From: a virus
Length of the DNA stretch: 64,000 nt
Virus record (IMG/VR): IMGVR_UViG_3300033186_000039
Location: 1-64,000 of that record
Strand: one strand, 5' to 3'
In this document: one piece after another, positions 1 through 64,000 of the stretch
Layout: the number at the start of each line of letters is the position of its first letter
How positions within the stretch are numbered: position 1 is the first letter of the stretch
The notes under the pieces: model-generated
Seen by the model: only the letters and a program-made list of their open reading frames with translations
Database searches by the model: none
What the model was told of the DNA's origin: nothing
Made by a program: the position numbers and the translations under genes

Positions 1-79
1 TGGCAAGCATGGAGGGAGTGTTAGCTATTTTTTGAGCGCACTTTTGCACATGCTATCTACTGGCAAGCATGGAGGGAGT
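1..79. repeat. Pair of identical 19-bp direct repeats (TGGCAAGCATGGAGGGAGT at 1-19 and 61-79), first copy cut by window edge
   Basis: Exact repeat read directly, with a 41-bp unique spacer. Only two copies are visible, so CRISPR remnant vs iteron vs att-flank cannot be decided. Confidence 0.7.
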
Positions 80-810
80 ACGCGCAGAATAATATTGCTA
101 CAGTCTACGTCGTTTATACGTTACCGATAATCCGCTATTGGATTCAGGTTTGTTGTTTCATTTCAGATTGTTAAAAAGCGGTTTTGCTTTACAATTAGGA
201 GATTTGAGGCGGTTTTAACTTGTTGAGTATTCCAATAAAACCGTGCTTTGTGTACTCTGTTATTTATGACAAAAAACAACAATTAGCCGCATTTGATCCC
301 TGTCAATTCAGGCTGCCCACTTACATGCGCTCGGATATGGGGCACAATATCCATACTAATCTAAGTATCGACACAGTTTTATATTGTCGCAATTCCCTCA
401 TGATGCTTATGTGTTGGTTTTGCTATAGCCTAATGATGGCTATAAATACAGCCAAGCTGCATACATGCTAAATGAAACAAGGCAAACCTTGCCTATCCTA
501 TATAGGCTTGATAACATTTATTTGTTGCGATTTCATGAGGTAACAATAAACCGTTTAAAATCTCCAGTGCATTTAGTTTTAATGCTACGCGATTTTTTAA
601 ATTCATAAAAAACCGCTAACTTTCTCGCAAAATTACATGCGCAAAAATCGCACTAAACGCAGCAAATTGTAATAGAGCAAATGATAAAAAACTGGTTTTA
701 TCAGTAAGTACAGCTATCGCTGTTTTAAACAAACTGTTAAAAATTTGCTTAAAACAAAAATATTTTGTTTGCCGTGTCTCTCAAATTGTGAAAATTTTAA
801 ACTTCTCTAT

Positions 811-944
811 TTTTTTTGTCAATATTTTTGGATTAAAAAATGAAAAGCTTTGTTTGTTTCTCTGTTTTGTTAAAAGTTGAATACATTATAAAACAGTATT
901 TTTTATTGTCAACATTTTTGGATTAAAAAATGAAAAGTTTTTTC
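811..944. repeat. Imperfect ~42-bp direct repeat, 90-bp period, in AT-rich non-coding region
   Basis: 24-nt identical core ATTTTTGGATTAAAAAATGAAAAG at 824-847 and 914-937, each preceded by TTGTCAA(T/C). Confidence 0.8.
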
Positions 945-1195
945 ACACTGGAAAATTTCAACACATAGTAAGAAGCGCGTGTAAATAGCACAAAATTGAT
1001 AAAAAAGTCAAGAAAAAATAATAAAAAACCTAGCAAAATGGCGTTATTTTTTTTACGTCCATTTATGCCATTTTTTACACGCCCTGCCCTCGTCGTGGCG
1101 TGAATTTTTTACCCGTGTCAACACACGAAAATGTTTGACGCGAGTACAAATTTTTTGTGAGTTATTTCTGCTTTATAGTGTCCCTATAGGGAAAA

Positions 1196-1654
1196 TTAAC
1201 GTGGTCTTGATTCTAGCAATTGTTCCAGCTTTATCACGAACTTGCTGTGTAGTTTGGTGTCTGGAGATTTTTTGTATTTGTAGGTCGTGCCCACTGAGCA
1301 ACCTAAATATTTCATCAAGCCTTCTTCTGTCCAACCCTGCCCTTGTCCAAAGCCCACAAATTCGTCCTTGGCTCTTTGCCATGTCCATACTTTTAAAAGC
1401 TTTTTAACGTCCTCGCCCTTGGTGATTGTTGCCTGCAATTGGCGTAGCTTCTGAATCGAATTTTCTTTGTATAAATCCGACTTGTGCCAGAGGTTGCTGC
1501 CTATTGTGCCCAAACCAAGAAAGCGTCCCACGTCGCGCTCGGTTGCCCCTGCCTCTTTGCAGTGTGGGATTACTTGAGACCATTCTTCATACGTCACATG
1601 TGGTTTTTTTTGTGGCATATCGCCCTCCCTCGCTCGATTAATTTCAGTTGTCAT
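1196..1654 (-). CDS. HTH DNA-binding protein, paralog A (function unknown)
   Basis: 152-aa ORF. Clear paralogy with 2642-3154 (EWSxVxxHCxxAGAxxxDVGRxLGL ... LLKVWTWxR ... YLGxS ... KLxSKF). Confidence 0.7.
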   Translation of the reverse strand: MTTEINRAREGDMPQKKPHVTYEEWSQVIPHCKEAGATERDVGRFLGLGTIGSNLWHKSDLYKENSIQKLRQLQATITKGEDVKKLLKVWTWQRAKDEFVGFGQGQGWTEEGLMKYLGCSVGTTYKYKKSPDTKLHSKFVIKLEQLLESRPR

Positions 1655-1807
1655 ATTACACTATTTAAGCTGAAAAATGAAGAGGGGAAGAGTGCTGTTT
1701 TCTGAATGCTGAGTGATGAATTAATGATTCAGGGTTTGGTGTTCGATGCTGCTTGTTTTGACAATATTGAGGGATGGTGAAGGATGGGGTTTAAGAGGGG
1801 TGGATTT

Positions 1808-1895
1808 AATCAGCGCAAAATTGCGCCGATTAACTTATTGATAACTTGGTGTTTATTTTTGGTTTGGGATGAATCGGCGCAAAATTGCGCCGATT
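1808..1895. repeat. Two copies of a 24-bp palindrome (AATCRGCGCAAAATTGCGCCGATT) at 1808-1831 and 1872-1895; hairpin, terminator or operator
   Basis: The second copy has perfect 11-bp arms and lies 8 nt downstream of the stop of the Rha-like gene (minus strand). No clear U-run follows. Confidence 0.6.
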
Positions 1896-1903
1896 GAATT
1901 TTG

Positions 1904-2458
1904 TCATTGTCCTGCAAATGATACTACGCCGTTGCGATCAACAGTTTCCACGCCATCAACATGAACGCCCACATCTTCACCATTAAGATAGGCTAAACCC
2001 AAAAGGTAGTTATTGGCACGTCTTGCTACCTCTGGTGAACTTGGGTGTTTTTTGAGTGTGTCGCAGGTTTTGCGTAGCTGTTCGCGGGCTTGAAGTTCTA
2101 GGCGGTCTATTCCTGCTGGTTCAGTTGCTCGGTTAAAAAGTATTGCCTCCATTTCGTTAAATGCGTCAAGAAAGTCAAATTTCCACGCCATCGCTTTAGG
2201 ACCAGTTAAGCCCATAATTAAAACCATGCAGCCATCACGAGTGATGTTATAGATGGGTTGCTTTCTGCCGCGTTCATCTAAGTAATCTGTGTAATGGAAA
2301 CAGACTTTTTTGCGCTCTTCAGAGCATTCCATGTTTTTTATGGCACGGAGAATATCTTTGTGTTCTCTGTCGAACCGCTTAGCAACAATCAGGCTTGTTG
2401 TCATCATCTCTTGGTTCAGAATGAATACAAGTTCATTTTTTGGTTTTTCTTTTTTCAT
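1904..2458 (-). CDS. rha: Rha-family phage regulatory protein
   Basis: 184-aa ORF. N-terminal MTTSLIVAKRFDREHKDILRAIKNM matches the Rha/pRha signature as I remember it. Confidence 0.65.
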   Translation of the reverse strand: MKKEKPKNELVFILNQEMMTTSLIVAKRFDREHKDILRAIKNMECSEERKKVCFHYTDYLDERGRKQPIYNITRDGCMVLIMGLTGPKAMAWKFDFLDAFNEMEAILFNRATEPAGIDRLELQAREQLRKTCDTLKKHPSSPEVARRANNYLLGLAYLNGEDVGVHVDGVETVDRNGVVSFAGQ

Positions 2459-2641
2459 AACGCCCCCGCGTAATTAAGTGAAAGGTTAATCCTGTGCCGC
2501 AACTTTTTGTGCAATTGCGGTGTCAGATATTAAACCAAAATCAAGCGTCTGGTGTCAATATAAAATTAACGAAAAGGTTAATCGTAGCATTCCAAGCTTG
2601 TCGCATTGGAATGCCTGTTTTTTTGTTTCGCCCAATGAATG

Positions 2642-3154
2642 TCAGGCGTGACGGTTTCTGGCGAGTTTGGCTTGGTACAAGTTTTCCAATGGCTCGGCAA
2701 ATTTGCTGTATAGCTTTTTGTCGAGGTTGTTTTTGTGTTTGTAAGCGGCGTGTAAAGAAATGCCGAGATAGTTAAACAGGGCGGCTTCGTCCCATTCACC
2801 TGTCTCAATAAATTCTTTGCGTACTCGTCGCCATGTCCAAACTTTCAACAATACACTGGTGTCGTCGTTGTTGGCGATAACTTGTTGCAATAGGCGTAGT
2901 TGCCGTATTGCCACTGGCTTTATTAACGTGGTTTGTCTTTTGATTTGCGGCTGTATGGCTTTTAGCCCTAAGTAACGTCCCACGTCATTTGCCGAAGCCC
3001 CCGCCGTCATGCAGTGCTCCACCACTGCTGACCATTCTGCAAAATCCACTCGTTCCCTTTTTGCGGGTGTTTCGAGTTTGCTGTCGCTGGTTTTTGGAAT
3101 GGCTGACGGCTTATCGTTTTCTGACACTGATTCTCCTGTGGTTGTAAAGTACAA
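2642..3154 (-). CDS. HTH DNA-binding protein, paralog B
   Basis: 170-aa ORF with TTG start at 3154 (GTG at 3127 possible, no upstream ATG). Paralog of 1196-1654. Confidence 0.65.
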   Translation of the reverse strand: MYFTTTGESVSENDKPSAIPKTSDSKLETPAKRERVDFAEWSAVVEHCMTAGASANDVGRYLGLKAIQPQIKRQTTLIKPVAIRQLRLLQQVIANNDDTSVLLKVWTWRRVRKEFIETGEWDEAALFNYLGISLHAAYKHKNNLDKKLYSKFAEPLENLYQAKLARNRHA

Positions 3155-3305
3155 ATAGTATTTTTATTATACAGTAATTTTTCTGAAGGCTGTGTGTTGG
3201 TTCGACTTGCATGATGTATGTTATTATTTTAGGTATCCAGCAAGTGGTATCAGTTGGTGCGTTTTGTTTGGTTTTATTATTCTGAGAGGTTTTTATGCGT
3301 ACCTT

Positions 3306-3674
3306 ATGGTTTTATTGATTTTATGTAGCTTCTCTTCTGTTGCGGTGGCTGAAGAGCTTTGTGATAAACTTAACCGCCTTATTGTCCGCGCTGAAAAAAT
3401 GGTTGCGATGGAAGACCAGCGCGATGAAGGCAAGACCGTTCATCATGGTAATTATGAAGAATTGAAAATAGGTAACTGGCATTCTGTAATCCTGATTAAC
3501 TTGCAAATCATGCATATTAATGGCTGTAAATACGAAGATATTTTCCTGCCCGACCTTTATATGGTGCCAGCTATTAAGTGTCGCACTGAAGAACTTACCA
3601 AAGAGGTGACGGGGAAAATGCCGAATCCTGAAAAGTGCGATATGGATAAGTGGGTGCGTGATGATAAAAAGTAG
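3306..3674 (+). CDS. Small secreted protein (signal peptide)
   Basis: In-frame ATG at 3306 gives a signal-peptide-like N-terminus, MVLLILCSFSSVAVA/EE. The upstream part of the 3192 ORF looks non-coding. Confidence 0.5.
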   Translation: MVLLILCSFSSVAVAEELCDKLNRLIVRAEKMVAMEDQRDEGKTVHHGNYEELKIGNWHSVILINLQIMHINGCKYEDIFLPDLYMVPAIKCRTEELTKEVTGKMPNPEKCDMDKWVRDDKK

Positions 3675-3676
3675 GT

Positions 3677-3823
3677 TGTAGGGTGGGTTAGGCGTGGATG
3701 GCTTTTGGGTTGTGGTGGTCTATGTCGCCGTAACCCGCCGATTGATGTTGGCGTGGTGATGGTGGGTTACGGCGGTTGAGGTCATCTTTGTTTTAAGGTC
3801 GTTCACGCCTAATCCACCCTGCG
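3677..3823. repeat. Nested inverted repeats (variant of the GTAGGGTGGG.. hairpin family)
   Basis: Outer arms are TGTAGGGTGGGTTAGGCGTG (3677-3696) and CACGCCTAATCCACCCTGCG (3804-3823). Inner arms are GCCGTAACCCGCCG and GGTGGGTTACGGCGG. Confidence 0.75.
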
Positions 3824-4372
3824 TGCTATGCAAGGATTTATGTATTAGAGAAGAAGATTTTAGAGATATTTATTTAATACATTAGGGTTGACTCAATGGG
3901 ATTCCCGTCCCACCAAGGCAAGATTTCCGATTTAACCCGATAGGCTCGGGAGGATATCGGGGAACTATTGCTGAATAAAGTTCAGGACAACAGTTAGCAA
4001 AGTTGACGCTTCTAATTGTAGCCTGAATTTTATCGAAAATCTAGTTTTTAAGCTTGAAGCGGTATTGCGCTATTTTCAACCTGTCTTCTTTTGTCAGCCT
4101 GTCTCTCTCATATTCAGCCCAAGTTTTTTTGCGCTCTGCTAAATAATCACGCAACCGTGTGGCATTGACAACGGATTCATTTGAATATGGCATGTTTGTT
4201 TATGGCGAATCGTCAGTCATTGAAAGCACCTCGCTTGGCGAAGAAGTAAGTGTTTTTGATGCGCGTTTTTGTTGTCATTGCGCTGACATTCTCACTATAT
4301 TCCCGTTGCTCTGTTTTGTCAAAAACAGTATGATTGTCTTGTCAAAATATAATAAGCAACTGGACTGACAAC

Positions 4373-7054
4373 ATGGAACAAGCAAGCGGAATTGATGGGT
4401 GGTTAGTGGAGAAACGGAACAAGCAGGAAGTGCCTTTTGATAGAACAAAAATTGCTGAGGCGATGTCGAAAGCATTTTTGGCGGTTGTCGGAGATTATGA
4501 CTCTGATTATATGGATAAAATGACTGATGGGGTTGTGGGTAGAATCGTGGTAAATTTGTCACCTGACAGCACGATATTGTCAATTTCTGATATTCAAGAT
4601 TTTATGATTGATACACTGCAAAGCAGTGGGCACAACGACGTAGCTGAAGCCTACGCAAACTACCGCAATCAACACGATAAGATGCGGGCTGAACATAATC
4701 ATGATGTGGCGTTGTGGGTTACGCCGTTGGTGGAGCGGGCGTGTGATGGCTTGGATGATGTGAAGGCAGAGCCAATTTATGATGAAGTGTATAAAAATTT
4801 GGTGTTTGATGCGGTGGGTGTGGATGAAATACTGGATTCGTTAATTTTGGCAACGAAGTCGTTGATTGAAACTGAGCCAAATTATAGCTATGTGGCAGCG
4901 CGGTTGTTGTTGCACAAGTTGCAAAAAGAAGCGTTTGCCAAGCTTGATGGGTTTGATTTTGATTGGATGCTCAATAAGGATGGGATGGTTGGGTTGTATC
5001 CCGCTTACTTTAAAGAGTGTTTGCAGTTTGGTGTCGGCTTTGGGCAGTTCGATCCGCGCTTGTTAGAGTTTGACCTTGAAGAAATTGCTGACGCGATTGT
5101 GCCTGAGTGGGATTGGAAGTTTAATTATTTGGGGATGCGGACGGTTTATGACCGTTATTTGTCGCACCATGAGGGGGTGCGTTATGAGTTGCCGCAGGCG
5201 TGGTTGATGCGGGTGGCGATGGGACTGGCGGTTGAAGAGAAAGAAAAAGAGAAGTGGGCGATTGAGTTCTATAACGTATTATCAAACTTTGATTTGATGA
5301 GTAGTACGCCGACCTTGTTTAATTCAGGTACGGTGCGTCCGCAGTTGTCCAGTTGTTTTTTGACCACGATTCCTGATGACTTAGATGGTATCTATGAGGC
5401 GATTCAAGATAACGCGAATATGCAGAAGTGGGCGGGCGGTTTAGGCAATGACTGGACGCAGGTTCGGGGTATGGGGGCACATATCAAAGGCACGAATGGC
5501 AAGTCGCAAGGGGTTGTGCCGTTTATGAAGGTCGCGAATGATACGTTGATCGCTGTTAACCAAGGTGGTTTAAGACGAGGAAGCGGCTGCGCGTATTTGG
5601 AAACGTGGCATATTGATATTGAAGACTTTTTGGAGTTGCGCAAGAATACGGGCGATGAACGCCGTCGAACTCACGATATGAATACGGCGAATTGGGTTCC
5701 TGATTTGTTTATGCAGCGGGTGCAGGCAGATGGTATGTGGACGCTGTTCTCGCCTGATGAAGTGAGCGATTTGCATGATTTGTATTGCGCTGAATTTAAA
5801 ACGCGGTATGAAGAATATGAGCGCATGGCAGATGCAGGTGAAATAAAGCTGTTCAAGCGAGTCAAAGCGGTGGATTTGTGGCGTAAGATGTTGACGATGC
5901 TGTTTGAAACTGGGCATCCTTGGCTGACGTGGAAAGACCCAGCGAATTACCGTAACCCACAAAAACACGCGGGCGTGGTGCATTCCAGTAACTTATGCAC
6001 TGAAATAACCCTGAATACGTCGGATGAGATTGCAGTTTGTAATTTGGCTTCTGTCAATTTGTCCAATCACTTGCAGGTCAATGGTGCGTTGGATTTGGAG
6101 AAATTGGCGCATACGGTGAGTGTCGGGATGCGGATGTTGGATAATGTAATTGATATTAATCATTACCCTGTGGAACAAGCGCGGCGTTCTAATTTGAAAC
6201 ATCGTCCAGTTGGTTTGGGGGTTATGGGCGTTCAGGATGTGCTGCATACGCGGCGAATTGCGTATGACAGTGAGGAAGCGGTTGCGTTGTCGGGTATGAT
6301 TCAGCAACAAATTTCTTATTTTGCGATTAAGGCATCTTGTCATTTGGCTAAGGAACGTGGAACGTATGAGAGTTATGAAGGTTCTTTGTGGTCACAGGGC
6401 GTTTTACCTGTAGATAGCTACCGTGATTTTATGCAAAATGTGCGCGGGGTGAATGTTGATGTAGCGAAGAATTGTCAGTGGGATAAATTGCGCAATGAGA
6501 TTGCGTGTTACGGGATGCGTAATTCAAACACGATGGCGATTGCACCGACTGCAACGATTAGTTTGATTTGCGGGGTATCGCAGTCTATTGAGCCGACTTA
6601 TCAAAACTTACACGTCAAGGGTAATTTGAGTGGTGAGTTTACGGTGTTGAATCGGCATTTGGTGGAGGCGTTGAAGTGTCGAGGCTTGTGGGACAAGCAA
6701 ATGGTGAATGATTTAAAGCTGCACGATGGTTCGGTGCAGGATATTGACCGTGTTCCAGACAAGATTAAGGCGGTGTTTAAAACCGCGTTTGAGATTGCCC
6801 CCGCGTGGTTGGTGAAGTGTGCAGCGCAACGGCAGATTTGGCTTGACCAATCACAGTCGTTGAATTTGTATGTGAAAGAGCCATCTGGTAAGGCGTTGAA
6901 TGAGTTGTATATGCTGGCGTGGGAATGCGGTTTGAAAACGACGTATTATTTGCGCACCTTGGGAGCAACGCGGGTGGCGAAGACGACGATGATGGCGGCG
7001 GTGTTGGAAGAGGAGGTTTGCTCTTTGGAAGAGGGGTGTGAGAGTTGTCAGTAG
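4373..7054 (+). CDS. nrdA: Ribonucleoside-diphosphate reductase alpha subunit, class I, with N-terminal ATP-cone
   Basis: ATP-cone-like VEKRNKQEVPFDRTKIAEAMSKAF. Class I motifs LSSCFL, HSSNLCTEI and KTTYYLRT, plus a C-terminal CESCQ pair. ATG 4373 is preferred over the TTG 4334 given by the track. Confidence 0.9.
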   Translation: MEQASGIDGWLVEKRNKQEVPFDRTKIAEAMSKAFLAVVGDYDSDYMDKMTDGVVGRIVVNLSPDSTILSISDIQDFMIDTLQSSGHNDVAEAYANYRNQHDKMRAEHNHDVALWVTPLVERACDGLDDVKAEPIYDEVYKNLVFDAVGVDEILDSLILATKSLIETEPNYSYVAARLLLHKLQKEAFAKLDGFDFDWMLNKDGMVGLYPAYFKECLQFGVGFGQFDPRLLEFDLEEIADAIVPEWDWKFNYLGMRTVYDRYLSHHEGVRYELPQAWLMRVAMGLAVEEKEKEKWAIEFYNVLSNFDLMSSTPTLFNSGTVRPQLSSCFLTTIPDDLDGIYEAIQDNANMQKWAGGLGNDWTQVRGMGAHIKGTNGKSQGVVPFMKVANDTLIAVNQGGLRRGSGCAYLETWHIDIEDFLELRKNTGDERRRTHDMNTANWVPDLFMQRVQADGMWTLFSPDEVSDLHDLYCAEFKTRYEEYERMADAGEIKLFKRVKAVDLWRKMLTMLFETGHPWLTWKDPANYRNPQKHAGVVHSSNLCTEITLNTSDEIAVCNLASVNLSNHLQVNGALDLEKLAHTVSVGMRMLDNVIDINHYPVEQARRSNLKHRPVGLGVMGVQDVLHTRRIAYDSEEAVALSGMIQQQISYFAIKASCHLAKERGTYESYEGSLWSQGVLPVDSYRDFMQNVRGVNVDVAKNCQWDKLRNEIACYGMRNSNTMAIAPTATISLICGVSQSIEPTYQNLHVKGNLSGEFTVLNRHLVEALKCRGLWDKQMVNDLKLHDGSVQDIDRVPDKIKAVFKTAFEIAPAWLVKCAAQRQIWLDQSQSLNLYVKEPSGKALNELYMLAWECGLKTTYYLRTLGATRVAKTTMMAAVLEEEVCSLEEGCESCQ

Positions 7055-7073
7055 GGGTGTGGTAAAAGTGTAG

Positions 7074-7105
7074 AATGGGCTGACGGCAGGAAGCCCATTT
7101 TTTTT
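7074..7105 (+). terminator. Rho-independent terminator after nrdA (also a member of the GGGCTGAC..GAAGCCC hairpin family)
   Basis: Stem AATGGGCT (7074-7081) pairs with AGCCCATT (7092-7099) and is followed by T8. Confidence 0.75.
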
Positions 7106-7134
7106 GTGTATTATTCTTTTATAGGAAAGAAGAA

Positions 7135-7407
7135 ATGAGAGTTCCTCAAGTTTTTAGTGCTACCGCAATAAAGAATTGGCATATTGAAGAAGAATACGAG
7201 CCTGGCAAATGGAGATTTTCAAGACCATGTGGGTTTTTTACATGGTGGAAATATTCGCATTGGCGAATGCGTGTATTGATTGCTTGGAAAGTATTTATAG
7301 GGCGATATGATGCGGTAAATTGGCAAGGCACTGGTGAGAAGCTTAGAACTGAGACTAACCACAGGGATGTGACAGAAAAAGAGTTTGGTTCGGTTAAGCA
7401 TACATAA
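7135..7407 (+). CDS. Hypothetical protein (90 aa, Trp-rich)
   Basis: ATG preceded by AGGAAAGAAGAA. No recognisable motif, and an antisense ORF of equal length also exists. Confidence 0.4.
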   Translation: MRVPQVFSATAIKNWHIEEEYEPGKWRFSRPCGFFTWWKYSHWRMRVLIAWKVFIGRYDAVNWQGTGEKLRTETNHRDVTEKEFGSVKHT

Positions 7408-7436
7408 TGAGGTGCGAAGCCCATATGATTGTTAAT

Positions 7437-7511
7437 CTCGTTCCCACGGCATCCGTGGAAATGTAGCTTGTACGCTCTGCAAACTCTTATGACGCAGAAC
7501 GTGGGAACGAA
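7437..7511. repeat. CTCGTTCCCACG .. CGTGGGAACGA inverted repeat (hairpin family 2)
   Basis: 12-nt arms at 7437-7448 and 7500-7511, with an inner CCACGG/CCGTGG hairpin. Confidence 0.75.
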
Positions 7512-7520
7512 TGGGTAATA

Positions 7521-8174
7521 TTAAAGCCAGCAACCTTCTAACAAGCTTTTTTGCTGGTTGTCTTGGCTTGGTTGTTGGCGTGGCATGTCGTCAATGTTGA
7601 GCAGGTCTAGCAGGATGTCTAATGGGTTTTCTCCTGCTTTTAGGCGGTCGTATTCTTCTCCAGCCCAGCTTAATTCTTCTACCCACGTATATTCATTTTC
7701 TTCACTAGGCATTCCACCTGTTTGCCATTTCTGGTGTGTTTCAATCAGTTCTTTTGTTTGGCGGATGCGATGGCGTAGTTCGTGCGCCTCTTTGTCTCGT
7801 AAGCGCACGACTTCTGATAATAAGTTAATGGCTCTGCTGCTGTCATGCCATTTTTCTTTTAATTCTCGCATTTTGTCTGCGATGAATTTTTCAGTTTCGT
7901 TTGCGTCAAATACTTGTGCCTCAGCAAATAAGCTGTGCGCAATGACGACGATAAACCAGCAGCCATAGCTTGCGCCTTCTTTCTCTTCGTCACGAAATAT
8001 CCGATTGTCTTTTTCATCAAAGAATTGGCGTTGAATAAAGCATTTTACTCCGCTATTGCTGCCTTCAACAAAATCACCTACTTGCCAAGTATCCATTTGA
8101 CAGTAAAAACGTTTGGTTTGCAGGTGGTATTGTTTTTTGTTGTGGTTGATTAAAAATGTGTCGAACATGCCCAT
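7521..8174 (-). CDS. Hypothetical protein (217 aa)
   Basis: Long ORF with a coiled-coil-like central part. No motif recognised. Confidence 0.55.
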   Translation of the reverse strand: MGMFDTFLINHNKKQYHLQTKRFYCQMDTWQVGDFVEGSNSGVKCFIQRQFFDEKDNRIFRDEEKEGASYGCWFIVVIAHSLFAEAQVFDANETEKFIADKMRELKEKWHDSSRAINLLSEVVRLRDKEAHELRHRIRQTKELIETHQKWQTGGMPSEENEYTWVEELSWAGEEYDRLKAGENPLDILLDLLNIDDMPRQQPSQDNQQKSLLEGCWL

Positions 8175-8535
8175 GTTGGTTTTCCTTTTTATTCTGTTTA
8201 ATTTTTAAGCGACTCAACCATTTTCATTTCTTTCAGGATGTTTAGGTATTTATCAAGCGTTACAAATAAGGCTTGATGGTGAGTTTCGCCAGCCTCAAGC
8301 CGACAGTGATACATGCAAAAAAGTGTTTTGGTAAAATAGGGGGCTAATGTTTCCAGAAATTGGAAAGTTGATTTTATTTAAGTCAAATTTGTCTTTGAAC
8401 TTTTCATCTACGAGTTGTACTGGCATTGTAATACTCCTGTTTATTGGGTTGTCATGGTGGGTTGCGGTGCGGTTTGGGCTTTGCTTTCTTGGTAAGCCGT
8501 TGCGCACCTAACCAACCCTGCGTTCGTTAATTGGT

Positions 8536-9345
8536 TTACACCGCTACGGGTGCTTTGATGTGTGGGTGTGGGTCGTATCCGACGAATTCAAAGTCGTCGG
8601 GGTGGTAGCTGAAGATGTCCGCTGGTTGGCGTTTTATGTGTAGTTGTGGGAACGGTCGTGGTGCGCGCTGTAGCTGTAGTTTGGCTTGCTTAAGGTGGTT
8701 TTGGTATAGGTGGGTATCGCCAAGGCTGACGACTAATTCCCTGACTTGAAAATCGCATTGTTGGGCAATCATGTGGGTAAGCAGGGCGTATGAGGCAATG
8801 TTGAAGGGTAAACCAATAAATACGTCGCTGGAGCGCATGTAGAACAGTAGTGAGAGTTTGCCGTCGATGACGTAGCATTGCCATAGGATGTGGCATGGGG
8901 GCAGGGCGGCTTCGTCTAGCTCTTCTGGATTCCAAGCGGTGACGACGTGGCGGCGGGAGTGTGGGTTGTTTTTGAGTCCGCAAATCAAGTCTTCTATTTG
9001 GTCAATTGGAGCGATGCTACCGAAGTGTCGCCATTGATACCCGTATATTTTTCCTAAGCCACCATCTTCTTTAGCCCATGCATCCCAGATATGTACACCG
9101 TGGTCATTTAGGTATTTGATGTTGGTGTCCCCACTCAGAAACCAAAGTAGTTCGACGATGATGGCTTTAGTGTTGAGTTTTTTGGTTGTCAGTAGTGGGA
9201 AGCCTTGTTGTAGGTCGAAGCGTAGCATTCTGCCAAATGTTGATAGTGTGCCTGTGTTTGTGCGGTCGGCTTTTGATAAGCCGTTGTTAAGCAGGTCTTG
9301 TAGGATGTCTAGGTATTGTTGTTCGCCTTCGTTTTTTTTGTTCAT
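8536..9345 (-). CDS. thyA: Thymidylate synthase
   Basis: Motifs FPLLTTKK, ELLWFLSGDTN, GYQWRHF, TAWNP..LPPCH, GLPFNIASYALL and GDTHLYQNH. ATG at 9345 (MNKKNEGEQQYLDIL) fits ThyA N-termini better than TTG 9450. Confidence 0.92.
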   Translation of the reverse strand: MNKKNEGEQQYLDILQDLLNNGLSKADRTNTGTLSTFGRMLRFDLQQGFPLLTTKKLNTKAIIVELLWFLSGDTNIKYLNDHGVHIWDAWAKEDGGLGKIYGYQWRHFGSIAPIDQIEDLICGLKNNPHSRRHVVTAWNPEELDEAALPPCHILWQCYVIDGKLSLLFYMRSSDVFIGLPFNIASYALLTHMIAQQCDFQVRELVVSLGDTHLYQNHLKQAKLQLQRAPRPFPQLHIKRQPADIFSYHPDDFEFVGYDPHPHIKAPVAV

Positions 9346-9449
9346 GTGGCGTTTTAGGTCTTCTGCGGCTGGTAAGCATGAGAGATCTTGCTGGGTTTTG
9401 ATTTTGTGTCCCATAGGGTTTGCCTTGTAGTTAAAATAAATATTTCGCA

Positions 9450-9479
9450 ACGGAGACCGCCCCTAGGGGCGGTCTCCGT
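9450..9479. repeat. Perfect 30-bp palindrome ACGGAGACCGCCCCTAGGGGCGGTCTCCGT followed by AATCTTGTTAA
   Basis: Read directly. It lies about 105 nt 5' of the thyA start on the minus strand. Confidence 0.9.
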
Positions 9480-9537
9480 AATCTTGTTAATCCCATAGCC
9501 CGTTTTTTTTCCTGTGCGTTCCCTTTTTAACGAGGTA

Positions 9538-9789
9538 TTATTTTTTGTCCATTCCATAATCATAGATTTTCTGCCATTGTTCTAATGACATGTTATCCAG
9601 CCCTGCTGGCACATTATCTCTTCGCCATTCAGTGCGTAGCATCATCGCCTTTTGGCAGTAATCATCCACTAACCCCCTAACTGCAATGCGGTCAATTCCC
9701 AAAAAAATGGCAACTGCCGCCTCGCTCATTTCGCCATACGCATGAGAGACTAGAAGGGCGGTTTTTTTTTCGTGTTCGGTTAGTTTCAT
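9538..9789 (-). CDS. Small HTH-like protein (83 aa)
   Basis: ATG 9789 is preceded by GGAGATAAA. AAVAIFLGIDRIAVRGLV looks like a helix-turn-helix. Confidence 0.5.
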   Translation of the reverse strand: MKLTEHEKKTALLVSHAYGEMSEAAVAIFLGIDRIAVRGLVDDYCQKAMMLRTEWRRDNVPAGLDNMSLEQWQKIYDYGMDKK

Positions 9790-9802
9790 TTTATCTCCAT
9801 TT

Positions 9803-9832
9803 ACGGAGACCGCCCCTAGGGTCGGTCTCCGT
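9803..9832. repeat. Second copy of the 30-bp palindrome (one mismatch) plus AATCTTGTTAA
   Basis: ACGGAGACCGCCCCTAGGGTCGGTCTCCGT, between the stop at 9845 and the RBS of the 9789 gene. A third, degenerate copy is at 10242-10270. Confidence 0.9.
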
Positions 9833-9844
9833 AATCTTGTTAAA

Positions 9845-10225
9845 CTATGTTCGGAACTCTGGATGAGTGGCGGCATTAATCCCAATCCAAAGAAGTATTG
9901 CCTGCTGGCGGTTTAGGTCTGGGAACTGCTCAATAACTTCATCAACTGGAGCGAGTGCTGATTCGTGTTTGGCGTGAACATCCACCATCGCGTATGCTGC
10001 CTGTACGATTGGACTGCTTGATGATTGAGGCATGACTTCTATTGATTCGTCCCATTTCTTACCTAATTGAGCAAGGCGGTAAATTTCCTGCCAAAGGGAT
10101 TTTCTTTGCTTAAATGGCGTTGCGGCAGCGACTTCAATTAAGTTTGGCTCTCCGCCATTTTGCAGCCCTTCCAGAAAATCATGCGCAGCCTGAATGCCTG
10201 CTTGGTCTTCTTTTGTCTTGTTCAT
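9845..10225 (-). CDS. Hypothetical protein (126 aa)
   Basis: ATG 10225 (MNKTKED) is preceded by AAGGAAAACAAATGC. The upstream part of the track ORF overlaps the degenerate palindrome. Confidence 0.5.
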   Translation of the reverse strand: MNKTKEDQAGIQAAHDFLEGLQNGGEPNLIEVAAATPFKQRKSLWQEIYRLAQLGKKWDESIEVMPQSSSSPIVQAAYAMVDVHAKHESALAPVDEVIEQFPDLNRQQAILLWIGINAATHPEFRT

Positions 10226-10707
10226 GCATTTGTTTTCCTTTGCGAAGACCACCACTAGGTCGGTTTTCGTATGATGCTGTGTCATCGATGTGGGTGCTGA
10301 ACTAAAGAGGCTGTAAGTTCTCCGCACTCTCCCATCGCCATGATTATTTGAGCATTACGCCCCTATTTTTCGATTGCCTGTTGATAGATGGCATCTCTTT
10401 GTTGTTGCTTCATGTGCGTTCCTTGGGCAAATGTTTAAGCTGCCTAGGTCTTTTCTTATCATTCAAATAATCCTTTTTGTCTTTATTATCTCACTAATTG
10501 ACAATATTCCGCAATGGTTGCGCTGACAAAATTGGCTTGATTTTTTGTGGTGAGGATTTATTATTGGTTGTGCATATAGTCTCTTTTGCCCGCTTCCCTC
10601 CTTGGCGGGCGTTTTAATTTCTGTCCGTCACGCAGAGGCGTGAACTCCTTTATTTCCTTAAATAATCCCTTTAATGTTTTTTGTCAGAACTTCGCTATAC
10701 TGTCAGC

Positions 10708-11403
10708 ATGGATATTGTCAACGAGTTTGATGCAGACTGTGAGTTGTGGAAAAAACAATCGTGGGAAAAGCACGAGTGGTATACGCGCTTTGCTGATTTT
10801 TACCTAGCTCAACCTGCTGGGGCAAGAACCATATCCGATGCTTATTTGCAGTGGTATGCTCACAAAAAAGAAAGAGACCCAAATAAAAGGAATAACAAAC
10901 AGGTTGAGAAAAAAAATATTCCGCGCAGTTGGTTTCAGTTTTCCAAAAAAGACAGATGGTTGGAGAGGGCGGCAGCGTATGATGAAAACAACCGTAAGCA
11001 GCGATTGGCGTTGCAGGAAGCGTCATTTTTAAGTCAGTATCAAGAGCAGCAAGAAAGTTTAAAGAAGTCAAGGGAAGTATCTGATATTATTCATAATAAA
11101 CTGATTGAAAAGCGGGGCGAATGGGATAATGTTGGTGTTGCGACAATGGCACGGGTTTTTGTGGAATTGATGAAAATGCAAGCTGCTGCCAATTCCAGTA
11201 CGTTAGCTGATGTTTTGGAGTTGCTTGATCAAGACCGACATAAGAAGCCTGTTCAAGTTGAGATTAAGAACGAGGGTGATGGCAAGGTGTCTGACCGCGT
11301 TAAAGAAGTGGTGGCACAACATGCCTCGCCTGAGTTGCAGCAAAAGATTGTGGAAGTGGAGCGGGAAATTCAGGCGTTGATGGCAACGGTGGAAAGTGAG
11401 TGA
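10708..11403 (+). CDS. Putative terminase small subunit
   Basis: 231-aa ORF immediately upstream of the large terminase, with a coiled-coil C-terminal half. The call rests on position only. Confidence 0.45.
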   Translation: MDIVNEFDADCELWKKQSWEKHEWYTRFADFYLAQPAGARTISDAYLQWYAHKKERDPNKRNNKQVEKKNIPRSWFQFSKKDRWLERAAAYDENNRKQRLALQEASFLSQYQEQQESLKKSREVSDIIHNKLIEKRGEWDNVGVATMARVFVELMKMQAAANSSTLADVLELLDQDRHKKPVQVEIKNEGDGKVSDRVKEVVAQHASPELQQKIVEVEREIQALMATVESE

Positions 11404-11411
11404 GGCAGTGA

Positions 11412-13007
11412 GTGAGTGCGATTTTATCTTATCTTTCCAAAGGGGAATCTTTAAAGCAAGCCGCTGAGGATGGCCTGATGGAATTTGTCAGGCAAGGGTG
11501 GCATGTGCTTGAGCCGTCTAATCCGCTGATTGAGAATTGGCACATGGGGGTGATTTGCGCTCATTTGGAGGCGGTTCATCACGGTGAGATTACTCGTATA
11601 ATTTTTAATATCCCGCCGCGTCATTCCAAGTCTATTATTGTCAATGTTTTTTTTCCTGCTTGGGTTTGGATACACAAGCCCGCTGAACGTTTTTTTACTG
11701 CCTCTTATGCTAAGAGTCTTGCCTTGCGTGATGCAACCAATGCACGGGACTTAATGCAGTCAAAATGGTATCAAGACAGATGGGGCGACCGATTTAGTTT
11801 TGATATTAACCGTAGTGCTAAAAGTCATTACTACAATGACCATAAAGGCTACCGCTATTCTACATCAGTAGGGTCGGCAGCAACGGGGTTTGGTGGGTTA
11901 AGGGTTGTTGATGACTTTTTGCCAGCAGATGCGGCTTATTCGGGTAAAAAGCTAGAGGCGGCAATACGCTGGCTTGAAGATACGCTGTCATCTCGCTATG
12001 AAGGACAGCAGCGTGCTGAGATTTATGTTATGCAGCGCATCAGCGCAAAAGACCCAATTGGGCATCTTATTGCTAGTAAAGATTATGCATCTGAGGAAGC
12101 TAAGTATATTCATGTGTGTATACCAACTGAGTACGAGGGGCGCAAGGATTTTTCTACCCCGCCTGATTTGTTTGACCCCGCCCGTCCGAACAATACCCGC
12201 GCTACGCCGTTGTCGTGGCGTGACCCGCGCACTAAGGAAGGCGAATTGCTGTTTCCTGGGATGTTCCCGCCTGAATTGATTGCGTCGGAAAAGACCAATT
12301 CCAATCGGTTTGCGACGCAACACCAACAACGCCCCGGTGCCAAAGAAGGTGTGATGTTTAAGTTGCGCTGGTTGCGGGGTTTTGATTTGCGTCACCCGCC
12401 CGTGTTTAAGCGCGTGATATTGTCGTGGGATACTGCGTCTAAGCAAAATTCGTCGAGCGATTACAGTGTGGGAACGACGTGGGGCGAGACTAAGAATAAT
12501 GATTATTATTTGTTGGATGTGTTCAGGGATAAAGTTGAGTTGCCTGAGTTGATTGACCACATGATTTTGCAGTGGGAGAAGGCGAAGCAGTGGTCACAAC
12601 GCGGCAATCCGAATGCGATGCTGATTGAGGATAAGTCATCGGGCACACAAGCGGCGCAAACCATACGCAAACTTTCAATGGAAGAAAAGCGGGCAAAGGT
12701 GTTGCGCTTGCGGGATGAATACGGGGTGAAGTTAGACCGCTTCCCGAATTTGATTGTGATTGATATTAAGGTGTCGCCCAGTATGAGCAAGGAAATGCGG
12801 GCGGATGGGGTTACGCCGTTGTTTGAGAGTGGGCGGGTGTTTGTGCCGAATGAAGCCCCGTGGCGAGCGACTTATGTGCAGGAGTTGACGCAGTTCCCCA
12901 ACGCCCAATACGATGACAGTGTGGATTCCTCCTCTCAGGTGTTGGACTGGTTCGCGGGTAAGGCGAGTAAAGGGGGTAAGAAGGATTGGGAGAAATTAGG
13001 TGGTTAG
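11412..13007 (+). CDS. terL: Terminase large subunit
   Basis: P-loop-like NIPPRHSKS. SSDYSVGTTWG..NDYYLLDVFR and the C-terminal QYDDSVDSSSQVLDW are typical of TerL nuclease domains. Start is uncertain (GTG 11412 or ATG 11478). Confidence 0.8.
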   Translation: MSAILSYLSKGESLKQAAEDGLMEFVRQGWHVLEPSNPLIENWHMGVICAHLEAVHHGEITRIIFNIPPRHSKSIIVNVFFPAWVWIHKPAERFFTASYAKSLALRDATNARDLMQSKWYQDRWGDRFSFDINRSAKSHYYNDHKGYRYSTSVGSAATGFGGLRVVDDFLPADAAYSGKKLEAAIRWLEDTLSSRYEGQQRAEIYVMQRISAKDPIGHLIASKDYASEEAKYIHVCIPTEYEGRKDFSTPPDLFDPARPNNTRATPLSWRDPRTKEGELLFPGMFPPELIASEKTNSNRFATQHQQRPGAKEGVMFKLRWLRGFDLRHPPVFKRVILSWDTASKQNSSSDYSVGTTWGETKNNDYYLLDVFRDKVELPELIDHMILQWEKAKQWSQRGNPNAMLIEDKSSGTQAAQTIRKLSMEEKRAKVLRLRDEYGVKLDRFPNLIVIDIKVSPSMSKEMRADGVTPLFESGRVFVPNEAPWRATYVQELTQFPNAQYDDSVDSSSQVLDWFAGKASKGGKKDWEKLGG

Positions 13008-13375
13008 GGGGTGATGCCGCCTGTTCTAGTCACTTTGTCGTTTAGTTGTTCAACTGCTAATAATATTTCTCTGGCTTTACTCAGTGCTTTTTGCAGATGT
13101 TCTGGCATTACTTTATCATCTATTTGGATGTTTAGCACATGGCAAAGCTCGCGGGTTAGTTGCTGGTATGGGCTTGGTATTGCGGTTTGCACGTCTACCA
13201 GTTTACACCAGTGCGTTGCGTATTTGGTTCTTTTGAAGAACTGAGCGTCAACGATGCGATAACGCATTTCATCCCCTTTTGGATAGCATGGACTAAATAT
13301 GAGAATTCTATCGTCTTTGTTTGGTTGTTCCTGTTCGCGGTCTATCCAGTCGGATAGTGGCGGTGGTGTTGTCAT
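13004..13375 (-). CDS. Hypothetical protein, DUF551-like
   Basis: 123-aa ORF. PPPLSDWIDREQEQP...ILIF...ATHWCKL resembles the DUF551 pattern. It converges on terL with a 4-nt overlap. Confidence 0.5.
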   Translation of the reverse strand: MTTPPPLSDWIDREQEQPNKDDRILIFSPCYPKGDEMRYRIVDAQFFKRTKYATHWCKLVDVQTAIPSPYQQLTRELCHVLNIQIDDKVMPEHLQKALSKAREILLAVEQLNDKVTRTGGITP

Positions 13376-13848
13376 GTTTTGCTCCTTTTTTCACTCTCGT
13401 TCCCATGCCCTGCGTGGGAGCGGGATGGCTTATAGGTTTGTACTGATTATGCGTTGGTATAGCTTGCCTTCATCTTTGCCAAAAGCGTCTTCAAATTTGG
13501 TTAGTTGTTGCGTTAAATTTTCATTTTGCGCCATTAGTTCCCTTGCGGCTTTTTCTAGCGCATCCTCTTAGGTGTCAATATGACCAAGCATGTAAGCTTT
13601 TATGGCTTTTGCTTTATTTAGTCTTAAACTTATCACAGACTTAAAATTGGTTTGTGGGGCGGGGTTGATGTATACAGTCCCCTTGTATTCCCATTGGTAA
13701 GAATGGGGTAAAATTGGCGCATTTTTTACACAGCTTATCCTAGTCTATAGGGTGAAGTCTTAAGTTGTGTTTTGTCGGCATTTTTGCTTTAACCATATCA
13801 TTCAACAGCTTAGTGGGTGGGATGGGCTGGCCAGCGGGAAGCCATCTT

Positions 13849-14172
13849 TCAGATTGATATACCTGATAAAATTTCTTTAGCATAAAAAAGAGCTTTGCTA
13901 TAAGCTTCGTCCAACGTGTAGTCCATATCTTTCCCGCCTATTATATAATCACGCACTTTCTCACAGTGTAAAGAAAAATAAAAGCTTTTACCTACAGCGA
14001 AAGCTGATGATGGGTTGTTTTCATTATTTGTGTAGTATAAACAAACTTTGAATTCATCTCCACATATAACGCCTCTGGCGATTTTTATTCCATTTTGTCC
14101 GCTTCTTGTGTTGCGAGATGTTATTTCTTCTACTTCTTCTAGTGTGAGTAGTATTTCAAGTTTTTGACTCAT
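13849..14172 (-). CDS. Small protein, LEILL-family paralog 1
   Basis: ATG 14172 follows AAGGAGCAAACC. MSQKLEILLTLEE... and GKDMDYTLDEAYSKA are shared with 20600-20911. Confidence 0.65.
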   Translation of the reverse strand: MSQKLEILLTLEEVEEITSRNTRSGQNGIKIARGVICGDEFKVCLYYTNNENNPSSAFAVGKSFYFSLHCEKVRDYIIGGKDMDYTLDEAYSKALFYAKEILSGISI

Positions 14173-14229
14173 GGTTTGCTCCTTTATTGTCTGAATCAGG
14201 ATTTGCAAAATTTTGGGATGCGAATGTAG

Positions 14230-14448
14230 TTATGCTGATAACAAACCCTCGAAACTGCATTCATTATCACGCGGGGATAATCTATCAGGATTTACCCGAC
14301 GAGTGAATGTTTCATCGGAGTGCGGTTTAGCAAGTCGTATCTCTACCGTTTTCCAGTTCACTTTTACAACAACGGCAGGATATTGACGCACAAATCCATA
14401 TCCGCCGCGTTGTTCGTGTGTGTAATAAACTTTATCTCCAGTAATCAT
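14230..14448 (-). CDS. Hypothetical protein (72 aa)
   Basis: Compact ORF. No motif recognised. Confidence 0.45.
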   Translation of the reverse strand: MITGDKVYYTHEQRGGYGFVRQYPAVVVKVNWKTVEIRLAKPHSDETFTRRVNPDRLSPRDNECSFEGLLSA

Positions 14449-14645
14449 GTAATCTTGTTAATCCTGATTATGATGATTTTCATATTGCAGTCCGCAACGC
14501 GTACAAGACTGCATTCCCACGCGGTGCATGGGAACGAGAGGGAGTTAAATTGTACCTGAGCATTCAGGTTTCGCTACGCCACTCTCCAAAGCTTCTTGTT
14601 CTGAAAGCTTTTGGCGTTGCATTACGCCGTCTAAAAATCTTTTCA

Positions 14646-15218
14646 TCACTTCACCCCCGTACTACCAAATCCACCTACCCCACGTTCCGTCTCTCCGCTA
14701 AACTTCTCAACGACTTTAAATATTGGGCGGATAATCGGCTGGAATACGATTTGGGCGATGCGTTCACCGGGTTTAATGGTAAAGTCTTTCATGCCTAAAT
14801 TGATGACAGCAAGCATAATCTCGCCTTGGTAGGACGAGTCAATAACGCCCACGCAGTTGGCTAGGGTGATACCAAGCTTTCCTGCTAAACCTGAACGCGG
14901 GTATATGAAGCCGCCTATGTTGGGGTCGTCAATCCAGATGGCGATGTTGGTGCGTATTAGTTTTGCTGGGCGATTAGGCAGGATGGTTACGCTGTCTTTT
15001 AAGTATGCCCGTAAGTCCATTCCCGCTGCGCCGCTTTCGGCGCATGTGGGTGGAGCAGTAGGGATTTCTGGGTTGATGACTTTGAGTTCAAAAACAAGCG
15101 AGCATATGTCCCCGACAAAAAGTGGAGATTTAATATCTTCATAATCTTGAATACTTAATGTCATGTGACCAACGCCGTTATCATCTTTGATGGTTTTTTC
15201 AAATTGATGTTTTTGCAT
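14646..15218 (-). CDS. dut: dUTP diphosphatase with ~40-aa N-terminal extension
   Basis: Motifs AGMDLRAY, PRSGLAGK, GVIDSSYQGE, GERIAQIVF and RGVGGFGSTG. Confidence 0.9.
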   Translation of the reverse strand: MQKHQFEKTIKDDNGVGHMTLSIQDYEDIKSPLFVGDICSLVFELKVINPEIPTAPPTCAESGAAGMDLRAYLKDSVTILPNRPAKLIRTNIAIWIDDPNIGGFIYPRSGLAGKLGITLANCVGVIDSSYQGEIMLAVINLGMKDFTIKPGERIAQIVFQPIIRPIFKVVEKFSGETERGVGGFGSTGVK

Positions 15219-15220
15219 GT

Positions 15221-15598
15221 TTATTTATCCTTCCCCATTTTTCTTAACGCAACGAATTCGTGGTATTGTTCAAGTAGTTCTCGCTGAGATTCTAGCGGGT
15301 TTATACAAAACCCAAGCTCTTCTAGCGACAGGTGAATATCTCCACATTTTTCACATAGAAATTTGTCGGCAAGCACTATCTCACCGTTTTCACCGTGAAT
15401 GCGAACTTCTACCTCGCCTTCTGGCACTTTGCGCATTTGGACACGCAAGCAGTAGTCGCCTTCTTTAATTTTGACTCCACAACTGACGCATTTTTTGCTT
15501 CTTTTCTTGTTGAAAACTTGATGTGCTTCATCTGCGCCGATTGTGTAGTGTTGTCCGGGGTCGTAGTCGTCGTCGTTGCATTTGCAGGATAGTCCCAT
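15221..15598 (-). CDS. Zinc-ribbon-like protein (125 aa)
   Basis: Cys pairs CKC..., CVSCG and CEKCG. Its stop lies 2 nt from the dut start. Confidence 0.55.
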   Translation of the reverse strand: MGLSCKCNDDDYDPGQHYTIGADEAHQVFNKKRSKKCVSCGVKIKEGDYCLRVQMRKVPEGEVEVRIHGENGEIVLADKFLCEKCGDIHLSLEELGFCINPLESQRELLEQYHEFVALRKMGKDK

Positions 15599-15701
15599 TG
15601 GCTTTTCTCCTAGTTAATAGGATTTTCAAGATGATTAATCCTGTTAAATCCTGATTCTGACAGTTTGATGGGCTTCCCGTTGTTCAGCCCATCCTACTTT
15701 G

Positions 15702-16012
15702 CTAGTGTTTATGCTTGTTGTTGTAGTCTGTAATAGCAGTGCCAATATCAAGCTTTTCTTCATCTGTAAGGCGGTTGTAGCGATTACCTGTGTTGCCTTG
15801 CATTCCTATAGGCATATTATCGACAAGGTAGGCAACTGGGAAAATGCGATGAACTTCATATTGCCCAATTAATAATTGGTCGCCAAATGTGTCTTTATAA
15901 ACAGCATACTCGCCGCTAGATGAAATGCCTAAAACAGCTTCATCTTTTTCGGCGTGGCTTTTTTAAATTTAGAGTCTCTTGTTGCTTTTTGCACCGTATC
16001 GAGTGATAGCAT
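15702..16012 (-). pseudogene. Frame-disrupted small gene (27 codons, then about 77 codons in the -1 frame)
   Basis: ATG 16012 follows AAAGGA. Frame 1 stops at 15929-15931. The -1 frame is open from 15966 to the stop at 15702-15704 and contains no start codon. The switch window holds A6 (15959-15964) and A5 runs. Not in the ORF track. Confidence 0.5.
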
Positions 16013-16073
16013 TTGTTAGTTTTCCTTTAAGCAGTTGCGCTTAAAATCCACCACCATTATCCCCTCCCTCCCC

Positions 16074-16286
16074 TCATTTTGTCAATTCATTTATCCCAAA
16101 AAACGCCTGTACTGACGACTTGCTGACTTGCCAGCGTTTGCCTTGGCGGTGGCTGACAAGATTATTTTTGTGGCAGTGGTATCGAACCCGCTCCCGTGCG
16201 GCTTTTTCGCTGATGGAAATTTTGTGCTGACAGAGTGTGTGCGCCGCTTCCTTTATCGGCACAAAGTCGTCGTTATCGTTAGCCAT
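16074..16286 (-). CDS. Excisionase/AlpA-like HTH protein
   Basis: 70 aa. VPIKEAAHTLCQHKISISEKAARERVR....GKRWQVSKSSVQAFF resembles excisionase-family DNA-binding domains. Confidence 0.5.
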   Translation of the reverse strand: MANDNDDFVPIKEAAHTLCQHKISISEKAARERVRYHCHKNNLVSHRQGKRWQVSKSSVQAFFGINELTK

Positions 16287-16307
16287 GCAAATCCTTTTAC
16301 ATTTTAT

Positions 16308-16396
16308 TCCAGAAAATCCAGAAAATCCAGAGTATTAGACGAAGTTTAGTTAATTAACTGCTATACATCCATGACAACAATAACTTTTTGACAAAA
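16308..16396. promoter_or_regulatory. Divergent control region: 3x TCCAGAAAA tandem repeat, 12-bp palindrome AGTTAATTAACT, and TTTTGACAAAA
   Basis: TCCAGA at 16308, 16317 and 16326 (9-bp period). Palindrome at 16348-16359. The 11-bp palindrome at 16386-16396 ends 4 nt before ATG 16401. Confidence 0.5.
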
Positions 16397-16400
16397 TCTT

Positions 16401-17288
16401 ATGCGCGACTTTGTTGAAATGGCGATGTCAAAGTCGCCGTATTGGGCGATGGAGCAACAAAACTTCGCCACCGTATTGACAGTATTACAGCGACAGAATG
16501 GCAGCGATGAATACGTTGACATGATGAAGACGCTGCAAGACCGCTATGCGCAAATGCAAGCCCAGTACAGCGGTGTCATGCTGGAAGGGGCAAGCAACAC
16601 TTACATGCTTGGCAATATTGCCGTTATACCGGTGATTGGCTCACTCATGCCCCGCGCTGATATGTTCACTGAAATCAGTGGCGCAACCTCCGTTAAAAAA
16701 TTACAAGCAGATTTTGAACTTGCACTCGACAGCCCCGATGTCGCGGGCATTTTGTTTGACCACGACTCCCCCGGTGGTGCAGTCACCGGGATTGCCAATT
16801 TCGCTTCCAAGATATACACCAACCGCAACAAGAAGCCGATGATGGCTTATGCCAGCGGCGATATGTGCAGCGCAAGCTATTGGCTCGGTGCAGCCGTGGG
16901 CAACAGCAAACAGAAATGTATCTACGCCTCAGCCACCAGTCGGATTGGCAGCATTGGCGTGGTATCCACCTACACCGACATGACCCGTGCTGAAGAAAAC
17001 GCGGGTGTCAAACGTTATGAAATTGTGTCAACAGGCAGTGAGCGCAAACGCCTCAGCCCTGACACTTCAGAAGGAATGGAAGCCATCACCGACCAGTTGA
17101 ACGCGGTGTATGGCGAATTTGTCAATGCGGTGTCGCGCTATCGCGGCGTATCGCAACAGACAGTGAAAGACGATTTTGGACGCGGTGGCGTGTTTGTAGG
17201 GAAACAAGCCGTTGCCGCTGGACTTGTAGACGGCGTTGCCACTTTTGATGAGGTGGTCAACATTTTTTCTAGTAACTTCATTGGATAA
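16401..17288 (+). CDS. S49-family (SppA/ClpP-like) prohead protease
   Basis: Motifs DHDSPGGAVTGI, MCSASYWLGAA and SRIGSIGVV. Sits upstream of the scaffold and capsid genes. Confidence 0.8.
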   Translation: MRDFVEMAMSKSPYWAMEQQNFATVLTVLQRQNGSDEYVDMMKTLQDRYAQMQAQYSGVMLEGASNTYMLGNIAVIPVIGSLMPRADMFTEISGATSVKKLQADFELALDSPDVAGILFDHDSPGGAVTGIANFASKIYTNRNKKPMMAYASGDMCSASYWLGAAVGNSKQKCIYASATSRIGSIGVVSTYTDMTRAEENAGVKRYEIVSTGSERKRLSPDTSEGMEAITDQLNAVYGEFVNAVSRYRGVSQQTVKDDFGRGGVFVGKQAVAAGLVDGVATFDEVVNIFSSNFIG

Positions 17289-17296
17289 AAGGACTT

Positions 17297-18016
17297 ATGG
17301 CCAAGGAAGATTTGAAGACTGACAGCGGTGATTTAACACCGTTTCAGCAGGCAAAACAGGATTTAGGTTTGCCCGCTGATGCGTCGGACGAAGCGGTGGC
17401 AACAGCCGTCAAAAGTCAGGCGCAGAAAATGGACACCTTAGAAGCCCGTTTTGACGTGTTGGAAAGCAAGTTGGGTGCTTTGGTAGAAGCGTTACAAGCG
17501 CAAGCCAAACCTGCACCGACTGTTAAAAGCGATGAAGGCAGCGGCGACTCTGTGGCGGCTAAAGCTGACTCAAAAGTTGAGAAAGCGGCAACAGAGTTGG
17601 AGTTGCAATTGCGCACTCGTGAAAGTGCGATGGTGGCAGATTTGCAAAAGGAAAACGCGCAACTTAAAGCAGCAGAGTCTAAGCGGATTATTAATGAGGC
17701 GATTGCCAAGGGTAAAGCTGCTTACAAAATCACACCTGACATGGAAGCCCAATGGACAAAATTGGCACATAGCGACTTTGAGCGTTTCCAAGAAATGTTA
17801 GCGGCTCAACCTGCTGACCCACGCTTAGCAGCGGCGGGTAATCAGTTAGGGCGCATGGCGGCGCAATATGACCCCAATAGCGGCTTGACTTATGAGCAGC
17901 AACACTTGGCAGCGATGGCGGGTATTGAGGAACAAGCTTACATGAAAGGTTTGCAACGCGCTCAAGCTGAACGTGGTCAACGTCAGTTGTCTGTCAACCC
18001 TAACGCGCTGTTTTAA
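17297..18016 (+). CDS. Head scaffolding protein
   Basis: 239-aa Ala/Glu/Lys/Gln-rich coiled-coil ORF between the protease and the capsid protein. Confidence 0.55.
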   Translation: MAKEDLKTDSGDLTPFQQAKQDLGLPADASDEAVATAVKSQAQKMDTLEARFDVLESKLGALVEALQAQAKPAPTVKSDEGSGDSVAAKADSKVEKAATELELQLRTRESAMVADLQKENAQLKAAESKRIINEAIAKGKAAYKITPDMEAQWTKLAHSDFERFQEMLAAQPADPRLAAAGNQLGRMAAQYDPNSGLTYEQQHLAAMAGIEEQAYMKGLQRAQAERGQRQLSVNPNALF

Positions 18017-18026
18017 GGAGTAAAGC

Positions 18027-18452
18027 ATGGCATTAGTAAAAGGTTTTACGCCTAAATTTTACGGCGAAGTTCGCCGCTTTAACTACCGCTTCCCCGTCGC
18101 GGCTGACCAAGTAATTTACGAGGGCGCAACGGCTGTAATTGATTCCGCAACCGGTTATGCGGTTGTCCCCAGCGTTGCTACTGGCTTAGTGACAAAAGGT
18201 TGGGCGGCGCAAGGTCAGAATGTTGATAGCACAGGCTTTGCAGATGGTGAAAAAACTATCCTGATTGAATATGGCGTGGTGTTGCGTAAAAACGACGCAA
18301 CTGACCCCGTGACTAACGGTGACAAAATCTGTTACATCTTTGATGATGAAACCGTTTCCAGTAATGCTACCGGCACGTCCATCGCGGGCGGCGTGTTGTT
18401 TGTAGACGAAAATAACATGGTGGCAGTCAACATGATGCCACAAGGGGTATAA
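18027..18452 (+). CDS. Head decoration-like protein (DUF2190-like pattern)
   Basis: 141 aa. AAGGAG SD. The G..V....G.AV....EYGVV.....G.K.YI.D pattern resembles DUF2190. The call also rests on its position before the major capsid gene. Confidence 0.4.
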   Translation: MALVKGFTPKFYGEVRRFNYRFPVAADQVIYEGATAVIDSATGYAVVPSVATGLVTKGWAAQGQNVDSTGFADGEKTILIEYGVVLRKNDATDPVTNGDKICYIFDDETVSSNATGTSIAGGVLFVDENNMVAVNMMPQGV

Positions 18453-18454
18453 GC

Positions 18455-19363
18455 ATGGCTGGCGGAAATATTTTTGCACCATCTAGCGTTACGAGCACGG
18501 GCGTCGTTGATACCAACACGCTTGGCTTGTTATACGCCTCGTTTACTACAGGCGCATCTTCAGCAGCCCACAATGACAAATGGATGAAGGTTGCTACGCA
18601 AACATCCAGTACTACGCAAGCGAATTACTATGAGTTTTTCAAGTCAGCCCCAAGCTTGCGCAAGCGTGTTGGTGAGAAGCTGGTTGATAAAATGCGTCGT
18701 GAGCGTTATGCGTTGTTCAATGAACCGTATGATGCGGATTTGGCAATTTCACGTGATGACTTGGAAGACCAGCAAGCTGATTTCATTTCTCGTCAAATGC
18801 AGTCAATGGGTCGTGAAGCGGGCGCACATCGCTCTCACGTGGTGTTTGAGGCGTTGGGTGAGGGTCACACAGAAGATGGCATTTGCTATGATGGCTTGCC
18901 GTTCTTCTCCAAAGTCCATCCTGTTGGTGGCACAACGGTTTCCAACTATGATGACGGCGGTGCAGGTCAATTGTGGTACTTGATGAATGATGAAGATTCA
19001 TACAAGCCATTGATTTTGCAAATTCGCAAAGACTACATGTTTGAAATGGACGAGAGTAACTACGACACGGTGTACTTCCGTACTCGTGCGCGTTTGGCAG
19101 TGGGCTACTCGTTGTGGACTAATGCTTATGCGTCCAATCAAACCTTGAACGGCACTAACTTTGACGCAGCCCGTCAAGCGATGATGGCATTCAAAGATGA
19201 AGGCGGTAAAGAAATGGGCATTGAGCCTACTGTTGCCGTCGTCGGTCGTAGCAACTACGCAGCGGCTAAAACGTTGTTTGAAAACGCGAAAGATGACGCG
19301 GGTGCAGATAACACCTTCTATGGTGCAGTGCGCGAAGTGGTCTATTGCCCTTGGTTGCCATAA
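18455..19363 (+). CDS. Major capsid protein, Mu gpT-like
   Basis: ISRDDLEDQ and CYDGLPFFSKVHPV align with Mu gpT ISRDDFEDD and CYDGQNFFDKEHPV. Length is 302 aa. Confidence 0.85.
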   Translation: MAGGNIFAPSSVTSTGVVDTNTLGLLYASFTTGASSAAHNDKWMKVATQTSSTTQANYYEFFKSAPSLRKRVGEKLVDKMRRERYALFNEPYDADLAISRDDLEDQQADFISRQMQSMGREAGAHRSHVVFEALGEGHTEDGICYDGLPFFSKVHPVGGTTVSNYDDGGAGQLWYLMNDEDSYKPLILQIRKDYMFEMDESNYDTVYFRTRARLAVGYSLWTNAYASNQTLNGTNFDAARQAMMAFKDEGGKEMGIEPTVAVVGRSNYAAAKTLFENAKDDAGADNTFYGAVREVVYCPWLP

Positions 19364-19375
19364 CGGTAGTTCAGC

Positions 19376-19723
19376 ATGAGCGAAACCACCGACGATATGT
19401 TGAGTGAGGATGCGGTAGTCACAGAAACCGAGACTGCCGCCAAGAAACCGCGTGGGCGCAAGCCTAAAGCGTCATCTGCGTCAACTGAAACGCAAGCACC
19501 GCCCGAAGTTAAAGAAGAACCTGTTGCCCCTCCACCAAAGCCTGTGCCTGTTAAACCGCGCACGGAAAAGGTGATGGTGACAACGACGCTGCGTGGTTCT
19601 CGCCGCGTCATTGGAATTGATTTTGATAAAACGCCTAAGCCGATTGATTTGGCGGCGTTGTCAAAAGATGATCGTGATGCGTTGGTGAATGATTTGGGGT
19701 TGGTTGTTGCTCCTAGTGAATAG
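19376..19723 (+). CDS. Hypothetical protein with AT-hook-like KKPRGRKPK and a Pro-rich linker
   Basis: 115-aa ORF directly after the capsid gene. Confidence 0.5.
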   Translation: MSETTDDMLSEDAVVTETETAAKKPRGRKPKASSASTETQAPPEVKEEPVAPPPKPVPVKPRTEKVMVTTTLRGSRRVIGIDFDKTPKPIDLAALSKDDRDALVNDLGLVVAPSE

Positions 19724-19777
19724 TGGCTAGAAAATAGTTTATAGGATGGGCTGACGTGAGGAAGCCCATCTTTCTTG

Positions 19778-20107
19778 TTACCCCGCCACCAATTCTTCTA
19801 ACTTTTCCTCTGCGCGAGCTATTGCGGTAGCGTATACCTCATCTAAATCATTATTATCACTTCCATCCCGTGCCGCGTCATGGCTGTACTTTGAGTTAAT
19901 AACATAACCAAAGGGCTTATGTTCAAATCTGTTGACACGACATAAAAACACCTCAATCTTGTCTTTCTCTAAAGAGGCTTTAGCGACTAGTGTATCGCCA
20001 TAGAGCAACCCGTGGTGTAGTTCGGGCCTTTTATCATCCTCAATCTTAAGCGGTATCTGTGCAAGAGCCTGTTCTGGCGTGAGTAGTATTTCAAGCTTTG
20101 GCTTCAT
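19778..20107 (-). CDS. Small protein, LEILL-family paralog 2 (diverged)
   Basis: MKPKLEILLTPEQA N-terminus. Its flanks match paralog 3 (hairpin at the 3' end, MITE-like element at the 5' end). Confidence 0.6.
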   Translation of the reverse strand: MKPKLEILLTPEQALAQIPLKIEDDKRPELHHGLLYGDTLVAKASLEKDKIEVFLCRVNRFEHKPFGYVINSKYSHDAARDGSDNNDLDEVYATAIARAEEKLEELVAG

Positions 20108-20130
20108 GGTTTCATGGTTTCTTCTTTGTT

Positions 20131-20218
20131 TATCTGAATGAGAATTATCAGAATGAATGAATTTTCAGAATGGGATTATTCTGTTAATTATCTAATTCTG
20201 TAAATTCTGATTCTGACA
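20131..20218. mobile_element. MITE-like 88-bp element with 16-bp terminal inverted repeats
   Basis: TATCTGAATGAGAATT (20131-20146) and AATTCTGATTCTGACA (20203-20218). Internal CAGAAT/ATTCTG sub-repeats. A GATGGGCTTCCC..CCCATCCTA hairpin follows at 20223-20253. Confidence 0.6.
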
Positions 20219-20273
20219 GCTTGATGGGCTTCCCGATGGTCATCCCATCCTATGCTTGCTAGTTATGTGGACT

Positions 20274-20537
20274 TTAGAACCCTTTAAAGTCATTCATGTT
20301 TTCGTATTGATCGCGTGTCAACATGACGGTCGATACTTTGTATTCGTACCCGTCCTCTTCGATTGCACGCTTAGCTTCTGCTGTTTCCATGACGCAGCGT
20401 GACCCATCGCGTTCCAGCACCGTGAACTCTTCTAATTTATATTCATCGCATTCGGGCGCATGTTCGCTAGGAGGGTACACGCCGCCACATGTTTCTTCCC
20501 ATGTTCGGCACCAATTATTTTCTTTGCATTCGCACAT
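20274..20537 (-). CDS. Cys-rich hypothetical protein (87 aa)
   Basis: Compact ORF with an MCECKENNWC... N-terminus. No motif recognised. Confidence 0.5.
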   Translation of the reverse strand: MCECKENNWCRTWEETCGGVYPPSEHAPECDEYKLEEFTVLERDGSRCVMETAEAKRAIEEDGYEYKVSTVMLTRDQYENMNDFKGF

Positions 20538-20599
20538 GCTTAACTCCTAGTTTTAGCTTGTAGGATGGGCTTACGTGAGGAAGCCCATCTTTCTTGTTG

Positions 20600-20911
20600 T
20601 CAAATGCTTTTAATAAATTTTTGACCAGAAGCAATCGCTTGGCTATAAGCCTCGTCCAATGTGTAGCCCATGTCTTTCCCTATTATATTTTGATGCTGAA
20701 GCTCAAAGCCAATAGAAAAATAAAAACTTTTACCTACAGTAAAAGGTGATAAAGGGTTTTTTATATTGCTCATTTGGTATAAATTAATTTGTAATTCATC
20801 TCTACCAACATCGGTTCTGGCGATTTTTATCGAATTGTCCCAAGTTTGGGTTTTATAAAACATTATTTCTTTAGCCTGCTCTGGCTTGAGTAGTATCTCT
20901 AGTTGTATCAT
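20600..20911 (-). CDS. Small protein, LEILL-family paralog 3
   Basis: MIQLEILLKPEQA..., IKIAR, VGKSFYFS and GKDMGYTLDEAYSQA are shared with 13849-14172. Confidence 0.65.
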   Translation of the reverse strand: MIQLEILLKPEQAKEIMFYKTQTWDNSIKIARTDVGRDELQINLYQMSNIKNPLSPFTVGKSFYFSIGFELQHQNIIGKDMGYTLDEAYSQAIASGQKFIKSI

Positions 20912-20930
20912 TATGTGTTTCTCATTTATT

Positions 20931-21017
20931 TGTCTGAATCAGGATTAGCAATATTTTATGATTATCAGGATGATTTATCTTGTTAATTCTTTTACCCTGT
21001 AAATCCTGATTCGGACA
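20931..21017. mobile_element. MITE-like 87-bp element
   Basis: TIRs TGTCTGAATCAGGATT (20931-20946) and AATCCTGATTCGGACA (21002-21017). Confidence 0.65.
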
Positions 21018-21044
21018 TTACTGTTTTGCATTATGGGCTTAATA

Positions 21045-21335
21045 CTATCGGGTTAGTGGGTAAATTTCCACCTCTTCTGAGGGAGGGAATTGTTTCAAAT
21101 TAACAGCCCCGTATGCTTGTTGCTCAGTACCAGCAACAATAGAAAGAGTTGCAGTATCGAATATATGCCACCATACAATCCCACCTTCATCCAAAATATT
21201 AGATGTAGCTAAAGCATCAATGTTATCGCCCGAACCTAAATAATCATGCGCTCCGCCTTGGGCATAACAAGTGTCATTAGACCCAAACAATAAGTATCTC
21301 ATAAGTAGCCAATTAGCAAATAAACCCGTCACCAT
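21045..21335 (-). CDS. Hypothetical protein (96 aa)
   Basis: ATG follows a GGGAGGGGATA SD inside a 38-bp leader that is duplicated at 16053-16090. Confidence 0.5.
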   Translation of the reverse strand: MVTGLFANWLLMRYLLFGSNDTCYAQGGAHDYLGSGDNIDALATSNILDEGGIVWWHIFDTATLSIVAGTEQQAYGAVNLKQFPPSEEVEIYPLTR

Positions 21336-21442
21336 TATCCCCTCCCACCTCCCATTTTGTCAATCAAAACACCCCCCCCTACATTGACAAAACCCCCATA
21401 TCTGCTTAAATCATAAACAGATAAAAACACAGCCCAAACACT

Positions 21443-22429
21443 ATGCCCTTCATCTCCACCCCCCTACACCCCTCGGCAACCTCGCTGGTTTCAGTCGCCG
21501 ACTTTACCGCGTACATTTCCATTGCGTTGACGGGACACGACCCCGTGGTGTTATCATTGGATGATAACAACGACTACGCCATTACCGTGCGCGGCTTGGC
21601 ACGGGTGGTGGCATCTAATCGGGCGGTGATGCACGGCGGCGTGGACGGCGTGTGGTTTTATCGGGACGTGGATAACGTGTGGGTCGAAGCAGTGGACGAG
21701 GCGGCGGCGTTGGTAGCGGGGCGAGAGGCGGTGATTCAGTTGATATTGAATGCCGCGACTGCCAGCATCAACGTACTGCCGCAACTCTGTGGTGCGCCCA
21801 TCCTTGACCGCACGGCGGCGATTGACGCTGATTTTGTCATTACTGCCGCGTCCACCATTACCGCCCCCGTCGCGGATAATGCGTTTGATTTTCTCAGTGT
21901 CGGTGACGTGTTCTCGTTTGTGACAGAAAACAACACCGACCTGCACGAAGTCGCCGCGATTGATACCGACAGCGACCCGCATGTGTTGACCATTACCGCC
22001 GATACCACGCTGGTCGTCGAGCCGATATTGGACAGCACCGTTTTAGGCTTTACCTACACGCCTGAGTTGGCTATCCCGCGCAACTGGAAAGACAGCCGTT
22101 TCAAGAATCCCCCACCTGACGATGTTATCCCAGCGGGAATTAAACTGGCAGTGTGTCGCTTGGCTACCTCGTATATCACCAAGGGTGATTTGGCAGCGGC
22201 GGCGGATGCGCGGTATGGCTTGAAAGAAGTAGAAATTTTTGAAGCGGTGACAGTGGAGTTTGCTGAAAGCCCCGAAGCGTATGCAGCAATGGAGCGGCGT
22301 GAACTGCCTTCTGACGTGTTAGAGGCGTTGTCAAACTACCTATGCGAACAGATACGTGGGTATGGGCGCAAGAAGCGGTGTGTGCCGCCGATGCGGGTGA
22401 CGAATTATGATATTGAGCGTAAGTTGTAG
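21443..22429 (+). CDS. Virion structural protein candidate (328 aa)
   Basis: Ala/Val/Asp-rich. Contains the LSVG...IDTDSDPHVLTI domain shared with 29518 and 35275. Confidence 0.55.
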   Translation: MPFISTPLHPSATSLVSVADFTAYISIALTGHDPVVLSLDDNNDYAITVRGLARVVASNRAVMHGGVDGVWFYRDVDNVWVEAVDEAAALVAGREAVIQLILNAATASINVLPQLCGAPILDRTAAIDADFVITAASTITAPVADNAFDFLSVGDVFSFVTENNTDLHEVAAIDTDSDPHVLTITADTTLVVEPILDSTVLGFTYTPELAIPRNWKDSRFKNPPPDDVIPAGIKLAVCRLATSYITKGDLAAAADARYGLKEVEIFEAVTVEFAESPEAYAAMERRELPSDVLEALSNYLCEQIRGYGRKKRCVPPMRVTNYDIERKL

Positions 22430-22441
22430 TGAGGCGCAAGT

Positions 22442-22891
22442 ATGCCGCTTGAAAATGTCCTGCTCAAAACCCTGACTGCCACCGCGTTTGACATCGCCGT
22501 GCCGTATCTGCGCGAAGACCAAACCATTGCCACCTTGCGCTACCAGCAGCCACAAGCTTATTCACATTACCCTATTCACCCCGACGCACCCACGCAAACC
22601 GCCACGCCTGAGTTGTTGACGTTTAATTTGAAAGGCCCGTTGACGGCAATTAAATACCAAATGAACAAAAACGGCGTGACGGTAGAAGTCCTCGCCCACC
22701 GCTTCCAAACCCAACTCCAAGATATGCCCGATGAACTGCAAACCCTTGTCACTCAAGCAGGCGGATTCCGTGCGATGATGCAGCAATCCAGTCCGTTTGA
22801 TTTTATCTTGCCATCGGGCGAGGTGTTGAAGATTGCGCAGGTGACGGATCAGGTTACGGTGGTGTTGTTTGTGTTGGTTGGGAAGGGGTAG
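22442..22891 (+). CDS. Hypothetical structural-module protein (149 aa)
   Basis: ORF 12 nt after the previous stop. No motif recognised. Confidence 0.5.
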   Translation: MPLENVLLKTLTATAFDIAVPYLREDQTIATLRYQQPQAYSHYPIHPDAPTQTATPELLTFNLKGPLTAIKYQMNKNGVTVEVLAHRFQTQLQDMPDELQTLVTQAGGFRAMMQQSSPFDFILPSGEVLKIAQVTDQVTVVLFVLVGKG

Positions 22892-22894
22892 CTG

Positions 22895-23001
22895 CTCGTT
22901 ACCAAGCTCCTGCTTGGTAGTGTATGCGCCCGAAGCTCTGCTTCGCGTACATCAAGCAGAGCTTGAAATGCAGGCATTACCAAGCGGAGCTTGGTAACGA
23001 G
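22895..23001. repeat. Nested palindromes (CTCGTTACCAAGCTCC .. GGAGCTTGGTAACGAG, with inner GAAGCTCTGCTTC / AAGCAGAGCTT)
   Basis: Read directly. Variant of hairpin family 2, followed by a half MITE-like element at 23004-23045. Confidence 0.75.
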
Positions 23002-23221
23002 GTAATTCTATCAATTTTAAAATTCTGCAAATTCTGATTCAGACGTTTAACCTTCACTCATCATACCACCCAAGTTTTGTCAAAACAATATTGACATCTG
23101 CTAAGCTTACCCACAAGCAAGCAGGCGAAATTCCGCCTCCTGCGGCGTGGCAGTTCTGTGCTGCCCTATACCTGCCACTTACCTTTAAGGCGATACCCAT
23201 TTCTGTTACTATCCTGTCATA

Positions 23222-23434
23222 TTGTCCCAGTGGAACAAAGTAATGATTAAAAACTCCATAAGTGTTGATGAACTAACTATGCGTCTACTTCTTCTTAGGG
23301 AGGAAGCTAAGGTGAAACCGGATGAGTTTGATGCCGCCAGAGTCGCAGAAGAAGTTATCAACATAATTCCTTATGTGCAGGAATGGCAGCCGTTAAATCT
23401 GTCAAAACATGATGGATGGCATAGCATTCATTAG
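23222..23434 (+). CDS. Hypothetical protein (start TTG 23222 or ATG 23243)
   Basis: Small ORF. No motif recognised. Confidence 0.4.
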   Translation: MSQWNKVMIKNSISVDELTMRLLLLREEAKVKPDEFDAARVAEEVINIIPYVQEWQPLNLSKHDGWHSIH

Positions 23435-23493
23435 CAATTTTGTCAAAACTTGCTATATTTCCATAAGTTTGTTTAAAAACGGGATATAGTGGC

Positions 23494-23985
23494 ATGAATA
23501 CGGTGATAATTGGGGCTGCGAATAAAGACGGCACGGTGAATCTCGTGTCAAATGCGGCTGTGGATATTAATTACTGGCATTTGGCGGGTAATATCGTAAT
23601 GGACACGGCAGGTTTTTATTTTGAAAGCACGAGTGAAGGGTCTGACGGCGGTAAAGACATCACTGCGCTTGAAATTAAAAACTACTTAACCTCCATTACC
23701 AATAAATACTTGTTGACAAAAGTAGGTAAAGAATTGCGAATATCCATCATGCCTAATGATGACGCTAAAGTTGTAGGCTCGGCTATGGAAATCGCATTTT
23801 TGATAGCTAAAATTACCCATAAACATTTTTGGGACGCAACCAAAGCATCATCCGATGGCGGTAGCCAAATCACCTTGGATGAAATGCTGATGTGGTTGAA
23901 AGAGTTGGCTGAAAGCTTGGATAGCAAAGTAGGTTTGGATGTTGAATTTGAAATTCATGAACTTGAATCGCCAGTGACGGCTTAA
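23494..23985 (+). CDS. Hypothetical protein with internal duplication
   Basis: Two SDGGxxIT..E....L....VG repeats. TTTTGTCAAAA lies 46 nt upstream. Confidence 0.5.
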   Translation: MNTVIIGAANKDGTVNLVSNAAVDINYWHLAGNIVMDTAGFYFESTSEGSDGGKDITALEIKNYLTSITNKYLLTKVGKELRISIMPNDDAKVVGSAMEIAFLIAKITHKHFWDATKASSDGGSQITLDEMLMWLKELAESLDSKVGLDVEFEIHELESPVTA

Positions 23986-24040
23986 CTCACCAGCGCGGCG
24001 ACGGTGGAGGTCGTCACGCTTTGACTTATTGGATTTAATA

Positions 24041-24781
24041 ATGGAACAATGGGTAAGCCAAATTTTCATTGAAAACAGCATCCTTTTCATACTGATTTCG
24101 CTTGTGTATGTGCTGTACCGCCTTAATCCTAAGCGATTTAGCCAAACTGTATTTTTGGGCGTGGCGTGGTTTAATCGCGGATTACTGGCTGATAAAGCAT
24201 TTAGCGCAACAATTAAAGCGGTGATGCGTACCGATGAATGGGCAACAACCACCATGAAGGACATGGAGCGTCAAGTCCTGCGCAAACAGCGGTCTTGGGA
24301 GCAAGCGAACAGCCTATTTCAAGCCGCATCAGAAGCAAGCTTGCCGCCGCAGCGGGTTATGGTCATGCTGGTGCATAATGGCGAATATACGACCAACCAG
24401 CGCGGATTGTATAAAGTGACTTGTATCGCAGAGATAAATGGCTATAACAAATTAAGGTTAATGCCGTTTTTCAACGCTGTCATGCTGGAAAATTTGTGTG
24501 TGAGATTGTCAGAGGTGGTTCATTTTGGCAGTCCCGCGCTGGTGCATTATGACAGGCAGCACGCTCATAATGACGTTTACGTTGACACGCACACCCACAT
24601 GCATGACTTGTATTTGCAAAAGGGAGTTATAGCCGAGGTTGTTGCGCCGATAATGACTTCGCAAAGTCTGCTGGCGGGGATCATGGTGCTGCATTTTGAT
24701 GAAACGCTAACACCAGAGCAAGCGCAGTCGTTATTTGAACCGATTGATAGCGCGGTAAGTGAACTAGGGGCGGTGTTGTAA
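24041..24781 (+). CDS. Membrane-anchored hypothetical protein
   Basis: ATG 24041. N-terminal hydrophobic helix ILFILISLVYVLY. The rest is unrecognised. Confidence 0.5.
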   Translation: MEQWVSQIFIENSILFILISLVYVLYRLNPKRFSQTVFLGVAWFNRGLLADKAFSATIKAVMRTDEWATTTMKDMERQVLRKQRSWEQANSLFQAASEASLPPQRVMVMLVHNGEYTTNQRGLYKVTCIAEINGYNKLRLMPFFNAVMLENLCVRLSEVVHFGSPALVHYDRQHAHNDVYVDTHTHMHDLYLQKGVIAEVVAPIMTSQSLLAGIMVLHFDETLTPEQAQSLFEPIDSAVSELGAVL

Positions 24782-24782
24782 C

Positions 24783-25109
24783 ATGGCTACGCTCCATTTT
24801 GAAGTCAAAAGTGGGGCAACGGTACACATCCACCCACCCCATGAACCAAACCAAGGCGAAGCCGTCAGTAAGGCTGAATTCAAAAGGCTACAAAACGCAG
24901 CACACAACTACACCCGTGAACAAATCCGCAGCGGCAAGCTGCCCAAGGCAAACACGCAACAGTGCATGGGACGCATGGACGGCTGCACCATCACCGCCGA
25001 CGAATGGCATCACCCCGACTACCGCGAACCCGCTTTTGTCATCCCGCTGTGTACGGCTTGTCATAAGAAGGCGCATAAGTTGATGGATAATCCTGTGCGG
25101 GTTTTGTGA
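24783..25109 (+). CDS. HNH endonuclease
   Basis: EWHHPDY...PLCTACHKKAH motif. Confidence 0.7.
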   Translation: MATLHFEVKSGATVHIHPPHEPNQGEAVSKAEFKRLQNAAHNYTREQIRSGKLPKANTQQCMGRMDGCTITADEWHHPDYREPAFVIPLCTACHKKAHKLMDNPVRVL

Positions 25110-25328
25110 CCCGCAGGATGGGCTGACGATAGGAGACCCGTCAATCGCGCAACTATAAGCCCACCGTTGGTCAGACGATCCTACAAACTATTAAAATTTA
25201 ACGATATGAACAAACAATCCAAGCCGTTTTGCATTCATAATCATATGATATATTTAACCTTAACTCAAACATGGTTTGTGTCAATAAATTGTAATCGACA
25301 AAATGGCGGCTTCCAGCGATTATCAATT

Positions 25329-26792
25329 TCATTTTGCGGTCTTCTCGCCTTCCCCCACCGAATCCTCCTGCTCCTCATCTCCCAAATCATCAGGTTCGTC
25401 TTCTTCCTTAATGTCATTATCAGTCGGCTTGTCATCATCACCACTGTCGGCTTGCATGGGCGTAACAGGCATCGTCTGAACGACTTGCTCGACGCGCTGG
25501 TAATTTGACCCATAGCGTTCCTGTGCGCCTTCATCGGTAAGCTCAAAGCCCACTTCCAGAATCGCCTTATCTTCCGCCGCCATTTCTTCAATGGTTTGGT
25601 CTTCAACGATATTAAAGAAGAATTTAGGCTGTACGCCTTCAACCAAGTTAAAATCACAGATGTTCCGAATAAGCTGTTGATTCAGCGTGTTCTCAACCCC
25701 CAACACCACCGAGCGAGAAATTACATCACTGATTTGCGCGTGTTCACTTGCCGCCGCATACGACCCGCCGCTGCTGTCCATTTCCACCGTCAGCGTGTTA
25801 CTGGTAATCGCAATCGCCATCAGCTTGTGCATCAAGCGGATACGGTCATCAAAGTCTTTGATTGTCCCCGCCTTGCCCATTTCCTTGATAATTAACTCAA
25901 TGGAATTAGGAATCAGCGCATACGAGGCTTCACGCAGCTTCTTGATTTGCCGCTCGTAACGCTTTAAGTCGTCTTCGTCAATATCGTCATTGCTGGCATC
26001 GTACATGCCGTAGATGTTGGGCTGAAAACCCCGCCGCAAGTAATCCGAGCCATCAAACAGGGCGTGAATGGTGATAATCCACGGCAATAGCAGCGACGTG
26101 AACAGCGAGTTGGAGCAGGTGTAATCGTTGGTGTAGGCGTGGGTGTGAATCAGCCAACCGTGCGGCATCGGCGGCTCACCGTATGCGCCAGAATCGTACA
26201 GGCGTAGGCGGATGTCGTTTAAGTTTTCAGGATGGAAAATGACAATATTGTTGTTGCGCCATTGGTAAGTTGGCACAAGAAAGCCGTCTATCCAGTTCCA
26301 ACCAATCGTATTGTCAGGATTGGCGCACGCCATCAACTGATAGCCATGAGCATAGGCAAACCCCAACCGCCCAAAAATCCCGCCCAAATCACACATCCGC
26401 GACATCACGGCTTCCACCACTTCCACGCCGCGCAGTTCTTCGTCGGTTGGGTCACGGTCGGTTTTGATTTGGTCGGTCTTGGGGTCACGATACGCGCAAG
26501 CGGGTTCTATGCTCCGCTGCAACCCTTTTAAGTGGGTGGTGTGGCGATTCAATATCCCCGCGATATACGGGTACATGCCCATTTGGTGCTTGAGTTGGTC
26601 AAGTTGCGCGGTATCACCACTACGCGCAGCATTGATGGCGTAGTAAATATCCTCAAACCCAATACCCGCTTTGATTGGCTGCTCACGCACTCCAAAGAGG
26701 CACTGCTGATTAACACGGTCTATCTGCCGCTCCGCCGCCTTGCGGTTGTCTTTGCGCCGCCCACGTCCGTTGCGTTGTCTAATTGTTGCCAT
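25329..26792 (-). CDS. Portal protein candidate (Mu gp29 / DUF935-like)
   Basis: 487 aa with a basic N-terminus and an acidic C-terminal tail. The size and the Mu-like head genes elsewhere in the window support the call. The similarity is judged from memory only. Confidence 0.5.
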   Translation of the reverse strand: MATIRQRNGRGRRKDNRKAAERQIDRVNQQCLFGVREQPIKAGIGFEDIYYAINAARSGDTAQLDQLKHQMGMYPYIAGILNRHTTHLKGLQRSIEPACAYRDPKTDQIKTDRDPTDEELRGVEVVEAVMSRMCDLGGIFGRLGFAYAHGYQLMACANPDNTIGWNWIDGFLVPTYQWRNNNIVIFHPENLNDIRLRLYDSGAYGEPPMPHGWLIHTHAYTNDYTCSNSLFTSLLLPWIITIHALFDGSDYLRRGFQPNIYGMYDASNDDIDEDDLKRYERQIKKLREASYALIPNSIELIIKEMGKAGTIKDFDDRIRLMHKLMAIAITSNTLTVEMDSSGGSYAAASEHAQISDVISRSVVLGVENTLNQQLIRNICDFNLVEGVQPKFFFNIVEDQTIEEMAAEDKAILEVGFELTDEGAQERYGSNYQRVEQVVQTMPVTPMQADSGDDDKPTDNDIKEEDEPDDLGDEEQEDSVGEGEKTAK

Positions 26793-26944
26793 TCTGTCAA
26801 TCCATTGACTTTCATTTTGTCAATTAAAGATAGCAGAAAAACAAAGCGAACCATCTCGCTCCTATGCGAGGCGTGGGAGTGTAGCCTCTGCGAAGTTAAT
26901 TGTAGTCTTCCCAATCACCTTTAAATGGCGCACATTGCTGCTGT

Positions 26945-27181
26945 CTAAAACAGTGTTTTTTTGCCATTGGTTTCGCAATAGTGATGACATGTGCCACCAT
27001 CTTTGCATTTTGTCTTGTGTGATTTTGCCTCTAGCGATGATTGTGTTCTAATTCCCGCAAACACTTCCAATGCCTCTAATTTATCAAGTGCGGTTTGTGC
27101 TTCTCTAGTTGTAGCCATAATTGCTCCTGTTAATGCCTCTAATTTATCAAGTGCGGCTTGTGCTTCTTTAGTTGTAGCCAT
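26945..27181 (-). CDS. Small protein whose 5' end (RBS+ATG+15 codons) is tandemly duplicated
   Basis: MATTKEAQAALDKLEALTGAI-MATTREAQTALDKLEAL..., with a Cys/His-rich C-terminus. Confidence 0.5.
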   Translation of the reverse strand: MATTKEAQAALDKLEALTGAIMATTREAQTALDKLEALEVFAGIRTQSSLEAKSHKTKCKDGGTCHHYCETNGKKTLF

Positions 27182-27194
27182 AATTGCTCCTGTT
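27069..27194. repeat. Tandem 63-bp duplication (61/63 identical)
   Basis: Units at 27069-27131 and 27132-27194. Each contains AGGAG, an ATG and the first 15 codons on the minus strand. Confidence 0.9.
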
Positions 27195-27531
27195 AAGGTA
27201 AAGTTATACTCTACGGATTCGTTCTCTGTAGGCTGTCATGCCTTCGTTGACAAGTCTTTAAGTTTGTTTGCCGCGTGGCGCATACCAACAATGTAGGCTA
27301 TCACCCACAACCGCAATCTGGTTTTTTTCGCACTGTATTGGTCTTTAATCCTTGAGGAACTTTTTGCAAGAATCCTTCTGCATCAGAAAAGCGTACTATT
27401 GGTATAAGCTAATCGCTCCTTTTTCGTGCCATTCTACCATTTTTGTCGCCAAAATTGTCAATATTTTTCTGTTTCGCCTTTCATTTTGACAAAATGCTGC
27501 TTTAATTGGATGTAGATTACTCAAGGGATGA

Positions 27532-28371
27532 GTGATGTTATTGGCATTTTACATTCGGTACTGTTGGTATCCAGCAACCGCCAAATCGGCTTGGTTTCTT
27601 ATTGACTTAACGCTTTACCTGTATCACTGGGATGATAGTGAATACCTGAAAAGCAGAGAGCAATGGGCGGCAAGATTCAATGATTTATTTAGCGAAATTT
27701 CTTATTACTGCTGGTCACGGTTTCCGTACTACTTAGGGATAATTAGACAAATGGCAAGAATTGTAAATCGTGACGACCGCGCTTTAGACATGGATAAAGT
27801 GGTTAATGGTCAATACTTTGTGTTGGTTTATGTTGATGGTGAAGCGCATTCATTGCCGCGCATTGACATTGCAAAAGCAATTACTGACCAAGCACGGGAA
27901 AAACTGCAAAATACTTCTGATGAAGAAGAACGCGCAAAACAAGAACAAATTATTTTGGACTTCGACCCTGAACAAAACGCTAAAGTGAAACTGGCACACA
28001 TGGGTGATGCTAACAAATACTGGAGCGATTTTACAGCGGGCAAATTCCAAAAAGCCTTGAAGAGCAGTGGCAGCAAAGGTAAAGTCAAGCAAGTCGGCAA
28101 GCGTGGTGATGCAGGCAGTGACATTGACCTTAAAGTGCAGCGTGAAGTAATGGATAACGCGGTTGCTGAGGTGATCATTGTTGATTGGAACGGTATTGAA
28201 ATTGATGGTAGCCCAGACTGTACATTGGATGCACGTAAGAAGTGGGTCAATAAGTTTGAGCCTGAGTGGAAAGCTATTATTACTGAAACAGCGGGCGAAG
28301 TGTCGAACTACCGTGAAATGACACCTGACTTGATGCAAACCAGCATGGATGACATCGTAAAAAACTTGTAG
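27532..28371 (+). CDS. Tail assembly chaperone, G-like product (start uncertain: 27532/27535 or ATG 27751)
   Basis: The ORF ends ...GTA AAA AAC TTG TAG, with a slippery heptamer 4 nt before the stop and a long -1 frame extension. This is the classic G/GT arrangement. Confidence 0.65.
   Translation: MMLLAFYIRYCWYPATAKSAWFLIDLTLYLYHWDDSEYLKSREQWAARFNDLFSEISYYCWSRFPYYLGIIRQMARIVNRDDRALDMDKVVNGQYFVLVYVDGEAHSLPRIDIAKAITDQAREKLQNTSDEEERAKQEQIILDFDPEQNAKVKLAHMGDANKYWSDFTAGKFQKALKSSGSKGKVKQVGKRGDAGSDIDLKVQREVMDNAVAEVIIVDWNGIEIDGSPDCTLDARKKWVNKFEPEWKAIITETAGEVSNYREMTPDLMQTSMDDIVKNL
28359..28365 (+). promoter_or_regulatory. -1 programmed ribosomal frameshift site A_AAA_AAC
   Basis: The zero-frame codons are gtA AAA AAC, a canonical X_XXY_YYZ heptamer. 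Confidence 0.65.
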
Positions 28372-28808
28372 CCTTCATCCGCCGTGGTTCGCAAGATGCA
28401 AAGCTGAAAAGCTTAGAGGGCAAAGTTGAATTTTACGAAGAAAACTTTGTCCACGAGAACCCAGACCACGCGGACTACGACGACTACCGTGCCGCCGCCG
28501 AACAGCTTGATAAAATCTACGATGACAATGCCACCATTGGCGTGTTTGAAGAAGAGTTTATCCGCTGTTACTACGAAATACGCAACCGCACAGCGGGAAG
28601 CGGATTTGGTGTGTCGCCGATTGCCATTATTGACATTGACCTGTATTGGCAACGTCAACTGACAGATTTGACGTGGTACGTGTCTTATCAAGACTATTTC
28701 CAAGTCATCTGCGCAATGGACAATGAGTTTCTCGCGGTAGAAAACGAGAAAGAAAAAAGGCGACAAGACCAAGAAAAGGCGAAAAGCAAGGTGAGAGGCA
28801 AACGTTAA
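28364..28808 (+). CDS. T-like extension of the chaperone (the -1 frame part of the GT fusion)
   Basis: The -1 frame is open from 28353 to TAA 28806-28808 (151 codons). It has no ATG before about 28710, and its first GTG is at 28542. The sequence is acidic and protein-like (EFYEENFVHENPDHADYDDYRAAAEQL...). Confidence 0.6.
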
Positions 28809-28853
28809 AAAAAACAGTGATAGGAGTGCCCGCATCGGCGGGTTTTGTTTGAT

Positions 28854-29108
28854 ATGGCGAGAAAAGAAACCGATTTACCAAAAGAGAAGATCGCCCTTCT
28901 CAACGAAGTCAGAGCGATGCAAAAGCGACTGACAGAAATTCACCAACAACTTATAGCTGATACGCTTGCTGAAAACACAAGTGTATTAGACGCGGCTCAC
29001 TATAATGCAATTGAGAAATTGTCAATCTTTGTGGGCGTGATGGCGACAAACGATACAGCGGCTTATCAATGTCCAACCCCGTCGGAAGACGGCAACACGG
29101 AATACTAA
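28854..29108 (+). CDS. Hypothetical protein (84 aa)
   Basis: ATG 28854. Helical composition. Confidence 0.45.
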   Translation: MARKETDLPKEKIALLNEVRAMQKRLTEIHQQLIADTLAENTSVLDAAHYNAIEKLSIFVGVMATNDTAAYQCPTPSEDGNTEY

Positions 29109-29130
29109 AGCCCACTTAGGATAATTAACT

Positions 29131-29217
29131 TGTCAGAATCAGAATTATCAAAATTCAATAATTAACAGAATAACCCATTCTGAAAATTTAAAAATTCGGT
29201 TAATTCTGATTCAGACA
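29131..29217. mobile_element. MITE-like 87-bp element
   Basis: TIRs TGTCAGAATCAGAATT (29131-29146) and AATTCTGATTCAGACA (29202-29217). It ends 15 nt before ATG 29233. Confidence 0.65.
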
Positions 29218-29232
29218 TTAAAGGAAAAGACA

Positions 29233-29514
29233 ATGCACGCAAGAAGACCAACGGAATCAACCAACAAACTCGAAGCCCAACAATTACTTATTTGCGAACA
29301 AATATTTAATGACCTTGCTAAAGTCATGACTGGCGATGAAGAATTTTCATCAAAAGATAAAGATATGCTTGACAAGCAATATATCAAAGCGTTAGAAGCA
29401 GTCGTGCTGGCCATTAAAATCCGCGATGCGCACAACCCACCAAAAATCAAGCAAGACATCAAAGCCAAAACCAAGCCGCAATGCCGCTTTTGTCCTAGCA
29501 AGTTTTTCAGTTAA
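29233..29514 (+). CDS. Hypothetical protein (93 aa)
   Basis: AAAGGA SD. No motif recognised. Confidence 0.5.
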   Translation: MHARRPTESTNKLEAQQLLICEQIFNDLAKVMTGDEEFSSKDKDMLDKQYIKALEAVVLAIKIRDAHNPPKIKQDIKAKTKPQCRFCPSKFFS

Positions 29515-29517
29515 ACC

Positions 29518-30273
29518 ATGCCACTACCGCAAACACTACACACCCACGCTGAATTCACAGAAGCCATTGTGAAACGGTTTTATCGCTGCTGGGGCACGGC
29601 GCACACGGGCACGATAGACCTGATTGCGCCCAATGCCGTTTCAGCAACGGGCGTGGACTTGTCCTTATTGTCAGTGGGGCAGAATATCACCCTGCTTGAT
29701 GGCTTTGGTGCCAGCCGCTATCGGCAGTTGGTCATTGCCAGCATTGACACCAGCAGCGACCCGCATACCCTGACAGTAGAAGTCCCGCCTGAACGAGTCA
29801 CCACCGAGTTAAGCTCATCACAGGTATTTGCGTCAGATGTGGCAGCAACGGGTAGTGAGCGATTGATTGGGGTCAAAACGCCGTGGGCGGTGCAATATGC
29901 GACAGGCGGCTTGCAGTGGTATGCCGGTAGCTTGCCGCACAACGCCCCGTTTTTAGTCGTGGACTTAGGGCAAGCCGAAGTCTCCAAACGCCATCAAACC
30001 GTCGGCAATGGGCAATGGAATTACCGACACGACGGCGTGATGCGCCTCAAGCTATTCACCCCTAATTCATCTCAATACGCCCGTCAGAAGGATTTTATCG
30101 GTTTGTCAGACTGGGTTGCGGGGTGTGTGAATAACGTTTGTGACGATGGCGTATATACCCTAGACGGTGGCATCCAACGCGCTATTCCTATGCCCGATCA
30201 TAACGGCTTTGACGGGATTTATATGGATGTCAAGTATTGGTGGATTCGGTGGGGGATTGATTTTGATGGGTGA
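29518..30273 (+). CDS. Virion structural protein candidate (251 aa)
   Basis: Contains the shared LSVGQNITL...IDTSSDPHTLTV domain. Confidence 0.55.
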   Translation: MPLPQTLHTHAEFTEAIVKRFYRCWGTAHTGTIDLIAPNAVSATGVDLSLLSVGQNITLLDGFGASRYRQLVIASIDTSSDPHTLTVEVPPERVTTELSSSQVFASDVAATGSERLIGVKTPWAVQYATGGLQWYAGSLPHNAPFLVVDLGQAEVSKRHQTVGNGQWNYRHDGVMRLKLFTPNSSQYARQKDFIGLSDWVAGCVNNVCDDGVYTLDGGIQRAIPMPDHNGFDGIYMDVKYWWIRWGIDFDG

Positions 30274-30319
30274 TATTCAGTTTTCACACTCTTTACACAA
30301 ACCAGCATAAGGGGATTTT

Positions 30320-30621
30320 ATGCAAGATGAGAAAGTAATTCAGGCAGAAATTCAACGCAATTGGCTAAATGCGCCGCGATTAACGCCTGAACACATTGAT
30401 TCCGTTATTGTAGACGAGGAATACTATGTTTTTTCCAAAAAACACAATTAACGGTGTGTTGCTTAACGCTGAAAAACGGCTTTAATGTCACGGGCGAAAG
30501 CGCATGTGCCAGCCATGAAAATTTTGACGCTGAGATTGGGCGTAAAGTTTCACGCAGCAAGGCACGGGAAAAAATCTGGGCACTTGAAGTGCTATTTGTT
30601 GAAGGACAAAATGCAAAGTGA
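30320..30621 (+). pseudogene. N4 gp49 / Sf6 gp66-like gene interrupted by a -1 frame change at an A6 run
   Basis: AAGGGGA SD and ATG 30320. Frame 0 stops at 30449-30451. The -1 frame continues TQLTVCCLTLKNGFNVTGESACASHENFDAEIGRKVSRSKAREKIWALE, the family signature as I remember it. A6 is at 30437-30442 and T6 just upstream. Not in the ORF track. Confidence 0.65.
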
Positions 30622-30832
30622 CGCTGATAGCTAGAATTAAAAAAAAATTCTTGAATTTTTATGTTGTTTTGCGCCATTTTAGCCGTGTTCATTCCAGTTG
30701 TTCACTTTTACAGCAGCTTAATTGCAAAAGCAATTTTTAATTTGTCCAAATAATCAACGAGATGGGCTGAGGCGCGAAGCCCACCTTTCGTGTTTAAAAA
30801 AAATTAAATATTAAATTAAGGACAGTAAAAAG

Positions 30833-31270
30833 ATGAAAAACAAACCAATTATATGCCTCGACTTTGATGGCGTGATTCACTCGTACACAAGTGGCTGGAA
30901 AGGGGCTGATGTGATTGCTGACCCACCTGTGTATGGCGCATTCGATGCGATTAAAGAATACGCCAAACACTTTGATGTACGTGTGTTTTCATCTCGCAGT
31001 AATCAGAATGGCGGCATTGATGCTATGCGGACGTGGTTTATTAAACATGGTTATCCATCCAAAGATGGCATTAACCCAGATAACATTACATTCTCAACCG
31101 AAAAGCCGCCTGCAATACTCACGATTGATGATCGTGGCTACATGTTTACTGGTGATTTTCCTAGTGTTGAATGGGTTAATGATTTTCAGCCGTGGTATAA
31201 AAAAGACCACATGGAAACAATGCGCGATGACGGGATTGATGTGGTTAACGGATATGAAAATAAAATCTAA
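30833..31270 (+). CDS. HAD-superfamily phosphatase (nucleotidase-like)
   Basis: DFDGVIH (DxDxV), SSRS and TIDDRG motifs. Confidence 0.65.
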   Translation: MKNKPIICLDFDGVIHSYTSGWKGADVIADPPVYGAFDAIKEYAKHFDVRVFSSRSNQNGGIDAMRTWFIKHGYPSKDGINPDNITFSTEKPPAILTIDDRGYMFTGDFPSVEWVNDFQPWYKKDHMETMRDDGIDVVNGYENKI

Positions 31271-31611
31271 TGTTTTATGAATCAAAAGAAGAATTTGAGG
31301 CAGCTAAAAAGCAGCGAATAGGGTTGATTCGTGATGCGGCGCAGTATATCCATAAATATGGCGATCCATTTAATCCTGATAACCATAATTTTATGGTTGG
31401 AGGGTTGCGTGAATTTTCACTAACACAAAAAATTCGGTTTGCGCTGAAAGGTTTTCTAGGGACTCATAATGTTAATGATGCTTCAACATGCTGGTTTAGT
31501 AGATATTTTTTAGATGTGCATGACTACCAAGAAAGCAAAGGCGGCAATGGGTATCCTATACATTATTACACCTACGAGTGTCCAACCTGTGGGAAAAAAT
31601 TTCTTATCTAG
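31270..31611 (+). CDS. Hypothetical protein with C-terminal CPTCG
   Basis: TAATG overlap with the preceding gene. Confidence 0.5.
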   Translation: MFYESKEEFEAAKKQRIGLIRDAAQYIHKYGDPFNPDNHNFMVGGLREFSLTQKIRFALKGFLGTHNVNDASTCWFSRYFLDVHDYQESKGGNGYPIHYYTYECPTCGKKFLI

Positions 31612-31655
31612 GGGTGGCTATAAACCCCGAACAGCAAACCATGTGAGGTTAAAAA

Positions 31656-31925
31656 ATGACAATCCAAAGTTGTCTAGCAAACAAAAAACTGCGCATTGCT
31701 GATGAAGTGATGCACGCAATTCAAAATCACACCCAGAACACAGACTTGGCACGCGAAGCATTGCTGATTGCGCTCCATGCAACAATCGGAAGTGAGCATT
31801 ATAATGATTCGATTGGTGTTTATGATGTTGGTGAAGCGCGTGAAGCACAATATACTGACAATGAATGCCAAATTCAGACCGAAAACCATGTCTCCAATCT
31901 TTGTGAGCAAGGTACTTGGGCGTAG
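31656..31925 (+). CDS. Hypothetical protein (89 aa)
   Basis: ORF only. Confidence 0.45.
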   Translation: MTIQSCLANKKLRIADEVMHAIQNHTQNTDLAREALLIALHATIGSEHYNDSIGVYDVGEAREAQYTDNECQIQTENHVSNLCEQGTWA

Positions 31926-31936
31926 GTACTAGACAG

Positions 31937-32107
31937 ATGAGCAAGCAAGACTGCGTTGTTAAGCGAGAAAGTGTTCCGTATGTGATATTTTCGATGACTG
32001 GTGCTGGAGCAATTCTAACAAAAGCATATCATCTGAATAATGAGTGGACTCATGCTGTAATGCTTCGTCAACATTTTACTGCCAAAGATTGGATGATTGA
32101 TAACTGA
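31937..32107 (+). CDS. Hypothetical protein (56 aa from ATG 31937)
   Basis: Weak SD. Its stop abuts the duplicated methyltransferase fragment. Confidence 0.3.
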   Translation: MSKQDCVVKRESVPYVIFSMTGAGAILTKAYHLNNEWTHAVMLRQHFTAKDWMIDN

Positions 32108-32208
32108 ACCACCTAGACCTCTGTTCAGGCATCGGCGGCTTTGCATTAGCTGCAAGCTGGCTTGAACTCAACACCGTGGCGTTTTGTGAAATTGACAAAT
32201 TTTGTCAG
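32105..32208 (+). repeat. Truncated duplicate of the first 104 nt of the methyltransferase gene (CTG instead of ATG)
   Basis: 101/104 identical to 32404-32507. All 3 differences are synonymous third positions in the MTase frame. Confidence 0.9.
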
Positions 32209-32212
32209 TTTT

Positions 32213-32284
32213 TGTAGGATGGGCTGACCAACGGGAAGCCCATCTTCCGCGATTGATGGGCTTCGTACCTCAGCCCATCCTACA
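32213..32284. repeat. Composite double hairpin TGTAGGATGGGCTGA..GAAGCCCATC / GATGGGCTTC..CAGCCCATCCTACA
   Basis: Read directly. Its architecture matches 38850-38922. Confidence 0.85.
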
Positions 32285-32402
32285 TATCCTACACTCCCAA
32301 GCAGGGGCTTGGGCGAGATGATTTTGTCAAAATAGCTTGATTCTGATGTGGCTTTATGGGAAGATGGAGGCGTGGACAATCTAAGGATTATTTATAATAA
32401 TA

Positions 32403-33284
32403 ATGAACCACCTAGACCTATGCTCAGGCATCGGCGGCTTTGCATTAGCTGCAAGCTGGCTTGAACTCAACACCGTAGCGTTTTGTGAAATTGACAAATT
32501 TTGTCAGAAAATCTTACACCAAAACTTTCCCGATGTGCCGATTCATGGCGACATCAAACAGTTAGACGGCACGCAATACCAAGGACGCATTGATATTATC
32601 ACCGCTGGCTACCCGTGCCAGCCCTTTTCATTAGCAGGGAAGCAAAAAGGGCATGAAGACCCAAGACACTTATGGCCAGATGTGTTTGGAATTATCCAGC
32701 AAACCCAGCCCCCTTGGGTCTTGTGTGAAAACGTTGCAGGACATGTCAAACTGGGACTCGACGAAGTTTGCATGGACTTGGAAAGCCAAGGCTACGCCGT
32801 CGAACCGATTATTATACCGGCTAGTGCCGTCCAAGCTCCCCATCGACGCGAGCGCGTGTGGATTATTGCCTACGCCGACCGCTTCCGATGCGACAGTCGC
32901 GGCAATTATCGGCAAACAGGATACCATCGTGCAGAAGCCCAGCAGCGTATTGCGGCGTATCAACAAAACTGGCAAGGACGGCGGCTTGGGTTTGAGCAGA
33001 ACGATGCAAGTAGTGGAGATGCTACCAACCCCTTGTGCAACCGAGTACAAGGGTGTGAGCAAGAAGCGTTTTGTTGGCAGCCCACACTATCATGGAACAA
33101 AGACTGCCGAAAAGTTCAGGACTACACCAGACTGCCCGACCTACCTCAACCCCTACTTCCTAGAGGCGATAATGGGCTTCCCAATCGGGTGGACAGAACT
33201 AAAGGACTAGGTAACGCCATCGTTCCACAAGTCGCGTATCAGATATTGAAGGCGATACAGGCGGCGGATAAAGAGAAACTTTAG
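32403..33284 (+). CDS. dcm: DNA (cytosine-5) methyltransferase
   Basis: Motif I DLCSGIGGF, IV GYPCQPFS, VI LCENV, VIII QAPHRRERVWIIA and X GLGNAIVPQVA, all in one frame. Confidence 0.8.
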   Translation: MNHLDLCSGIGGFALAASWLELNTVAFCEIDKFCQKILHQNFPDVPIHGDIKQLDGTQYQGRIDIITAGYPCQPFSLAGKQKGHEDPRHLWPDVFGIIQQTQPPWVLCENVAGHVKLGLDEVCMDLESQGYAVEPIIIPASAVQAPHRRERVWIIAYADRFRCDSRGNYRQTGYHRAEAQQRIAAYQQNWQGRRLGFEQNDASSGDATNPLCNRVQGCEQEAFCWQPTLSWNKDCRKVQDYTRLPDLPQPLLPRGDNGLPNRVDRTKGLGNAIVPQVAYQILKAIQAADKEKL

Positions 33285-33349
33285 GAGTCACTTATGAGTA
33301 TGCGCCTCGGTGCGCCTGTCGCGCTGGGGCGTGGACTCCTTGAGCTTTT

Positions 33350-33952
33350 TTAATCATGCCGACTCATCACCATTACCTTGTTTTCAAAATCAAAACCAAA
33401 CGCCTTACGGAATGGACTGATCAGTGTTAAATCAATAGTCACTGGTATTCCTTTAAGGAGTGGTATTTCTTTAAAGCTGCTCTTATCTATTTTAAGAAAG
33501 GTATAAAAAAGAGAGTTTGGCTTGGCTTCAAAATAAGTATAACCAGCACCGAGCATGTCAGCCGCTACATCATCAAGAGATGGCGTTTTTAATATATTTG
33601 ACAACACTTTATGCTCTGCAAAATCTTGGCCTCGCCGGCCGTCATGGGCATAGCCTACTGAATGTATATAAAACACGTCACGGCTAAACTTAAAAAAAAC
33701 CTCGTATTCAACTCCTGCCCAGCAATCAAAAGAATAGAAAACCATCGGCTTAGCGTCAAGCACTTTTAGTAGCAGAGCGGACAAGTTAGCTTGACCTACA
33801 ACCTGTACATTTTTCACGTCGCCTTGCGTGACTTTGTATATTGCCTTTTCAATATCTAATAAGACCATTTCCGACAAATCACCATACCCTGCCGCCTTTA
33901 TTTTATCAATCAAACTATTCAAGTTTAAATCTCCTTGTGTTATTCCAAACAC
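33350..33952 (-). CDS. Hypothetical protein (200 aa)
   Basis: Its N-terminal LNLNSLIDKIKAAGYGDLS is shared with the 34428 gene. Confidence 0.55.
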   Translation of the reverse strand: MFGITQGDLNLNSLIDKIKAAGYGDLSEMVLLDIEKAIYKVTQGDVKNVQVVGQANLSALLLKVLDAKPMVFYSFDCWAGVEYEVFFKFSRDVFYIHSVGYAHDGRRGQDFAEHKVLSNILKTPSLDDVAADMLGAGYTYFEAKPNSLFYTFLKIDKSSFKEIPLLKGIPVTIDLTLISPFRKAFGFDFENKVMVMSRHD

Positions 33953-34173
33953 ATCGCCGTCGTTTCTTCATTACACTCTTCTTCACTAATTGCAGCATTG
34001 ATGGCTTCGCGCATGAGCTTCATTGCGGCGAGATTGAGTTCTTGCTGTGTGTCAAACTCATAGGTAAAATTAATCTTGCGCAACAACTCATGCAACTCAG
34101 CTTCTTTGTGGTGCAAGATAAAATCCACTAAAGAACCTGCTAGTGACTCTAGCAGGTCTGCTTGTTCAGTCAT
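33940..34173 (-). CDS. Hypothetical acidic protein (77 aa)
   Basis: ATGA overlap with the upstream gene. Confidence 0.5.
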   Translation of the reverse strand: MTEQADLLESLAGSLVDFILHHKEAELHELLRKINFTYEFDTQQELNLAAMKLMREAINAAISEEECNEETTAMCLE

Positions 34174-34428
34174 GTTTCCCCCTTCAGTAATACTGTTTTA
34201 GATCGATAAATGGTTTCATTTTTTTCTCCAAGAAAAGCTATAACTTCTACTTGTCGCAGCCACACCCATGTCCCGCGCAAATCTTGATGCGGCTTTGTTA
34301 AGGCTAAACGCTCTAAACCCAAACCGCCCATGCCACATATCACACTCCATGCGTCTAAGAAACTTAAAGGCAAATGGCGACAATTCACTATAACCTACCG
34401 CCTTGAATTTATCATTCAAACTATTCAA
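34170..34428 (-). pseudogene. Small gene readable only by combining two frames
   Basis: The frame starting at 34428 (TTG) has the paralog-like N-terminus NSLNDKFKAVGYSELS. The other frame supplies a protein-like C-terminus ending in an ATGA overlap with the next gene. Both frames are open over 34216-34388. Confidence 0.4.
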
Positions 34429-34442
34429 TTTTAAACCTCATT

Positions 34443-34792
34443 TTAAACCAAAAACGCTTTATATTTCTCACTCAACTCTTTTGGCTTTTCAACATCCTGA
34501 ACAACCAAATCATCAACATGATCCGCATCAATATTAACCACAGCAAACGTTCTCGCTGGCAGTTTTAACTCTGCAATCTCCGCATCACTCAACACTACCT
34601 TTAGCTCGTCAATATCAACACTGATACTGCCACCATCCAGCACAGCACAGCACAGTACAGCACAGCACAGCACAGCACAGCACAACCGGGTATCTGAATC
34701 TCAAACAATTCATCGCAAACCTCAATAATGCGAATAAGCGTTCTGAACATATCAGATTCATCCAAGTTGCGCCCTTGGTAGCGGGGTATCAA
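34443..34792 (-). CDS. Gene split by a pentanucleotide repeat (candidate phase-variable gene, currently out of frame)
   Basis: The upstream segment (TTG 34792 / ATG 34750) runs into the repeat and stops at 34601. The downstream 80 codons (to 34443) have no ATG, and the track start is a TTG inside the repeat. Confidence 0.5.
34638..34684. repeat. (CACAG)n microsatellite, about 9.5 units, one unit TACAG
   Basis: Read directly. Units start at 34641, 46, 51, 56 (T variant), 61, 66, 71 and 76. Confidence 0.95.
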
Positions 34793-34885
34793 AAGCGGCT
34801 TTAACGTCGGTGGCGTTCATGTTTGTCCTTTAATGTGTTTAGGAGTCCGCACCTCGGTGCGCCCGTCACGCCAAGGCGTGGACTC

Positions 34886-35152
34886 CTACTCAACCTCATC
34901 CAACAAAAACCTCGCCGCCACCCATCTCCTAAACACCGGGTTTTTAATTCGCCGATGCCCTGCAACCCATTCATAATGCAGCTTATCAGACACACAAGCG
35001 CGATGCACCACCTTATACCCTGCTGATTGCGTCGTGCCATTGAGTTCAGCGACAAAGTTCCCGCAATCGGTAATTGTCAGAATTGCTTTATTGGGTATGC
35101 GTATGTTTTCATTCATAAACGAACCACTGTTACCATAATACCATGAAAGCAT
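34886..35152 (-). CDS. Hypothetical protein (88 aa)
   Basis: ORF. Its 3' end overlaps the GGAGTCC..GGACTCC hairpin (34841-34887). Confidence 0.45.
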   Translation of the reverse strand: MLSWYYGNSGSFMNENIRIPNKAILTITDCGNFVAELNGTTQSAGYKVVHRACVSDKLHYEWVAGHRRIKNPVFRRWVAARFLLDEVE

Positions 35153-35274
35153 AGCAAATAAAATCCCATTCCCCCCATTTTTCCCGCCGAATTGTCAGCT
35201 TCTCTGCTAGTTTTGTCAACTGAAAGGAAAATATTGAGCAAGGACGCTCACTACCTCAAAAGGATTTTGACAAC

Positions 35275-37500
35275 ATGGCAGACCAATCAGAACAATTGAC
35301 CGCCCAAGCACCGGATGGTTCAGCAGCAGCCGTCACCGATTCATGGTGCGTAGAAACAACCAAAGGCGAATTGCCTACCGAATCACGTCGTCGTCGCTTT
35401 AGCACAGTCGCGGTCACTGACAAAATTACAGCCCCTGCTGTAGAAAAAGCTTTTGCAGGCTTAAAAGTCGGGCATCCGATTACCTTAAGCACAGGCTTTA
35501 CCGATGATGGCTTAGCCACCCGCATCAGCGCAATTAACACCTCTGGCGCAACCCACGAAATCACTGTTGCCGACAACATCACCGCCGACCAAACCGACGT
35601 GTTTATGACCTTGCAAGTCCCCGCGACTTTCCGTGCGATTTTACACGCGGGCGGGGCATTGAACTTGACCACTGAAATGAATACTGATGTGGGCAACACG
35701 GTTAATCAAGACTTGCAGCACAGCGGTGGTGTAGTCACATCGTTGGCGTATGAAGCCAGCGTTGAAGGCTACGTGCGTTTGAATACGCAGTGGTATGACT
35801 GTATGCGTAGCAACTTTGCTAGCTTATGGGTAGACCAGCACAGCGAAGTCATCCCCAGCTTAACTATTGCGCCTGTTAGTGGCGAAACCAGCGCGGTCAT
35901 TACTGGCCCCGATGGCTGGTTAGCCCAAGTGGTTGTCGGTACACATATCGTCCTGAACGGCATGGTGAAAAATCAAGGTCGTAACGATACACCATTATTT
36001 GTCAAAGACGTTGATACTACGGTATCGGGTCAACACAAAGTCACCATTGATGCGCAAATTGCATTAAGTGCAGAAACCGTAACCAACTCTCGCGTGATTG
36101 TTGGCGCATATCTGCGTAACGGCACAAACGTCACCACTATGACGTTAGCCCAAGATGCTGAACAAACCAGCACTTACCAACACGCGGTTAAATGCGTGGT
36201 CGCGGGCATCAGCATCACTGCACCACCTAAAGGTGAGCCTGTGTCCTGTAATGCGACATTTGTAACAGGTCCGGGTGATTGGAGTCCCCGCACCAGCAAC
36301 CCCAACGACATCGCCTACGATCCTCGTCCATTCCACGGCACGTTATTGTCAGTTGAAGATGCCAAAGTGTTGAACACGGGTAACAGCGTGTTCCGTATTG
36401 ATGCACTCGGTACACCATTGGGTAAAGGCATTCATTCCATTGGCGAATTCAGCTTTGAAACGTCTGACCGCTATGCGACTGAGCCACGTACCAAAGAAGA
36501 CGACGACATCAACAGCATCGCGGGTTATCAAAACACCGCCTTACGCACCCAAGGATTTTCGCCCACGGGTACGTTCATGTCCACGTTCACCAACTTCAAC
36601 GGCTTAAACACGTTCCTGACAGGCTGTTCTATTCATTTAGACCACCGCAGCGCAGTAAAAACCTGTGAAGACGGTACGCAATGGGTGGTTATCAGTCTGC
36701 CCGCCGCGCAAATCACTAACGTTGAAATCGGCGGTTCAGCGGTTGACGCAGAACGTGAAACCACACTGAGCTATAAAGCGAATCGTTGGGAAAACACTGA
36801 CAGCAACGGCAATGAGACTTCCTACTCGGCGCAAGTCACGGTAGCCGATGTCAGCACTTCGCCTGACTTAGTGTTCACTACCACTACCAACGGCGTGTGG
36901 GATTTGAGCAGCACAGCCACCGCGTCTTTGGGCTACTTGACCTACACCCTGAAAGACGGCTCAGGCACATTGCAAGCACAGTCTTACGGCGGTAACGGTG
37001 ATTTAACCACTGACATCGACGCAACAGGCAATGCAGGCGGCGACTGGACGTTAAACATTGACTACGCGGGCAACATCGCTACCTTGGATTTAAACACCCA
37101 ATTATTGACAGGCGCAATTCCAAGTGCGTTGAATGAACTGATTGAAGCGACTTCAATCAACTTGGCTGATAACGCCTTCACCGGCACTGTCCCCGACTTG
37201 GATGCGTTGGTCAACTTGACCTTATTGAACCTGTCAGGCAACAGCTTAGACGGTATCGGTAAACTGCCTGACTTATCTAAAAACAATGCGACGATTGACC
37301 TGTCAGACAACGCTTTGTCAATCGGTGAAGTCAATGTGGTATTGTCAAAACTGGCAGCAGTACAAGCCTGTACTGAAACTGGCATCATCCAATTGGACGG
37401 CACTAACGGCATTCCCGATGCGTCCACTGGCGGCGTAGACGGCACAGCCGCTATCGCTACCTTGACTGGTCGTGGCTGGACAGTCAACGTCTCAAGTTAA
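35275..37500 (+). CDS. Large virion protein with C-terminal leucine-rich repeats (receptor-binding / tail fibre candidate)
   Basis: 741 aa. N-terminal LKVGHPITL...INTSGATHEITV domain. LRR-like LxxLxLxxNxLxG units from 37084 to about 37420. Confidence 0.6.
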   Translation: MADQSEQLTAQAPDGSAAAVTDSWCVETTKGELPTESRRRRFSTVAVTDKITAPAVEKAFAGLKVGHPITLSTGFTDDGLATRISAINTSGATHEITVADNITADQTDVFMTLQVPATFRAILHAGGALNLTTEMNTDVGNTVNQDLQHSGGVVTSLAYEASVEGYVRLNTQWYDCMRSNFASLWVDQHSEVIPSLTIAPVSGETSAVITGPDGWLAQVVVGTHIVLNGMVKNQGRNDTPLFVKDVDTTVSGQHKVTIDAQIALSAETVTNSRVIVGAYLRNGTNVTTMTLAQDAEQTSTYQHAVKCVVAGISITAPPKGEPVSCNATFVTGPGDWSPRTSNPNDIAYDPRPFHGTLLSVEDAKVLNTGNSVFRIDALGTPLGKGIHSIGEFSFETSDRYATEPRTKEDDDINSIAGYQNTALRTQGFSPTGTFMSTFTNFNGLNTFLTGCSIHLDHRSAVKTCEDGTQWVVISLPAAQITNVEIGGSAVDAERETTLSYKANRWENTDSNGNETSYSAQVTVADVSTSPDLVFTTTTNGVWDLSSTATASLGYLTYTLKDGSGTLQAQSYGGNGDLTTDIDATGNAGGDWTLNIDYAGNIATLDLNTQLLTGAIPSALNELIEATSINLADNAFTGTVPDLDALVNLTLLNLSGNSLDGIGKLPDLSKNNATIDLSDNALSIGEVNVVLSKLAAVQACTETGIIQLDGTNGIPDASTGGVDGTAAIATLTGRGWTVNVSS

Positions 37501-37516
37501 ACTTGCTAGTCTAAAT

Positions 37517-37569
37517 CTCGTTCCCATGCTGGAGCATGGGAACGACCACCATCCGCTCTGCGGATTTTT
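37517..37569 (+). terminator. Two hairpins after the 741-aa gene; the second has a T-run
   Basis: CTCGTTCCCATGCTGGAGCATGGGAACGAC (37517-37546), then ATCCGCTCTGCGGATTTTT (37551-37569). Confidence 0.7.
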
Positions 37570-37617
37570 ATGTGACAAAGTAGAATCAATCAAGTCTCAA
37601 TTGCAACTGGAGTTTCC

Positions 37618-37857
37618 ATGTGTCAAGAAACACAAATGCGCGCAAAATTTAAAGTTGAAGAAATTTCATTTTCAGAAGGTTCAAGTCGCTTAAAATTAAG
37701 CCCTATAACTTGTGGGAGCAGAGAAAATGATGTTTTTTTTGATGCTACACCATACGGCGAAATCACTATAGGCACGGTAAATACTCGGATACTTAAAAAT
37801 TTTAGTCCAGGCGTTGAAGTTTATGTTGATTTTGCTATAGCCGAAAAAACAACCTAA
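37618..37857 (+). CDS. Hypothetical protein (79 aa)
   Basis: GGAG lies 6 nt upstream of the ATG. Confidence 0.5.
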   Translation: MCQETQMRAKFKVEEISFSEGSSRLKLSPITCGSRENDVFFDATPYGEITIGTVNTRILKNFSPGVEVYVDFAIAEKTT

Positions 37858-37915
37858 ATTTTTTCTTGTTCCCGCGTTATCTGTGGGAACAACCATTTGT
37901 TATTAGGATTTAGCC

Positions 37916-38125
37916 ATGAGTATAGAAGTGACCGAAATTACAATTAAAATTAATGAAGAAACTGAGCTTGGTTTAACTGTAGACGAGGCAAGACAGCTTT
38001 ATGTTGCTCTGGGGGAATTGTTTGGCGAAAAGCCTCAAACATACCCAATAACCAACCCGATTATGCCTGCGCCCATGCCATATTTTGATAAATTCCCTGA
38101 AATAACATGTAACGCACACGAATAA
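37916..38125 (+). CDS. Hypothetical protein (69 aa)
   Basis: ORF only. Confidence 0.45.
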   Translation: MSIEVTEITIKINEETELGLTVDEARQLYVALGELFGEKPQTYPITNPIMPAPMPYFDKFPEITCNAHE

Positions 38126-38140
38126 AATTCAACCTAAAAA

Positions 38141-38416
38141 ATGTCGCCTTTTCGCTCAGCCATCAACCGTTTCAAACAAGCTAAAGCCAAAGCTATCACC
38201 GACTACAGCGAAGCCGTAGCCGATAGCGTCAAACAAGGCATGGAAGAGCGCACCCGCGTTGACACAGGCGAAGCAAAAGCGGGATACGAAAAACACCAAA
38301 CTAAAACAGGTTTCGTCATCATCAACAACGTCAAACACATCACCGAATTGGAATACCAAGACGGCATGGCACAACAGACGGTGTTAGAGATGGAAGGGGT
38401 GTTGCGGAAGCGTTAG
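38141..38416 (+). CDS. HK97 gp10-like tail/connector component
   Basis: The RVDTGEAKAGYE....NNVKHITELEYQDG pattern resembles the gp10 family (vDTG...Y..yvEyG). Confidence 0.4.
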   Translation: MSPFRSAINRFKQAKAKAITDYSEAVADSVKQGMEERTRVDTGEAKAGYEKHQTKTGFVIINNVKHITELEYQDGMAQQTVLEMEGVLRKR

Positions 38417-38431
38417 GAAAATAAATCCAAC

Positions 38432-38818
38432 CTATGCGCTATGCGTAATCATGTTAGGCGTTTCTTCCGCCTCATGGCGAGAAAACCCACGAAACTCACC
38501 TTCTAGCTTGTCGATATAAGGTCTTATCCAGTTAGTGAATAGTTCCATCTCATTGCAGTAGTTTCTCAGGCTGCAGCGAACACATAAGTAGTAACTACCA
38601 TTAGTATCGTATCGTAGTGTTGAGTGTGTGTCAGCGTCAAAGTAATAGCTGTCACTCTGCAGCATGGTTTCCCATCGGGTATCGCCAAATAATGCATGAT
38701 CTGGTTTCTTCGGCTTTGTTTCGGTTTCTCCAAGCATGTAGCGTAACATTTCAACAACACTCTCTGGGACATCTCTTTTTAGCTCGGCGTTATAATGTAG
38801 TTTTGTATACGTTCCCAT
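38432..38818 (-). CDS. Hypothetical protein (128 aa)
   Basis: ORF. No motif assigned. Confidence 0.5.
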   Translation of the reverse strand: MGTYTKLHYNAELKRDVPESVVEMLRYMLGETETKPKKPDHALFGDTRWETMLQSDSYYFDADTHSTLRYDTNGSYYLCVRCSLRNYCNEMELFTNWIRPYIDKLEGEFRGFSRHEAEETPNMITHSA

Positions 38819-38849
38819 TGTTATCTCCCAAAAAGGAATAATAAGTATT

Positions 38850-38922
38850 TGTAGGACGGGCTAAGGTGCGAAGCCCATCTTTACGCGACTGATGGGCTTC
38901 CCGATGGTCAGCCCATCCTACA
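38850..38922. repeat. Composite double hairpin (same architecture as 32213-32284)
   Basis: TGTAGGACGGGCTAAGGTGCGAAGCCCATC..GATGGGCTTCCCGATGGTCAGCCCATCCTACA. Confidence 0.85.
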
Positions 38923-38926
38923 ATTG

Positions 38927-39343
38927 TCACATTTCTTTCACATAATCAGAAAAGAAATGCATTAAAGCACTATCTCCCAAATAACCTATTTGATTTAGGT
39001 CGTAGTCTTCTGGATCGCCATTCCATTCGTGATACTGTTTGTAAAAGGCTTGTCTTTCTTTTTGGCTCATATCATCAAAAAAGCTGTCAGGCAAATCATT
39101 ACAACCATGATTTGAAAATTTTTCACCCGCCATTTTAAGCAGTTTTGAAATTATCTGTACTGCATGTACTCTTTTAATCTTGCCACATGAATCATTGTTG
39201 TCTGCCATCTTCAACGCTTTAATCTCTGCTTTTAATTCAACGATGCGCTGATTTATCTGCTCTATAGAACATGGCTGCCAATCGCCATTTGGCGTAGTTC
39301 TAAACATCAACACGCCGTTGATAAATGTTTCTTGGTAAAACAT
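38927..39343 (-). CDS. Hypothetical protein (138 aa from ATG 39343)
   Basis: GGAGAAAATA SD. Confidence 0.5.
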   Translation of the reverse strand: MFYQETFINGVLMFRTTPNGDWQPCSIEQINQRIVELKAEIKALKMADNNDSCGKIKRVHAVQIISKLLKMAGEKFSNHGCNDLPDSFFDDMSQKERQAFYKQYHEWNGDPEDYDLNQIGYLGDSALMHFFSDYVKEM

Positions 39344-39413
39344 TATTTTCTCCGAATAGTTTTTGTTCCCCATCAACGGTTAAACCGCCGTTGTTTTGCA
39401 TGAGGATTCTTTG

Positions 39414-39872
39414 TTAGGCAATAGGGAATTCAATTGGCGGCGGAGGAAGCTCTCGCCACGCCAAGGGCTTTTTAACTGGGTAAAATTTGGATGCTCCACT
39501 AGGGTCAATCTCAGAATACATTTCCGCGTGTTCGACCCATCTTGCTTTAACCCATCCTGTCACTTCCGAGTAAACCAATATGGGATTATAGCTATCTTTA
39601 GGGGCACTATTCATAACTATATTCATATAAACTGAAAGTTGTGAACGCCATTCATCCTCAGCAATCACTTTAAGTATTTGCGCCATTAAATGAGCATAAT
39701 CGCCAAGATTCTTTCTAATAGGGACAGTAAGCTCATAACTGTCTTTGGCAAAGATGGAAGTTTTATCACCAATTGAATCAACTTGTTCCCATTCGTGTGC
39801 AATAAGATACGACTTCACATCGTCAACCCTAAGTTGCTCAAGCATAACACGGTCACGAATTTCAATATTCAT
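39414..39872 (-). CDS. Hypothetical protein with DUF551-like C-terminus
   Basis: ...GWVKARW...KFYPVKKPLAWRELPPPP. Confidence 0.5.
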   Translation of the reverse strand: MNIEIRDRVMLEQLRVDDVKSYLIAHEWEQVDSIGDKTSIFAKDSYELTVPIRKNLGDYAHLMAQILKVIAEDEWRSQLSVYMNIVMNSAPKDSYNPILVYSEVTGWVKARWVEHAEMYSEIDPSGASKFYPVKKPLAWRELPPPPIEFPIA

Positions 39873-40011
39873 AGTGGCCTCATTAATAGCCTTTCACTTT
39901 ATACGCTAACAATATTAACCCAAGAACAAAACCCACGTGGGTTAAAGTTTTTAACAAAAAAATCGGCTGGAATAGGACTTTGATTGTTTTGAATAGCTCA
40001 GTCATGCCAAT

Positions 40012-40362
40012 TTATGGCAAAAACAATACCTCACCGCCCTTAGCAATAAACCGTTCCTCTGCCTCTTTCGCCGCATCAATCAGAGCATCCATATTTGCTT
40101 GAATAAAGTTTAACGCAGGAGAATAAATACCTTGTACACCCTCATGGCTAATACTAGCAATGGCGGTCAACACGTAATTACCCTCATCATCAGCCAACTC
40201 AAACTCCATTCCGAGCCTACAATGGCTTTGGTAATCACTGCCTGACAAACATTCTGGAACATAAAAACAAACCAACGCCTTTAAACAAGTGTATTCTTCG
40301 ACTCGCTTTTCCACTATGACGCTATTGAATTCAAATTTAATGCTCATGTTATATTCAATCAA
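40012..40362 (-). CDS. Hypothetical protein (116 aa)
   Basis: Overlaps the upstream gene by 8 nt. Confidence 0.5.
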   Translation of the reverse strand: MIEYNMSIKFEFNSVIVEKRVEEYTCLKALVCFYVPECLSGSDYQSHCRLGMEFELADDEGNYVLTAIASISHEGVQGIYSPALNFIQANMDALIDAAKEAEERFIAKGGEVLFLP

Positions 40363-40639
40363 GTGACTGCTTGACTAACGCGACAATATCACTGCCGTCT
40401 GTTCTACCAATTGCAAAGCTATATGCCATTTGTTCAAGTTTTGCGGCAAGATTCAATCTTTCCGCAATCCATATTGCTTCCTGACTTGTTTGGCATTGAC
40501 ATATAGCGTTGCCGGTTGGAGATGGTCGCACAAGTTTTTCTTCACGTTTTTGAGCGATTTCTTTATCTTCTTTGCTCCAACCGCGATATCTAGGCATATC
40601 AATAAACTTTCCTTGCCGCCATGTGGTTATCTTATTCAT
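40355..40639 (-). CDS. Hypothetical protein (94 aa from ATG 40639)
   Basis: GGAGAAAGAAAC SD. Confidence 0.5.
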   Translation of the reverse strand: MNKITTWRQGKFIDMPRYRGWSKEDKEIAQKREEKLVRPSPTGNAICQCQTSQEAIWIAERLNLAAKLEQMAYSFAIGRTDGSDIVALVKQSLD

Positions 40640-40755
40640 GTTTCTTTCTCCAATGCGACGATATAACTTATCGCTCAAGGCCGACCACCCGCCGTCGGGT
40701 TTTTTTGGTTTAGATTCAGGCTAAGTCGGCGGCGGGTGCTGGCTTAGCTCAGGCG

Positions 40756-40991
40756 TTAGGGCGCATACCGTTCCCTGATGTCTGCCGCCAGTTGCGGGTT
40801 GCGCTTCCCGATCTCATCGGCGTAAACCATTGCTGCTTTGCGACAAGCTGCAATTTGCTCAGGGTCGTCTCCACCATCATCGAGGCGCAGGACGAAATAT
40901 TCAGCGCCCTGGTCAACTGGCGAACCATCAGCCTTGGTCACGATGTAGCGCCGGTGCAGGCCATCTGGGTTTTGTTCTCTGGTGGGGTCAT
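40756..40991 (-). pseudogene. Frame-disrupted small gene inside a GC-rich islet
   Basis: AAGGAG plus ATG 40991 opens a 17-codon frame that stops at 40938-40940. The 61-codon track ORF (GTG 40941, no SD) is its -1 frame, open from 40996. The switch lies near GGGTTTTG (40967-40974). Confidence 0.45.
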
Positions 40992-41124
40992 TGTTTTATC
41001 TCCTTAGCAGGCTCTCGCCCTAACAAAAGTTTCCAGCCGACACGGTAAAGGCTGGCGTTTTTCTCTGACCGCGTACCGCGCAGCCGAAACTAGGTGTTAT
41101 ACGTTCACCTTAGCAAGGACAAAT

Positions 41125-41209
41125 CATCAGAATCAGAATTAATTCAATTCAAAAATTCTCAGAATAAGATTCTGTCAATTCTATCATTTTGAAAATTCTG
41201 CTTCAGACA
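41125..41209. mobile_element. MITE-like 85-bp element
   Basis: CATCAGAATCAGAATT (41125-41140) and AATTCTGCTTCAGACA (41194-41209). Confidence 0.6.
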
Positions 41210-41224
41210 ATCATCACCTGCCTT

Positions 41225-41500
41225 TTAGTCTTTGGATTCGCTTGGCGTTGGCTCTTTAACCATCGCTTCAACAAGTGTAGGCTCTCCACCTTCTGGCAGC
41301 ATGGCATATTTAAAGTTACCGATCAGCAAGCCTATTCCTTCATGCGCGGCATCAAGCTGCTCGATCAAACTGTCTACTTCGTCACTATAACCATCATTGG
41401 TGCGCGTGACTTTAGCCTTTTCAACAAGCACGGAGAGATTGCGAGCAGCCGCGTAAATTTCATCAGCAATTTGCGGGTAGTTTTTTTCTACCGTTGCCAT
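41225..41500 (-). CDS. Hypothetical protein (91 aa)
   Basis: ORF. Helical, acidic. Confidence 0.5.
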   Translation of the reverse strand: MATVEKNYPQIADEIYAAARNLSVLVEKAKVTRTNDGYSDEVDSLIEQLDAAHEGIGLLIGNFKYAMLPEGGEPTLVEAMVKEPTPSESKD

Positions 41501-41568
41501 AGGGTGTTCCTCTTTCCTGTCAATTCAACCCGCCAAGGCGGGGACTCCTAAAAATATAGCACGCGCCG

Positions 41569-42672
41569 CTATAACCGCACGGGCATCACAACATATTTTG
41601 TCAACTCACTATCAATCGGATTAATCAGCACCGGGCTAGTGCCATCGCCAAAATTCAATACCGCCACATCAACTTCAATTACACCAAGCACATCAAGCAC
41701 ATAAGTCATATTAAAGCCAATTTCCATTGGGTCGCCGTCGTAAACAACGGCAAGTTCTTCTTCAGCTTCTTCTTGATCAGGGTTGTTGGCTGACAACGCC
41801 AACAACCCTGACGTCAACACTAACCGCACCACCTTATACTTTTCGTTAGATAGGATGGCGACGCGATTCAAGGCGGCTTTAAGCTGCGCCACATCAACCT
41901 CAACGACTCTATTTGTATTGCACGGCATAACCTTATGATAATCAGGAAACCGCCCATCAATCAGTTTACTATCCAACACCATATCGCCAAACGCAAACCG
42001 AACATGATTGTTATCCAGACTGATTTTAACATCACCTTCCTGCGGGAGGTTGTTAAACAACCAACCAATCGCCTTGAGCGGGATAAGAGCTTGCGTAAGC
42101 TCATCGACTGTAACATCCGCCACCATTTCAGAATACGCCAACCGATACCCATCAGCAGCCACAAAACCTAGTTTGCCGTTTTGAATCTCAAACAGCATCC
42201 CATTGAGGTAATAGCGCACATCCCGCACCGCCATCGCAAACTTAACCCGCCCCAACATCGTGCGCAAACTGCTGGCATCAACAGTAAAGATGATATTACT
42301 ATCAATCTCAGGCGCAGTAGGGAAGTAATCAGCAGGCAAAGTTGACAGCTTAAACCGACTCTTACCACTTTTGATTTTTACCTGATTTCCTTCCTGTAAA
42401 ATCTGAATCGGCTGACTATCGCTCAAACTTCTGACAATTTCCGATAACTTCTTGGCGGGGATTGTCGTCGCACCTTCCTCAATACCCATACCATCCAGCA
42501 ACAGCGTCGTCGTCGCTTGCAACTCCGTATCAGAAGTTGTCATCGTCAACTGACCGTCCTCAACCCGCACCAACACATTACCCAATATCGGCAACGTCTG
42601 TCTTGACTCGACAACACCAAGCAAGCGTTTTAATAAAGGGGCTAATTTTCCCTGATATAACTCAATAAACAT
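41569..42672 (-). CDS. dnaN: DNA polymerase III beta subunit (sliding clamp)
   Basis: Motifs ESRQTLPILGNVLV, RYYLNGMLFE, ADGYRLAY, IDGRFPDYHKVMP and a C-terminal YVVMPVRL. Length is 367 aa. Confidence 0.9.
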   Translation of the reverse strand: MFIELYQGKLAPLLKRLLGVVESRQTLPILGNVLVRVEDGQLTMTTSDTELQATTTLLLDGMGIEEGATTIPAKKLSEIVRSLSDSQPIQILQEGNQVKIKSGKSRFKLSTLPADYFPTAPEIDSNIIFTVDASSLRTMLGRVKFAMAVRDVRYYLNGMLFEIQNGKLGFVAADGYRLAYSEMVADVTVDELTQALIPLKAIGWLFNNLPQEGDVKISLDNNHVRFAFGDMVLDSKLIDGRFPDYHKVMPCNTNRVVEVDVAQLKAALNRVAILSNEKYKVVRLVLTSGLLALSANNPDQEEAEEELAVVYDGDPMEIGFNMTYVLDVLGVIEVDVAVLNFGDGTSPVLINPIDSELTKYVVMPVRL

Positions 42673-42771
42673 TTAATTAAATTATCCTATCTTGTAGGGT
42701 GGGCTAGGCGGTCAATGCGTCATAACCAAGCTGATAACTTTATTCAGCCATAGCCCACCACAGTCAAGCGT

Positions 42772-43069
42772 TCAAACAAACCAAGCAACAACCCACCCAA
42801 ACAAAAGAAAAAGAGCGGGCTTTAAAAACGATATAAAAATGATTCTAGCCATTACATCTTCAAAAGTACCACTTTGGTCTTTCGTAGCTAAGTCTTCACG
42901 ATTCACCAACAATCAAACTAATACCAATAGCCTCTGATATTTTAAGCTCTGGCACGTCAAATTCAGGAACTACAAACCATGCCCACATGGTTGACAACGC
43001 ATAACCATTAAAAATGACAACAAGCGGTGCCAACAATATGGCACCTATAATATAAACTGCTCTTTTCAT
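42772..43069 (-). pseudogene. Small membrane protein in two frames (57 + 44 codons), or two tiny genes
   Basis: ATG 43069 gives MKRAVYIIGAILLAPLVV...AIGISLIVGES, stopping at 42896-42898. The +1 frame continues (GTG 42906) NREDLATKDQ...FLKPALFLLFGWVVAWFV to 42772. Not in the ORF track. Confidence 0.35.
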
Positions 43070-43137
43070 TAAAAGACCACACTTTTTCTTATTTTGTCGG
43101 TTGATGGGCTTCCCGCTGTTCAGCCCATCATAAATTT

Positions 43138-43572
43138 TTACACAGCCTTCATCCGCTTACTTTCCTCTTTAACCTCGTCAATCAAGCGAGACAAAACAGC
43201 AAGCCCGTCACTTTTGTTTTTCATCCACCCAATCAAAACAATAGCAATCTCGATCCGACTCTTATTATTAGGCAAGTAAGAGCGATTAATGCCAGACTTT
43301 TCTGTCAAAGCATCAAATTCACTGCTAGTCATCTGTCCAATTTCAGAAAGCAAAGTCGCACGGTTTTTTGCTGGTGGTTGCCATGCTGGTTTAGGCTGAA
43401 TTGGCGGCGGCTCTGGAGGTGGAGATGCTGCTTTCTGCCTCGTATAAACTGACAATTCAATATTGTTATTTTCAGCATATTTAACGGCGGCGTATGCACG
43501 GTCAAACTGACTCGCACCATGCGATGGCAGCACATAATCAGGGATTTGTGCGCAGAATAAAACTTCATCCAT
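43138..43572 (-). CDS. Hypothetical protein with Pro-rich linker and helical C-terminal adaptor-like domain
   Basis: 144 aa. PPPEPPPIQPKPAWQPP linker. The C-terminal pattern is discussed in the findings. Confidence 0.55.
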   Translation of the reverse strand: MDEVLFCAQIPDYVLPSHGASQFDRAYAAVKYAENNNIELSVYTRQKAASPPPEPPPIQPKPAWQPPAKNRATLLSEIGQMTSSEFDALTEKSGINRSYLPNNKSRIEIAIVLIGWMKNKSDGLAVLSRLIDEVKEESKRMKAV

Positions 43573-43682
43573 TTGATGATGACAACATATTACTCAAACG
43601 TTCTACAACACTCATGTCAGGCATTTTTTCACCTTTAGTTTAGTTAAACTTTAACTACAAGGCGGCTAATTATTAGCCCGTC

Positions 43683-43883
43683 CTACGCTTTCACTTCCAC
43701 ATCATCAGTCAACGGTTTTTCACGATTTGGGCGATTATCACAGCAGCAATTATCACTATCTTTCCGCCCACGCAGGATAACATCAGCCGTGACATAGATT
43801 ATTGCACCCAAAATCACCAAGATAACAATAAACCCAAGCCAAACCCAAAAGGATGAAAATATAAACTGTAAAACTTCTAGCAT
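43683..43883 (-). CDS. Small membrane protein (66 aa; holin-like by size and topology only)
   Basis: ATG 43883. One long hydrophobic segment FIFSSFWVWLGFIVILVILGAIIYV, then a charged tail. Confidence 0.45.
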   Translation of the reverse strand: MLEVLQFIFSSFWVWLGFIVILVILGAIIYVTADVILRGRKDSDNCCCDNRPNREKPLTDDVEVKA

Positions 43884-43996
43884 TAGAATACCCCTAAAAA
43901 TCCACACCCCCATCTTCCCACAAAACGCCATTTGACACAAGCCATTTTGACAACTAAAACTACAACACGCCCACCGCAAATTGACAAAATAACATC

Positions 43997-46900
43997 ATGG
44001 CAGAATTCGACGCGAGACTAGAAGTGGAAATTGATGGCAAACAAGCCATTAAAGAATCGAAGCAACTTGACAAAGCCTTAGACTCCGCAGCGGACAGCGC
44101 GGACAAACTTTCCAAAGCCGCAGAACGCGCACAGCAGCGACTTGAACGCCAAGCTAAAGCACAGGAACGACTTGCGAAGCAGATGGTGGCGATGCAAAAA
44201 CAGATGGAACAAATGGGGCGCATTGCCAAAATGGTCGAAATGGCAAAAAACATGGAACGCATGGCGAATGCGTTTGGCAATAACACTGCCGCCAAAAGTA
44301 TCAAAGACCTCAACGCCAACCTCGCGCAAACCACCAAACACCTCAATGCCGTCACCAAAGCGGCTAAACAAGCGGATACCGCGCTGACAAAAAGCCTCAG
44401 CAAAACGGCGGGCGGCAATTTACCCAGCGTCAACGTCAAGCAAAGCGTCAGCATTGACACGGGCAACCTAAAGAAAACCAGTGGTGAAGTCAAGCAGTTG
44501 GGCGACAACTTGACCGTCACTACCGCCGCATTAAAAGAATTCCGTGGCGAATTTAAAGCAACCGAACAAGAACTCAACGCCGTCGGTGAAGCACAAGCGA
44601 AATACCGTCAAGAAACCAAGGAAACAGAAGAAGAAAGTAAATCCGCCGCCGCATCAATGGCGGCAATGGGCGTTGCAGCAGTCCAAAACCGCCAACACAT
44701 CGCTGCGCTTGCGGTATCCATGCACGGCTTAGCTTCCACTACCCGCCTCCTCGCGGGCGCAAGCGTATTGACGGGCATCTTTGGCAACCTCAACACCATT
44801 CTTGCCGCCTTATTTGTCACCCTTGACCGTATCGCCGACTTATTTAACTGGGTGACACGCGGTTTGCAAGCGATGGGTGCAAAGGCAATTGAATTTGCTA
44901 GAAACATTGATTTCTCACAAATCAGCGTTGCCAACTTCGTTGCCATGCTCAAAACGGCGGGGGCAGGCATTGCCGCCTTCATTCAAAGCCTTTCGTTTGA
45001 CAAAATCAAAGGCTTTTTACTCTGGCTCATGACCTCCGCCGCCGCTGGCATCCGCACCGCCTTCACCGCCACATTAGGCTTCCTTAAAGACTTTCATAAC
45101 GACATCAAAGACACGTCGTTAAGCGATGCGTTCAAAAAACGCCTCAACCCCGCACTTGAAACCACCCGTGCCAACGTCGGCAAACTCAGCAACGAACTCC
45201 GCAGCAACGGCAAAGCCGCATTTAACAATGCAGGCAACGGCGTCCGCAAGTTTAAGCAGGACGTAGACAAAGCCAGCCATTCCACCAGCGTCGGAGAAGT
45301 TTCCCTAAAAAAATGGATAGCGCAAATCGCGCTTATTGGTGGCGCAGTCGCCGCCGCGCTTGTTGGCATCCGTGCGCTGGTATCTGAGTTTGGCAATATT
45401 GTTGAGACGGGCAAAGAGTTTACCGAGGCGATAGCAGGCGTTGCTGCAACCAAAAACATCAACCTCAACACTAAAGACGGACAAGCACAGCTACAAGCTT
45501 TAAGCGACAAAGCGCGGGAACTCGGTCAGGACACCGTTTATTCAGCCAAGAAAAGTGCCGACGCGATGAACTTTTTGGCACTGGCGGGCTTTGAAACCAA
45601 TCAAATATTAGAAGGCACACCAGCGGTATTAGACCTCGCCGCCTCGACTACCACCGACTTAGCCCGCTCTTCTGACATCGCTTCAGACTTGATGACCGCG
45701 TTTGGCAAGTCAGTAGAAGAATTGCCCGAAGTGGTAGACACGCTTGCTAAAGTCACCTCGACCGCCAACACCAACCTAGAACAGTTTTTTGAATCCGCCA
45801 AATACTCTGCACCGGTTGCCACTGGGCTTGGCATTTCCATGCACGAAGTCGCGGGGGCGATTGGCATATTAGCCGATAGCGGCGTAAAAGCCTCGCAATC
45901 GGGCACAAGCGTTAGACAAAGTTTATTACGCCTCGCCGCACCGCCAAAAATGGCAAAAGACGCGCTGGAAGAACTCGCTGGCGCAATGTCTGACACCGAG
46001 TTTGACCAATTCAAACAAGGTGCAGCCCAAGCCCAAGGCACATTAAAAAGCTTAGGCATTGAGATTGAGGACAGCGCGACGGGCAATATGCGCCCTTACG
46101 CCGACATTCTGAACGATATTCGTGTCCGCATGAACGACATGGGCATGAGTACCGTCAAGCAAGCGGAGATATTAAAGAAAATCTTTGGGGTCAACGCCGC
46201 GTCCGCCATGCAAATCCTAGTGCAGTCCACGGGACGCGCTGAGAAGTCACTGCAATCCTACACCGAATCGTTGCGCGATAACGACGGCGTGGCGAAACAA
46301 ATGGCAAAAACCCGCTTAGACAACTTGGCGGGTGACATCAAGCTTATGGATTCAGCCGCTTACGAATTGCGTTTAACCATCTTTGACATGCTTGAACCCG
46401 CGCTGCGGCAGATGACCCAAACCAGCACCGCGTCAATCATTGCTTTAACCGACACCATCAAAACACTGCAACGCATTTTTGCGCCACTGTTACCGATTCT
46501 AAGTGCGCTGATTACGCCATTTGTACAGTTGTTCACCATATTAAACAATTTAAAAAATGCGGTGTTGACCATTGCGGGTTTAATCGCCGAGTACCTGATT
46601 CTCGGTTTGATAGACGGTCTATCGCCGCTGCTCAACACCCTACATGCGGTTCATGGTGCGTTATTGACTGCATTTGAACCACTCAGCACGGCATTGCAGC
46701 CCGTTTTTGAAGTCATTTTCCGCATTTATGCTGCACTGACCAACCTAAATAAAACTGCTAACGGCACCAATTCTAATTTCATCCAGATTGCAGGTACGGC
46801 GCATTTTCTAGGGCGCATCATTGGCAGTGGTTTGTATTTGACTATCGATGGCTTGGCGAAGCTTTTGATTGTGTTGATTGACCTGTTGGGCGCAGGGATT

Positions 46901-49900
46901 CGAGCGTTTGAACAGCTTGGAATTGCGGTGGGTGAGGGCATGGGCTACCTCCATACCGAAGTTAAGCCTGTTTGGAATTTTTTAACTGGGTTTGTGCAGG
47001 GCTTGCTGTCATACAGCAAATTATTGGACAAGGCGATTGCCTCTATAGCAGGTGGTCTGGTTTACATCTTATCACCTCTAGTCAAAGCCTCTCCCGCATT
47101 GCAAACTTTTGAAGCAACGCTTGGCAGTATTACTGTTTCGCTCAGTAGCGGCGGCAAAACTATACAGGGTGCATTTTCGCCGCTAGAAGATTTAATTCAT
47201 CCGTTGCTTGGCTTATTTGCTGGGTTATCCAACGCCATCCAAGGTTTAGGGCAAAATCTCAACGCTTGGGAAAGTGCAGGTTACAGCGCAGGTCAAATGC
47301 TCATCGGCGTGCTTATTTACCCGCTAACAGCTATCACACGCCTCGTTCCCGCCGCTGTTGAGTCAATTAAATTAGCTGTTGCCAGTTTGGTTTTATTAGG
47401 CAAAACCATCGGCATTGTTGCAGGTGCGCTACACATGTTTGCGCAACAAGGGTTGGGGGGGCTGCAACCGCTGCATGACAGCATGGCGCAAATGGCACAG
47501 GCATTTTACAGCCTATTCAAAGACATTAACTTCTACGCCATTATTGAGTTTCACCGCCAAGCAGTTGTTAAGCAATTAGCCAAACTCATTGAACAGGATA
47601 TTTATGGCACGCTATCTGCGGCTTTTGCCTCCCTGCCTACGCAACTCAGCGGGGATGTAAAATATGCAATTGGCGGCGTTGCGTGGTCGATAGCTGATTC
47701 GTTGGTGCAGGCACTAGATCAAGTGACTGACATTGTTTTTATCAGCGGAATACATTTATTACTGGCGTTTTCTGATGGAATAGAATCAGGCGCACAAGCT
47801 TTATTTGACCGCATTGATGGTGTATTTGAATGGGTTTACAGCCTGCTATTCCCGCACTCTGATGCCAAACAAGGTGCTTTCGCAAATTTAACCGCATCAG
47901 GTTACGCTTTGGTAGTCGCCTTTTCTGACGGCATCAATGATGCGGCGCAATGGCTTTACAACACCATCAGCAAGGTATTTTCTTTTTCAGCCAATTTATT
48001 TTTAACTGATGACCAACTTCATGGCGCACTCACGCCATTAGTCAAGCTAGGCGAAGTCGCCCATAAACAGCTTGAAAAGCTTAGCACTACCCTACGGCAA
48101 GGATTGCAATCAGCATTTAACCCTAGCAATTTAAATCTTGAGCAAGGTTTGTCCTACCTTGCTTTGTACATAGGGGTTGAGTTGGTCAATACAGTTGTTG
48201 TTGGTTTGACGCAATTCGTTAATGCCTTTGACAATTTATCTGCCAATGTCATCGGCATGATTGCGCATTTTTTTATCGACATTACCAATGCAATCACACA
48301 GCAACAAAGCTTATTTACCACCTTAAGCAATTTAACTGCAAACCTAACCCAAACACTCAGCCAATTTACTAATGAATTGGTGTTTAACTTCGAGTTGGTG
48401 TTCATTGGGTTGCTGGTGGGCGTATCACAAAATGTGATTGCTGCGATTGGGAAGTTCTTGCAACAAGTTACCAAGTCGCTACTTAAACATAAAGCGATTA
48501 AGGAATTGGTTAAGACGTTTGCGCAGTTTGGTTCTTTAATCGGTAAGGCGGCGCAAGGATTATTTTTCGGTCTAGGGAAATCCGCCATTATCTTGGCACG
48601 CACCCTAGAAGATGAATTTCCTATTGTATCAATTTGGACTCGATACCTGACGGGCACACTCAGCCAAATTCAATGGCAAACACAATGGTTTTTTGCACAG
48701 CAATTTGCCACTTTCAAAGGCTTGTGGGTTGGAAATTTAGAACTCATCCGTCAATTTATCAAAGCCTACGCTGTTATTGATTTTGCCAAAATCATCTTAA
48801 GTGTCTTGCTACCTGTCGAAGCTGGCAAAAAAGGCATTCGCTATAATATCAATAAACTTAGAATATCTTTTACCTACAACCTAAAGAATTTTTACGATTC
48901 GATTAACAATTTCGCAAAACGCCAACCTGTTATTTGGAATATTTTCTTAAAACAGGTTGATGATTTTGCATTGCGTATAGCCAAAGTCATGCCTGCTCTT
49001 GGCAGAGAACTCGTCAAACAAACACCCTATGTAGTAGCATCGATTCGCGGCTTGCTAGACGTGTTTACCTTTGCCTTCCCTCGCAATGCGAGACTATTAA
49101 CATTTTTAATCGAAAACACCATTATTCAGCCGCTTGAGCATTTTGCTAAGTCATTAAATATTCAATTAATCAGAATTGCCCAAGGCAGCATGTGGGCACA
49201 ATTCTGGAAGTCGCTGGATGTAGCATTCAAAGCAATCCCGACTATTTTCAGCGTTATCTTAAAACAAATTCCAACGCTAACAAACTTATTCAGCCACTTA
49301 ACAGGGCGTTTTTTCCAGTTTGTCACTGCGTTAAACCAATTTGATGTTTTACTCCGCAACACTTTCAAAATCAGCTTACCATTATTCTTCTTGCTTTCTG
49401 AATCGGTAATAAAGCTAATTTGGCATTTTGACGAAATAAGCTCGCATTGGGATGAGTTTGTCGGCTTGTTTGAAGAAGGCACAGCAAATCTTGCAACTGC
49501 GTGGGGCTTCTTTATGGAGCAACTATCCACGCCAGAAGGGTTGCAAAATGTCATGCGGTTGGCATCGGCATTTATGATGTTAAGCCCTGTTACTGCTTTG
49601 CTTGGCACGATTGTATTTATCTTAAGCTTTTTCCCTGAACGCATTACGCCCATCATCCACTGGCTACAAGCAATGGGCGACACTTATTCAGAACAAATCA
49701 ATCGCATCAAGCAAACTACTTACGAATTCATCACGTTCTTGCCGCAAGCATTAAATACCTTAATGTCGATGGATTCAGAACAAATATTTACTGGCATTGG
49801 CAATCAAATCAAGCGTTTAAAAGACGACTACCCCGCCTTTGCCGCATTATTTGACGGTACTGTTTATATTATAAAAATATTAACTTCGGCAGTGATTGGC

Positions 49901-52900
49901 TTGGCTGCTGCTTTTGCAGCAATTAATTTCGGCGCACCTGTCGCAGCGGCTTTTGCTTTTGGTGCTGCAATCAGCAGCGGATTATTTTACCTGCTGGAGT
50001 TTCAACAAGCGGTAGAACAGACGTGGACAGAGCTAAGCCAAGCACAAAAAAAATTAGTTAAAACATTTGGCATTGAAATCGTTGCGCTAAGTCTGGGCAT
50101 TTTAATTAGTCCCATCATACCGCTAATTATTGGTTTAACTCGTGTCACTTACGCATTTCGAGACGAAATATCAACTTTGACAAGCTATATCAAAGACTTG
50201 TGGGAAAACAGCTTGATTTTCCGAGGCGTAGTTTTAGGTTTGGCAACTGCGCTAGGTGCATTAGCCTTAAGTTTGGTCGGCACCGCCACCGCAATCGCAA
50301 TTTCATCTTCGGCTGTGATGACGTTATTTGGCATGGGTCTAGGAGCAATTGCCAGCTATCATGACGAAGTAATGTGGGTATTTGACAGCATCACACTTGG
50401 CGTTACTCACTTCGTCGCCGCCATAACCGCCCCATTTAGCGGCTTGATTGCGTGGTTTGATTACCTGTTCGGCACAGATATGTACGCTAACGCGCTGGAT
50501 TTCTTCAGCGGCTTAGAAGACATCATTTTGATGGCGTTGGGTGCAAGTCTGATTGCACTAACGGCGTGGGTTGCCAAATGGATATGGGCAATGAAGCGCG
50601 TAGTGACCGCCAAAGCGCAAGCGAACAAACTAATCAGCCAAAACCCAGTCCTCATGGCATTCGGCATCGACCAAAAACAAGTGGAGAAAAACATCCGCCA
50701 AGGCGCAACCCAAGCCAACCATATCTTAGAAAATGCGTTTGCAGGCAAGAACTGCAAGTCATTAGGCAACTGCATTGAAAGCGGCACGAAATACGGGGTG
50801 AAAAGCGCTACTAAGCAGTCTCGGGGCTTTTTGAGCAAGCTGTTCAAGCCGTCGTCTATCTCCGAGCAAATCAGTCGTGGTGTGACGGATGGCGTGAAAA
50901 AAGGCGTGAAAGAATCGCAAAGTTTGTCAAAAGGTTTTCTGCGTGGCGGGATTAATTTTGACAGCAAGAACGCCGAAGGCAAGATGGTTTCGCTGCTGAA
51001 TGACATCAATAAGTTAAACAACCAAATCAACGCCTTGAGCGGGGAGTCGCGGAAGTACGGCAAGACCGTGGCGTTGGGCACATTGGAAGAAGATAGCGTT
51101 AAAGGGCGGCGGCTCACTAATCGTACTAAGCTGTTGGACGATGTTTATGATGACGACGTGGCGAATCGGTTACTGAAAACCACGATGGAGCAAAACAAGC
51201 TCAACGAAAAAGACCGTAAAGCGTTGGCGGATATTCACGACAAAATCCAAACCAAAGGAAAAATCAGCCGTGCTGACCAAATGGAAGTGCATCGCCGCAT
51301 CTACCAGTACCATCAATACGCGGCTGACAACGACCTTGCCAAAGCCAAAGAAGTCGCTGCGATTCAGAAACGCGGCTACATTGAAGTTGACAAAGCAGGC
51401 GCAGTGCGTGTTCAACAAATCAAAACCGAACAACGCATCCTACGCGCTCAACTCAAAGCCGCCAAAAGCGAATACGACAACATCCGCAACGCGATGGACT
51501 TGGAAGGACAACGCTACCTCAACCGTTTGATTAAACAGGGCGCACATCGCGGTTTGTCAGAACAAGAGGTGTTGGCGAAAAACGCCGACAAGATTCAGAA
51601 GAAGTTTGCCAAGATTTATACGCAAGCAGCACGCCCACCGCGCTTGAGTTTTAGCGGCATGTTTGAGAGTTGGTTTAAGTTTTGGGACAAAGCCTTGCCT
51701 TGGATTGGTAAAAAGCTGAAGAAATTTAGCGGCTGGTCTTTGCTAAGTAAATCGTTCAAGCGTGTATTTGGTGGCATGTTTAATTGGTTTGGTAAGCACA
51801 ACCCGTTTGCGTGGATGAGCAAAACTTTCAGTGAGCAGCTAGGCAAAATGAAAGCCGCATGGAAAGACGCGGGCATTCGTGAAGCATTGACCAAGCATGA
51901 GATGCGCAAAATGTCTCCCAAAAAGCCAGCATTTTTGCAAGAAAGCTTTTCAAGAGATACAGTCAATATAAATCATCCAGAGCAGCTAACCAGCTTAAAA
52001 AGCACGTTAAAAGATGATAAAAAAATCATTGCGGAAAGAAAAGCCAGTGCAATACAGCTACAAAGAAAGATTGCCGAGATAGCGCAGCAAGAAGCGCAAC
52101 AAAGAGCGCAAAACGCAAAAGCGGCTGAGTCAGTAATTCAGCAAAACGCTAAGCAGCATCAAGCCGTAATGATGCAAGCCAGACAACAACAAGACATCGC
52201 CAGACAGCAAATAGCGTTAGCCAAAGAAGCCGACAAAGCGCGGACAATGGCGATTAGCGACTACCAACAACACCAAGCAAAATTTAATCAGCAATCCATA
52301 GAGGCTGAAACAAACCACAAGGCGGCGTTGAGCAAGTTAGATAGCGACTACCTGATAGGCTATCGCAAGAAAACGATGGAGTTGGCGTTAGCTAATAAAA
52401 ACCTTACTCAAGATGCCAAGGTTGAAATTGCACAGCAATTAAAAGCGCACACCAACGCTTATTACACTGAGCTTGGCAATCTTGAGCAAGCCAGCGCAGC
52501 ACGATACCAACGTGAATCAGCTTTATTTATTAAGCACTTGGACACCGCCACTGAAGCACGGGCTTCTGCGCTTGCCAACCAGAAAAATATTCAGATTTGG
52601 GAACTGGACGAAGCGGGCAACAAGCGACAAACTGATGCTTACCGTAAGCTACGCCAACAAACCGAACAGCAACTTATCAATGATTTCCATTTGAGCCAAA
52701 AGGCGTGGAAACCAATGGAGCAGGAAACGCTCAAGCAGCGTTATCTTGGCAAGATGCAAACCACGGCGGTGCTGAACAATCGCTTTGCGGCTGAAGAATT
52801 GCAAATGCTGGATTTACAGCATCAAAACCGCATTGATACGCAGCGCAATCAGTATCAACAAGAACTCAAGTTGATGCACCAGCATATTGCTGACAAAGAG

Positions 52901-55900
52901 AAGTTGTTGAAAAAATCGATTGGCGATGATGCAGATCAAATTATCCAAACCACACGCGGCAGTACGCCCAGCGCGATTGCGCCACAGAAAAATGCCATTG
53001 TCGCTCAACAGCAAGTCATCAAAGAGATTAACCTACAACGCAAAAATCTGGAACAGATTAACGACAATCTCAAGTTTGATATTCAGCACATCACTCGCGG
53101 GGCGGGACAAGAATCCGCTGTACGGGGCATTTTAGGACGGGATGCGGATGAAGACGAAATACGCAAGCTGCTCACGCCACGCGGCTTAGAAAAGCAAGCC
53201 GAACAGCGCGTATTGTCACAAGGCAAGCTAACTAAGGACTCACCGAAGTTCTACAAAGCCGTGGCTGCCATGACGCAAGATTTGGAAGCGGCGTTAGGTG
53301 AAAACGCGAAAAGCGTCTATGCCATGAATAAGCAAATTGCAGAAAACAACCATGCGCAAAAGCAGCTGGGTGAAAGTGTTGCTATTTACAAACGTCAACT
53401 CAAAGAAGACATCGCCAACTTGCGCAAGTTATCGCCTGAGTCGTTTGCAAAAGGCGGGGCAATAAGATTTTCCGAGACAGATGATAATGTGTTGACAACC
53501 CGCAGCCAGTTGGAGGCGCAAGCACAGAAATACACGCCCGCTGACATCGGCGGTATGCGTCAAACTGTAGCAGGGATGCCAGATGCCGATTATTTGGCTG
53601 AACAGAGTGCGCAGTTGCGGCATGAGGCTGAGGTAGCGCAACGGGCGCAACAAGACCTGCTCAAAAACCAAGCCAGTTACAACAGCAAAGCACAAGCGAT
53701 TGATTTAGACCATCGTAGCCATTTAGCCGACCTCAACGATGAATACTTAGCCAATCTCAGAAAGACTACAGCAACGCACATTGCGAATGACACCAGCAGC
53801 AGCCAAGCATCTCGCAAACAAAGCTTGAAGCATTTATCTGAATACCATAAACAGTACGAAGAGGAGATGCAGAAAGCTGAAGAGCGCATGACGCACCGCA
53901 CTCGGCGGGAAGCGGCGTTATTGCTTGAAACGCTGGATACACAAACGCAAACCCGTGCTATTGACATCGCAGGGCAGCGCGGCGTTAATATGTATGAGCT
54001 TGATGATCAAGGCATTCAGCGAGAAACCAAAGCATTCATCAAGATTCAAAAGGAAGCTGAACAACACATCCTAAACGACTTCCAGTTGCGTGATGCGGCA
54101 TATCGTGAAGCGGAACGTCAAGCGGTTGCCGACCGTTACGATGCCAGAATTACCAATTTAGCAGCGCGGCATGACAGCTACACACAAGCACAAGTTCAGC
54201 TTTTCAAGCAAAATCATGCTGACATCATGCGGACGCAAGAGGCGTTGCACCAAGACGAATTACGCGCAATCAACGCTCACTATCAAGCCAAGCAAGATAA
54301 GTTGACTTCTCAACTCAGCGATACGCAACGTGGTCAAATAGTGATTCCTGAGTTGAAAGAGGTTGATCACGTCAAGCATCAAAAACGCTTGGTTGCTGGG
54401 TATGAGGAAGTTGTCAGAGAGCTACAATTGCAGCGTAACCACTTGGGTAGACTCAATAAGGATATTGGCAACCAAAAACTGCACATTCCTTCTGTGCAAT
54501 ACACCGACCCCGCGATTCAAAGATGGCTCGGCGACAGTGCCAGTAAAGAACAAATCAATGCATTCCTGTCTCCAGAAGGCGTAGAAAAGCAAGCGCGTAA
54601 AATGACACCCGGCACAGCAGACAGTGACAAATTTAACAAATCGCTTGCCACAACAATGAAAGAGATAAAGGATTCTCTTAGCCCTAACGCCAAGCTGATT
54701 TACGAACTCAATGCGCAAAAACTGGGCAACCAACGCCAACAAAAAGAACTTGACGAGGCGATAAGCAAGTACAAGAAAGAAATCAGCGACAATACCAAGG
54801 CACTGAAAAAGTTATCGCCTGATTCTTTCCATCGCGGCAAACTGGATTTAAGCCAAGTTGATCCAACGACAAATTACAGACGTGCTGACTTGGAGAGCGT
54901 CGCTAAACTACATGAGCGCGATAAGAGCTATCCAAGCTTTAAAGCTGACGACATGGATACCGAACTCACCCAGCCCCGCACTTCTCAACAAATGCTCGCA
55001 AGCCTTGAGTCTGCGATTCATAGCTTGCGCAATTCGTTTGCATTCTTGGAAACTAGCGCACAAAAAGCGGCAGTGGAATTAAGTCATGTCGGTAAAGATT
55101 TCAAAACGCCTTATTGGGTTAGTGCTGACAAGCAAATTACGGCTCGTCAAAAGAAAATAACGGAGATATACACAGAGATTGGCGAGGACTTAAAAGGTGC
55201 TAACAGAAAATCAACTAAAGAACTCCAAACGCTCTCCGCAAAAATAGGCAGCAGCTTAACTCAAAGCCAAACGTTTTTCGCTGACATGGCGAAAGCAGGC
55301 AACGACATAACAGACGCGCAACGCAAGCAGCTTAAAGCCGCAAATGATACGCTGAAATATCAGAAAAGCATTATTGACTCGGTGAAACGAAGCAAAGAAG
55401 CACAAGCTGAGATTAACAAACAAACGGCGATGCGGGCACAAGGTGAAAAAGGCACATACGGCAAGCTCAACGACGCAACAAAAAACATCACCGCACAAAT
55501 TGACGCAAACCAAAAGCTGATTAACCAAATCCATCAAGGCAATGTTGGACTCAACAATGCACAACGCAAAGAATTAATACTCAAGCAAGAATACCTTAAA
55601 GAAATAAGAAGCCAGACCCAAAAGCTGAGTAGCGACATACAGAATCAACAGCCTGCGGCAAAGGCTAAACAAAGAATACCCGTCCCAAAAGGACAGAGAG
55701 GTTTTGTAGACACCTCACTACCGCCCATAAAAGACTGGCCGGTTTACAAAGGCTACGAAAAACTCAAAGGCAAAATACAGGCAGTTGGCGAACAAGCTAA
55801 GGCTACCACTAGACATATTGCCACGATGGGTAAGCAGCTAACTGTAAGCCAAAAAGCAGTCAAAGGCATGGCGATTGCTGTCAAGGGGTTGGTATTATCC

Positions 55901-58900
55901 ATGAGCTTTGTCGGTGGCATGGCATTGGGTTTCGCCGCAGAAATGGCATTGATGTTTGCCTTCCAGTGGGTGATGGAGAATTGGGACGATATTGTTCTTA
56001 AATGGGAAAACATCTGGTACACGCTACAAAAAACGTTCAGCACCACTAAAAACAACATTATCTCGACATGGGAACAAGTCAAAACCTACCTTAACGCCAA
56101 TCTTGGTTTTGATGGCTTCAGTTATGGCGCAGCCCTAATCAAGACATTTGTACAGGGCATTCTGTCAAAAGGCGGAGAAATTTGGGGTGCTATCGTTGCG
56201 TTGTTTACACAGTACATTACCCCGCTGATGCCACACAGTCCTGCTGAACAAGGCCCCCTGTCAAATTTATTGATTTGGGGCGAGATGCTAATTGTGACAT
56301 TAGCGGAAGGCATCCGTAGCGCAAGCCATGTTTTAGTTGAAAGTTTGTTTTGGGTATTTAGTTATTTATTGACATTGGTGCCACAGCAAGCCCAAGCGGT
56401 CGCGGGTGGGTTTTTATTGGCATTTGGTCAACGCCTAACCGAAAACGATGTTAAGTTGTTTGACGGCGTGGCGGACGGTCTATACGCGGTGCTGGCAATT
56501 GAAATGCAGCGCGTATTCGGCATGAACAATCCCGTGGTCAATATGGTGAAAAATTTCATGTTGACCATAGGGGGATTGCTCAATTCGTTACCTGAACCCG
56601 TGCGCAATATGAGCAAAGCGTTAATCGTAGAACTATCTGCGATTACCTTCCTGCCTAAAATATTAGAAATATCAACCGCTACCATCATCAAGTTCAGCAA
56701 TGCGCTGCGTACCATATACGAATTAGTTCCCAGTTTGAGCAAGCCTTTCGCGTTACTTGGCAGCAAATTGACTGACCTGAGCGCTGCATTTAAAAACATC
56801 CAAAATGAGCTTAACTTCACGCAATGGGTATCACGTCAAGTTGTCACACCGCTGACCCATGCTTACCGCGTTGTACAGTCTTTTGCTCAAGGCGTCAGCG
56901 AATTTGCTCAATCGTTTTCTGATAGCTGGAAAAATACTGCTGAGCCAATCCGTAAGCTGGTCAAAGGCTTGTCAACTGACATGGGTGTTTTGCTGATTGC
57001 AACTATGGCATTTGGGGCTGTACCCGCAATGTATATTGCCTTAGCCGTCGCCGTAGGCAAAGCGGCTTATGCATTCAAAGACGAATTGTACGGCGCAATC
57101 ATGGCAGTTGTCGATTGGTGGGATTCGCTATCTGATACCAACAAGATGTTGATTACGATAACGGTAAGCATTGCCTCAGTTGGATTGGCATTAAAAGCCT
57201 TAATCCCGATTATTGCGTTAGCATTTAAGCTCACACCGCTACAACTATGGGCAGCGCGATTAAGTGTCTTATTCACGCTAATTTCTACGTTCTCGACAGA
57301 AATCAAAGCCGCAGCACAATGGTTGACGGACTTCTTCACCAATCCACTACAACCCGCCCAATCCATGACGGATTTACTGGCACGGTTTGGTGTGGGTATC
57401 ACCGCCGTCGTGGTAGCGTACAAACTACTCAGCACTACCATATTCATGGGCAATGCGGCTATCAGCACAGCAATTGGCATGTACAAATTGTGGCTGGTTC
57501 AAACCCAAGCCCAAACCGCTGCCACAGGCGCGCTCGCCACCGCCACCAAACTATTAAAAGTTTCTTTAGGGCTGTTACTGGTCGCTTTCGCCGCCTTTGA
57601 ACTCGGCAAACTCATTGCTGAAATGGAATGGTGGCAACAACAAAGCGATTTAGTTAAAGCCAGTATTATCGGCTTAACTGCCGTCCTCACTGCCAGTTAT
57701 GTCACATGGCGATTGATGCCAACGATTATGACCGCTTGGAGAGTTGCTACCACTGCGTTAAGTGCAGCCAAATCAGTATTGGCGACACGCCTGATTGCAG
57801 CAACACTGCTGGTTAGTAGCTACAGCGCATCCACCAAACTCGCTGTTATCGCCACAAACACAATGGCGGTCGCATCACGCGCTGCGGGTGTAGCGTTAGC
57901 CGTATTAGCCAGCCCGATTACATTAACCGTTGCCGCCGTTGCAGGCGCAACGGCTGCTTTAGTCTTGCTCTACCAACACCTAGACGACGTGCGAGAGTTC
58001 ATCAACTCGCAATGGGCGGGATTGGGTACGTTATTGACTGCCCCGATTGAAGCCATTGGTGATATGGTGATCAACACAGGCACAGCAATCGGCGAAGCCA
58101 TTGGCGCAATCTCCACAGGACAATTCAGCGACTTAGGCGGCATTTGGGCAAATTCCCTGATAGGCGGGTTCAACATCTTCGGCGAATTGCTCTACAACCT
58201 CATCACAGGCGCATTCACCATGTTGACAGGCATTGAGATGCCAGCATGGGAAAACTTTAATCCATTTACGGGCTTGTGGGAAACCGCCAACCAACAAGTC
58301 ATTAAAATCCGCGTTAGCTTTGGTCAATTTGTCCAGTGGGCGTTAAGAGAGATGGCATCGCTCATGGTCTATTCCTCAAGAGTTGCGTTTTTCCTTGGTA
58401 AAGGCGACGACATGATTGAGGGCGCACAGGTGCTGCGCAATGCGGCGAATGCGATTGGGCGGGATAATAGAAAGCTTTTGGAGGAAAATGCCAAAGGCAT
58501 TCCTGATGCAATCGCTAGTGGAATTAGCCAAAACGCACACAAAGTCGCTGACGAAACTGAGAAGATGATGAATGCGGCGGATAAAAAACTGCCTCACTCG
58601 CTCCCCGTCGAAGGCGACATGGCGAGTGCTGATGGTGGTGGTATTCCCGCAGCGATTGGCGAACAGATTGCGGTGAATGGACACAAGATCTCGGACGCGC
58701 TGGAAGGCGTGATGAACAATGCTGCAATGCAACTCAGCGGCGAACAAGTCAAGGCGGTAGCGAAAGCAGGCGCAAGCCAAATCAGCGACGCGGTGGGTAT
58801 GCTGGGCAACTTGGATTTTAAAGCCGCGCTTGACCAAACCAAGCAGGCGTTAGAGCAGGCAAGTATTCATTTAATGCTGGGCAAAATTGCCGCTGGTGCT

Positions 58901-61900
58901 GAATTAACCAAAGACTCGCTGGACACATTAAGTCTTGACCAACTGAAAAAACTGCAAGAAGAAGCCGCGAATCTGTCCAAAGAACAAGCCAAAGAAGGTG
59001 CAAATGCAATCAGCATGGCGGCATCGCAAAACGTGGTGATGTTGAATGAATTTGTCAAACAAAAAGAACAACTCGCAGCGGAGGCAAAACAAGGCTCAAC
59101 TGACTTAATGACGCAAATGACCACTGATGTCAAAGACATGTCTACTCAGGCGCAAAAGTTCTTCCGTAAAATTAAAGGTGAAATCGAGGAAATAAGAGAG
59201 AAAACCAAAAACGTTGGCTTAAATGAGGATAAAATCCGTTTGCGAGACCTTGAAGAATCCATGAAAAATGGTTCTAAGGCGTGGGTTTCCTGGTTTGATA
59301 CCAAAGGCATCCCAGAAGAACAAGCGCAAGTCGAACTTAAAAAAATGAAGTTAATGGTAGCGCAAAAAGCGATTGAAGCTGAAAATTTACGGCTTAAAGA
59401 AGAGCAGAACAAGCTAGTCACAGAGGAAGAAAAGAAACGCGAATACATCAACTCGCTACTGAAAGACGGCACTGAAGAGCAGCGAAAACAAGTTGCAGAA
59501 ATGAAAGCGCGTGAAGCGCAAATTAAGGAAGTGCAAAAGCAACGCGAAGCCGAAAAGAAAGCGGCGCAAGAAATCACTCAAGCCCAAGAGGGCCTCACTA
59601 AGGCTTTGGCAGATTCGCAACTTGCGTTGCAAACAGCACAAATGACGGAATTGGAAAAAGAACGTCTACAACTTAAACAGCAATACGTCAAATTGAACGA
59701 TGCTGAATCTAAGCAAATGCTGGCGCAACTTATTGCCAACAAAGAGCAAGCCAAAATCCAAAAAGCATTGTTCGACGCCAAGCAAGCCACGCTGTTCGCT
59801 GGCATGACCGATGCGCAAAAAGAGTTTTATCAACTCACCAAGGAGATTGGCAAGGAAAACGCCGCGATTGTTGCGCAAGAACGAGTTAAAGCCGACATCA
59901 TCAAAAAAACCCGTGACCTGCAAACCAAAATTGACACTATGGGCATGTCTGATGCGCAGAAGCAGCGTTATGAGTTTGAGCAACAATATGGCGAAGCATT
60001 GGGCGCAAACGTGAAGCAGTTTGCAGAGCAATACGAAAAAACTTTGCAAATGATTGCCTCACAAAAAGAATTGGCGAAGGTGCGAGAGCAGCTTTATGCC
60101 GCAGGGATGAATGCCAAGCAGCGCGAATACTTTGAACTGATGAAACAAGTCGGGGTTGAAACCGCCGACCAAATCATCCGTGAGAAAGAACTCGCCGCAC
60201 AACGCCAAGCAGGTCAAGAAAAAATTGACAAGCTGCAACATGAAATTGACTTAAAAACCAAGCTGACTGCACAGGAGCGGGAACGTTACGAGTTAATTAA
60301 AGATGTTGCGCCAGAACAATGGGATCAAGTCGTTGCACTAGATACACAAAAGAAAGCTTTAGAAGAAAACAATAAGCAGTGGGATAGCGCGATTGATAAG
60401 GCGGGGGATTACTGGGGCAAGATGGCGTCAGGTCAAATGGATTTTGACGACGGATTCAAGGGTATGGTGAAAGACCTTCAGCAGTCGTTCCAGCAACAAC
60501 TCGCAGACCAAGCCAAAGCTGAATTTAAAGCGTTATTCGGCATCGGAGATAACGGTGCGCAACTGGATAACGAAGAAATCATGAATAAAATGTCTTCATC
60601 ACTGGATGAAAACATTAAAACCGCCGCCAAAGCGTATGATGATTACACTCAAAGAGTTGAAAACGCCACCAATGACGCTGGCGACAAGATGGCGCAGGCA
60701 ATTGATAAACTGCAATCGGGACTAAAGGATGCTTTAAGCACGCTCAATACGGGTGTTGCTGCGGCAGTGACTGAGGGCGTCGAGAAAGCACGCAAAGTAA
60801 CTAATTCAGATGTTAATTTTGCGCCAGTGGAACGCGGCAAGGCAGACTACAACCAAAATGAAATCATCAACATTGTCGGCAGCACTGCGCAACAACACGG
60901 CATTGACCCTGTTGACTTTATTAAGTTTGCCAAAGTTGAAAGCAATTTTAACGAGAGAGCGCAAGCCAGTTTAAGTTCTGCAAAAGGACTGTTCCAGTTT
61001 GTTGACAGCACTGCCAAGCAGTACGGCATCATGGGTAAACAGTTTGACCCATTTGAAAATGCTAACGCGGCTGCTGAGCTATACAAAGACAACTTAAAAA
61101 CCATCAAAAAATTACAAGGTGAAGTCAAGGACATGGACGTAGTGGACATGTACTTGATGCACCAGCAGGGCGTGGGTGGCTACAACAAACTAAGCAAAGT
61201 TGCTGATGGCGCAGGCAATTTTAATGCGTCGCAACGCAAAAACCTCATCAATAATGCCCACGGCGATTTGCGCAGCCAGATGCCACAAATGGACGACACC
61301 ACGCTCGCTAACGCATTTATTGATTACTGGAAACAGCGTTTTGATGCAATTCAACTACCTGAGATTGACGGCAAGCCGCTAGAAGTTGCGGTTCAACAGC
61401 AATCTGCTGCTACGCAGGCTAGCGTGCAGTCTACGCAAATGCAATCGCAAGCGGCGCAGATGAGTGCCAGTGCACAGGCACAAACAGCGCAGGCAGCACA
61501 AATGAATGCGACGGCACAAAGCCAGTCCGCTGTCGCCATTTCACAAGCCGCCCAATTCATGATAACAACAGGTGGTGCAATTGCCAGCAAAGTCTCTTCC
61601 GCTATGGGCGGTATCGCTGGTGCGGCACAACGCATGACCAGTGGCAAAGGCGGCATTGTTGGCGCAATTAATGGCTTATTTGGAGGTAGCTCTGGTGGTG
61701 ACGCCGCTGCAAAAGCGGCACAGGCTAGCAGCACGGGTTTTTTCAGCAGTATTGGCGATTTCTTTAGCGGCATAAAAAGCAATGTCAGCAGTTTCTTTTC
61801 TCCGATTACGGATGCGGTAAAAGGCTTTTCTAGCACTGTAAAAAGTGGCATCAACAGCATAACCGAAAGTATTGGACTTGGGGAAGTTTTTGGCAGCAGT

Positions 61901-64000
61901 GGGCTAAGTGGCATGAGTGGTGGTCTACTAAGTGTTGGTATGTCACTTTTCAGCGGTGATATAACGGATGCAATCAGTGGCTTAGGCGGCATGATTGGAC
62001 AGGCATTGATTCCTATACCTGTGTTGGGCGGCATGATTGGTAGCACGGTAGGCAAGTTTATCGGCGGCGCATTCAGCAAAAAACAACTGTCTGGCTATCG
62101 CATTGAAAGTACGCTTGGCGGACGATACGGCACTAATTACGGGCGTGAATCTAACCGTAATAACGAGGACGGTATCAAAGCATCCAAAGAAATGACCCGT
62201 AATGGCAACAAAGGCTATTATGGCAATACGGAAGAAGCGATTGCGCCAATTGAAGCAGCATTGCGCGACTGGAACGAGGCAATGAAAGTTAAAATCGGTG
62301 AACTTGGTGTTTTCGTGGGAGAAAGTGCCACCGCATTTACCGAAACGGTTTACGACGGCTTTGAGCAAAAACTAGACATCAAAGGCAAGTCCGTAGAAGA
62401 AATTGCACAAAAAGCCGAGCAGTGGATGCAAGAAACTCAAGGTTTATTGCTGTCACGCGCTGCTAGCGTTATGGACTCATCAAAACTCAACGTCGTTGAC
62501 AAACTCATTGTTGACGCATTGAAGGCCAGTGAAGGTGATTTTGAGTCCGTGCAGCCTATTATTGAAAACCTTAATGCGCTCAGTGTCGCTTTTCATAAAT
62601 TAGGCTTTTCCAGTGACAGCATCAGCCAGGCATTAATCGACAATGCAGGCGGTTTAGATAATTTACTCAGCAACTTAGACCTTTACTACAACAGTTTCTA
62701 TTCACAAGAAGCCAAAGTTTTAGCGCAGATGCGCGTCATCCGCGAGACAATGCTGGATACTTTCAAAGGCATTTCCAAAGGCCTTGACCAAGGTTCGTTA
62801 GAACTACCAGAAACCGCCGCTGAATTCCGTAAGACTATTGACGCGGTGATGAAAGGCGAAACAGAACTCAGTGAAGTGCAAAAAGGTGCGCTACTGAATT
62901 TAATTCCTGTTGCCAAAGAATACTATCAACTGACAGAAAGTGCCGAAGACGAATACACCAAGAATATCTTAGGCGAGTCTGCTTATCGCCAACGCGAAGT
63001 TGAAAAAGCCACCAAACAAATCAACACCATATTTTCTGAAATCGGGCAGCCGATTCCGCAAACCAAGGCTGAATTTGAATCATTGGTGCGCGAAATAGAA
63101 CGCACTCAAGGCGTCAACAGTAGCGCCGCCACTGCATTAAAATCGGTTAGCGGCGTATGGCTTGATTACATCAATATAACTGGTGGTTTAAGCAGTGATT
63201 TATTCACGGTTGAGCAGGGTTTAAATACATTCCACAACCAAATCATGAGCTTGGGCGACGCGTTGACTGCCAGCAATATTGCCAACGCCTTTACTGTTGC
63301 ATTTGAGAATTCCGCCAATCGCTCCGAGTTCGGGAAAAACTTCGCCCAAAACGTCGAGCAGCAAGTCCGACAAGCGATGCAAAACGTGATGCTAAACACG
63401 GTATCGCAGATGGTCATGCAGGGGATAGTACAACCGATGCTGCAAGCGCAGCAATTGGTCATGGCGCAAGAATTGGAAGCAGCAGGCGTGAAATCCAGCA
63501 TGGAATTGGATGCAGCCGTAAATGCGGCGAATATTGACATGCAGGCTTCCACTAACGCAGCGAATATGACGCTCAATGCGAAAACCCAAGCGTCAAGTAT
63601 GGCGGTTAATAGCGAAGTGCAGTCCAGCACAGTTGAGATGCAAGGCGCACTGACCGCCGCACAAATATTGGCAGCAGGCGGAGAAGAAGCAGCGGCATTT
63701 ATTGAAAATCAAATTGATAACATATTAGCGACGGTAGAAGTAATGACGCAAGTCATGGGCGATGAGCGCATTGAAGAGGCGATGTCAAAAATGATGCCCG
63801 GACTGGAAAAAGTTGGCGCAGCAACGTATGACATGATGAAAACCACGCCTATCACTGCGCCAATTGTGCAGCAAAACGAACAACGCATTCAAATTGACCG
63901 CGCTAAAGAGGCGGCTGACCGCGCTAAAGAAGCGGAGGAAAAAGCTGAACAAGCGAGAAAAGAAGCTGAACAAAGAAAAATTGACGACGCCAAAAATACC
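43997..64000 (+). CDS. Giant tape-measure-like protein, 5' complete and 3' truncated by the window end (>6,668 codons)
   Basis: ATG 43997 is preceded by an in-frame TGA at 43982-43984. No stop occurs in this frame to 64000, confirmed by spot translation at 14 places and by the absence of any closed + ORF in the track. It contains a TMP core, PHS.A.QG..NL motifs, an SLT domain and Gly-rich segments. All listed ORFs from 43960 to 63973 are shadow ORFs. Confidence 0.85.
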   Translation, partial: MAEFDARLEVEIDGKQAIKESKQLDKALDSAADSADKLSKAAERAQQRLERQAKAQERLAKQMVAMQKQMEQMGRIAKMVEMAKNMERMANAFGNNTAAKSIKDLNANLAQTTKHLNAVTKAAKQADTALTKSLSKTAGGNLPSVNVKQSVSIDTGNLKKTSGEVKQLGDNLTVTTAALKEFRGEFKATEQELNAVGEAQAKYRQETKETEEESKSAAASMAAMGVAAVQNRQHIAALAVSMHGLASTTRLLAGASVLTGIFGNLNTILAALFVTLDRIADLFNWVTRGLQAMGAKAIEFARNIDFSQISVANFVAMLKTAGAGIAAFIQSLSFDKIKGFLLWLMTSAAAGIRTAFTATLGFLKDFHNDIKDTSLSDAFKKRLNPALETTRANVGKLSNELRSNGKAAFNNAGNGVRKFKQDVDKASHSTSVGEVSLKKWIAQIALIGGAVAAALVGIRALVSEFGNIVETGKEFTEAIAGVAATKNINLNTKDGQAQLQALSDKARELGQDTVYSAKKSADAMNFLALAGFETNQILEGTPAVLDLAASTTTDLARSSDIASDLMTAFGKSVEELPEVVDTLAKVTSTANTNLEQFFESAKYSAPVATGLGISMHEVAGAIGILADSGVKASQSGTSVRQSLLRLAAPPKMAKDALEELAGAMSDTEFDQFKQGAAQAQGTLKSLGIEIEDSATGNMRPYADILNDIRVRMNDMGMSTVKQAEILKKIFGVNAASAMQILVQSTGRAEKSLQSYTESLRDNDGVAKQMAKTRLDNLAGDIKLMDSAAYELRLTIFDMLEPALRQMTQTSTASIIALTDTIKTLQRIFAPLLPILSALITPFVQLFTILNNLKNAVLTIAGLIAEYLILGLIDGLSPLLNTLHAVHGALLTAFEPLSTALQPVFEVIFRIYAALTNLNKTANGTNSNFIQIAGTAHFLGRIIGSGLYLTIDGLAKLLIVLIDLLGAGIRAFEQLGIAVGEGMGYLHTEVKPVWNFLTGFVQGLLSYSKLLDKAIASIAGGLVYILSPLVKASPALQTFEATLGSITVSLSSGGKTIQGAFSPLEDLIHPLLGLFAGLSNAIQGLGQNLNAWESAGYSAGQMLIGVLIYPLTAITRLVPAAVESIKLAVASLVLLGKTIGIVAGALHMFAQQGLGGLQPLHDSMAQMAQAFYSLFKDINFYAIIEFHRQAVVKQLAKLIEQDIYGTLSAAFASLPTQLSGDVKYAIGGVAWSIADSLVQALDQVTDIVFISGIHLLLAFSDGIESGAQALFDRIDGVFEWVYSLLFPHSDAKQGAFANLTASGYALVVAFSDGINDAAQWLYNTISKVFSFSANLFLTDDQLHGALTPLVKLGEVAHKQLEKLSTTLRQGLQSAFNPSNLNLEQGLSYLALYIGVELVNTVVVGLTQFVNAFDNLSANVIGMIAHFFIDITNAITQQQSLFTTLSNLTANLTQTLSQFTNELVFNFELVFIGLLVGVSQNVIAAIGKFLQQVTKSLLKHKAIKELVKTFAQFGSLIGKAAQGLFFGLGKSAIILARTLEDEFPIVSIWTRYLTGTLSQIQWQTQWFFAQQFATFKGLWVGNLELIRQFIKAYAVIDFAKIILSVLLPVEAGKKGIRYNINKLRISFTYNLKNFYDSINNFAKRQPVIWNIFLKQVDDFALRIAKVMPALGRELVKQTPYVVASIRGLLDVFTFAFPRNARLLTFLIENTIIQPLEHFAKSLNIQLIRIAQGSMWAQFWKSLDVAFKAIPTIFSVILKQIPTLTNLFSHLTGRFFQFVTALNQFDVLLRNTFKISLPLFFLLSESVIKLIWHFDEISSHWDEFVGLFEEGTANLATAWGFFMEQLSTPEGLQNVMRLASAFMMLSPVTALLGTIVFILSFFPERITPIIHWLQAMGDTYSEQINRIKQTTYEFITFLPQALNTLMSMDSEQIFTGIGNQIKRLKDDYPAFAALFDGTVYIIKILTSAVIGLAAAFAAINFGAPVAAAFAFGAAISSGLFYLLEFQQAVEQTWTELSQAQKKLVKTFGIEIVALSLGILISPIIPLIIGLTRVTYAFRDEISTLTSYIKDLWENSLIFRGVVLGLATALGALALSLVGTATAIAISSSAVMTLFGMGLGAIASYHDEVMWVFDSITLGVTHFVAAITAPFSGLIAWFDYLFGTDMYANALDFFSGLEDIILMALGASLIALTAWVAKWIWAMKRVVTAKAQANKLISQNPVLMAFGIDQKQVEKNIRQGATQANHILENAFAGKNCKSLGNCIESGTKYGVKSATKQSRGFLSKLFKPSSISEQISRGVTDGVKKGVKESQSLSKGFLRGGINFDSKNAEGKMVSLLNDINKLNNQINALSGESRKYGKTVALGTLEEDSVKGRRLTNRTKLLDDVYDDDVANRLLKTTMEQNKLNEKDRKALADIHDKIQTKGKISRADQMEVHRRIYQYHQYAADNDLAKAKEVAAIQKRGYIEVDKAGAVRVQQIKTEQRILRAQLKAAKSEYDNIRNAMDLEGQRYLNRLIKQGAHRGLSEQEVLAKNADKIQKKFAKIYTQAARPPRLSFSGMFESWFKFWDKALPWIGKKLKKFSGWSLLSKSFKRVFGGMFNWFGKHNPFAWMSKTFSEQLGKMKAAWKDAGIREALTKHEMRKMSPKKPAFLQESFSRDTVNINHPEQLTSLKSTLKDDKKIIAERKASAIQLQRKIAEIAQQEAQQRAQNAKAAESVIQQNAKQHQAVMMQARQQQDIARQQIALAKEADKARTMAISDYQQHQAKFNQQSIEAETNHKAALSKLDSDYLIGYRKKTMELALANKNLTQDAKVEIAQQLKAHTNAYYTELGNLEQASAARYQRESALFIKHLDTATEARASALANQKNIQIWELDEAGNKRQTDAYRKLRQQTEQQLINDFHLSQKAWKPMEQETLKQRYLGKMQTTAVLNNRFAAEELQMLDLQHQNRIDTQRNQYQQELKLMHQHIADKEKLLKKSIGDDADQIIQTTRGSTPSAIAPQKNAIVAQQQVIKEINLQRKNLEQINDNLKFDIQHITRGAGQESAVRGILGRDADEDEIRKLLTPRGLEKQAEQRVLSQGKLTKDSPKFYKAVAAMTQDLEAALGENAKSVYAMNKQIAENNHAQKQLGESVAIYKRQLKEDIANLRKLSPESFAKGGAIRFSETDDNVLTTRSQLEAQAQKYTPADIGGMRQTVAGMPDADYLAEQSAQLRHEAEVAQRAQQDLLKNQASYNSKAQAIDLDHRSHLADLNDEYLANLRKTTATHIANDTSSSQASRKQSLKHLSEYHKQYEEEMQKAEERMTHRTRREAALLLETLDTQTQTRAIDIAGQRGVNMYELDDQGIQRETKAFIKIQKEAEQHILNDFQLRDAAYREAERQAVADRYDARITNLAARHDSYTQAQVQLFKQNHADIMRTQEALHQDELRAINAHYQAKQDKLTSQLSDTQRGQIVIPELKEVDHVKHQKRLVAGYEEVVRELQLQRNHLGRLNKDIGNQKLHIPSVQYTDPAIQRWLGDSASKEQINAFLSPEGVEKQARKMTPGTADSDKFNKSLATTMKEIKDSLSPNAKLIYELNAQKLGNQRQQKELDEAISKYKKEISDNTKALKKLSPDSFHRGKLDLSQVDPTTNYRRADLESVAKLHERDKSYPSFKADDMDTELTQPRTSQQMLASLESAIHSLRNSFAFLETSAQKAAVELSHVGKDFKTPYWVSADKQITARQKKITEIYTEIGEDLKGANRKSTKELQTLSAKIGSSLTQSQTFFADMAKAGNDITDAQRKQLKAANDTLKYQKSIIDSVKRSKEAQAEINKQTAMRAQGEKGTYGKLNDATKNITAQIDANQKLINQIHQGNVGLNNAQRKELILKQEYLKEIRSQTQKLSSDIQNQQPAAKAKQRIPVPKGQRGFVDTSLPPIKDWPVYKGYEKLKGKIQAVGEQAKATTRHIATMGKQLTVSQKAVKGMAIAVKGLVLSMSFVGGMALGFAAEMALMFAFQWVMENWDDIVLKWENIWYTLQKTFSTTKNNIISTWEQVKTYLNANLGFDGFSYGAALIKTFVQGILSKGGEIWGAIVALFTQYITPLMPHSPAEQGPLSNLLIWGEMLIVTLAEGIRSASHVLVESLFWVFSYLLTLVPQQAQAVAGGFLLAFGQRLTENDVKLFDGVADGLYAVLAIEMQRVFGMNNPVVNMVKNFMLTIGGLLNSLPEPVRNMSKALIVELSAITFLPKILEISTATIIKFSNALRTIYELVPSLSKPFALLGSKLTDLSAAFKNIQNELNFTQWVSRQVVTPLTHAYRVVQSFAQGVSEFAQSFSDSWKNTAEPIRKLVKGLSTDMGVLLIATMAFGAVPAMYIALAVAVGKAAYAFKDELYGAIMAVVDWWDSLSDTNKMLITITVSIASVGLALKALIPIIALAFKLTPLQLWAARLSVLFTLISTFSTEIKAAAQWLTDFFTNPLQPAQSMTDLLARFGVGITAVVVAYKLLSTTIFMGNAAISTAIGMYKLWLVQTQAQTAATGALATATKLLKVSLGLLLVAFAAFELGKLIAEMEWWQQQSDLVKASIIGLTAVLTASYVTWRLMPTIMTAWRVATTALSAAKSVLATRLIAATLLVSSYSASTKLAVIATNTMAVASRAAGVALAVLASPITLTVAAVAGATAALVLLYQHLDDVREFINSQWAGLGTLLTAPIEAIGDMVINTGTAIGEAIGAISTGQFSDLGGIWANSLIGGFNIFGELLYNLITGAFTMLTGIEMPAWENFNPFTGLWETANQQVIKIRVSFGQFVQWALREMASLMVYSSRVAFFLGKGDDMIEGAQVLRNAANAIGRDNRKLLEENAKGIPDAIASGISQNAHKVADETEKMMNAADKKLPHSLPVEGDMASADGGGIPAAIGEQIAVNGHKISDALEGVMNNAAMQLSGEQVKAVAKAGASQISDAVGMLGNLDFKAALDQTKQALEQASIHLMLGKIAAGAELTKDSLDTLSLDQLKKLQEEAANLSKEQAKEGANAISMAASQNVVMLNEFVKQKEQLAAEAKQGSTDLMTQMTTDVKDMSTQAQKFFRKIKGEIEEIREKTKNVGLNEDKIRLRDLEESMKNGSKAWVSWFDTKGIPEEQAQVELKKMKLMVAQKAIEAENLRLKEEQNKLVTEEEKKREYINSLLKDGTEEQRKQVAEMKAREAQIKEVQKQREAEKKAAQEITQAQEGLTKALADSQLALQTAQMTELEKERLQLKQQYVKLNDAESKQMLAQLIANKEQAKIQKALFDAKQATLFAGMTDAQKEFYQLTKEIGKENAAIVAQERVKADIIKKTRDLQTKIDTMGMSDAQKQRYEFEQQYGEALGANVKQFAEQYEKTLQMIASQKELAKVREQLYAAGMNAKQREYFELMKQVGVETADQIIREKELAAQRQAGQEKIDKLQHEIDLKTKLTAQERERYELIKDVAPEQWDQVVALDTQKKALEENNKQWDSAIDKAGDYWGKMASGQMDFDDGFKGMVKDLQQSFQQQLADQAKAEFKALFGIGDNGAQLDNEEIMNKMSSSLDENIKTAAKAYDDYTQRVENATNDAGDKMAQAIDKLQSGLKDALSTLNTGVAAAVTEGVEKARKVTNSDVNFAPVERGKADYNQNEIINIVGSTAQQHGIDPVDFIKFAKVESNFNERAQASLSSAKGLFQFVDSTAKQYGIMGKQFDPFENANAAAELYKDNLKTIKKLQGEVKDMDVVDMYLMHQQGVGGYNKLSKVADGAGNFNASQRKNLINNAHGDLRSQMPQMDDTTLANAFIDYWKQRFDAIQLPEIDGKPLEVAVQQQSAATQASVQSTQMQSQAAQMSASAQAQTAQAAQMNATAQSQSAVAISQAAQFMITTGGAIASKVSSAMGGIAGAAQRMTSGKGGIVGAINGLFGGSSGGDAAAKAAQASSTGFFSSIGDFFSGIKSNVSSFFSPITDAVKGFSSTVKSGINSITESIGLGEVFGSSGLSGMSGGLLSVGMSLFSGDITDAISGLGGMIGQALIPIPVLGGMIGSTVGKFIGGAFSKKQLSGYRIESTLGGRYGTNYGRESNRNNEDGIKASKEMTRNGNKGYYGNTEEAIAPIEAALRDWNEAMKVKIGELGVFVGESATAFTETVYDGFEQKLDIKGKSVEEIAQKAEQWMQETQGLLLSRAASVMDSSKLNVVDKLIVDALKASEGDFESVQPIIENLNALSVAFHKLGFSSDSISQALIDNAGGLDNLLSNLDLYYNSFYSQEAKVLAQMRVIRETMLDTFKGISKGLDQGSLELPETAAEFRKTIDAVMKGETELSEVQKGALLNLIPVAKEYYQLTESAEDEYTKNILGESAYRQREVEKATKQINTIFSEIGQPIPQTKAEFESLVREIERTQGVNSSAATALKSVSGVWLDYINITGGLSSDLFTVEQGLNTFHNQIMSLGDALTASNIANAFTVAFENSANRSEFGKNFAQNVEQQVRQAMQNVMLNTVSQMVMQGIVQPMLQAQQLVMAQELEAAGVKSSMELDAAVNAANIDMQASTNAANMTLNAKTQASSMAVNSEVQSSTVEMQGALTAAQILAAGGEEAAAFIENQIDNILATVEVMTQVMGDERIEEAMSKMMPGLEKVGAATYDMMKTTPITAPIVQQNEQRIQIDRAKEAADRAKEAEEKAEQARKEAEQRKIDDAKNT
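45500..45950 (+). other. Tape-measure core region (TP901/TIGR01760-like) within the giant ORF
   Basis: LSDKARELGQDTVYSAKKSADAMNFLALAGFETNQILEGTPAVLDLAAST..DIASDLMTAFG...VVDTLAKVTSTANTNLEQFFESAKYSAPVATGLGISMHEVAGAIGILADSGVKASQSGTSVRQSLLRL. Confidence 0.75.
60842..61200 (+). other. Lytic transglycosylase (SLT-like) domain within the giant ORF
   Basis: AKVESNFNERAQASLSSAKGLFQFVDSTAKQYG...AAAELYKDN...MYLMHQQG. The catalytic E-S is at 60938, and the GLFQF..T motif starts at 60986. Confidence 0.75.

Follow-up and report, generated by a model that had tools for sequence, protein, structure and literature searches.

A (CTGTG)n tract between two coding stretches of a small phage gene: a candidate slipped-strand switch, caught out of frame

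Stochastic on/off switching of genes by slippage of simple repeats is a textbook bacterial strategy. Whether a phage gene may be controlled in the same way is the question raised by a pentanucleotide repeat found in the window analysed here, that is, the whole stretch of 64,000 nucleotides forming positions 1 to 64,000 of the IMG/VR virus record IMGVR_UViG_3300033186_000039. An initial annotation, based on the letters of the DNA and its open reading frames, had proposed that the repeat splits a gene and that a change in the number of units would restore it. Taking together the tract, the coding signal on its two sides, the neighbourhood and the known repeat switches, the reading that we favour is a slipped-strand contingency locus in a small phage ORFan gene, caught out of frame, to which we assign a probability of roughly 0.45.

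The repeat was delimited as follows.

34638-34684, minus (coding) strand: pentanucleotide tract of 47 nt, period 5, 9.4 copies with 95% matches (Tandem Repeats Finder)

This agrees with the count of about 9.5 units of (CTGTG)n given for the minus strand at the same place in the initial annotation. In the coding sense the tract reads TGTG (CTGTG)4 CTGTA (CTGTG)3 CTG, with the variant base at 34656, and it is flanked by CTGCCACCATCCAG and CAACCGGGTATCTG; on the plus strand the unit can be read as CAGCA, CACAG or GCACA. Interrupted by the variant CTGTA unit, the tract keeps perfect runs of 5.6 and about 3.6 units. It is genuine and lies far outside what chance would produce, as its longest perfect period-5 run covers 28 nt, compared with a maximum of 16 nt in 200 shuffles, and no other microsatellite of the 64 kb window has a unit above 1 nt. 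Whatever the frame, its translation is a hydrophobic (CAVLC)n peptide. The tract sits between two coding stretches and, since its unit is not a multiple of 3, each unit gained or lost shifts the reading frame.

The reading frames that meet at the tract are these.

34601-34792, minus strand: present-state ORF, composed of segment B, the tract, an out-of-frame tail (CWMVAVSVLILTS) and a stop; 63 aa from TTG 34792
34685-34792, minus strand: segment B (..LDESDMFRTLIRIIEVCDELFEIQIPG), coding stretch upstream of the tract, read in the same frame as ATG 34750
34443-34637, minus strand: segment C, 64 codons and a stop (DGGSISVDIDELKVV...KAFLV)
34443-34685, minus strand: downstream ORF of 80 aa, with a TTG at the tract edge

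ATG 34750 shares its frame with TTG 34792, and the product of the present state measures 49-63 aa, of which about 27 at the C-terminus form a hydrophobic stretch (maximum hydropathy of 2.63 over 19 aa). Segment C is instead acidic, with a net charge of -8. The geometry originally described, in which the upstream ORF enters the tract and ends out of frame at 34601, was found again. The downstream 80 codons were likewise confirmed to be open into the tract, while the statement that a TTG is their only start did not stand, as GTG codons within the tract are also possible starts. Indeed, removing 5 nt or adding 10 nt in silico joins the frames of B and C without internal stops, which gives a protein of 100 aa from ATG 34750 or of 114 aa from TTG 34792, close to the length of about 110 aa that had been expected upon the loss of one unit or the gain of two. 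The opposite edits (+5 or -10 nt) join C to the other upstream frame, the one that starts at ATG 34761.

The coding signal was evaluated by a codon-phase model trained on the long genes of the window, which recovered the correct frame for 224 of 237 control pieces, each 25 codons long, as well as by a six-phase model.

34446-34637, minus strand: segment C as a whole, coding margin +15.4 to +23.5
34593-34637, minus strand: first 15 codons of segment C, abutting the tract, margin +6.55 against a wrong-frame 95th percentile of +0.34
34685-34750, minus strand: segment B (MFRTLIRIIEVCDELFEIQIPG), 22 codons, margin +5.0 against a wrong-frame 95th percentile of -0.81
34685-34792, minus strand: segment B in the six-phase model, margin +3.0, with +1.0 for the antisense, which has no start codon
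34686-34760, minus strand: frame-1 ORF from ATG 34761, margin -4.2
34604-34636, minus strand: out-of-frame tail of the present-state ORF, margin -2.6

Thus, segments B and C are both coding, in different frames, and the coding part of C begins at the tract. The objection that the region may be non-coding, which the initial annotation had itself put forward, is contradicted by these scores for the two flanks. Because the signal of segment C starts at the tract boundary, translation must come through the tract; the tail that follows the tract in the present state is not a selected reading, given its negative margin. Two other arrangements were discarded, namely the frame-1 ORF from ATG 34761 as the true upstream reading, on the basis of its coding score, and a gene on the plus strand that would use GCACA in the coding sense as mod genes do, which has no start codon and scores below the minus strand.

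The possible starts are of unequal quality. Segment C has no credible start of its own, only weak TTG and GTG codons in the tract, whose SD energies range from -2.7 to -2.8 kcal/mol as compared with a phage median of -4.1. Among the candidates for segment B, TTG 34792 has no SD, TTG 34765 is preceded by an AAGGG (-4.2 kcal/mol) and ATG 34750 has an SD of -3.1 kcal/mol. Together with TTG 34765, a leader ORF had been missed in the initial annotation.

34758-34820, minus strand: leader ORF A (MNATDVKAAFDTPLPRAQLG, TGA stop), 20 codons from ATG 34820, in the frame of segment C

Its SD, AAAGGA at 34826-34831, is the best at the locus (-5.3 kcal/mol). In windows of 8 codons the margins of the leader frame run from +5.6 to +3.0 over 34820-34800 and stay positive for about 12 codons, and in the six-phase model the leader signal is weak (+0.8). 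The coding signal passes from the leader to the B frame at about 34795-34785 with no stop/start pair, and a T4 run (34794) and a C4 run (34786) sit at this hand-over. Removal in silico of 1 nt and one repeat unit generates a single clean ORF of 123 aa. The leader is thus either the original N-terminus of the gene, cut off by a 1-nt change at T4/C4, or a short upstream ORF coupled to B. A gene broken twice, at the tract and near 34790, would favour decay; since TTG 34765 overlaps the stop of the leader, this can equally be a separate, coupled upstream ORF.

The window was already considered phage DNA in the initial annotation, which is borne out by its gene content: a large terminase, a Mu-like portal, a head protease, a ribonucleotide reductase, DnaN and a C5-methyltransferase are encoded. 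The phage contig measures 130,708 bp, its TerL is at most 35% identical to that of any deposited phage, and blastn of the window against deposited phages returned no DNA match. DnaN is closest to proteins of uncultured Gammaproteobacteria MAGs (46-48%). This is a novel large phage, and its host is probably gammaproteobacterial. Rfam and tRNA scans of the window gave no matches. An ORF that opens at ATG 43997 on the plus strand stays open past the end of the window at 64000, with at least 6,672 codons inside the window; in the gene table of the matching Logan contig its product has 8,234 aa. The C5-methyltransferase gene (32403-33284) contains a nested ORF of 185 codons in the +1 frame (32653-33210, plus strand), which matches the same alternative methyltransferase frame in 87 deposited phages (34-36% identity, E down to 1e-16). 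Paenibacillus phage Harrison (172 codons) and Lacticaseibacillus phage R23.9 (203 codons) have this frame open as well, and its common motifs are CLELSSK, LTWK, LLPTPTASD and EWLMGFPIGWT. The nested ORF covers the gap between the main-frame motifs VIII and X, the expected place of the target-recognition domain and motif IX, and it is either a conserved overlapping gene or part of a methyltransferase made by two frame changes.

The tract locus belongs to a run of small ORFan genes on the minus strand, which consists of an 88-aa gene, a hairpin, the tract locus and genes for 72, 77 and 190 aa.

35191-35219, minus strand: sigma-70-like promoter TTGACA-17-GACAAT upstream of the 88-aa gene, recognized by its match to the consensus
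34842-34886, minus strand: strong RNA hairpin, located after the stop of the 88-aa gene and ahead of the SD of ATG 34820, dG -37.2 kcal/mol, z = -4.6

As judged from its sequence and position, the promoter probably drives an operon of the 88-aa gene, the tract locus and the 72-, 77- and 190-aa genes. The hairpin is unique in the window, was not called by the terminator search and matches no Rfam family. Lacking a T-tail, it is not a canonical terminator, and it could be an element of RNA processing or stability. Downstream of the locus on the minus strand, a 65-nt direct repeat (33872-33936 and 34378-34442, 85% identity) makes the RBS, the TTG start and the opening 17 codons of the 190-aa gene recur in front of the 72-aa gene; the body of the latter lies in another frame than the duplicated start and has its own strong SD at GTG 34388. 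The repeat has probably been left behind by recombination or duplication involving the small genes. Divergent from the locus, a protein of 741 aa is encoded on the plus strand (35275-37500); its C-terminus is leucine-rich-repeat-like (LNLSGNSLDG, IDLSDNALS), and the protein could act in host interaction.

The length of the tract in the assembly deserves attention, as a miscounted repeat would create the same picture. Every k-mer of at least 25 nt across the tract is unique, thanks to the CTGTA unit, and therefore a de Bruijn assembler cannot collapse, expand or mis-size the tract; a collapse in assembly is ruled out on this ground. The JGI/IMG contig of 130,708 bp and the Logan assembly of SRR14108926, obtained by two different assemblers, are identical base for base, and the Logan copy, the sole other copy of the locus, carries an identical tract, though the two copies may come from the same reads. 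The ORF of more than 6,600 codons (20 kb), RNR, TerL, portal, DnaN and MTase are intact, the gene that neighbours the tract locus needs no frameshift, and the (AGTG)6 found where TerS meets TerL marks a normal stop/start boundary with no indel damage. General indel damage of the assembly was also excluded, as the C5-methyltransferase aligns over its full length in one frame. Artefacts of assembly and general indel damage were thus set aside, based on the unique k-mers and the intact long genes nearby.

Homology searches place the gene on its own. Among about 15 billion proteins, neither the segment C gene nor the 741-aa neighbour has relatives beyond its own copies; for the gene, a word-indexed search of 5.8 billion clusters and an exhaustive HMMER search of 1.84 billion representatives returned the locus itself and one weak PKD-repeat protein. 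No reading of the gene matches Pfam or PHROG. Segment C, the flank sequence and the 741-aa neighbour retrieved no related loci from IMG/VR, and the flank-gap-flank pattern, with any tract length allowed, was found neither in IMG/VR nor in metagenome contigs. The weak match of segment C (library-wide E = 2e-4) is to a protein of nine K319L-like PKD (Ig-like) repeats; residues 10-57 of the segment match six or more of these repeats in register and correspond to profile positions 44-91 of 102, in the second half of the domain. The K319L-like PKD model PF22352 gives no Pfam match to the gene even at E = 10, and the likeness is therefore a resemblance and not membership, so that segment C is possibly Ig-like as far as this alignment goes. 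Should the resemblance be real, a full PKD-like domain would call for some 43 further residues at the N-terminus, of which the fusion offers 45 and the 80-aa ORF only 25. For the fused protein, AlphaFold2 run on the single sequence gave no usable model (pLDDT 46).

Close parallels to the tract are found in bacteria. GCACA[n] is an experimentally proven phase-variation tract of the Type III mod methyltransferase genes, in which fragment analysis and Western blots have shown switching: in Actinobacillus pleuropneumoniae, modP and modQ turn ON or OFF at 9-25 units, tracts of 4-48 units occur across Pasteurellaceae and Gram-positives, including Mannheimia, Haemophilus ducreyi, Streptococcus and Lactobacillus, and the unit is regarded by the authors as particularly expansion-prone (PMC10123105, PMC5909438). 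GCACA is a cyclic permutation of the unit of the present tract (CAGCA/CACAG), both tracts lie in the 5' part of a coding region and have a unit that is not a multiple of 3, and the 9.4 units counted here fall within the range of 4-48, albeit with one CTGTA interruption. The differences are equally clear. The mod genes are bacterial methyltransferases that read GCACA right after the ATG and whose switching has been demonstrated, whereas the phage gene, a candidate for switching, is an ORFan with no similarity to methyltransferases that reads CTGTG in an interrupted tract at least 22 codons past the nearest start. The locus is thus not a member of the GCACA[n] mod phasevarion genes. Another viral contig (IMG/VR UViG_3300025683_000079, locus L012) carries an in-frame (GCACA)8 at 1729-1768, in the middle of an ORF of about 470 codons with an NPPY methyltransferase-like motif, which resembles the known repeat-containing mod genes. 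A further parallel is offered by the (CTCTT)n coding repeats of Neisseria opa, located in the signal-peptide region of bacterial outer-membrane adhesins: as in the phage gene, a pentanucleotide encodes a hydrophobic stretch that tolerates changes in length, and the length controls only the frame downstream, although the unit is a different one and the products are adhesins of the bacterial outer membrane.

For phages, the initial annotation had held such a design to be rarely reported, in accordance with the literature searched, where the sole report found is a 2025 preprint limited to homopolymers and no paper on multi-nucleotide repeat units in phage genes was found. In the preprint, T2 agt and T4 rIIA are described as contingency loci, defined by homopolymer runs of at least 6 nt and supported experimentally, at read level and by phenotype, and an enrichment of SSRs is noted for hypothetical genes (Gomez, Barrick and Waters 2025, bioRxiv 10.1101/2025.10.21.683753). 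The present locus shares with them a repeat within a phage coding region, which in agt and rIIA undergoes hypermutable, reversible frameshifts with a proposed role in bet-hedging. However, those runs are homopolymers with read-level and phenotypic support, while here a 5-nt unit is repeated 9.4 times, a design that lies outside that study and its definition and for which the support comes from sequence.

A scan of IMG/VR for (CACAG)6 retrieved 34 stretches of DNA, about half of which represent one siphovirus gene family. Its members (loci L004, L006, L015-L017, L019, L020, L022, L023, L025-L029, L032, L034 and L046-L076) come from contigs of IMG/VR and of metagenomes, at least two of which carry the label human-gut metagenome, and are placed after the tail module and next to the lysis cassette, between the two. 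The architecture consists of an SD, an ATG, 2-7 codons, (CACAG)n, LRRR[LM][LM] and an interchangeable C-terminal domain of 95-130 aa, as in the following example.

9442-9924 of IMG/VR UViG_3300029388_000248 (L015): gene headed by (ACAGC)15

In the same stretch an adjoining paralogue (8872-9426) carries (GTCA)11 at 8897-8941 after ATG 8872, followed by LRRRMM, so that two adjacent genes are headed by different SSRs. Tract lengths range from 17 to 75 nt over the 30 loci of the IMG/VR and metagenome scan that could be scored, and the frame states divide as follows.

8 of 30 loci: in frame with the SD-proximal ATG
13 of 30 loci: an alternative ATG at -14 is the only one in frame
9 of 30 loci: in frame with no ATG

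In particular, L019 and L027, whose flanks are 99% identical, have tracts of 40 and 45 nt and differ by one unit and an adjacent TA. The presence of all three states and the one-unit difference indicate that the CACAG pentamer slips in phage genes in nature, and the family, judged by its sequences, looks like a genuine multi-gene phase-variable system in phages, for which no description was found in the literature searched. It shares with the tract locus the pentamer within a coding region of phage genes. It differs in that the coding sense is CACAG (TAQHS), opposite to CTGTG, in the position of the tract 2-7 codons after the ATG and ahead of LRRR[LM][LM], and in being unrelated in sequence to the window gene; when B, C and the neighbouring proteins were compared with the family loci by tblastn, there were no matches. 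By sequence, the tract locus is not a member of this LRRRLL family.

With these elements, the working of the proposed switch can be outlined. Translation from TTG 34765 or ATG 34750, possibly coupled to the leader ORF at ATG 34820, would read segment B; the ribosome would then read the repeat-encoded hydrophobic (CAVLC)n, run out of frame and stop at 34601, releasing a peptide of 49-63 aa. Slipped-strand mispairing during replication, with one unit lost or two gained, would place segment C in frame and give a protein of 100-114 aa, and a third product, a short one, would result from the gain of one unit. In this way the tract would behave as a heritable, reversible three-state translational switch and, on paper, the locus would work like the mod and siphovirus families. 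As the gene and its neighbours are database singletons, we infer the switching, and with it a useful rate of slippage, the fused protein as the functional form and selection for the change of state. The interruption of the tract, with a longest perfect run of 28 nt (5.6 units), should make slippage less frequent, and the only two copies of the locus, which may stem from the same reads, have an identical tract and thus say nothing about variation. The broader proposal that phages use penta- and tetranucleotide coding repeats as true contingency loci, with (CTGTG)n as a three-state form convergent with the GCACA of mod genes, is put forward more tentatively still.

Other explanations have to be weighed against a contingency locus. 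The one that we take most seriously, even if we consider it rather unlikely, is that the gene was recently inactivated: the expansion of the tract by one unit, perhaps with a 1-nt insertion at T4/C4, would have broken an A-B-C ORF of about 123 aa, leaving the tract as a mutational accident or as a fossil switch that is stabilised by CTGTA and no longer in use. The passage of the coding signal from the leader to the B frame in the absence of a stop/start pair and the clean 123-aa ORF obtained by removing 1 nt and one unit point in this direction, as do the CTGTA interruption and the fact that this ORFan is surrounded by small genes that look dispensable, with a duplication of 65 nt close by. 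However, B and C have accumulated no stop codons and lost no codon bias, the leader signal is weak in the six-phase model and equally fits a coupled upstream ORF, and phage genomes tend to purge dead DNA. Less probable than decay is a pair of independent small genes, where B with the tract would be a tail-anchored peptide of 49-63 aa, C (76-80 aa) would start at a TTG or GTG in the tract, and the repeat would encode hydrophobic segments of both proteins, so that switching would be unneeded. The 76-aa ORF called from GTG 34673 by the gene callers of two pipelines and the strongly hydrophobic tail of about 27 aa in the present-state B product agree with this arrangement; it is at odds with the non-ATG starts and weak SDs (-2.7 to -2.8 kcal/mol) inside the tract and with the non-coding score of the B-ORF tail past the tract (-2.6). 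Moreover, a 47-nt repeat serving as two overlapping coding regions is not parsimonious, and a PKD-like C would lack about 43 N-terminal residues that only the fusion supplies (45 versus 25), a weak piece of evidence.

It is quite improbable that the true or majority genome is in frame and that the assembled length is wrong or represents a minority allele; repeat tracts are classic sites of length errors and the two assemblies may share reads, but the uniqueness of k-mers of at least 25 nt across the tract, the agreement of two assemblers and the freedom of the 20-kb ORF and several long genes from indel damage argue against such an artefact. Even more remote is translational recoding, by which the ribosome would restore the frame on the repeat, through, for example, a +5 hop of peptidyl-tRNA between identical CUG/GUG codons or a -1 shift, and the fused protein would be made at some level from unchanged DNA. 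In the B frame of the repeat identical codons do lie 5 nt apart, and short forward hops in E. coli were reportedly described by Weiss, Dunn, Atkins and Gesteland (1987); yet hops of the +5 type are normally very inefficient, no stimulatory stop or structure adjoins the tract, and a programmed -1 frameshift site was ruled out, since no X XXY YYZ slippery heptamer occurs in any phase from ATG 34750 to the frame-0 stop.

All in all, the slipped-strand contingency locus remains the reading that we prefer. The fact that the window phage is a database singleton limits the value of this locus; the multi-state tract variation of the gut-associated siphovirus family strengthens the case for contingency loci in phages. 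Repeat switching has only just been claimed for phages, for homopolymers only, and a pentanucleotide tract would extend it to the classic high-rate contingency type. The finding also calls for caution in annotation, as genes split at such tracts may be switched-off states rather than errors or pseudogenes. If the proposal is true, the tract switches what follows a hydrophobic segment, namely a short hydrophobic tail, a short stub or an acidic domain that may be Ig-like. Collectively, the tract locus and the siphovirus family suggest that phage populations may hold a pre-existing heterogeneity of accessory, possibly surface-exposed proteins.

Follow-up and report, generated by a model that had tools for sequence, protein, structure and literature searches.

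A probable tail-length tape-measure gene of about 24.7 kb in an uncultivated tailed phage

Giant tape measures and the closest described systems

Tape-measure proteins (TMPs) are the textbook protein rulers. Their rule has been verified for chains of up to ~5,000 aa and tails of up to ~0.9 µm. For lambda gpH, tail length corresponds to ~0.15 nm per TMP residue. TMPs are also known to be processed, as in the conversion of lambda gpH to H* and in T5 pb2. In the Thermus phages P23-45 and P74-26 (Oshimavirus), a TMP of 5,002 aa (gp96 in P23-45) accompanies the longest known tail, of nearly 1 µm, and includes both membrane and muralytic domains (PMC10770324, PMC10034513). Fused to the TMP in gp96 is a virion RNA polymerase, which makes up the N-terminal ~1,100 aa (PMC10770324). 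The gp96 gene occupies 15,009 nt of an 84-kb genome. Long TMP genes are also found in the Gordonia phages Katyusha, Benczkowski14 and Hotorobo, with ~9 kb in genomes of ~75 kb and tails of ~500 nm (PMC4919401, PMC4982279).

We analysed a stretch of 64,000 nt from an IMG/VR virus record (IMGVR_UViG_3300033186_000039, hereafter the window) that carries a far longer gene. It is likely the tail-length TMP gene of an uncultivated tailed phage, consisting of one real 24.7-kb frame with a product of ~8,234 aa. A preliminary description had stated that nothing of this size was known for a tape measure. The length does exceed that of the largest known TMP, but giant TMPs as such had been described with P23-45 gp96, so that the protein sets a record without being the first case. 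Both phages encode their giant TMP in a single ORF, the new one being 1.65x the length of gp96. The two proteins share no sequence similarity (best BLASTP E 0.42). Gp96 combines its virion RNA polymerase with a metallopeptidase, whereas the giant protein lacks both and has instead an SLT domain and a TP901 core. No RNA-polymerase-type DxDxD motif was found in the N-terminal ~1,100 aa, the sole D.D.D string being DADED at aa 3049 in a charged region. An RNA-polymerase cargo of the P23-45 type was rejected on the position of this string and the BLASTP result. The PDB chains 8H2M and 8H2N did not match the giant protein either. The gp96 gene is preceded by head-tail and chaperone genes, unlike the giant TMP gene, and the hosts differ as well, with Thermus on one side and probably a mesophilic gammaproteobacterium on the other. 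The giant TMP arose independently of the Thermus case.

The core is homologous to the TMPs of the TP901-1 and lambda gpH type (TIGR01760, PF10145), which typically measure 700-1,500 aa. Shared features include an N-terminal coiled coil, a hydrophobic post-core part, an HSPAxxGP-type motif and tandem repeats. A muralytic domain is optional in this type and present as SLT in the giant TMP. The giant protein differs in being 5-10x longer, in having two post-core blocks rather than one, in a charged helical portion of ~2,500 aa that has no homologues, and in that no adjacent chaperone genes were found. The best full-length relative beyond the core is a 2,545-aa TMP (P0122) encoded by a P2-like contractile-tail element on the MAG contig JAPOGZ010000019.1. 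It matches aa 377-984 of the giant protein and, within the second post-core block, aa 4034-4140, 4333-4419 and 4663-4746. At one third of the length, it has neither an SLT domain nor the charged middle. Its gene is part of a canonical module (sheath, tube, chaperone, TMP and gpU/X/D), whereas the giant gene lies outside any recognizable tail module. The Gordonia phages resemble the present phage in the unusually large genome share of the TMP gene, although they are actinobacteriophages and their genes are ~2.7x shorter. Ejection proteins of the T5 pb2 and T7 gp16 type also combine a muralytic domain with membrane-inserting segments and exit the virion ahead of the DNA. This resemblance is functional, with no homology outside the SLT domain. 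In the giant TMP, this domain most resembles podophage internal virion (ejection) proteins and the tail lysins of jumbo phages.

Extent and coding integrity of the frame

The giant ORF (43997-64000, plus strand, as are its parts and the upstream region described below) covers codons 1-6,668 of 8,234. An in-frame TGA at 43982-43984 precedes the ATG at 43997, and the frame then continues without a single stop to the window end, where it is still open. It is the longest stop-free stretch in the window by a factor of seven, the runner-up measuring 2,718 nt. Because base composition predicts ~359 stops, the probability of finding none is ~1e-160, and the other five frames across the interval contain 170-436 stops each. 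In-frame codon usage correlates with that of ten other genes in the window at r 0.47-0.72 in 13 of 13 slices of 1.5 kb, compared to r ≤0.24 off frame. The giant frame is a single real coding frame and continuous throughout. Its uninterrupted course over more than 20 kb had been recognized in the preliminary description, as had its absence from the ORF track. Only antisense shadow ORFs of up to 228 aa are given there, because ORFs running off the source go unlisted. GC3 falls to 0.42-0.44 at 47-50 kb.

The longest exact DNA repeat touching the gene on either strand measures 18 nt. Repeat collapse or concatenation, previously raised as a possible source of error at 44-64 kb, is thus excluded as the origin of the ORF. 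The Logan contig SRR14108926_8008 (43,087 bp) is identical to window positions 32447-52672, with 0 mismatches in 20,226 nt. The gene called on this contig begins at the same start codon and encodes 8,234 aa, consistent with the earlier claim that the frame continues past the window. The called end at contig position 36,255 is equivalent to window position 68,701, ~4.7 kb past the window end, and we infer the stop at window-equivalent 68,699-68,701. The contig runs 6.8 kb past the called end. It is broken only at a true 104-nt repeat outside the giant gene. By the gene call, the gene has about 24.7 kb and 8,234 codons (6,668 in the window), for a product of ~0.9 MDa. An exact 33-mer from the window end had no match in the viral, genome and metagenome collections searched, and all sequence data on the gene may derive from one sequencing run.

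Tape-measure identity and modular architecture

The giant protein matches TIGR01760, an equivalog domain, with 186.6 bits (cut-off 28.8, E 6.4e-55) at aa 459-825, covering model positions 2-331 of 349. PF10145 is matched over its full model (1-201) with 152-155 bits (cut-off 33.2, E 2.5e-44 and 3.4e-45). Both matches pass the curated thresholds and bear out the original reading of the protein as a tape measure. Of the 18 PHROG families that match (best E 3e-78), 13 carry a tape-measure annotation. The N-terminal ~1,300 aa are co-linear with bona fide TMP families, with PHROG matches reaching aa ~1320, and a solved tape-measure chain (PDB 9g8s) matches at E 8e-33. Core matches include more than 1,100 phage records and 329 database proteins, and the annotated ones are mostly tape measures. 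The encoding genome is that of a tailed phage, as seen from head and packaging genes in the window. These matches support the assignment to the TP901 family of TMPs. The protein is likely the functional tape measure of the phage.

The domain layout follows the one first proposed, with a coiled-coil N-terminus, a TP901 core, two hydrophobic blocks, a Q/K-rich middle, an SLT domain and a Gly/Ser-rich stretch. The charged N-terminal segment at aa 1-230 (43997-44686) appears coiled-coil-like by composition and a weak SMC-like coiled-coil match. The N-terminus aligns with a homologous fragment, P0003 (giant aa 37 to P0003 aa 30), in support of translation starting at 43997. The core at aa 459-825 (45371-46471; PF10145 at aa 503-731, 45503-46189) is followed by hydrophobic block 1 at aa 800-2200 (46394-50596), predicted to be strongly amphipathic helical by composition, periodicity and PHROG matches. 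Block 1 has an HSDAKQGAF motif around aa 1287, and a unit of 51 aa is tandemly duplicated at aa 1237-1347. A highly charged Q/K/E/R-rich region of ~1,700 aa follows at aa 2201-3930 (50597-55786), predicted to be helical by composition and AlphaFold. Self-comparison revealed two copies of a ~450-aa segment, at aa 2734-3177 (52196-53527) and aa 3200-3637 (53594-54907), with 27-33% identity, E down to 7e-42 and an offset of 461-465 aa. Judged by its sequence, this internal duplication is old.

Hydrophobic helical block 2 at aa 3950-4800 (55844-58396) contains a PHSPAEQGPL motif near aa 4080, and phrog_58, 1272, 4197 and 28 match aa 3541-5104. Over its positions 183-818, phrog_58 matches both aa 3541-4153 and aa 390-1093. 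Aa 1248-1330 of block 1 and aa 4041-4123 of block 2 align with 34% identity. These alignments show the two blocks to be diverged copies, both of one another and of post-core parts in ordinary TMPs. PHROG matches annotated as endolysin fall on block 2, at aa 4590-4756.

Within the charged aa 4800-5600, tandem ~50-aa repeats of the M-T/S-D-A-Q-K..Y.L type occupy aa 5193-5470 (59573-60406). The SLT lytic transglycosylase domain at aa 5629-5705 (60881-61111) matches PF01464 with 41.5 bits (cut-off 21.3, E 1e-10). The predicted catalytic Glu-Ser is E5648-S5649 (60938-60943), followed by GLFQF at aa 5664-5668. Wider homology spans aa ~5547-5789, and homologues include P0001 (38% identity) and phage lysins. 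Based on Pfam, tblastn and P0001, the SLT domain is real. A low-complexity stretch, rich in Q/A/S and then G/S with a 14-aa periodicity, extends over aa 5790-6030 (61364-62086). The remaining aa 6031-6668 (62087-64000) are orphan sequence, modelled by AlphaFold as helical at low confidence, and include 11-aa repeats at aa 6473-6568 (63413-63700). A further 1,566 aa lie past the window. No globular or enzymatic domain besides SLT was found in the visible protein by Pfam, PHROGs, NCBIfam and a PDB sequence search.

The 6,668 aa contain 2 Cys and 1.9% Pro. Hydrophobic periodicity is alpha-type in 40 of 66 windows and beta-type in 3, and the charged middle shows weak amphipathic periodicity, unlike other parts. 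AlphaFold models of two ~1,000-aa pieces, computed without alignments, have a pLDDT of 40-50 and served for secondary structure alone, which is almost all helix, with helices of up to 135 residues. Composition and predicted secondary structure suggest that the giant TMP is almost entirely helical.

Most of the visible protein is without a detectable homologue. An exhaustive phmmer search of 1.84 billion representative proteins recovered 0 homologues of aa 2700-3899, and a word index gave one match each for aa 3940-5600 and aa 5601-6668. No near-identical DNA was found in 50,697 phage records, and no IMG/VR relatives of block 2 or TerL were found. A metagenome scan recovered ordinary TMPs only, with 24 complete relatives of 416-1,524 aa, and the best 120 core relatives measure 568-1,766 aa. 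Only two short fragments (P0002 and P0003) look like true relatives, at 38-45% identity. Another related fragment (L005) changes frame inside its TMP.

Gene context, competing readings and tail length

A TMP gene usually follows a chaperone pair expressed by a G/GT frameshift and precedes the distal-tail genes, although this order is not part of the family definition. Here, a tail-assembly-chaperone (G/GT) pair was not found upstream, so that the usual position is not seen on this side of the gene. The giant ORF adjoins a DnaN operon transcribed divergently from it (DnaN and minus-strand genes with products of 66, 144 and 57 aa), with the head module ~24 kb away. Searches of the window by PHROGs, Pfam, NCBIfam and PDB sequence recognized no tail tube, sheath or baseplate genes. 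Inspection of the upstream region (43930-43989) showed three copies of a TTGACA-type motif (43932-43940, 43945-43953 and 43981-43989), the third ending 8 nt before the ATG. The motif recurs in the phage, including upstream of the head-protease gene, and we infer a regulatory role. The same region contains neither a Shine-Dalgarno sequence nor a sigma-70-like -35/-10 pair. Head and packaging genes in the window comprise TerL, S49 and Mu-type proteases, a Mu gpT capsid protein and a Mu-type portal. The window belongs to a tailed phage with Mu-like head genes, and its host is probably a gammaproteobacterium.

By analogy with lambda gpH, the TP901-1 TMP, T5 pb2 and P23-45 gp96, a few copies of the protein (three in known cases) would lie stretched out in the lumen of the tail tube as it grows. 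As in known TMPs, polymerisation of the tube would halt at the end of the protein. Upon infection, the TMP would leave first, its SLT domain would cut peptidoglycan and its hydrophobic helices might enter the membrane and form or line a DNA conduit. The extreme length appears to stem from duplicated TMP segments and inserted long charged helical spacers. If the whole chain rules at ~0.15 nm per residue, the tail would measure ~1.0 µm for the part in the window and ~1.2 µm for the full protein. A tail of at least 1 µm is an evenly balanced proposition. That the entire 8,234-aa chain is a working ruler for a tail of ~1.2 µm or more, with much of the length contributed by orphan charged helical spacers lacking a counterpart in other tape measures, is conceivable and falls slightly short of even likelihood. 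The ruler role is an extrapolation because most of the visible protein has no homologue.

Alternatively, part of the chain, such as the core and one hydrophobic block, might measure a tail that is long but well under 1 µm, while other parts are ejected into the host. The non-ruler parts would then include the charged middle of 1,700 aa, hydrophobic block 2 and everything from the SLT domain onward, with a possible function as a channel across the envelope, a rod spanning the periplasm or some other role after delivery. This division is a tentative but serious contender. The polymerase fused to the N-terminus of gp96 (PMC10770324) provides a precedent and speaks against a full ruler, since non-ruler cargo can make up much of a giant TMP. 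The presence of two TMP-like units in a single chain suggests that it is a fusion, and both the weak amphipathic periodicity of the orphan middle and the similarity of the SLT domain to ejection proteins would also fit a tape measure with cargo. However, SLT is the sole enzymatic or globular domain recognized in the searches above, the DADED string lacks an RNA-polymerase context, and helix is predicted throughout, as in rulers, which are built of long helices. The full 5,002 aa of the P23-45 protein also still accompany a tail of nearly 1 µm. Cleavage of one translated chain into several virion proteins (a tape measure proper, membrane-insertion proteins and a lysin) is unlikely. Processing of lambda gpH and T5 pb2, the modular layout with low-complexity linkers at aa 5790-6030 and the S49 and Mu-type proteases of the phage would fit such a polyprotein. 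Yet no cleavage motif or self-cleaving domain was detected in the giant protein, the proteases are of the head-maturation type and the sequence does not demand processing.

A TMP-derived protein acting outside the virion, as an effector or a surface or membrane protein as in contractile injection systems, is very improbable. The gene does lie outside any recognizable tail module, and TMP-related effectors of contractile injection systems exist (PMC13277306). Against this stand the full set of phage head and packaging genes on a contig where no second TMP candidate was seen, the co-linearity of the N-terminal part with bona fide TMP families and the upstream motif in common with the head-protease gene. 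An assembly or sequencing artefact, either a chimera of tail genes from several phages or neighbours fused by lost stops, is more improbable still. The metagenomic origin with data possibly all from one run, the dip in GC3 and the frame change in the related fragment might raise such a suspicion. It is countered by the absence of stops where ~359 are expected, the uniform codon usage, the lack of repeats above 18 nt that could mislead an assembler and the identical Logan contig. The internal duplications are also old (27-34% identity) and not assembly copies.

A true ruler of 8,234 aa would widen the checked range by about two thirds. It would raise the questions of how a largely hydrophobic chain of 0.9 MDa stays soluble without a recognizable neighbouring chaperone gene, how a tube of ~300 rings assembles faithfully and which host envelope or lifestyle rewards such reach. 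Comparing the giant TMP with the Thermus TMP could reveal necessary features of giant tails. If much of the chain is ejected cargo instead, no larger protein would be known to be delivered by way of a phage tail, and the giant TMP would be a source of new membrane-active or spacer modules. The giant TMP gene appears to take about one third of a ~75-kb genome, with two Logan contigs of this phage totalling ~75.5 kb. Another contig, of 50-200 kb, carries the identical capsid protein.

A single giant gene of 24.7 kb

The giant reading frame is one real gene of 24.7 kb. From ATG 43997 on the plus strand, preceded by an in-frame TGA at 43982-43984, it runs for 6,668 codons without a stop to the end of the window. 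The remaining five frames contain 170-436 stops over the same 20 kb. From base composition, about 359 stops would be expected in the open frame, and the probability of finding zero is about 1e-160. In-frame codon usage correlates with that of ten other window genes in all 13 slices of 1.5 kb (r 0.47-0.72, off-frame at most 0.24). The uninterrupted frame of more than 20 kb proposed in the preliminary description is thus confirmed. Its absence from the ORF list, also noted there, is explained by the fact that ORFs running off the source are not listed; only antisense shadows of up to 228 aa remain over the gene. Assembly concatenation or collapse of repeats across 44-64 kb had been raised as a possible origin of the frame. 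A search at the DNA level found no repeats in the giant gene (best pairs 33-40 nt at 65-74% identity), and the longest exact repeat touching it on either strand is 18 nt, which rules out such an origin. Third-position GC drops to 0.42-0.44 at 46997-49996, while the remainder of the gene has 0.47-0.57 and other genes have 0.54; the segment, which lies within the first hydrophobic block of the protein, may have a different origin.

The gene extends further than the preliminary description could see. The Logan contig SRR14108926_8008 (43,087 bp, run SRR14108926), which also carries the neighboring DnaN gene, matches window positions 32447-52672 with 0 mismatches in 20,226 nt. The giant ORF is called on it from the same ATG, at contig position 11,551, with a product of 8,234 residues. 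The stop accordingly falls at contig position 36,255, equivalent to window coordinate 68,701, and the 6.8 kb of contig beyond it indicate that the gene is complete there. The last 1,566 codons are known from the gene-call length, and the protein features described here concern aa 1-6668. The extrapolated mass of the full protein is about 0.9 MDa. Window positions 50-32154 are covered by another Logan contig, _5865, which brings the combined span of the two to about 75.5 kb. If this is near the genome size, the giant gene would occupy about one third of the genome. The break between the contigs falls at a genuine 104-nt direct repeat (32105-32208 and 32404-32507, 97% identity, spacing 299 nt), whose second copy is the 5' end of a C5 DNA methyltransferase gene. 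Window positions 1-1195, at the end of contig _5865, are AT-rich without called genes (GC 0.38 over 1-2000) and may represent an end of the genome or an origin region.

Tape-measure core and architecture of the protein

Domain matches place the giant protein in the TP901 family of tail tape-measure proteins, with an unambiguous core. PF10145 matches aa 503-731 (E 2.5e-44, and 3.4e-45 in a second search), and TIGR01760 (tape_meas_TP901) matches aa 459-825 at 186.6 bits (cut-off 28.8). Eighteen or nineteen PHROG families, 13 of them annotated as tape measure, match co-linearly over aa ~380-1,320 (best E 3e-78). The solved tape-measure chain 9g8s matches at E 8e-33, and the core finds more than 1,100 phage records by tblastn. 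The tape-measure interpretation made earlier is supported by these matches, and the proposed muralytic domain holds too. An SLT lytic transglycosylase domain (PF01464, aa 5629-5705, 41.5 bits against a threshold of 21.3) retains the catalytic Glu-Ser (E5648-S5649) and a GLFQF motif. Similar lysin domains occur in jumbo-phage tail proteins and podophage internal virion proteins, and the domain also resembles the related database protein P0001.

The architecture is helical, repeat-rich and duplicated. A charged coiled coil (aa 1-230) and hydrophobic helices (aa 230-470) precede the TP901-family core (aa 459-825). Block 1 (aa 800-2200) is hydrophobic, strongly amphipathic and helical, with an HSDAKQGAF motif. 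The following Q/K/E/R-rich charged sequence (aa 2200-3930) includes a ~450-aa module in two diverged copies (aa 2734-3177 and 3200-3637, 27-33% identity, E to 7e-42). Next, hydrophobic block 2 (aa 3950-4800, motif PHSPAEQGPL) is followed by charged sequence with tandem ~50-aa repeats (aa 4800-5600), the SLT domain, low-complexity sequence that is first Q/A/S-rich and then G/S-rich (aa 5790-6030), and orphan sequence with 11-aa repeats (aa 6030-6668). The visible chain contains 2 Cys and 1.9% Pro. Hydrophobic periodicity is significantly alpha-type in 40 of 66 windows of 100 aa and beta-type in 3. AlphaFold predictions without an alignment (pLDDT 40 and 50, low confidence) are nearly all helix, with helices of up to 135 residues, and lend slight support to a helical chain.

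The two hydrophobic blocks align in pairs (aa 1248-1330 with 4041-4123, at 34% identity; aa 1912-2093 with 4216-4399). Positions 183-818 of phrog_58 match twice, at aa 390-1093 and again at aa 3541-4153. Several tape measures of 870-2,545 aa match aa 3995-4779. By sequence similarity, block 2 is related to the post-core parts of ordinary tape measures. Given this kinship and that with block 1, the chain looks like a usual TP901-type tape measure with a duplicated post-core part, the copies having been driven apart by long insertions of charged helical sequence.

Relatives, tail length and gene setting

Judging from sequence searches, the giant protein is essentially an orphan outside the core and SLT domain. 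Tblastn against all phage records produced matches in these two regions only. Word-index searches found one protein for aa 3940-5600 and one for aa 5601-6668. Exhaustive phmmer with aa 2700-3899 returned zero matches among 1.84 billion representatives, a library evidently without the giant protein itself, as this was not returned. P0002 (45% identity to aa 451-1093) and P0003 (38% identity to aa 37-642), both short metagenomic fragments, have the look of true relatives. The N-terminus of P0003 aligns with that of the giant protein, which supports ATG 43997 as the start codon. On its contig (NCBI JAOQIB010109369.1, 2255-2311), P0003 ends at 603 aa, and a different frame carries the homology on (52% identity to aa 681-790). 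Either the assembly is wrong here or this relative has a split or frameshifted tape measure. A divergently oriented DNA methylase lies upstream of P0003.

Ordinary core relatives have 416-1,766 aa, and the giant protein is 5-10 times as long as the family norm. The preliminary description knew of nothing this size, yet a giant tape measure has been described in Thermus phage P23-45, the 5,002-aa gp96 with a tail of nearly 1 µm (PMC10770324, PMC10034513). The giant gene is still ~1.65 times that record, the gp96 gene having 15,009 nt (confirmed in NC_009803). Full-text literature searches turned up neither a larger tape measure nor a report on this sample. Gordonia phages described as "among the largest" have tape-measure genes of ~9 kb and tails of ~500 nm (PMC4919401, PMC4982279). 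The giant protein and gp96 share no sequence similarity (best E 0.42), thus the two lineages reached giant size independently.

By analogy with lambda gpH, TP901-1, T5 pb2 and P23-45, the giant protein would lie extended inside the tail tube and set its length. Upon infection it would be expelled, the SLT domain would cut peptidoglycan and the hydrophobic helices would enter the membrane to provide a path for DNA. At 0.15 nm per residue, the 6,668 residues in the window would give about 1.0 µm, and all 8,234 about 1.24 µm. Alternatively, much of the chain might be ejected material without a ruler function. gp96 provides a precedent for such cargo, with a virion RNA polymerase at its residues 327-1124. 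However, no RNA-polymerase-type cargo was found in the giant protein; the SLT domain is the sole recognizable extra domain, and the lone D.D.D string falls in the charged region. We consider a tail truly longer than 1 µm to be nearly an even prospect, leaning slightly against.

The setting of the giant gene does not fit the standard tape-measure picture. The best full-length relative, the 2,545-aa tape measure P0122, is encoded in a canonical P2-like module (sheath, tube, chaperone, tape measure, gpU/X/D). The giant gene lies outside any tail module, about 24 kb from the head genes, and starts a rightward unit diverging from the DnaN operon. No chaperone pair was found upstream, and no tube, sheath or baseplate gene was recognized within the window. 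A TTGACA-type motif, recurrent in front of many of the phage's genes, is present three times in the 70 nt upstream of the giant gene. The 11-nt near-palindrome TTTTGWCAAAA has 23 copies with at most 1 mismatch, against 5.6 expected and a maximum of 12 in 100 shuffles. Copies include 4314-4324, 16386-16396, 23075-23085, 23438-23448, 27484-27494, 32322-32332 and 35265-35275, as well as those near the giant gene at 43932-43989. Most lie a few to ~50 nt before start codons, many of the genes having no Shine-Dalgarno sequence. The element is probably a phage promoter or operator.

The phage and its other genes

The window is from a phage. Its plus strand encodes the large terminase (TerL, 11412-13007), an S49 protease (16401-17288), a Mu-type protease/scaffold (17297-18016) and a Mu gpT-type major capsid protein (18455-19363). 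The structural module (11412-26792) is scrambled: the Mu-type portal (25329-26792) is on the minus strand, and small genes of that strand, dUTPase/dCTP-deaminase genes and a gene for an HNH endonuclease (24783-25109) are scattered through the module. The window also encodes ribonucleotide reductase, thymidylate synthase, a C5 methyltransferase and a DnaN clamp; no tRNA genes were found there. The phage has no close relative in a set of 50,697 phage records: megablast gave no match, and identities reach at most 35% for TerL and 39% for the capsid protein. An identical capsid protein is on record from another contig, 50-200 kb long, that may represent the source assembly or a phage closely related to this one. 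At 46-48% identity, the DnaN clamp matches those of four MAGs (two labeled Gammaproteobacteria, one Pseudomonadales, one Gemmatimonadales), a faint hint at the host.

A plus-strand ORF of 741 aa (35275-37500) has no match in Pfam, PHROG or NCBIfam. Its residues ~497-720 match plant-type leucine-rich-repeat ectodomains in the PDB (GSO1, E 8e-30; FLS2, E 4e-27), and the N-terminal part is Thr/Ser/Gly/Asn-rich and beta-rich in appearance. To our knowledge, leucine-rich-repeat proteins are uncommon in phages. The product could be a receptor-binding or host-interaction protein.
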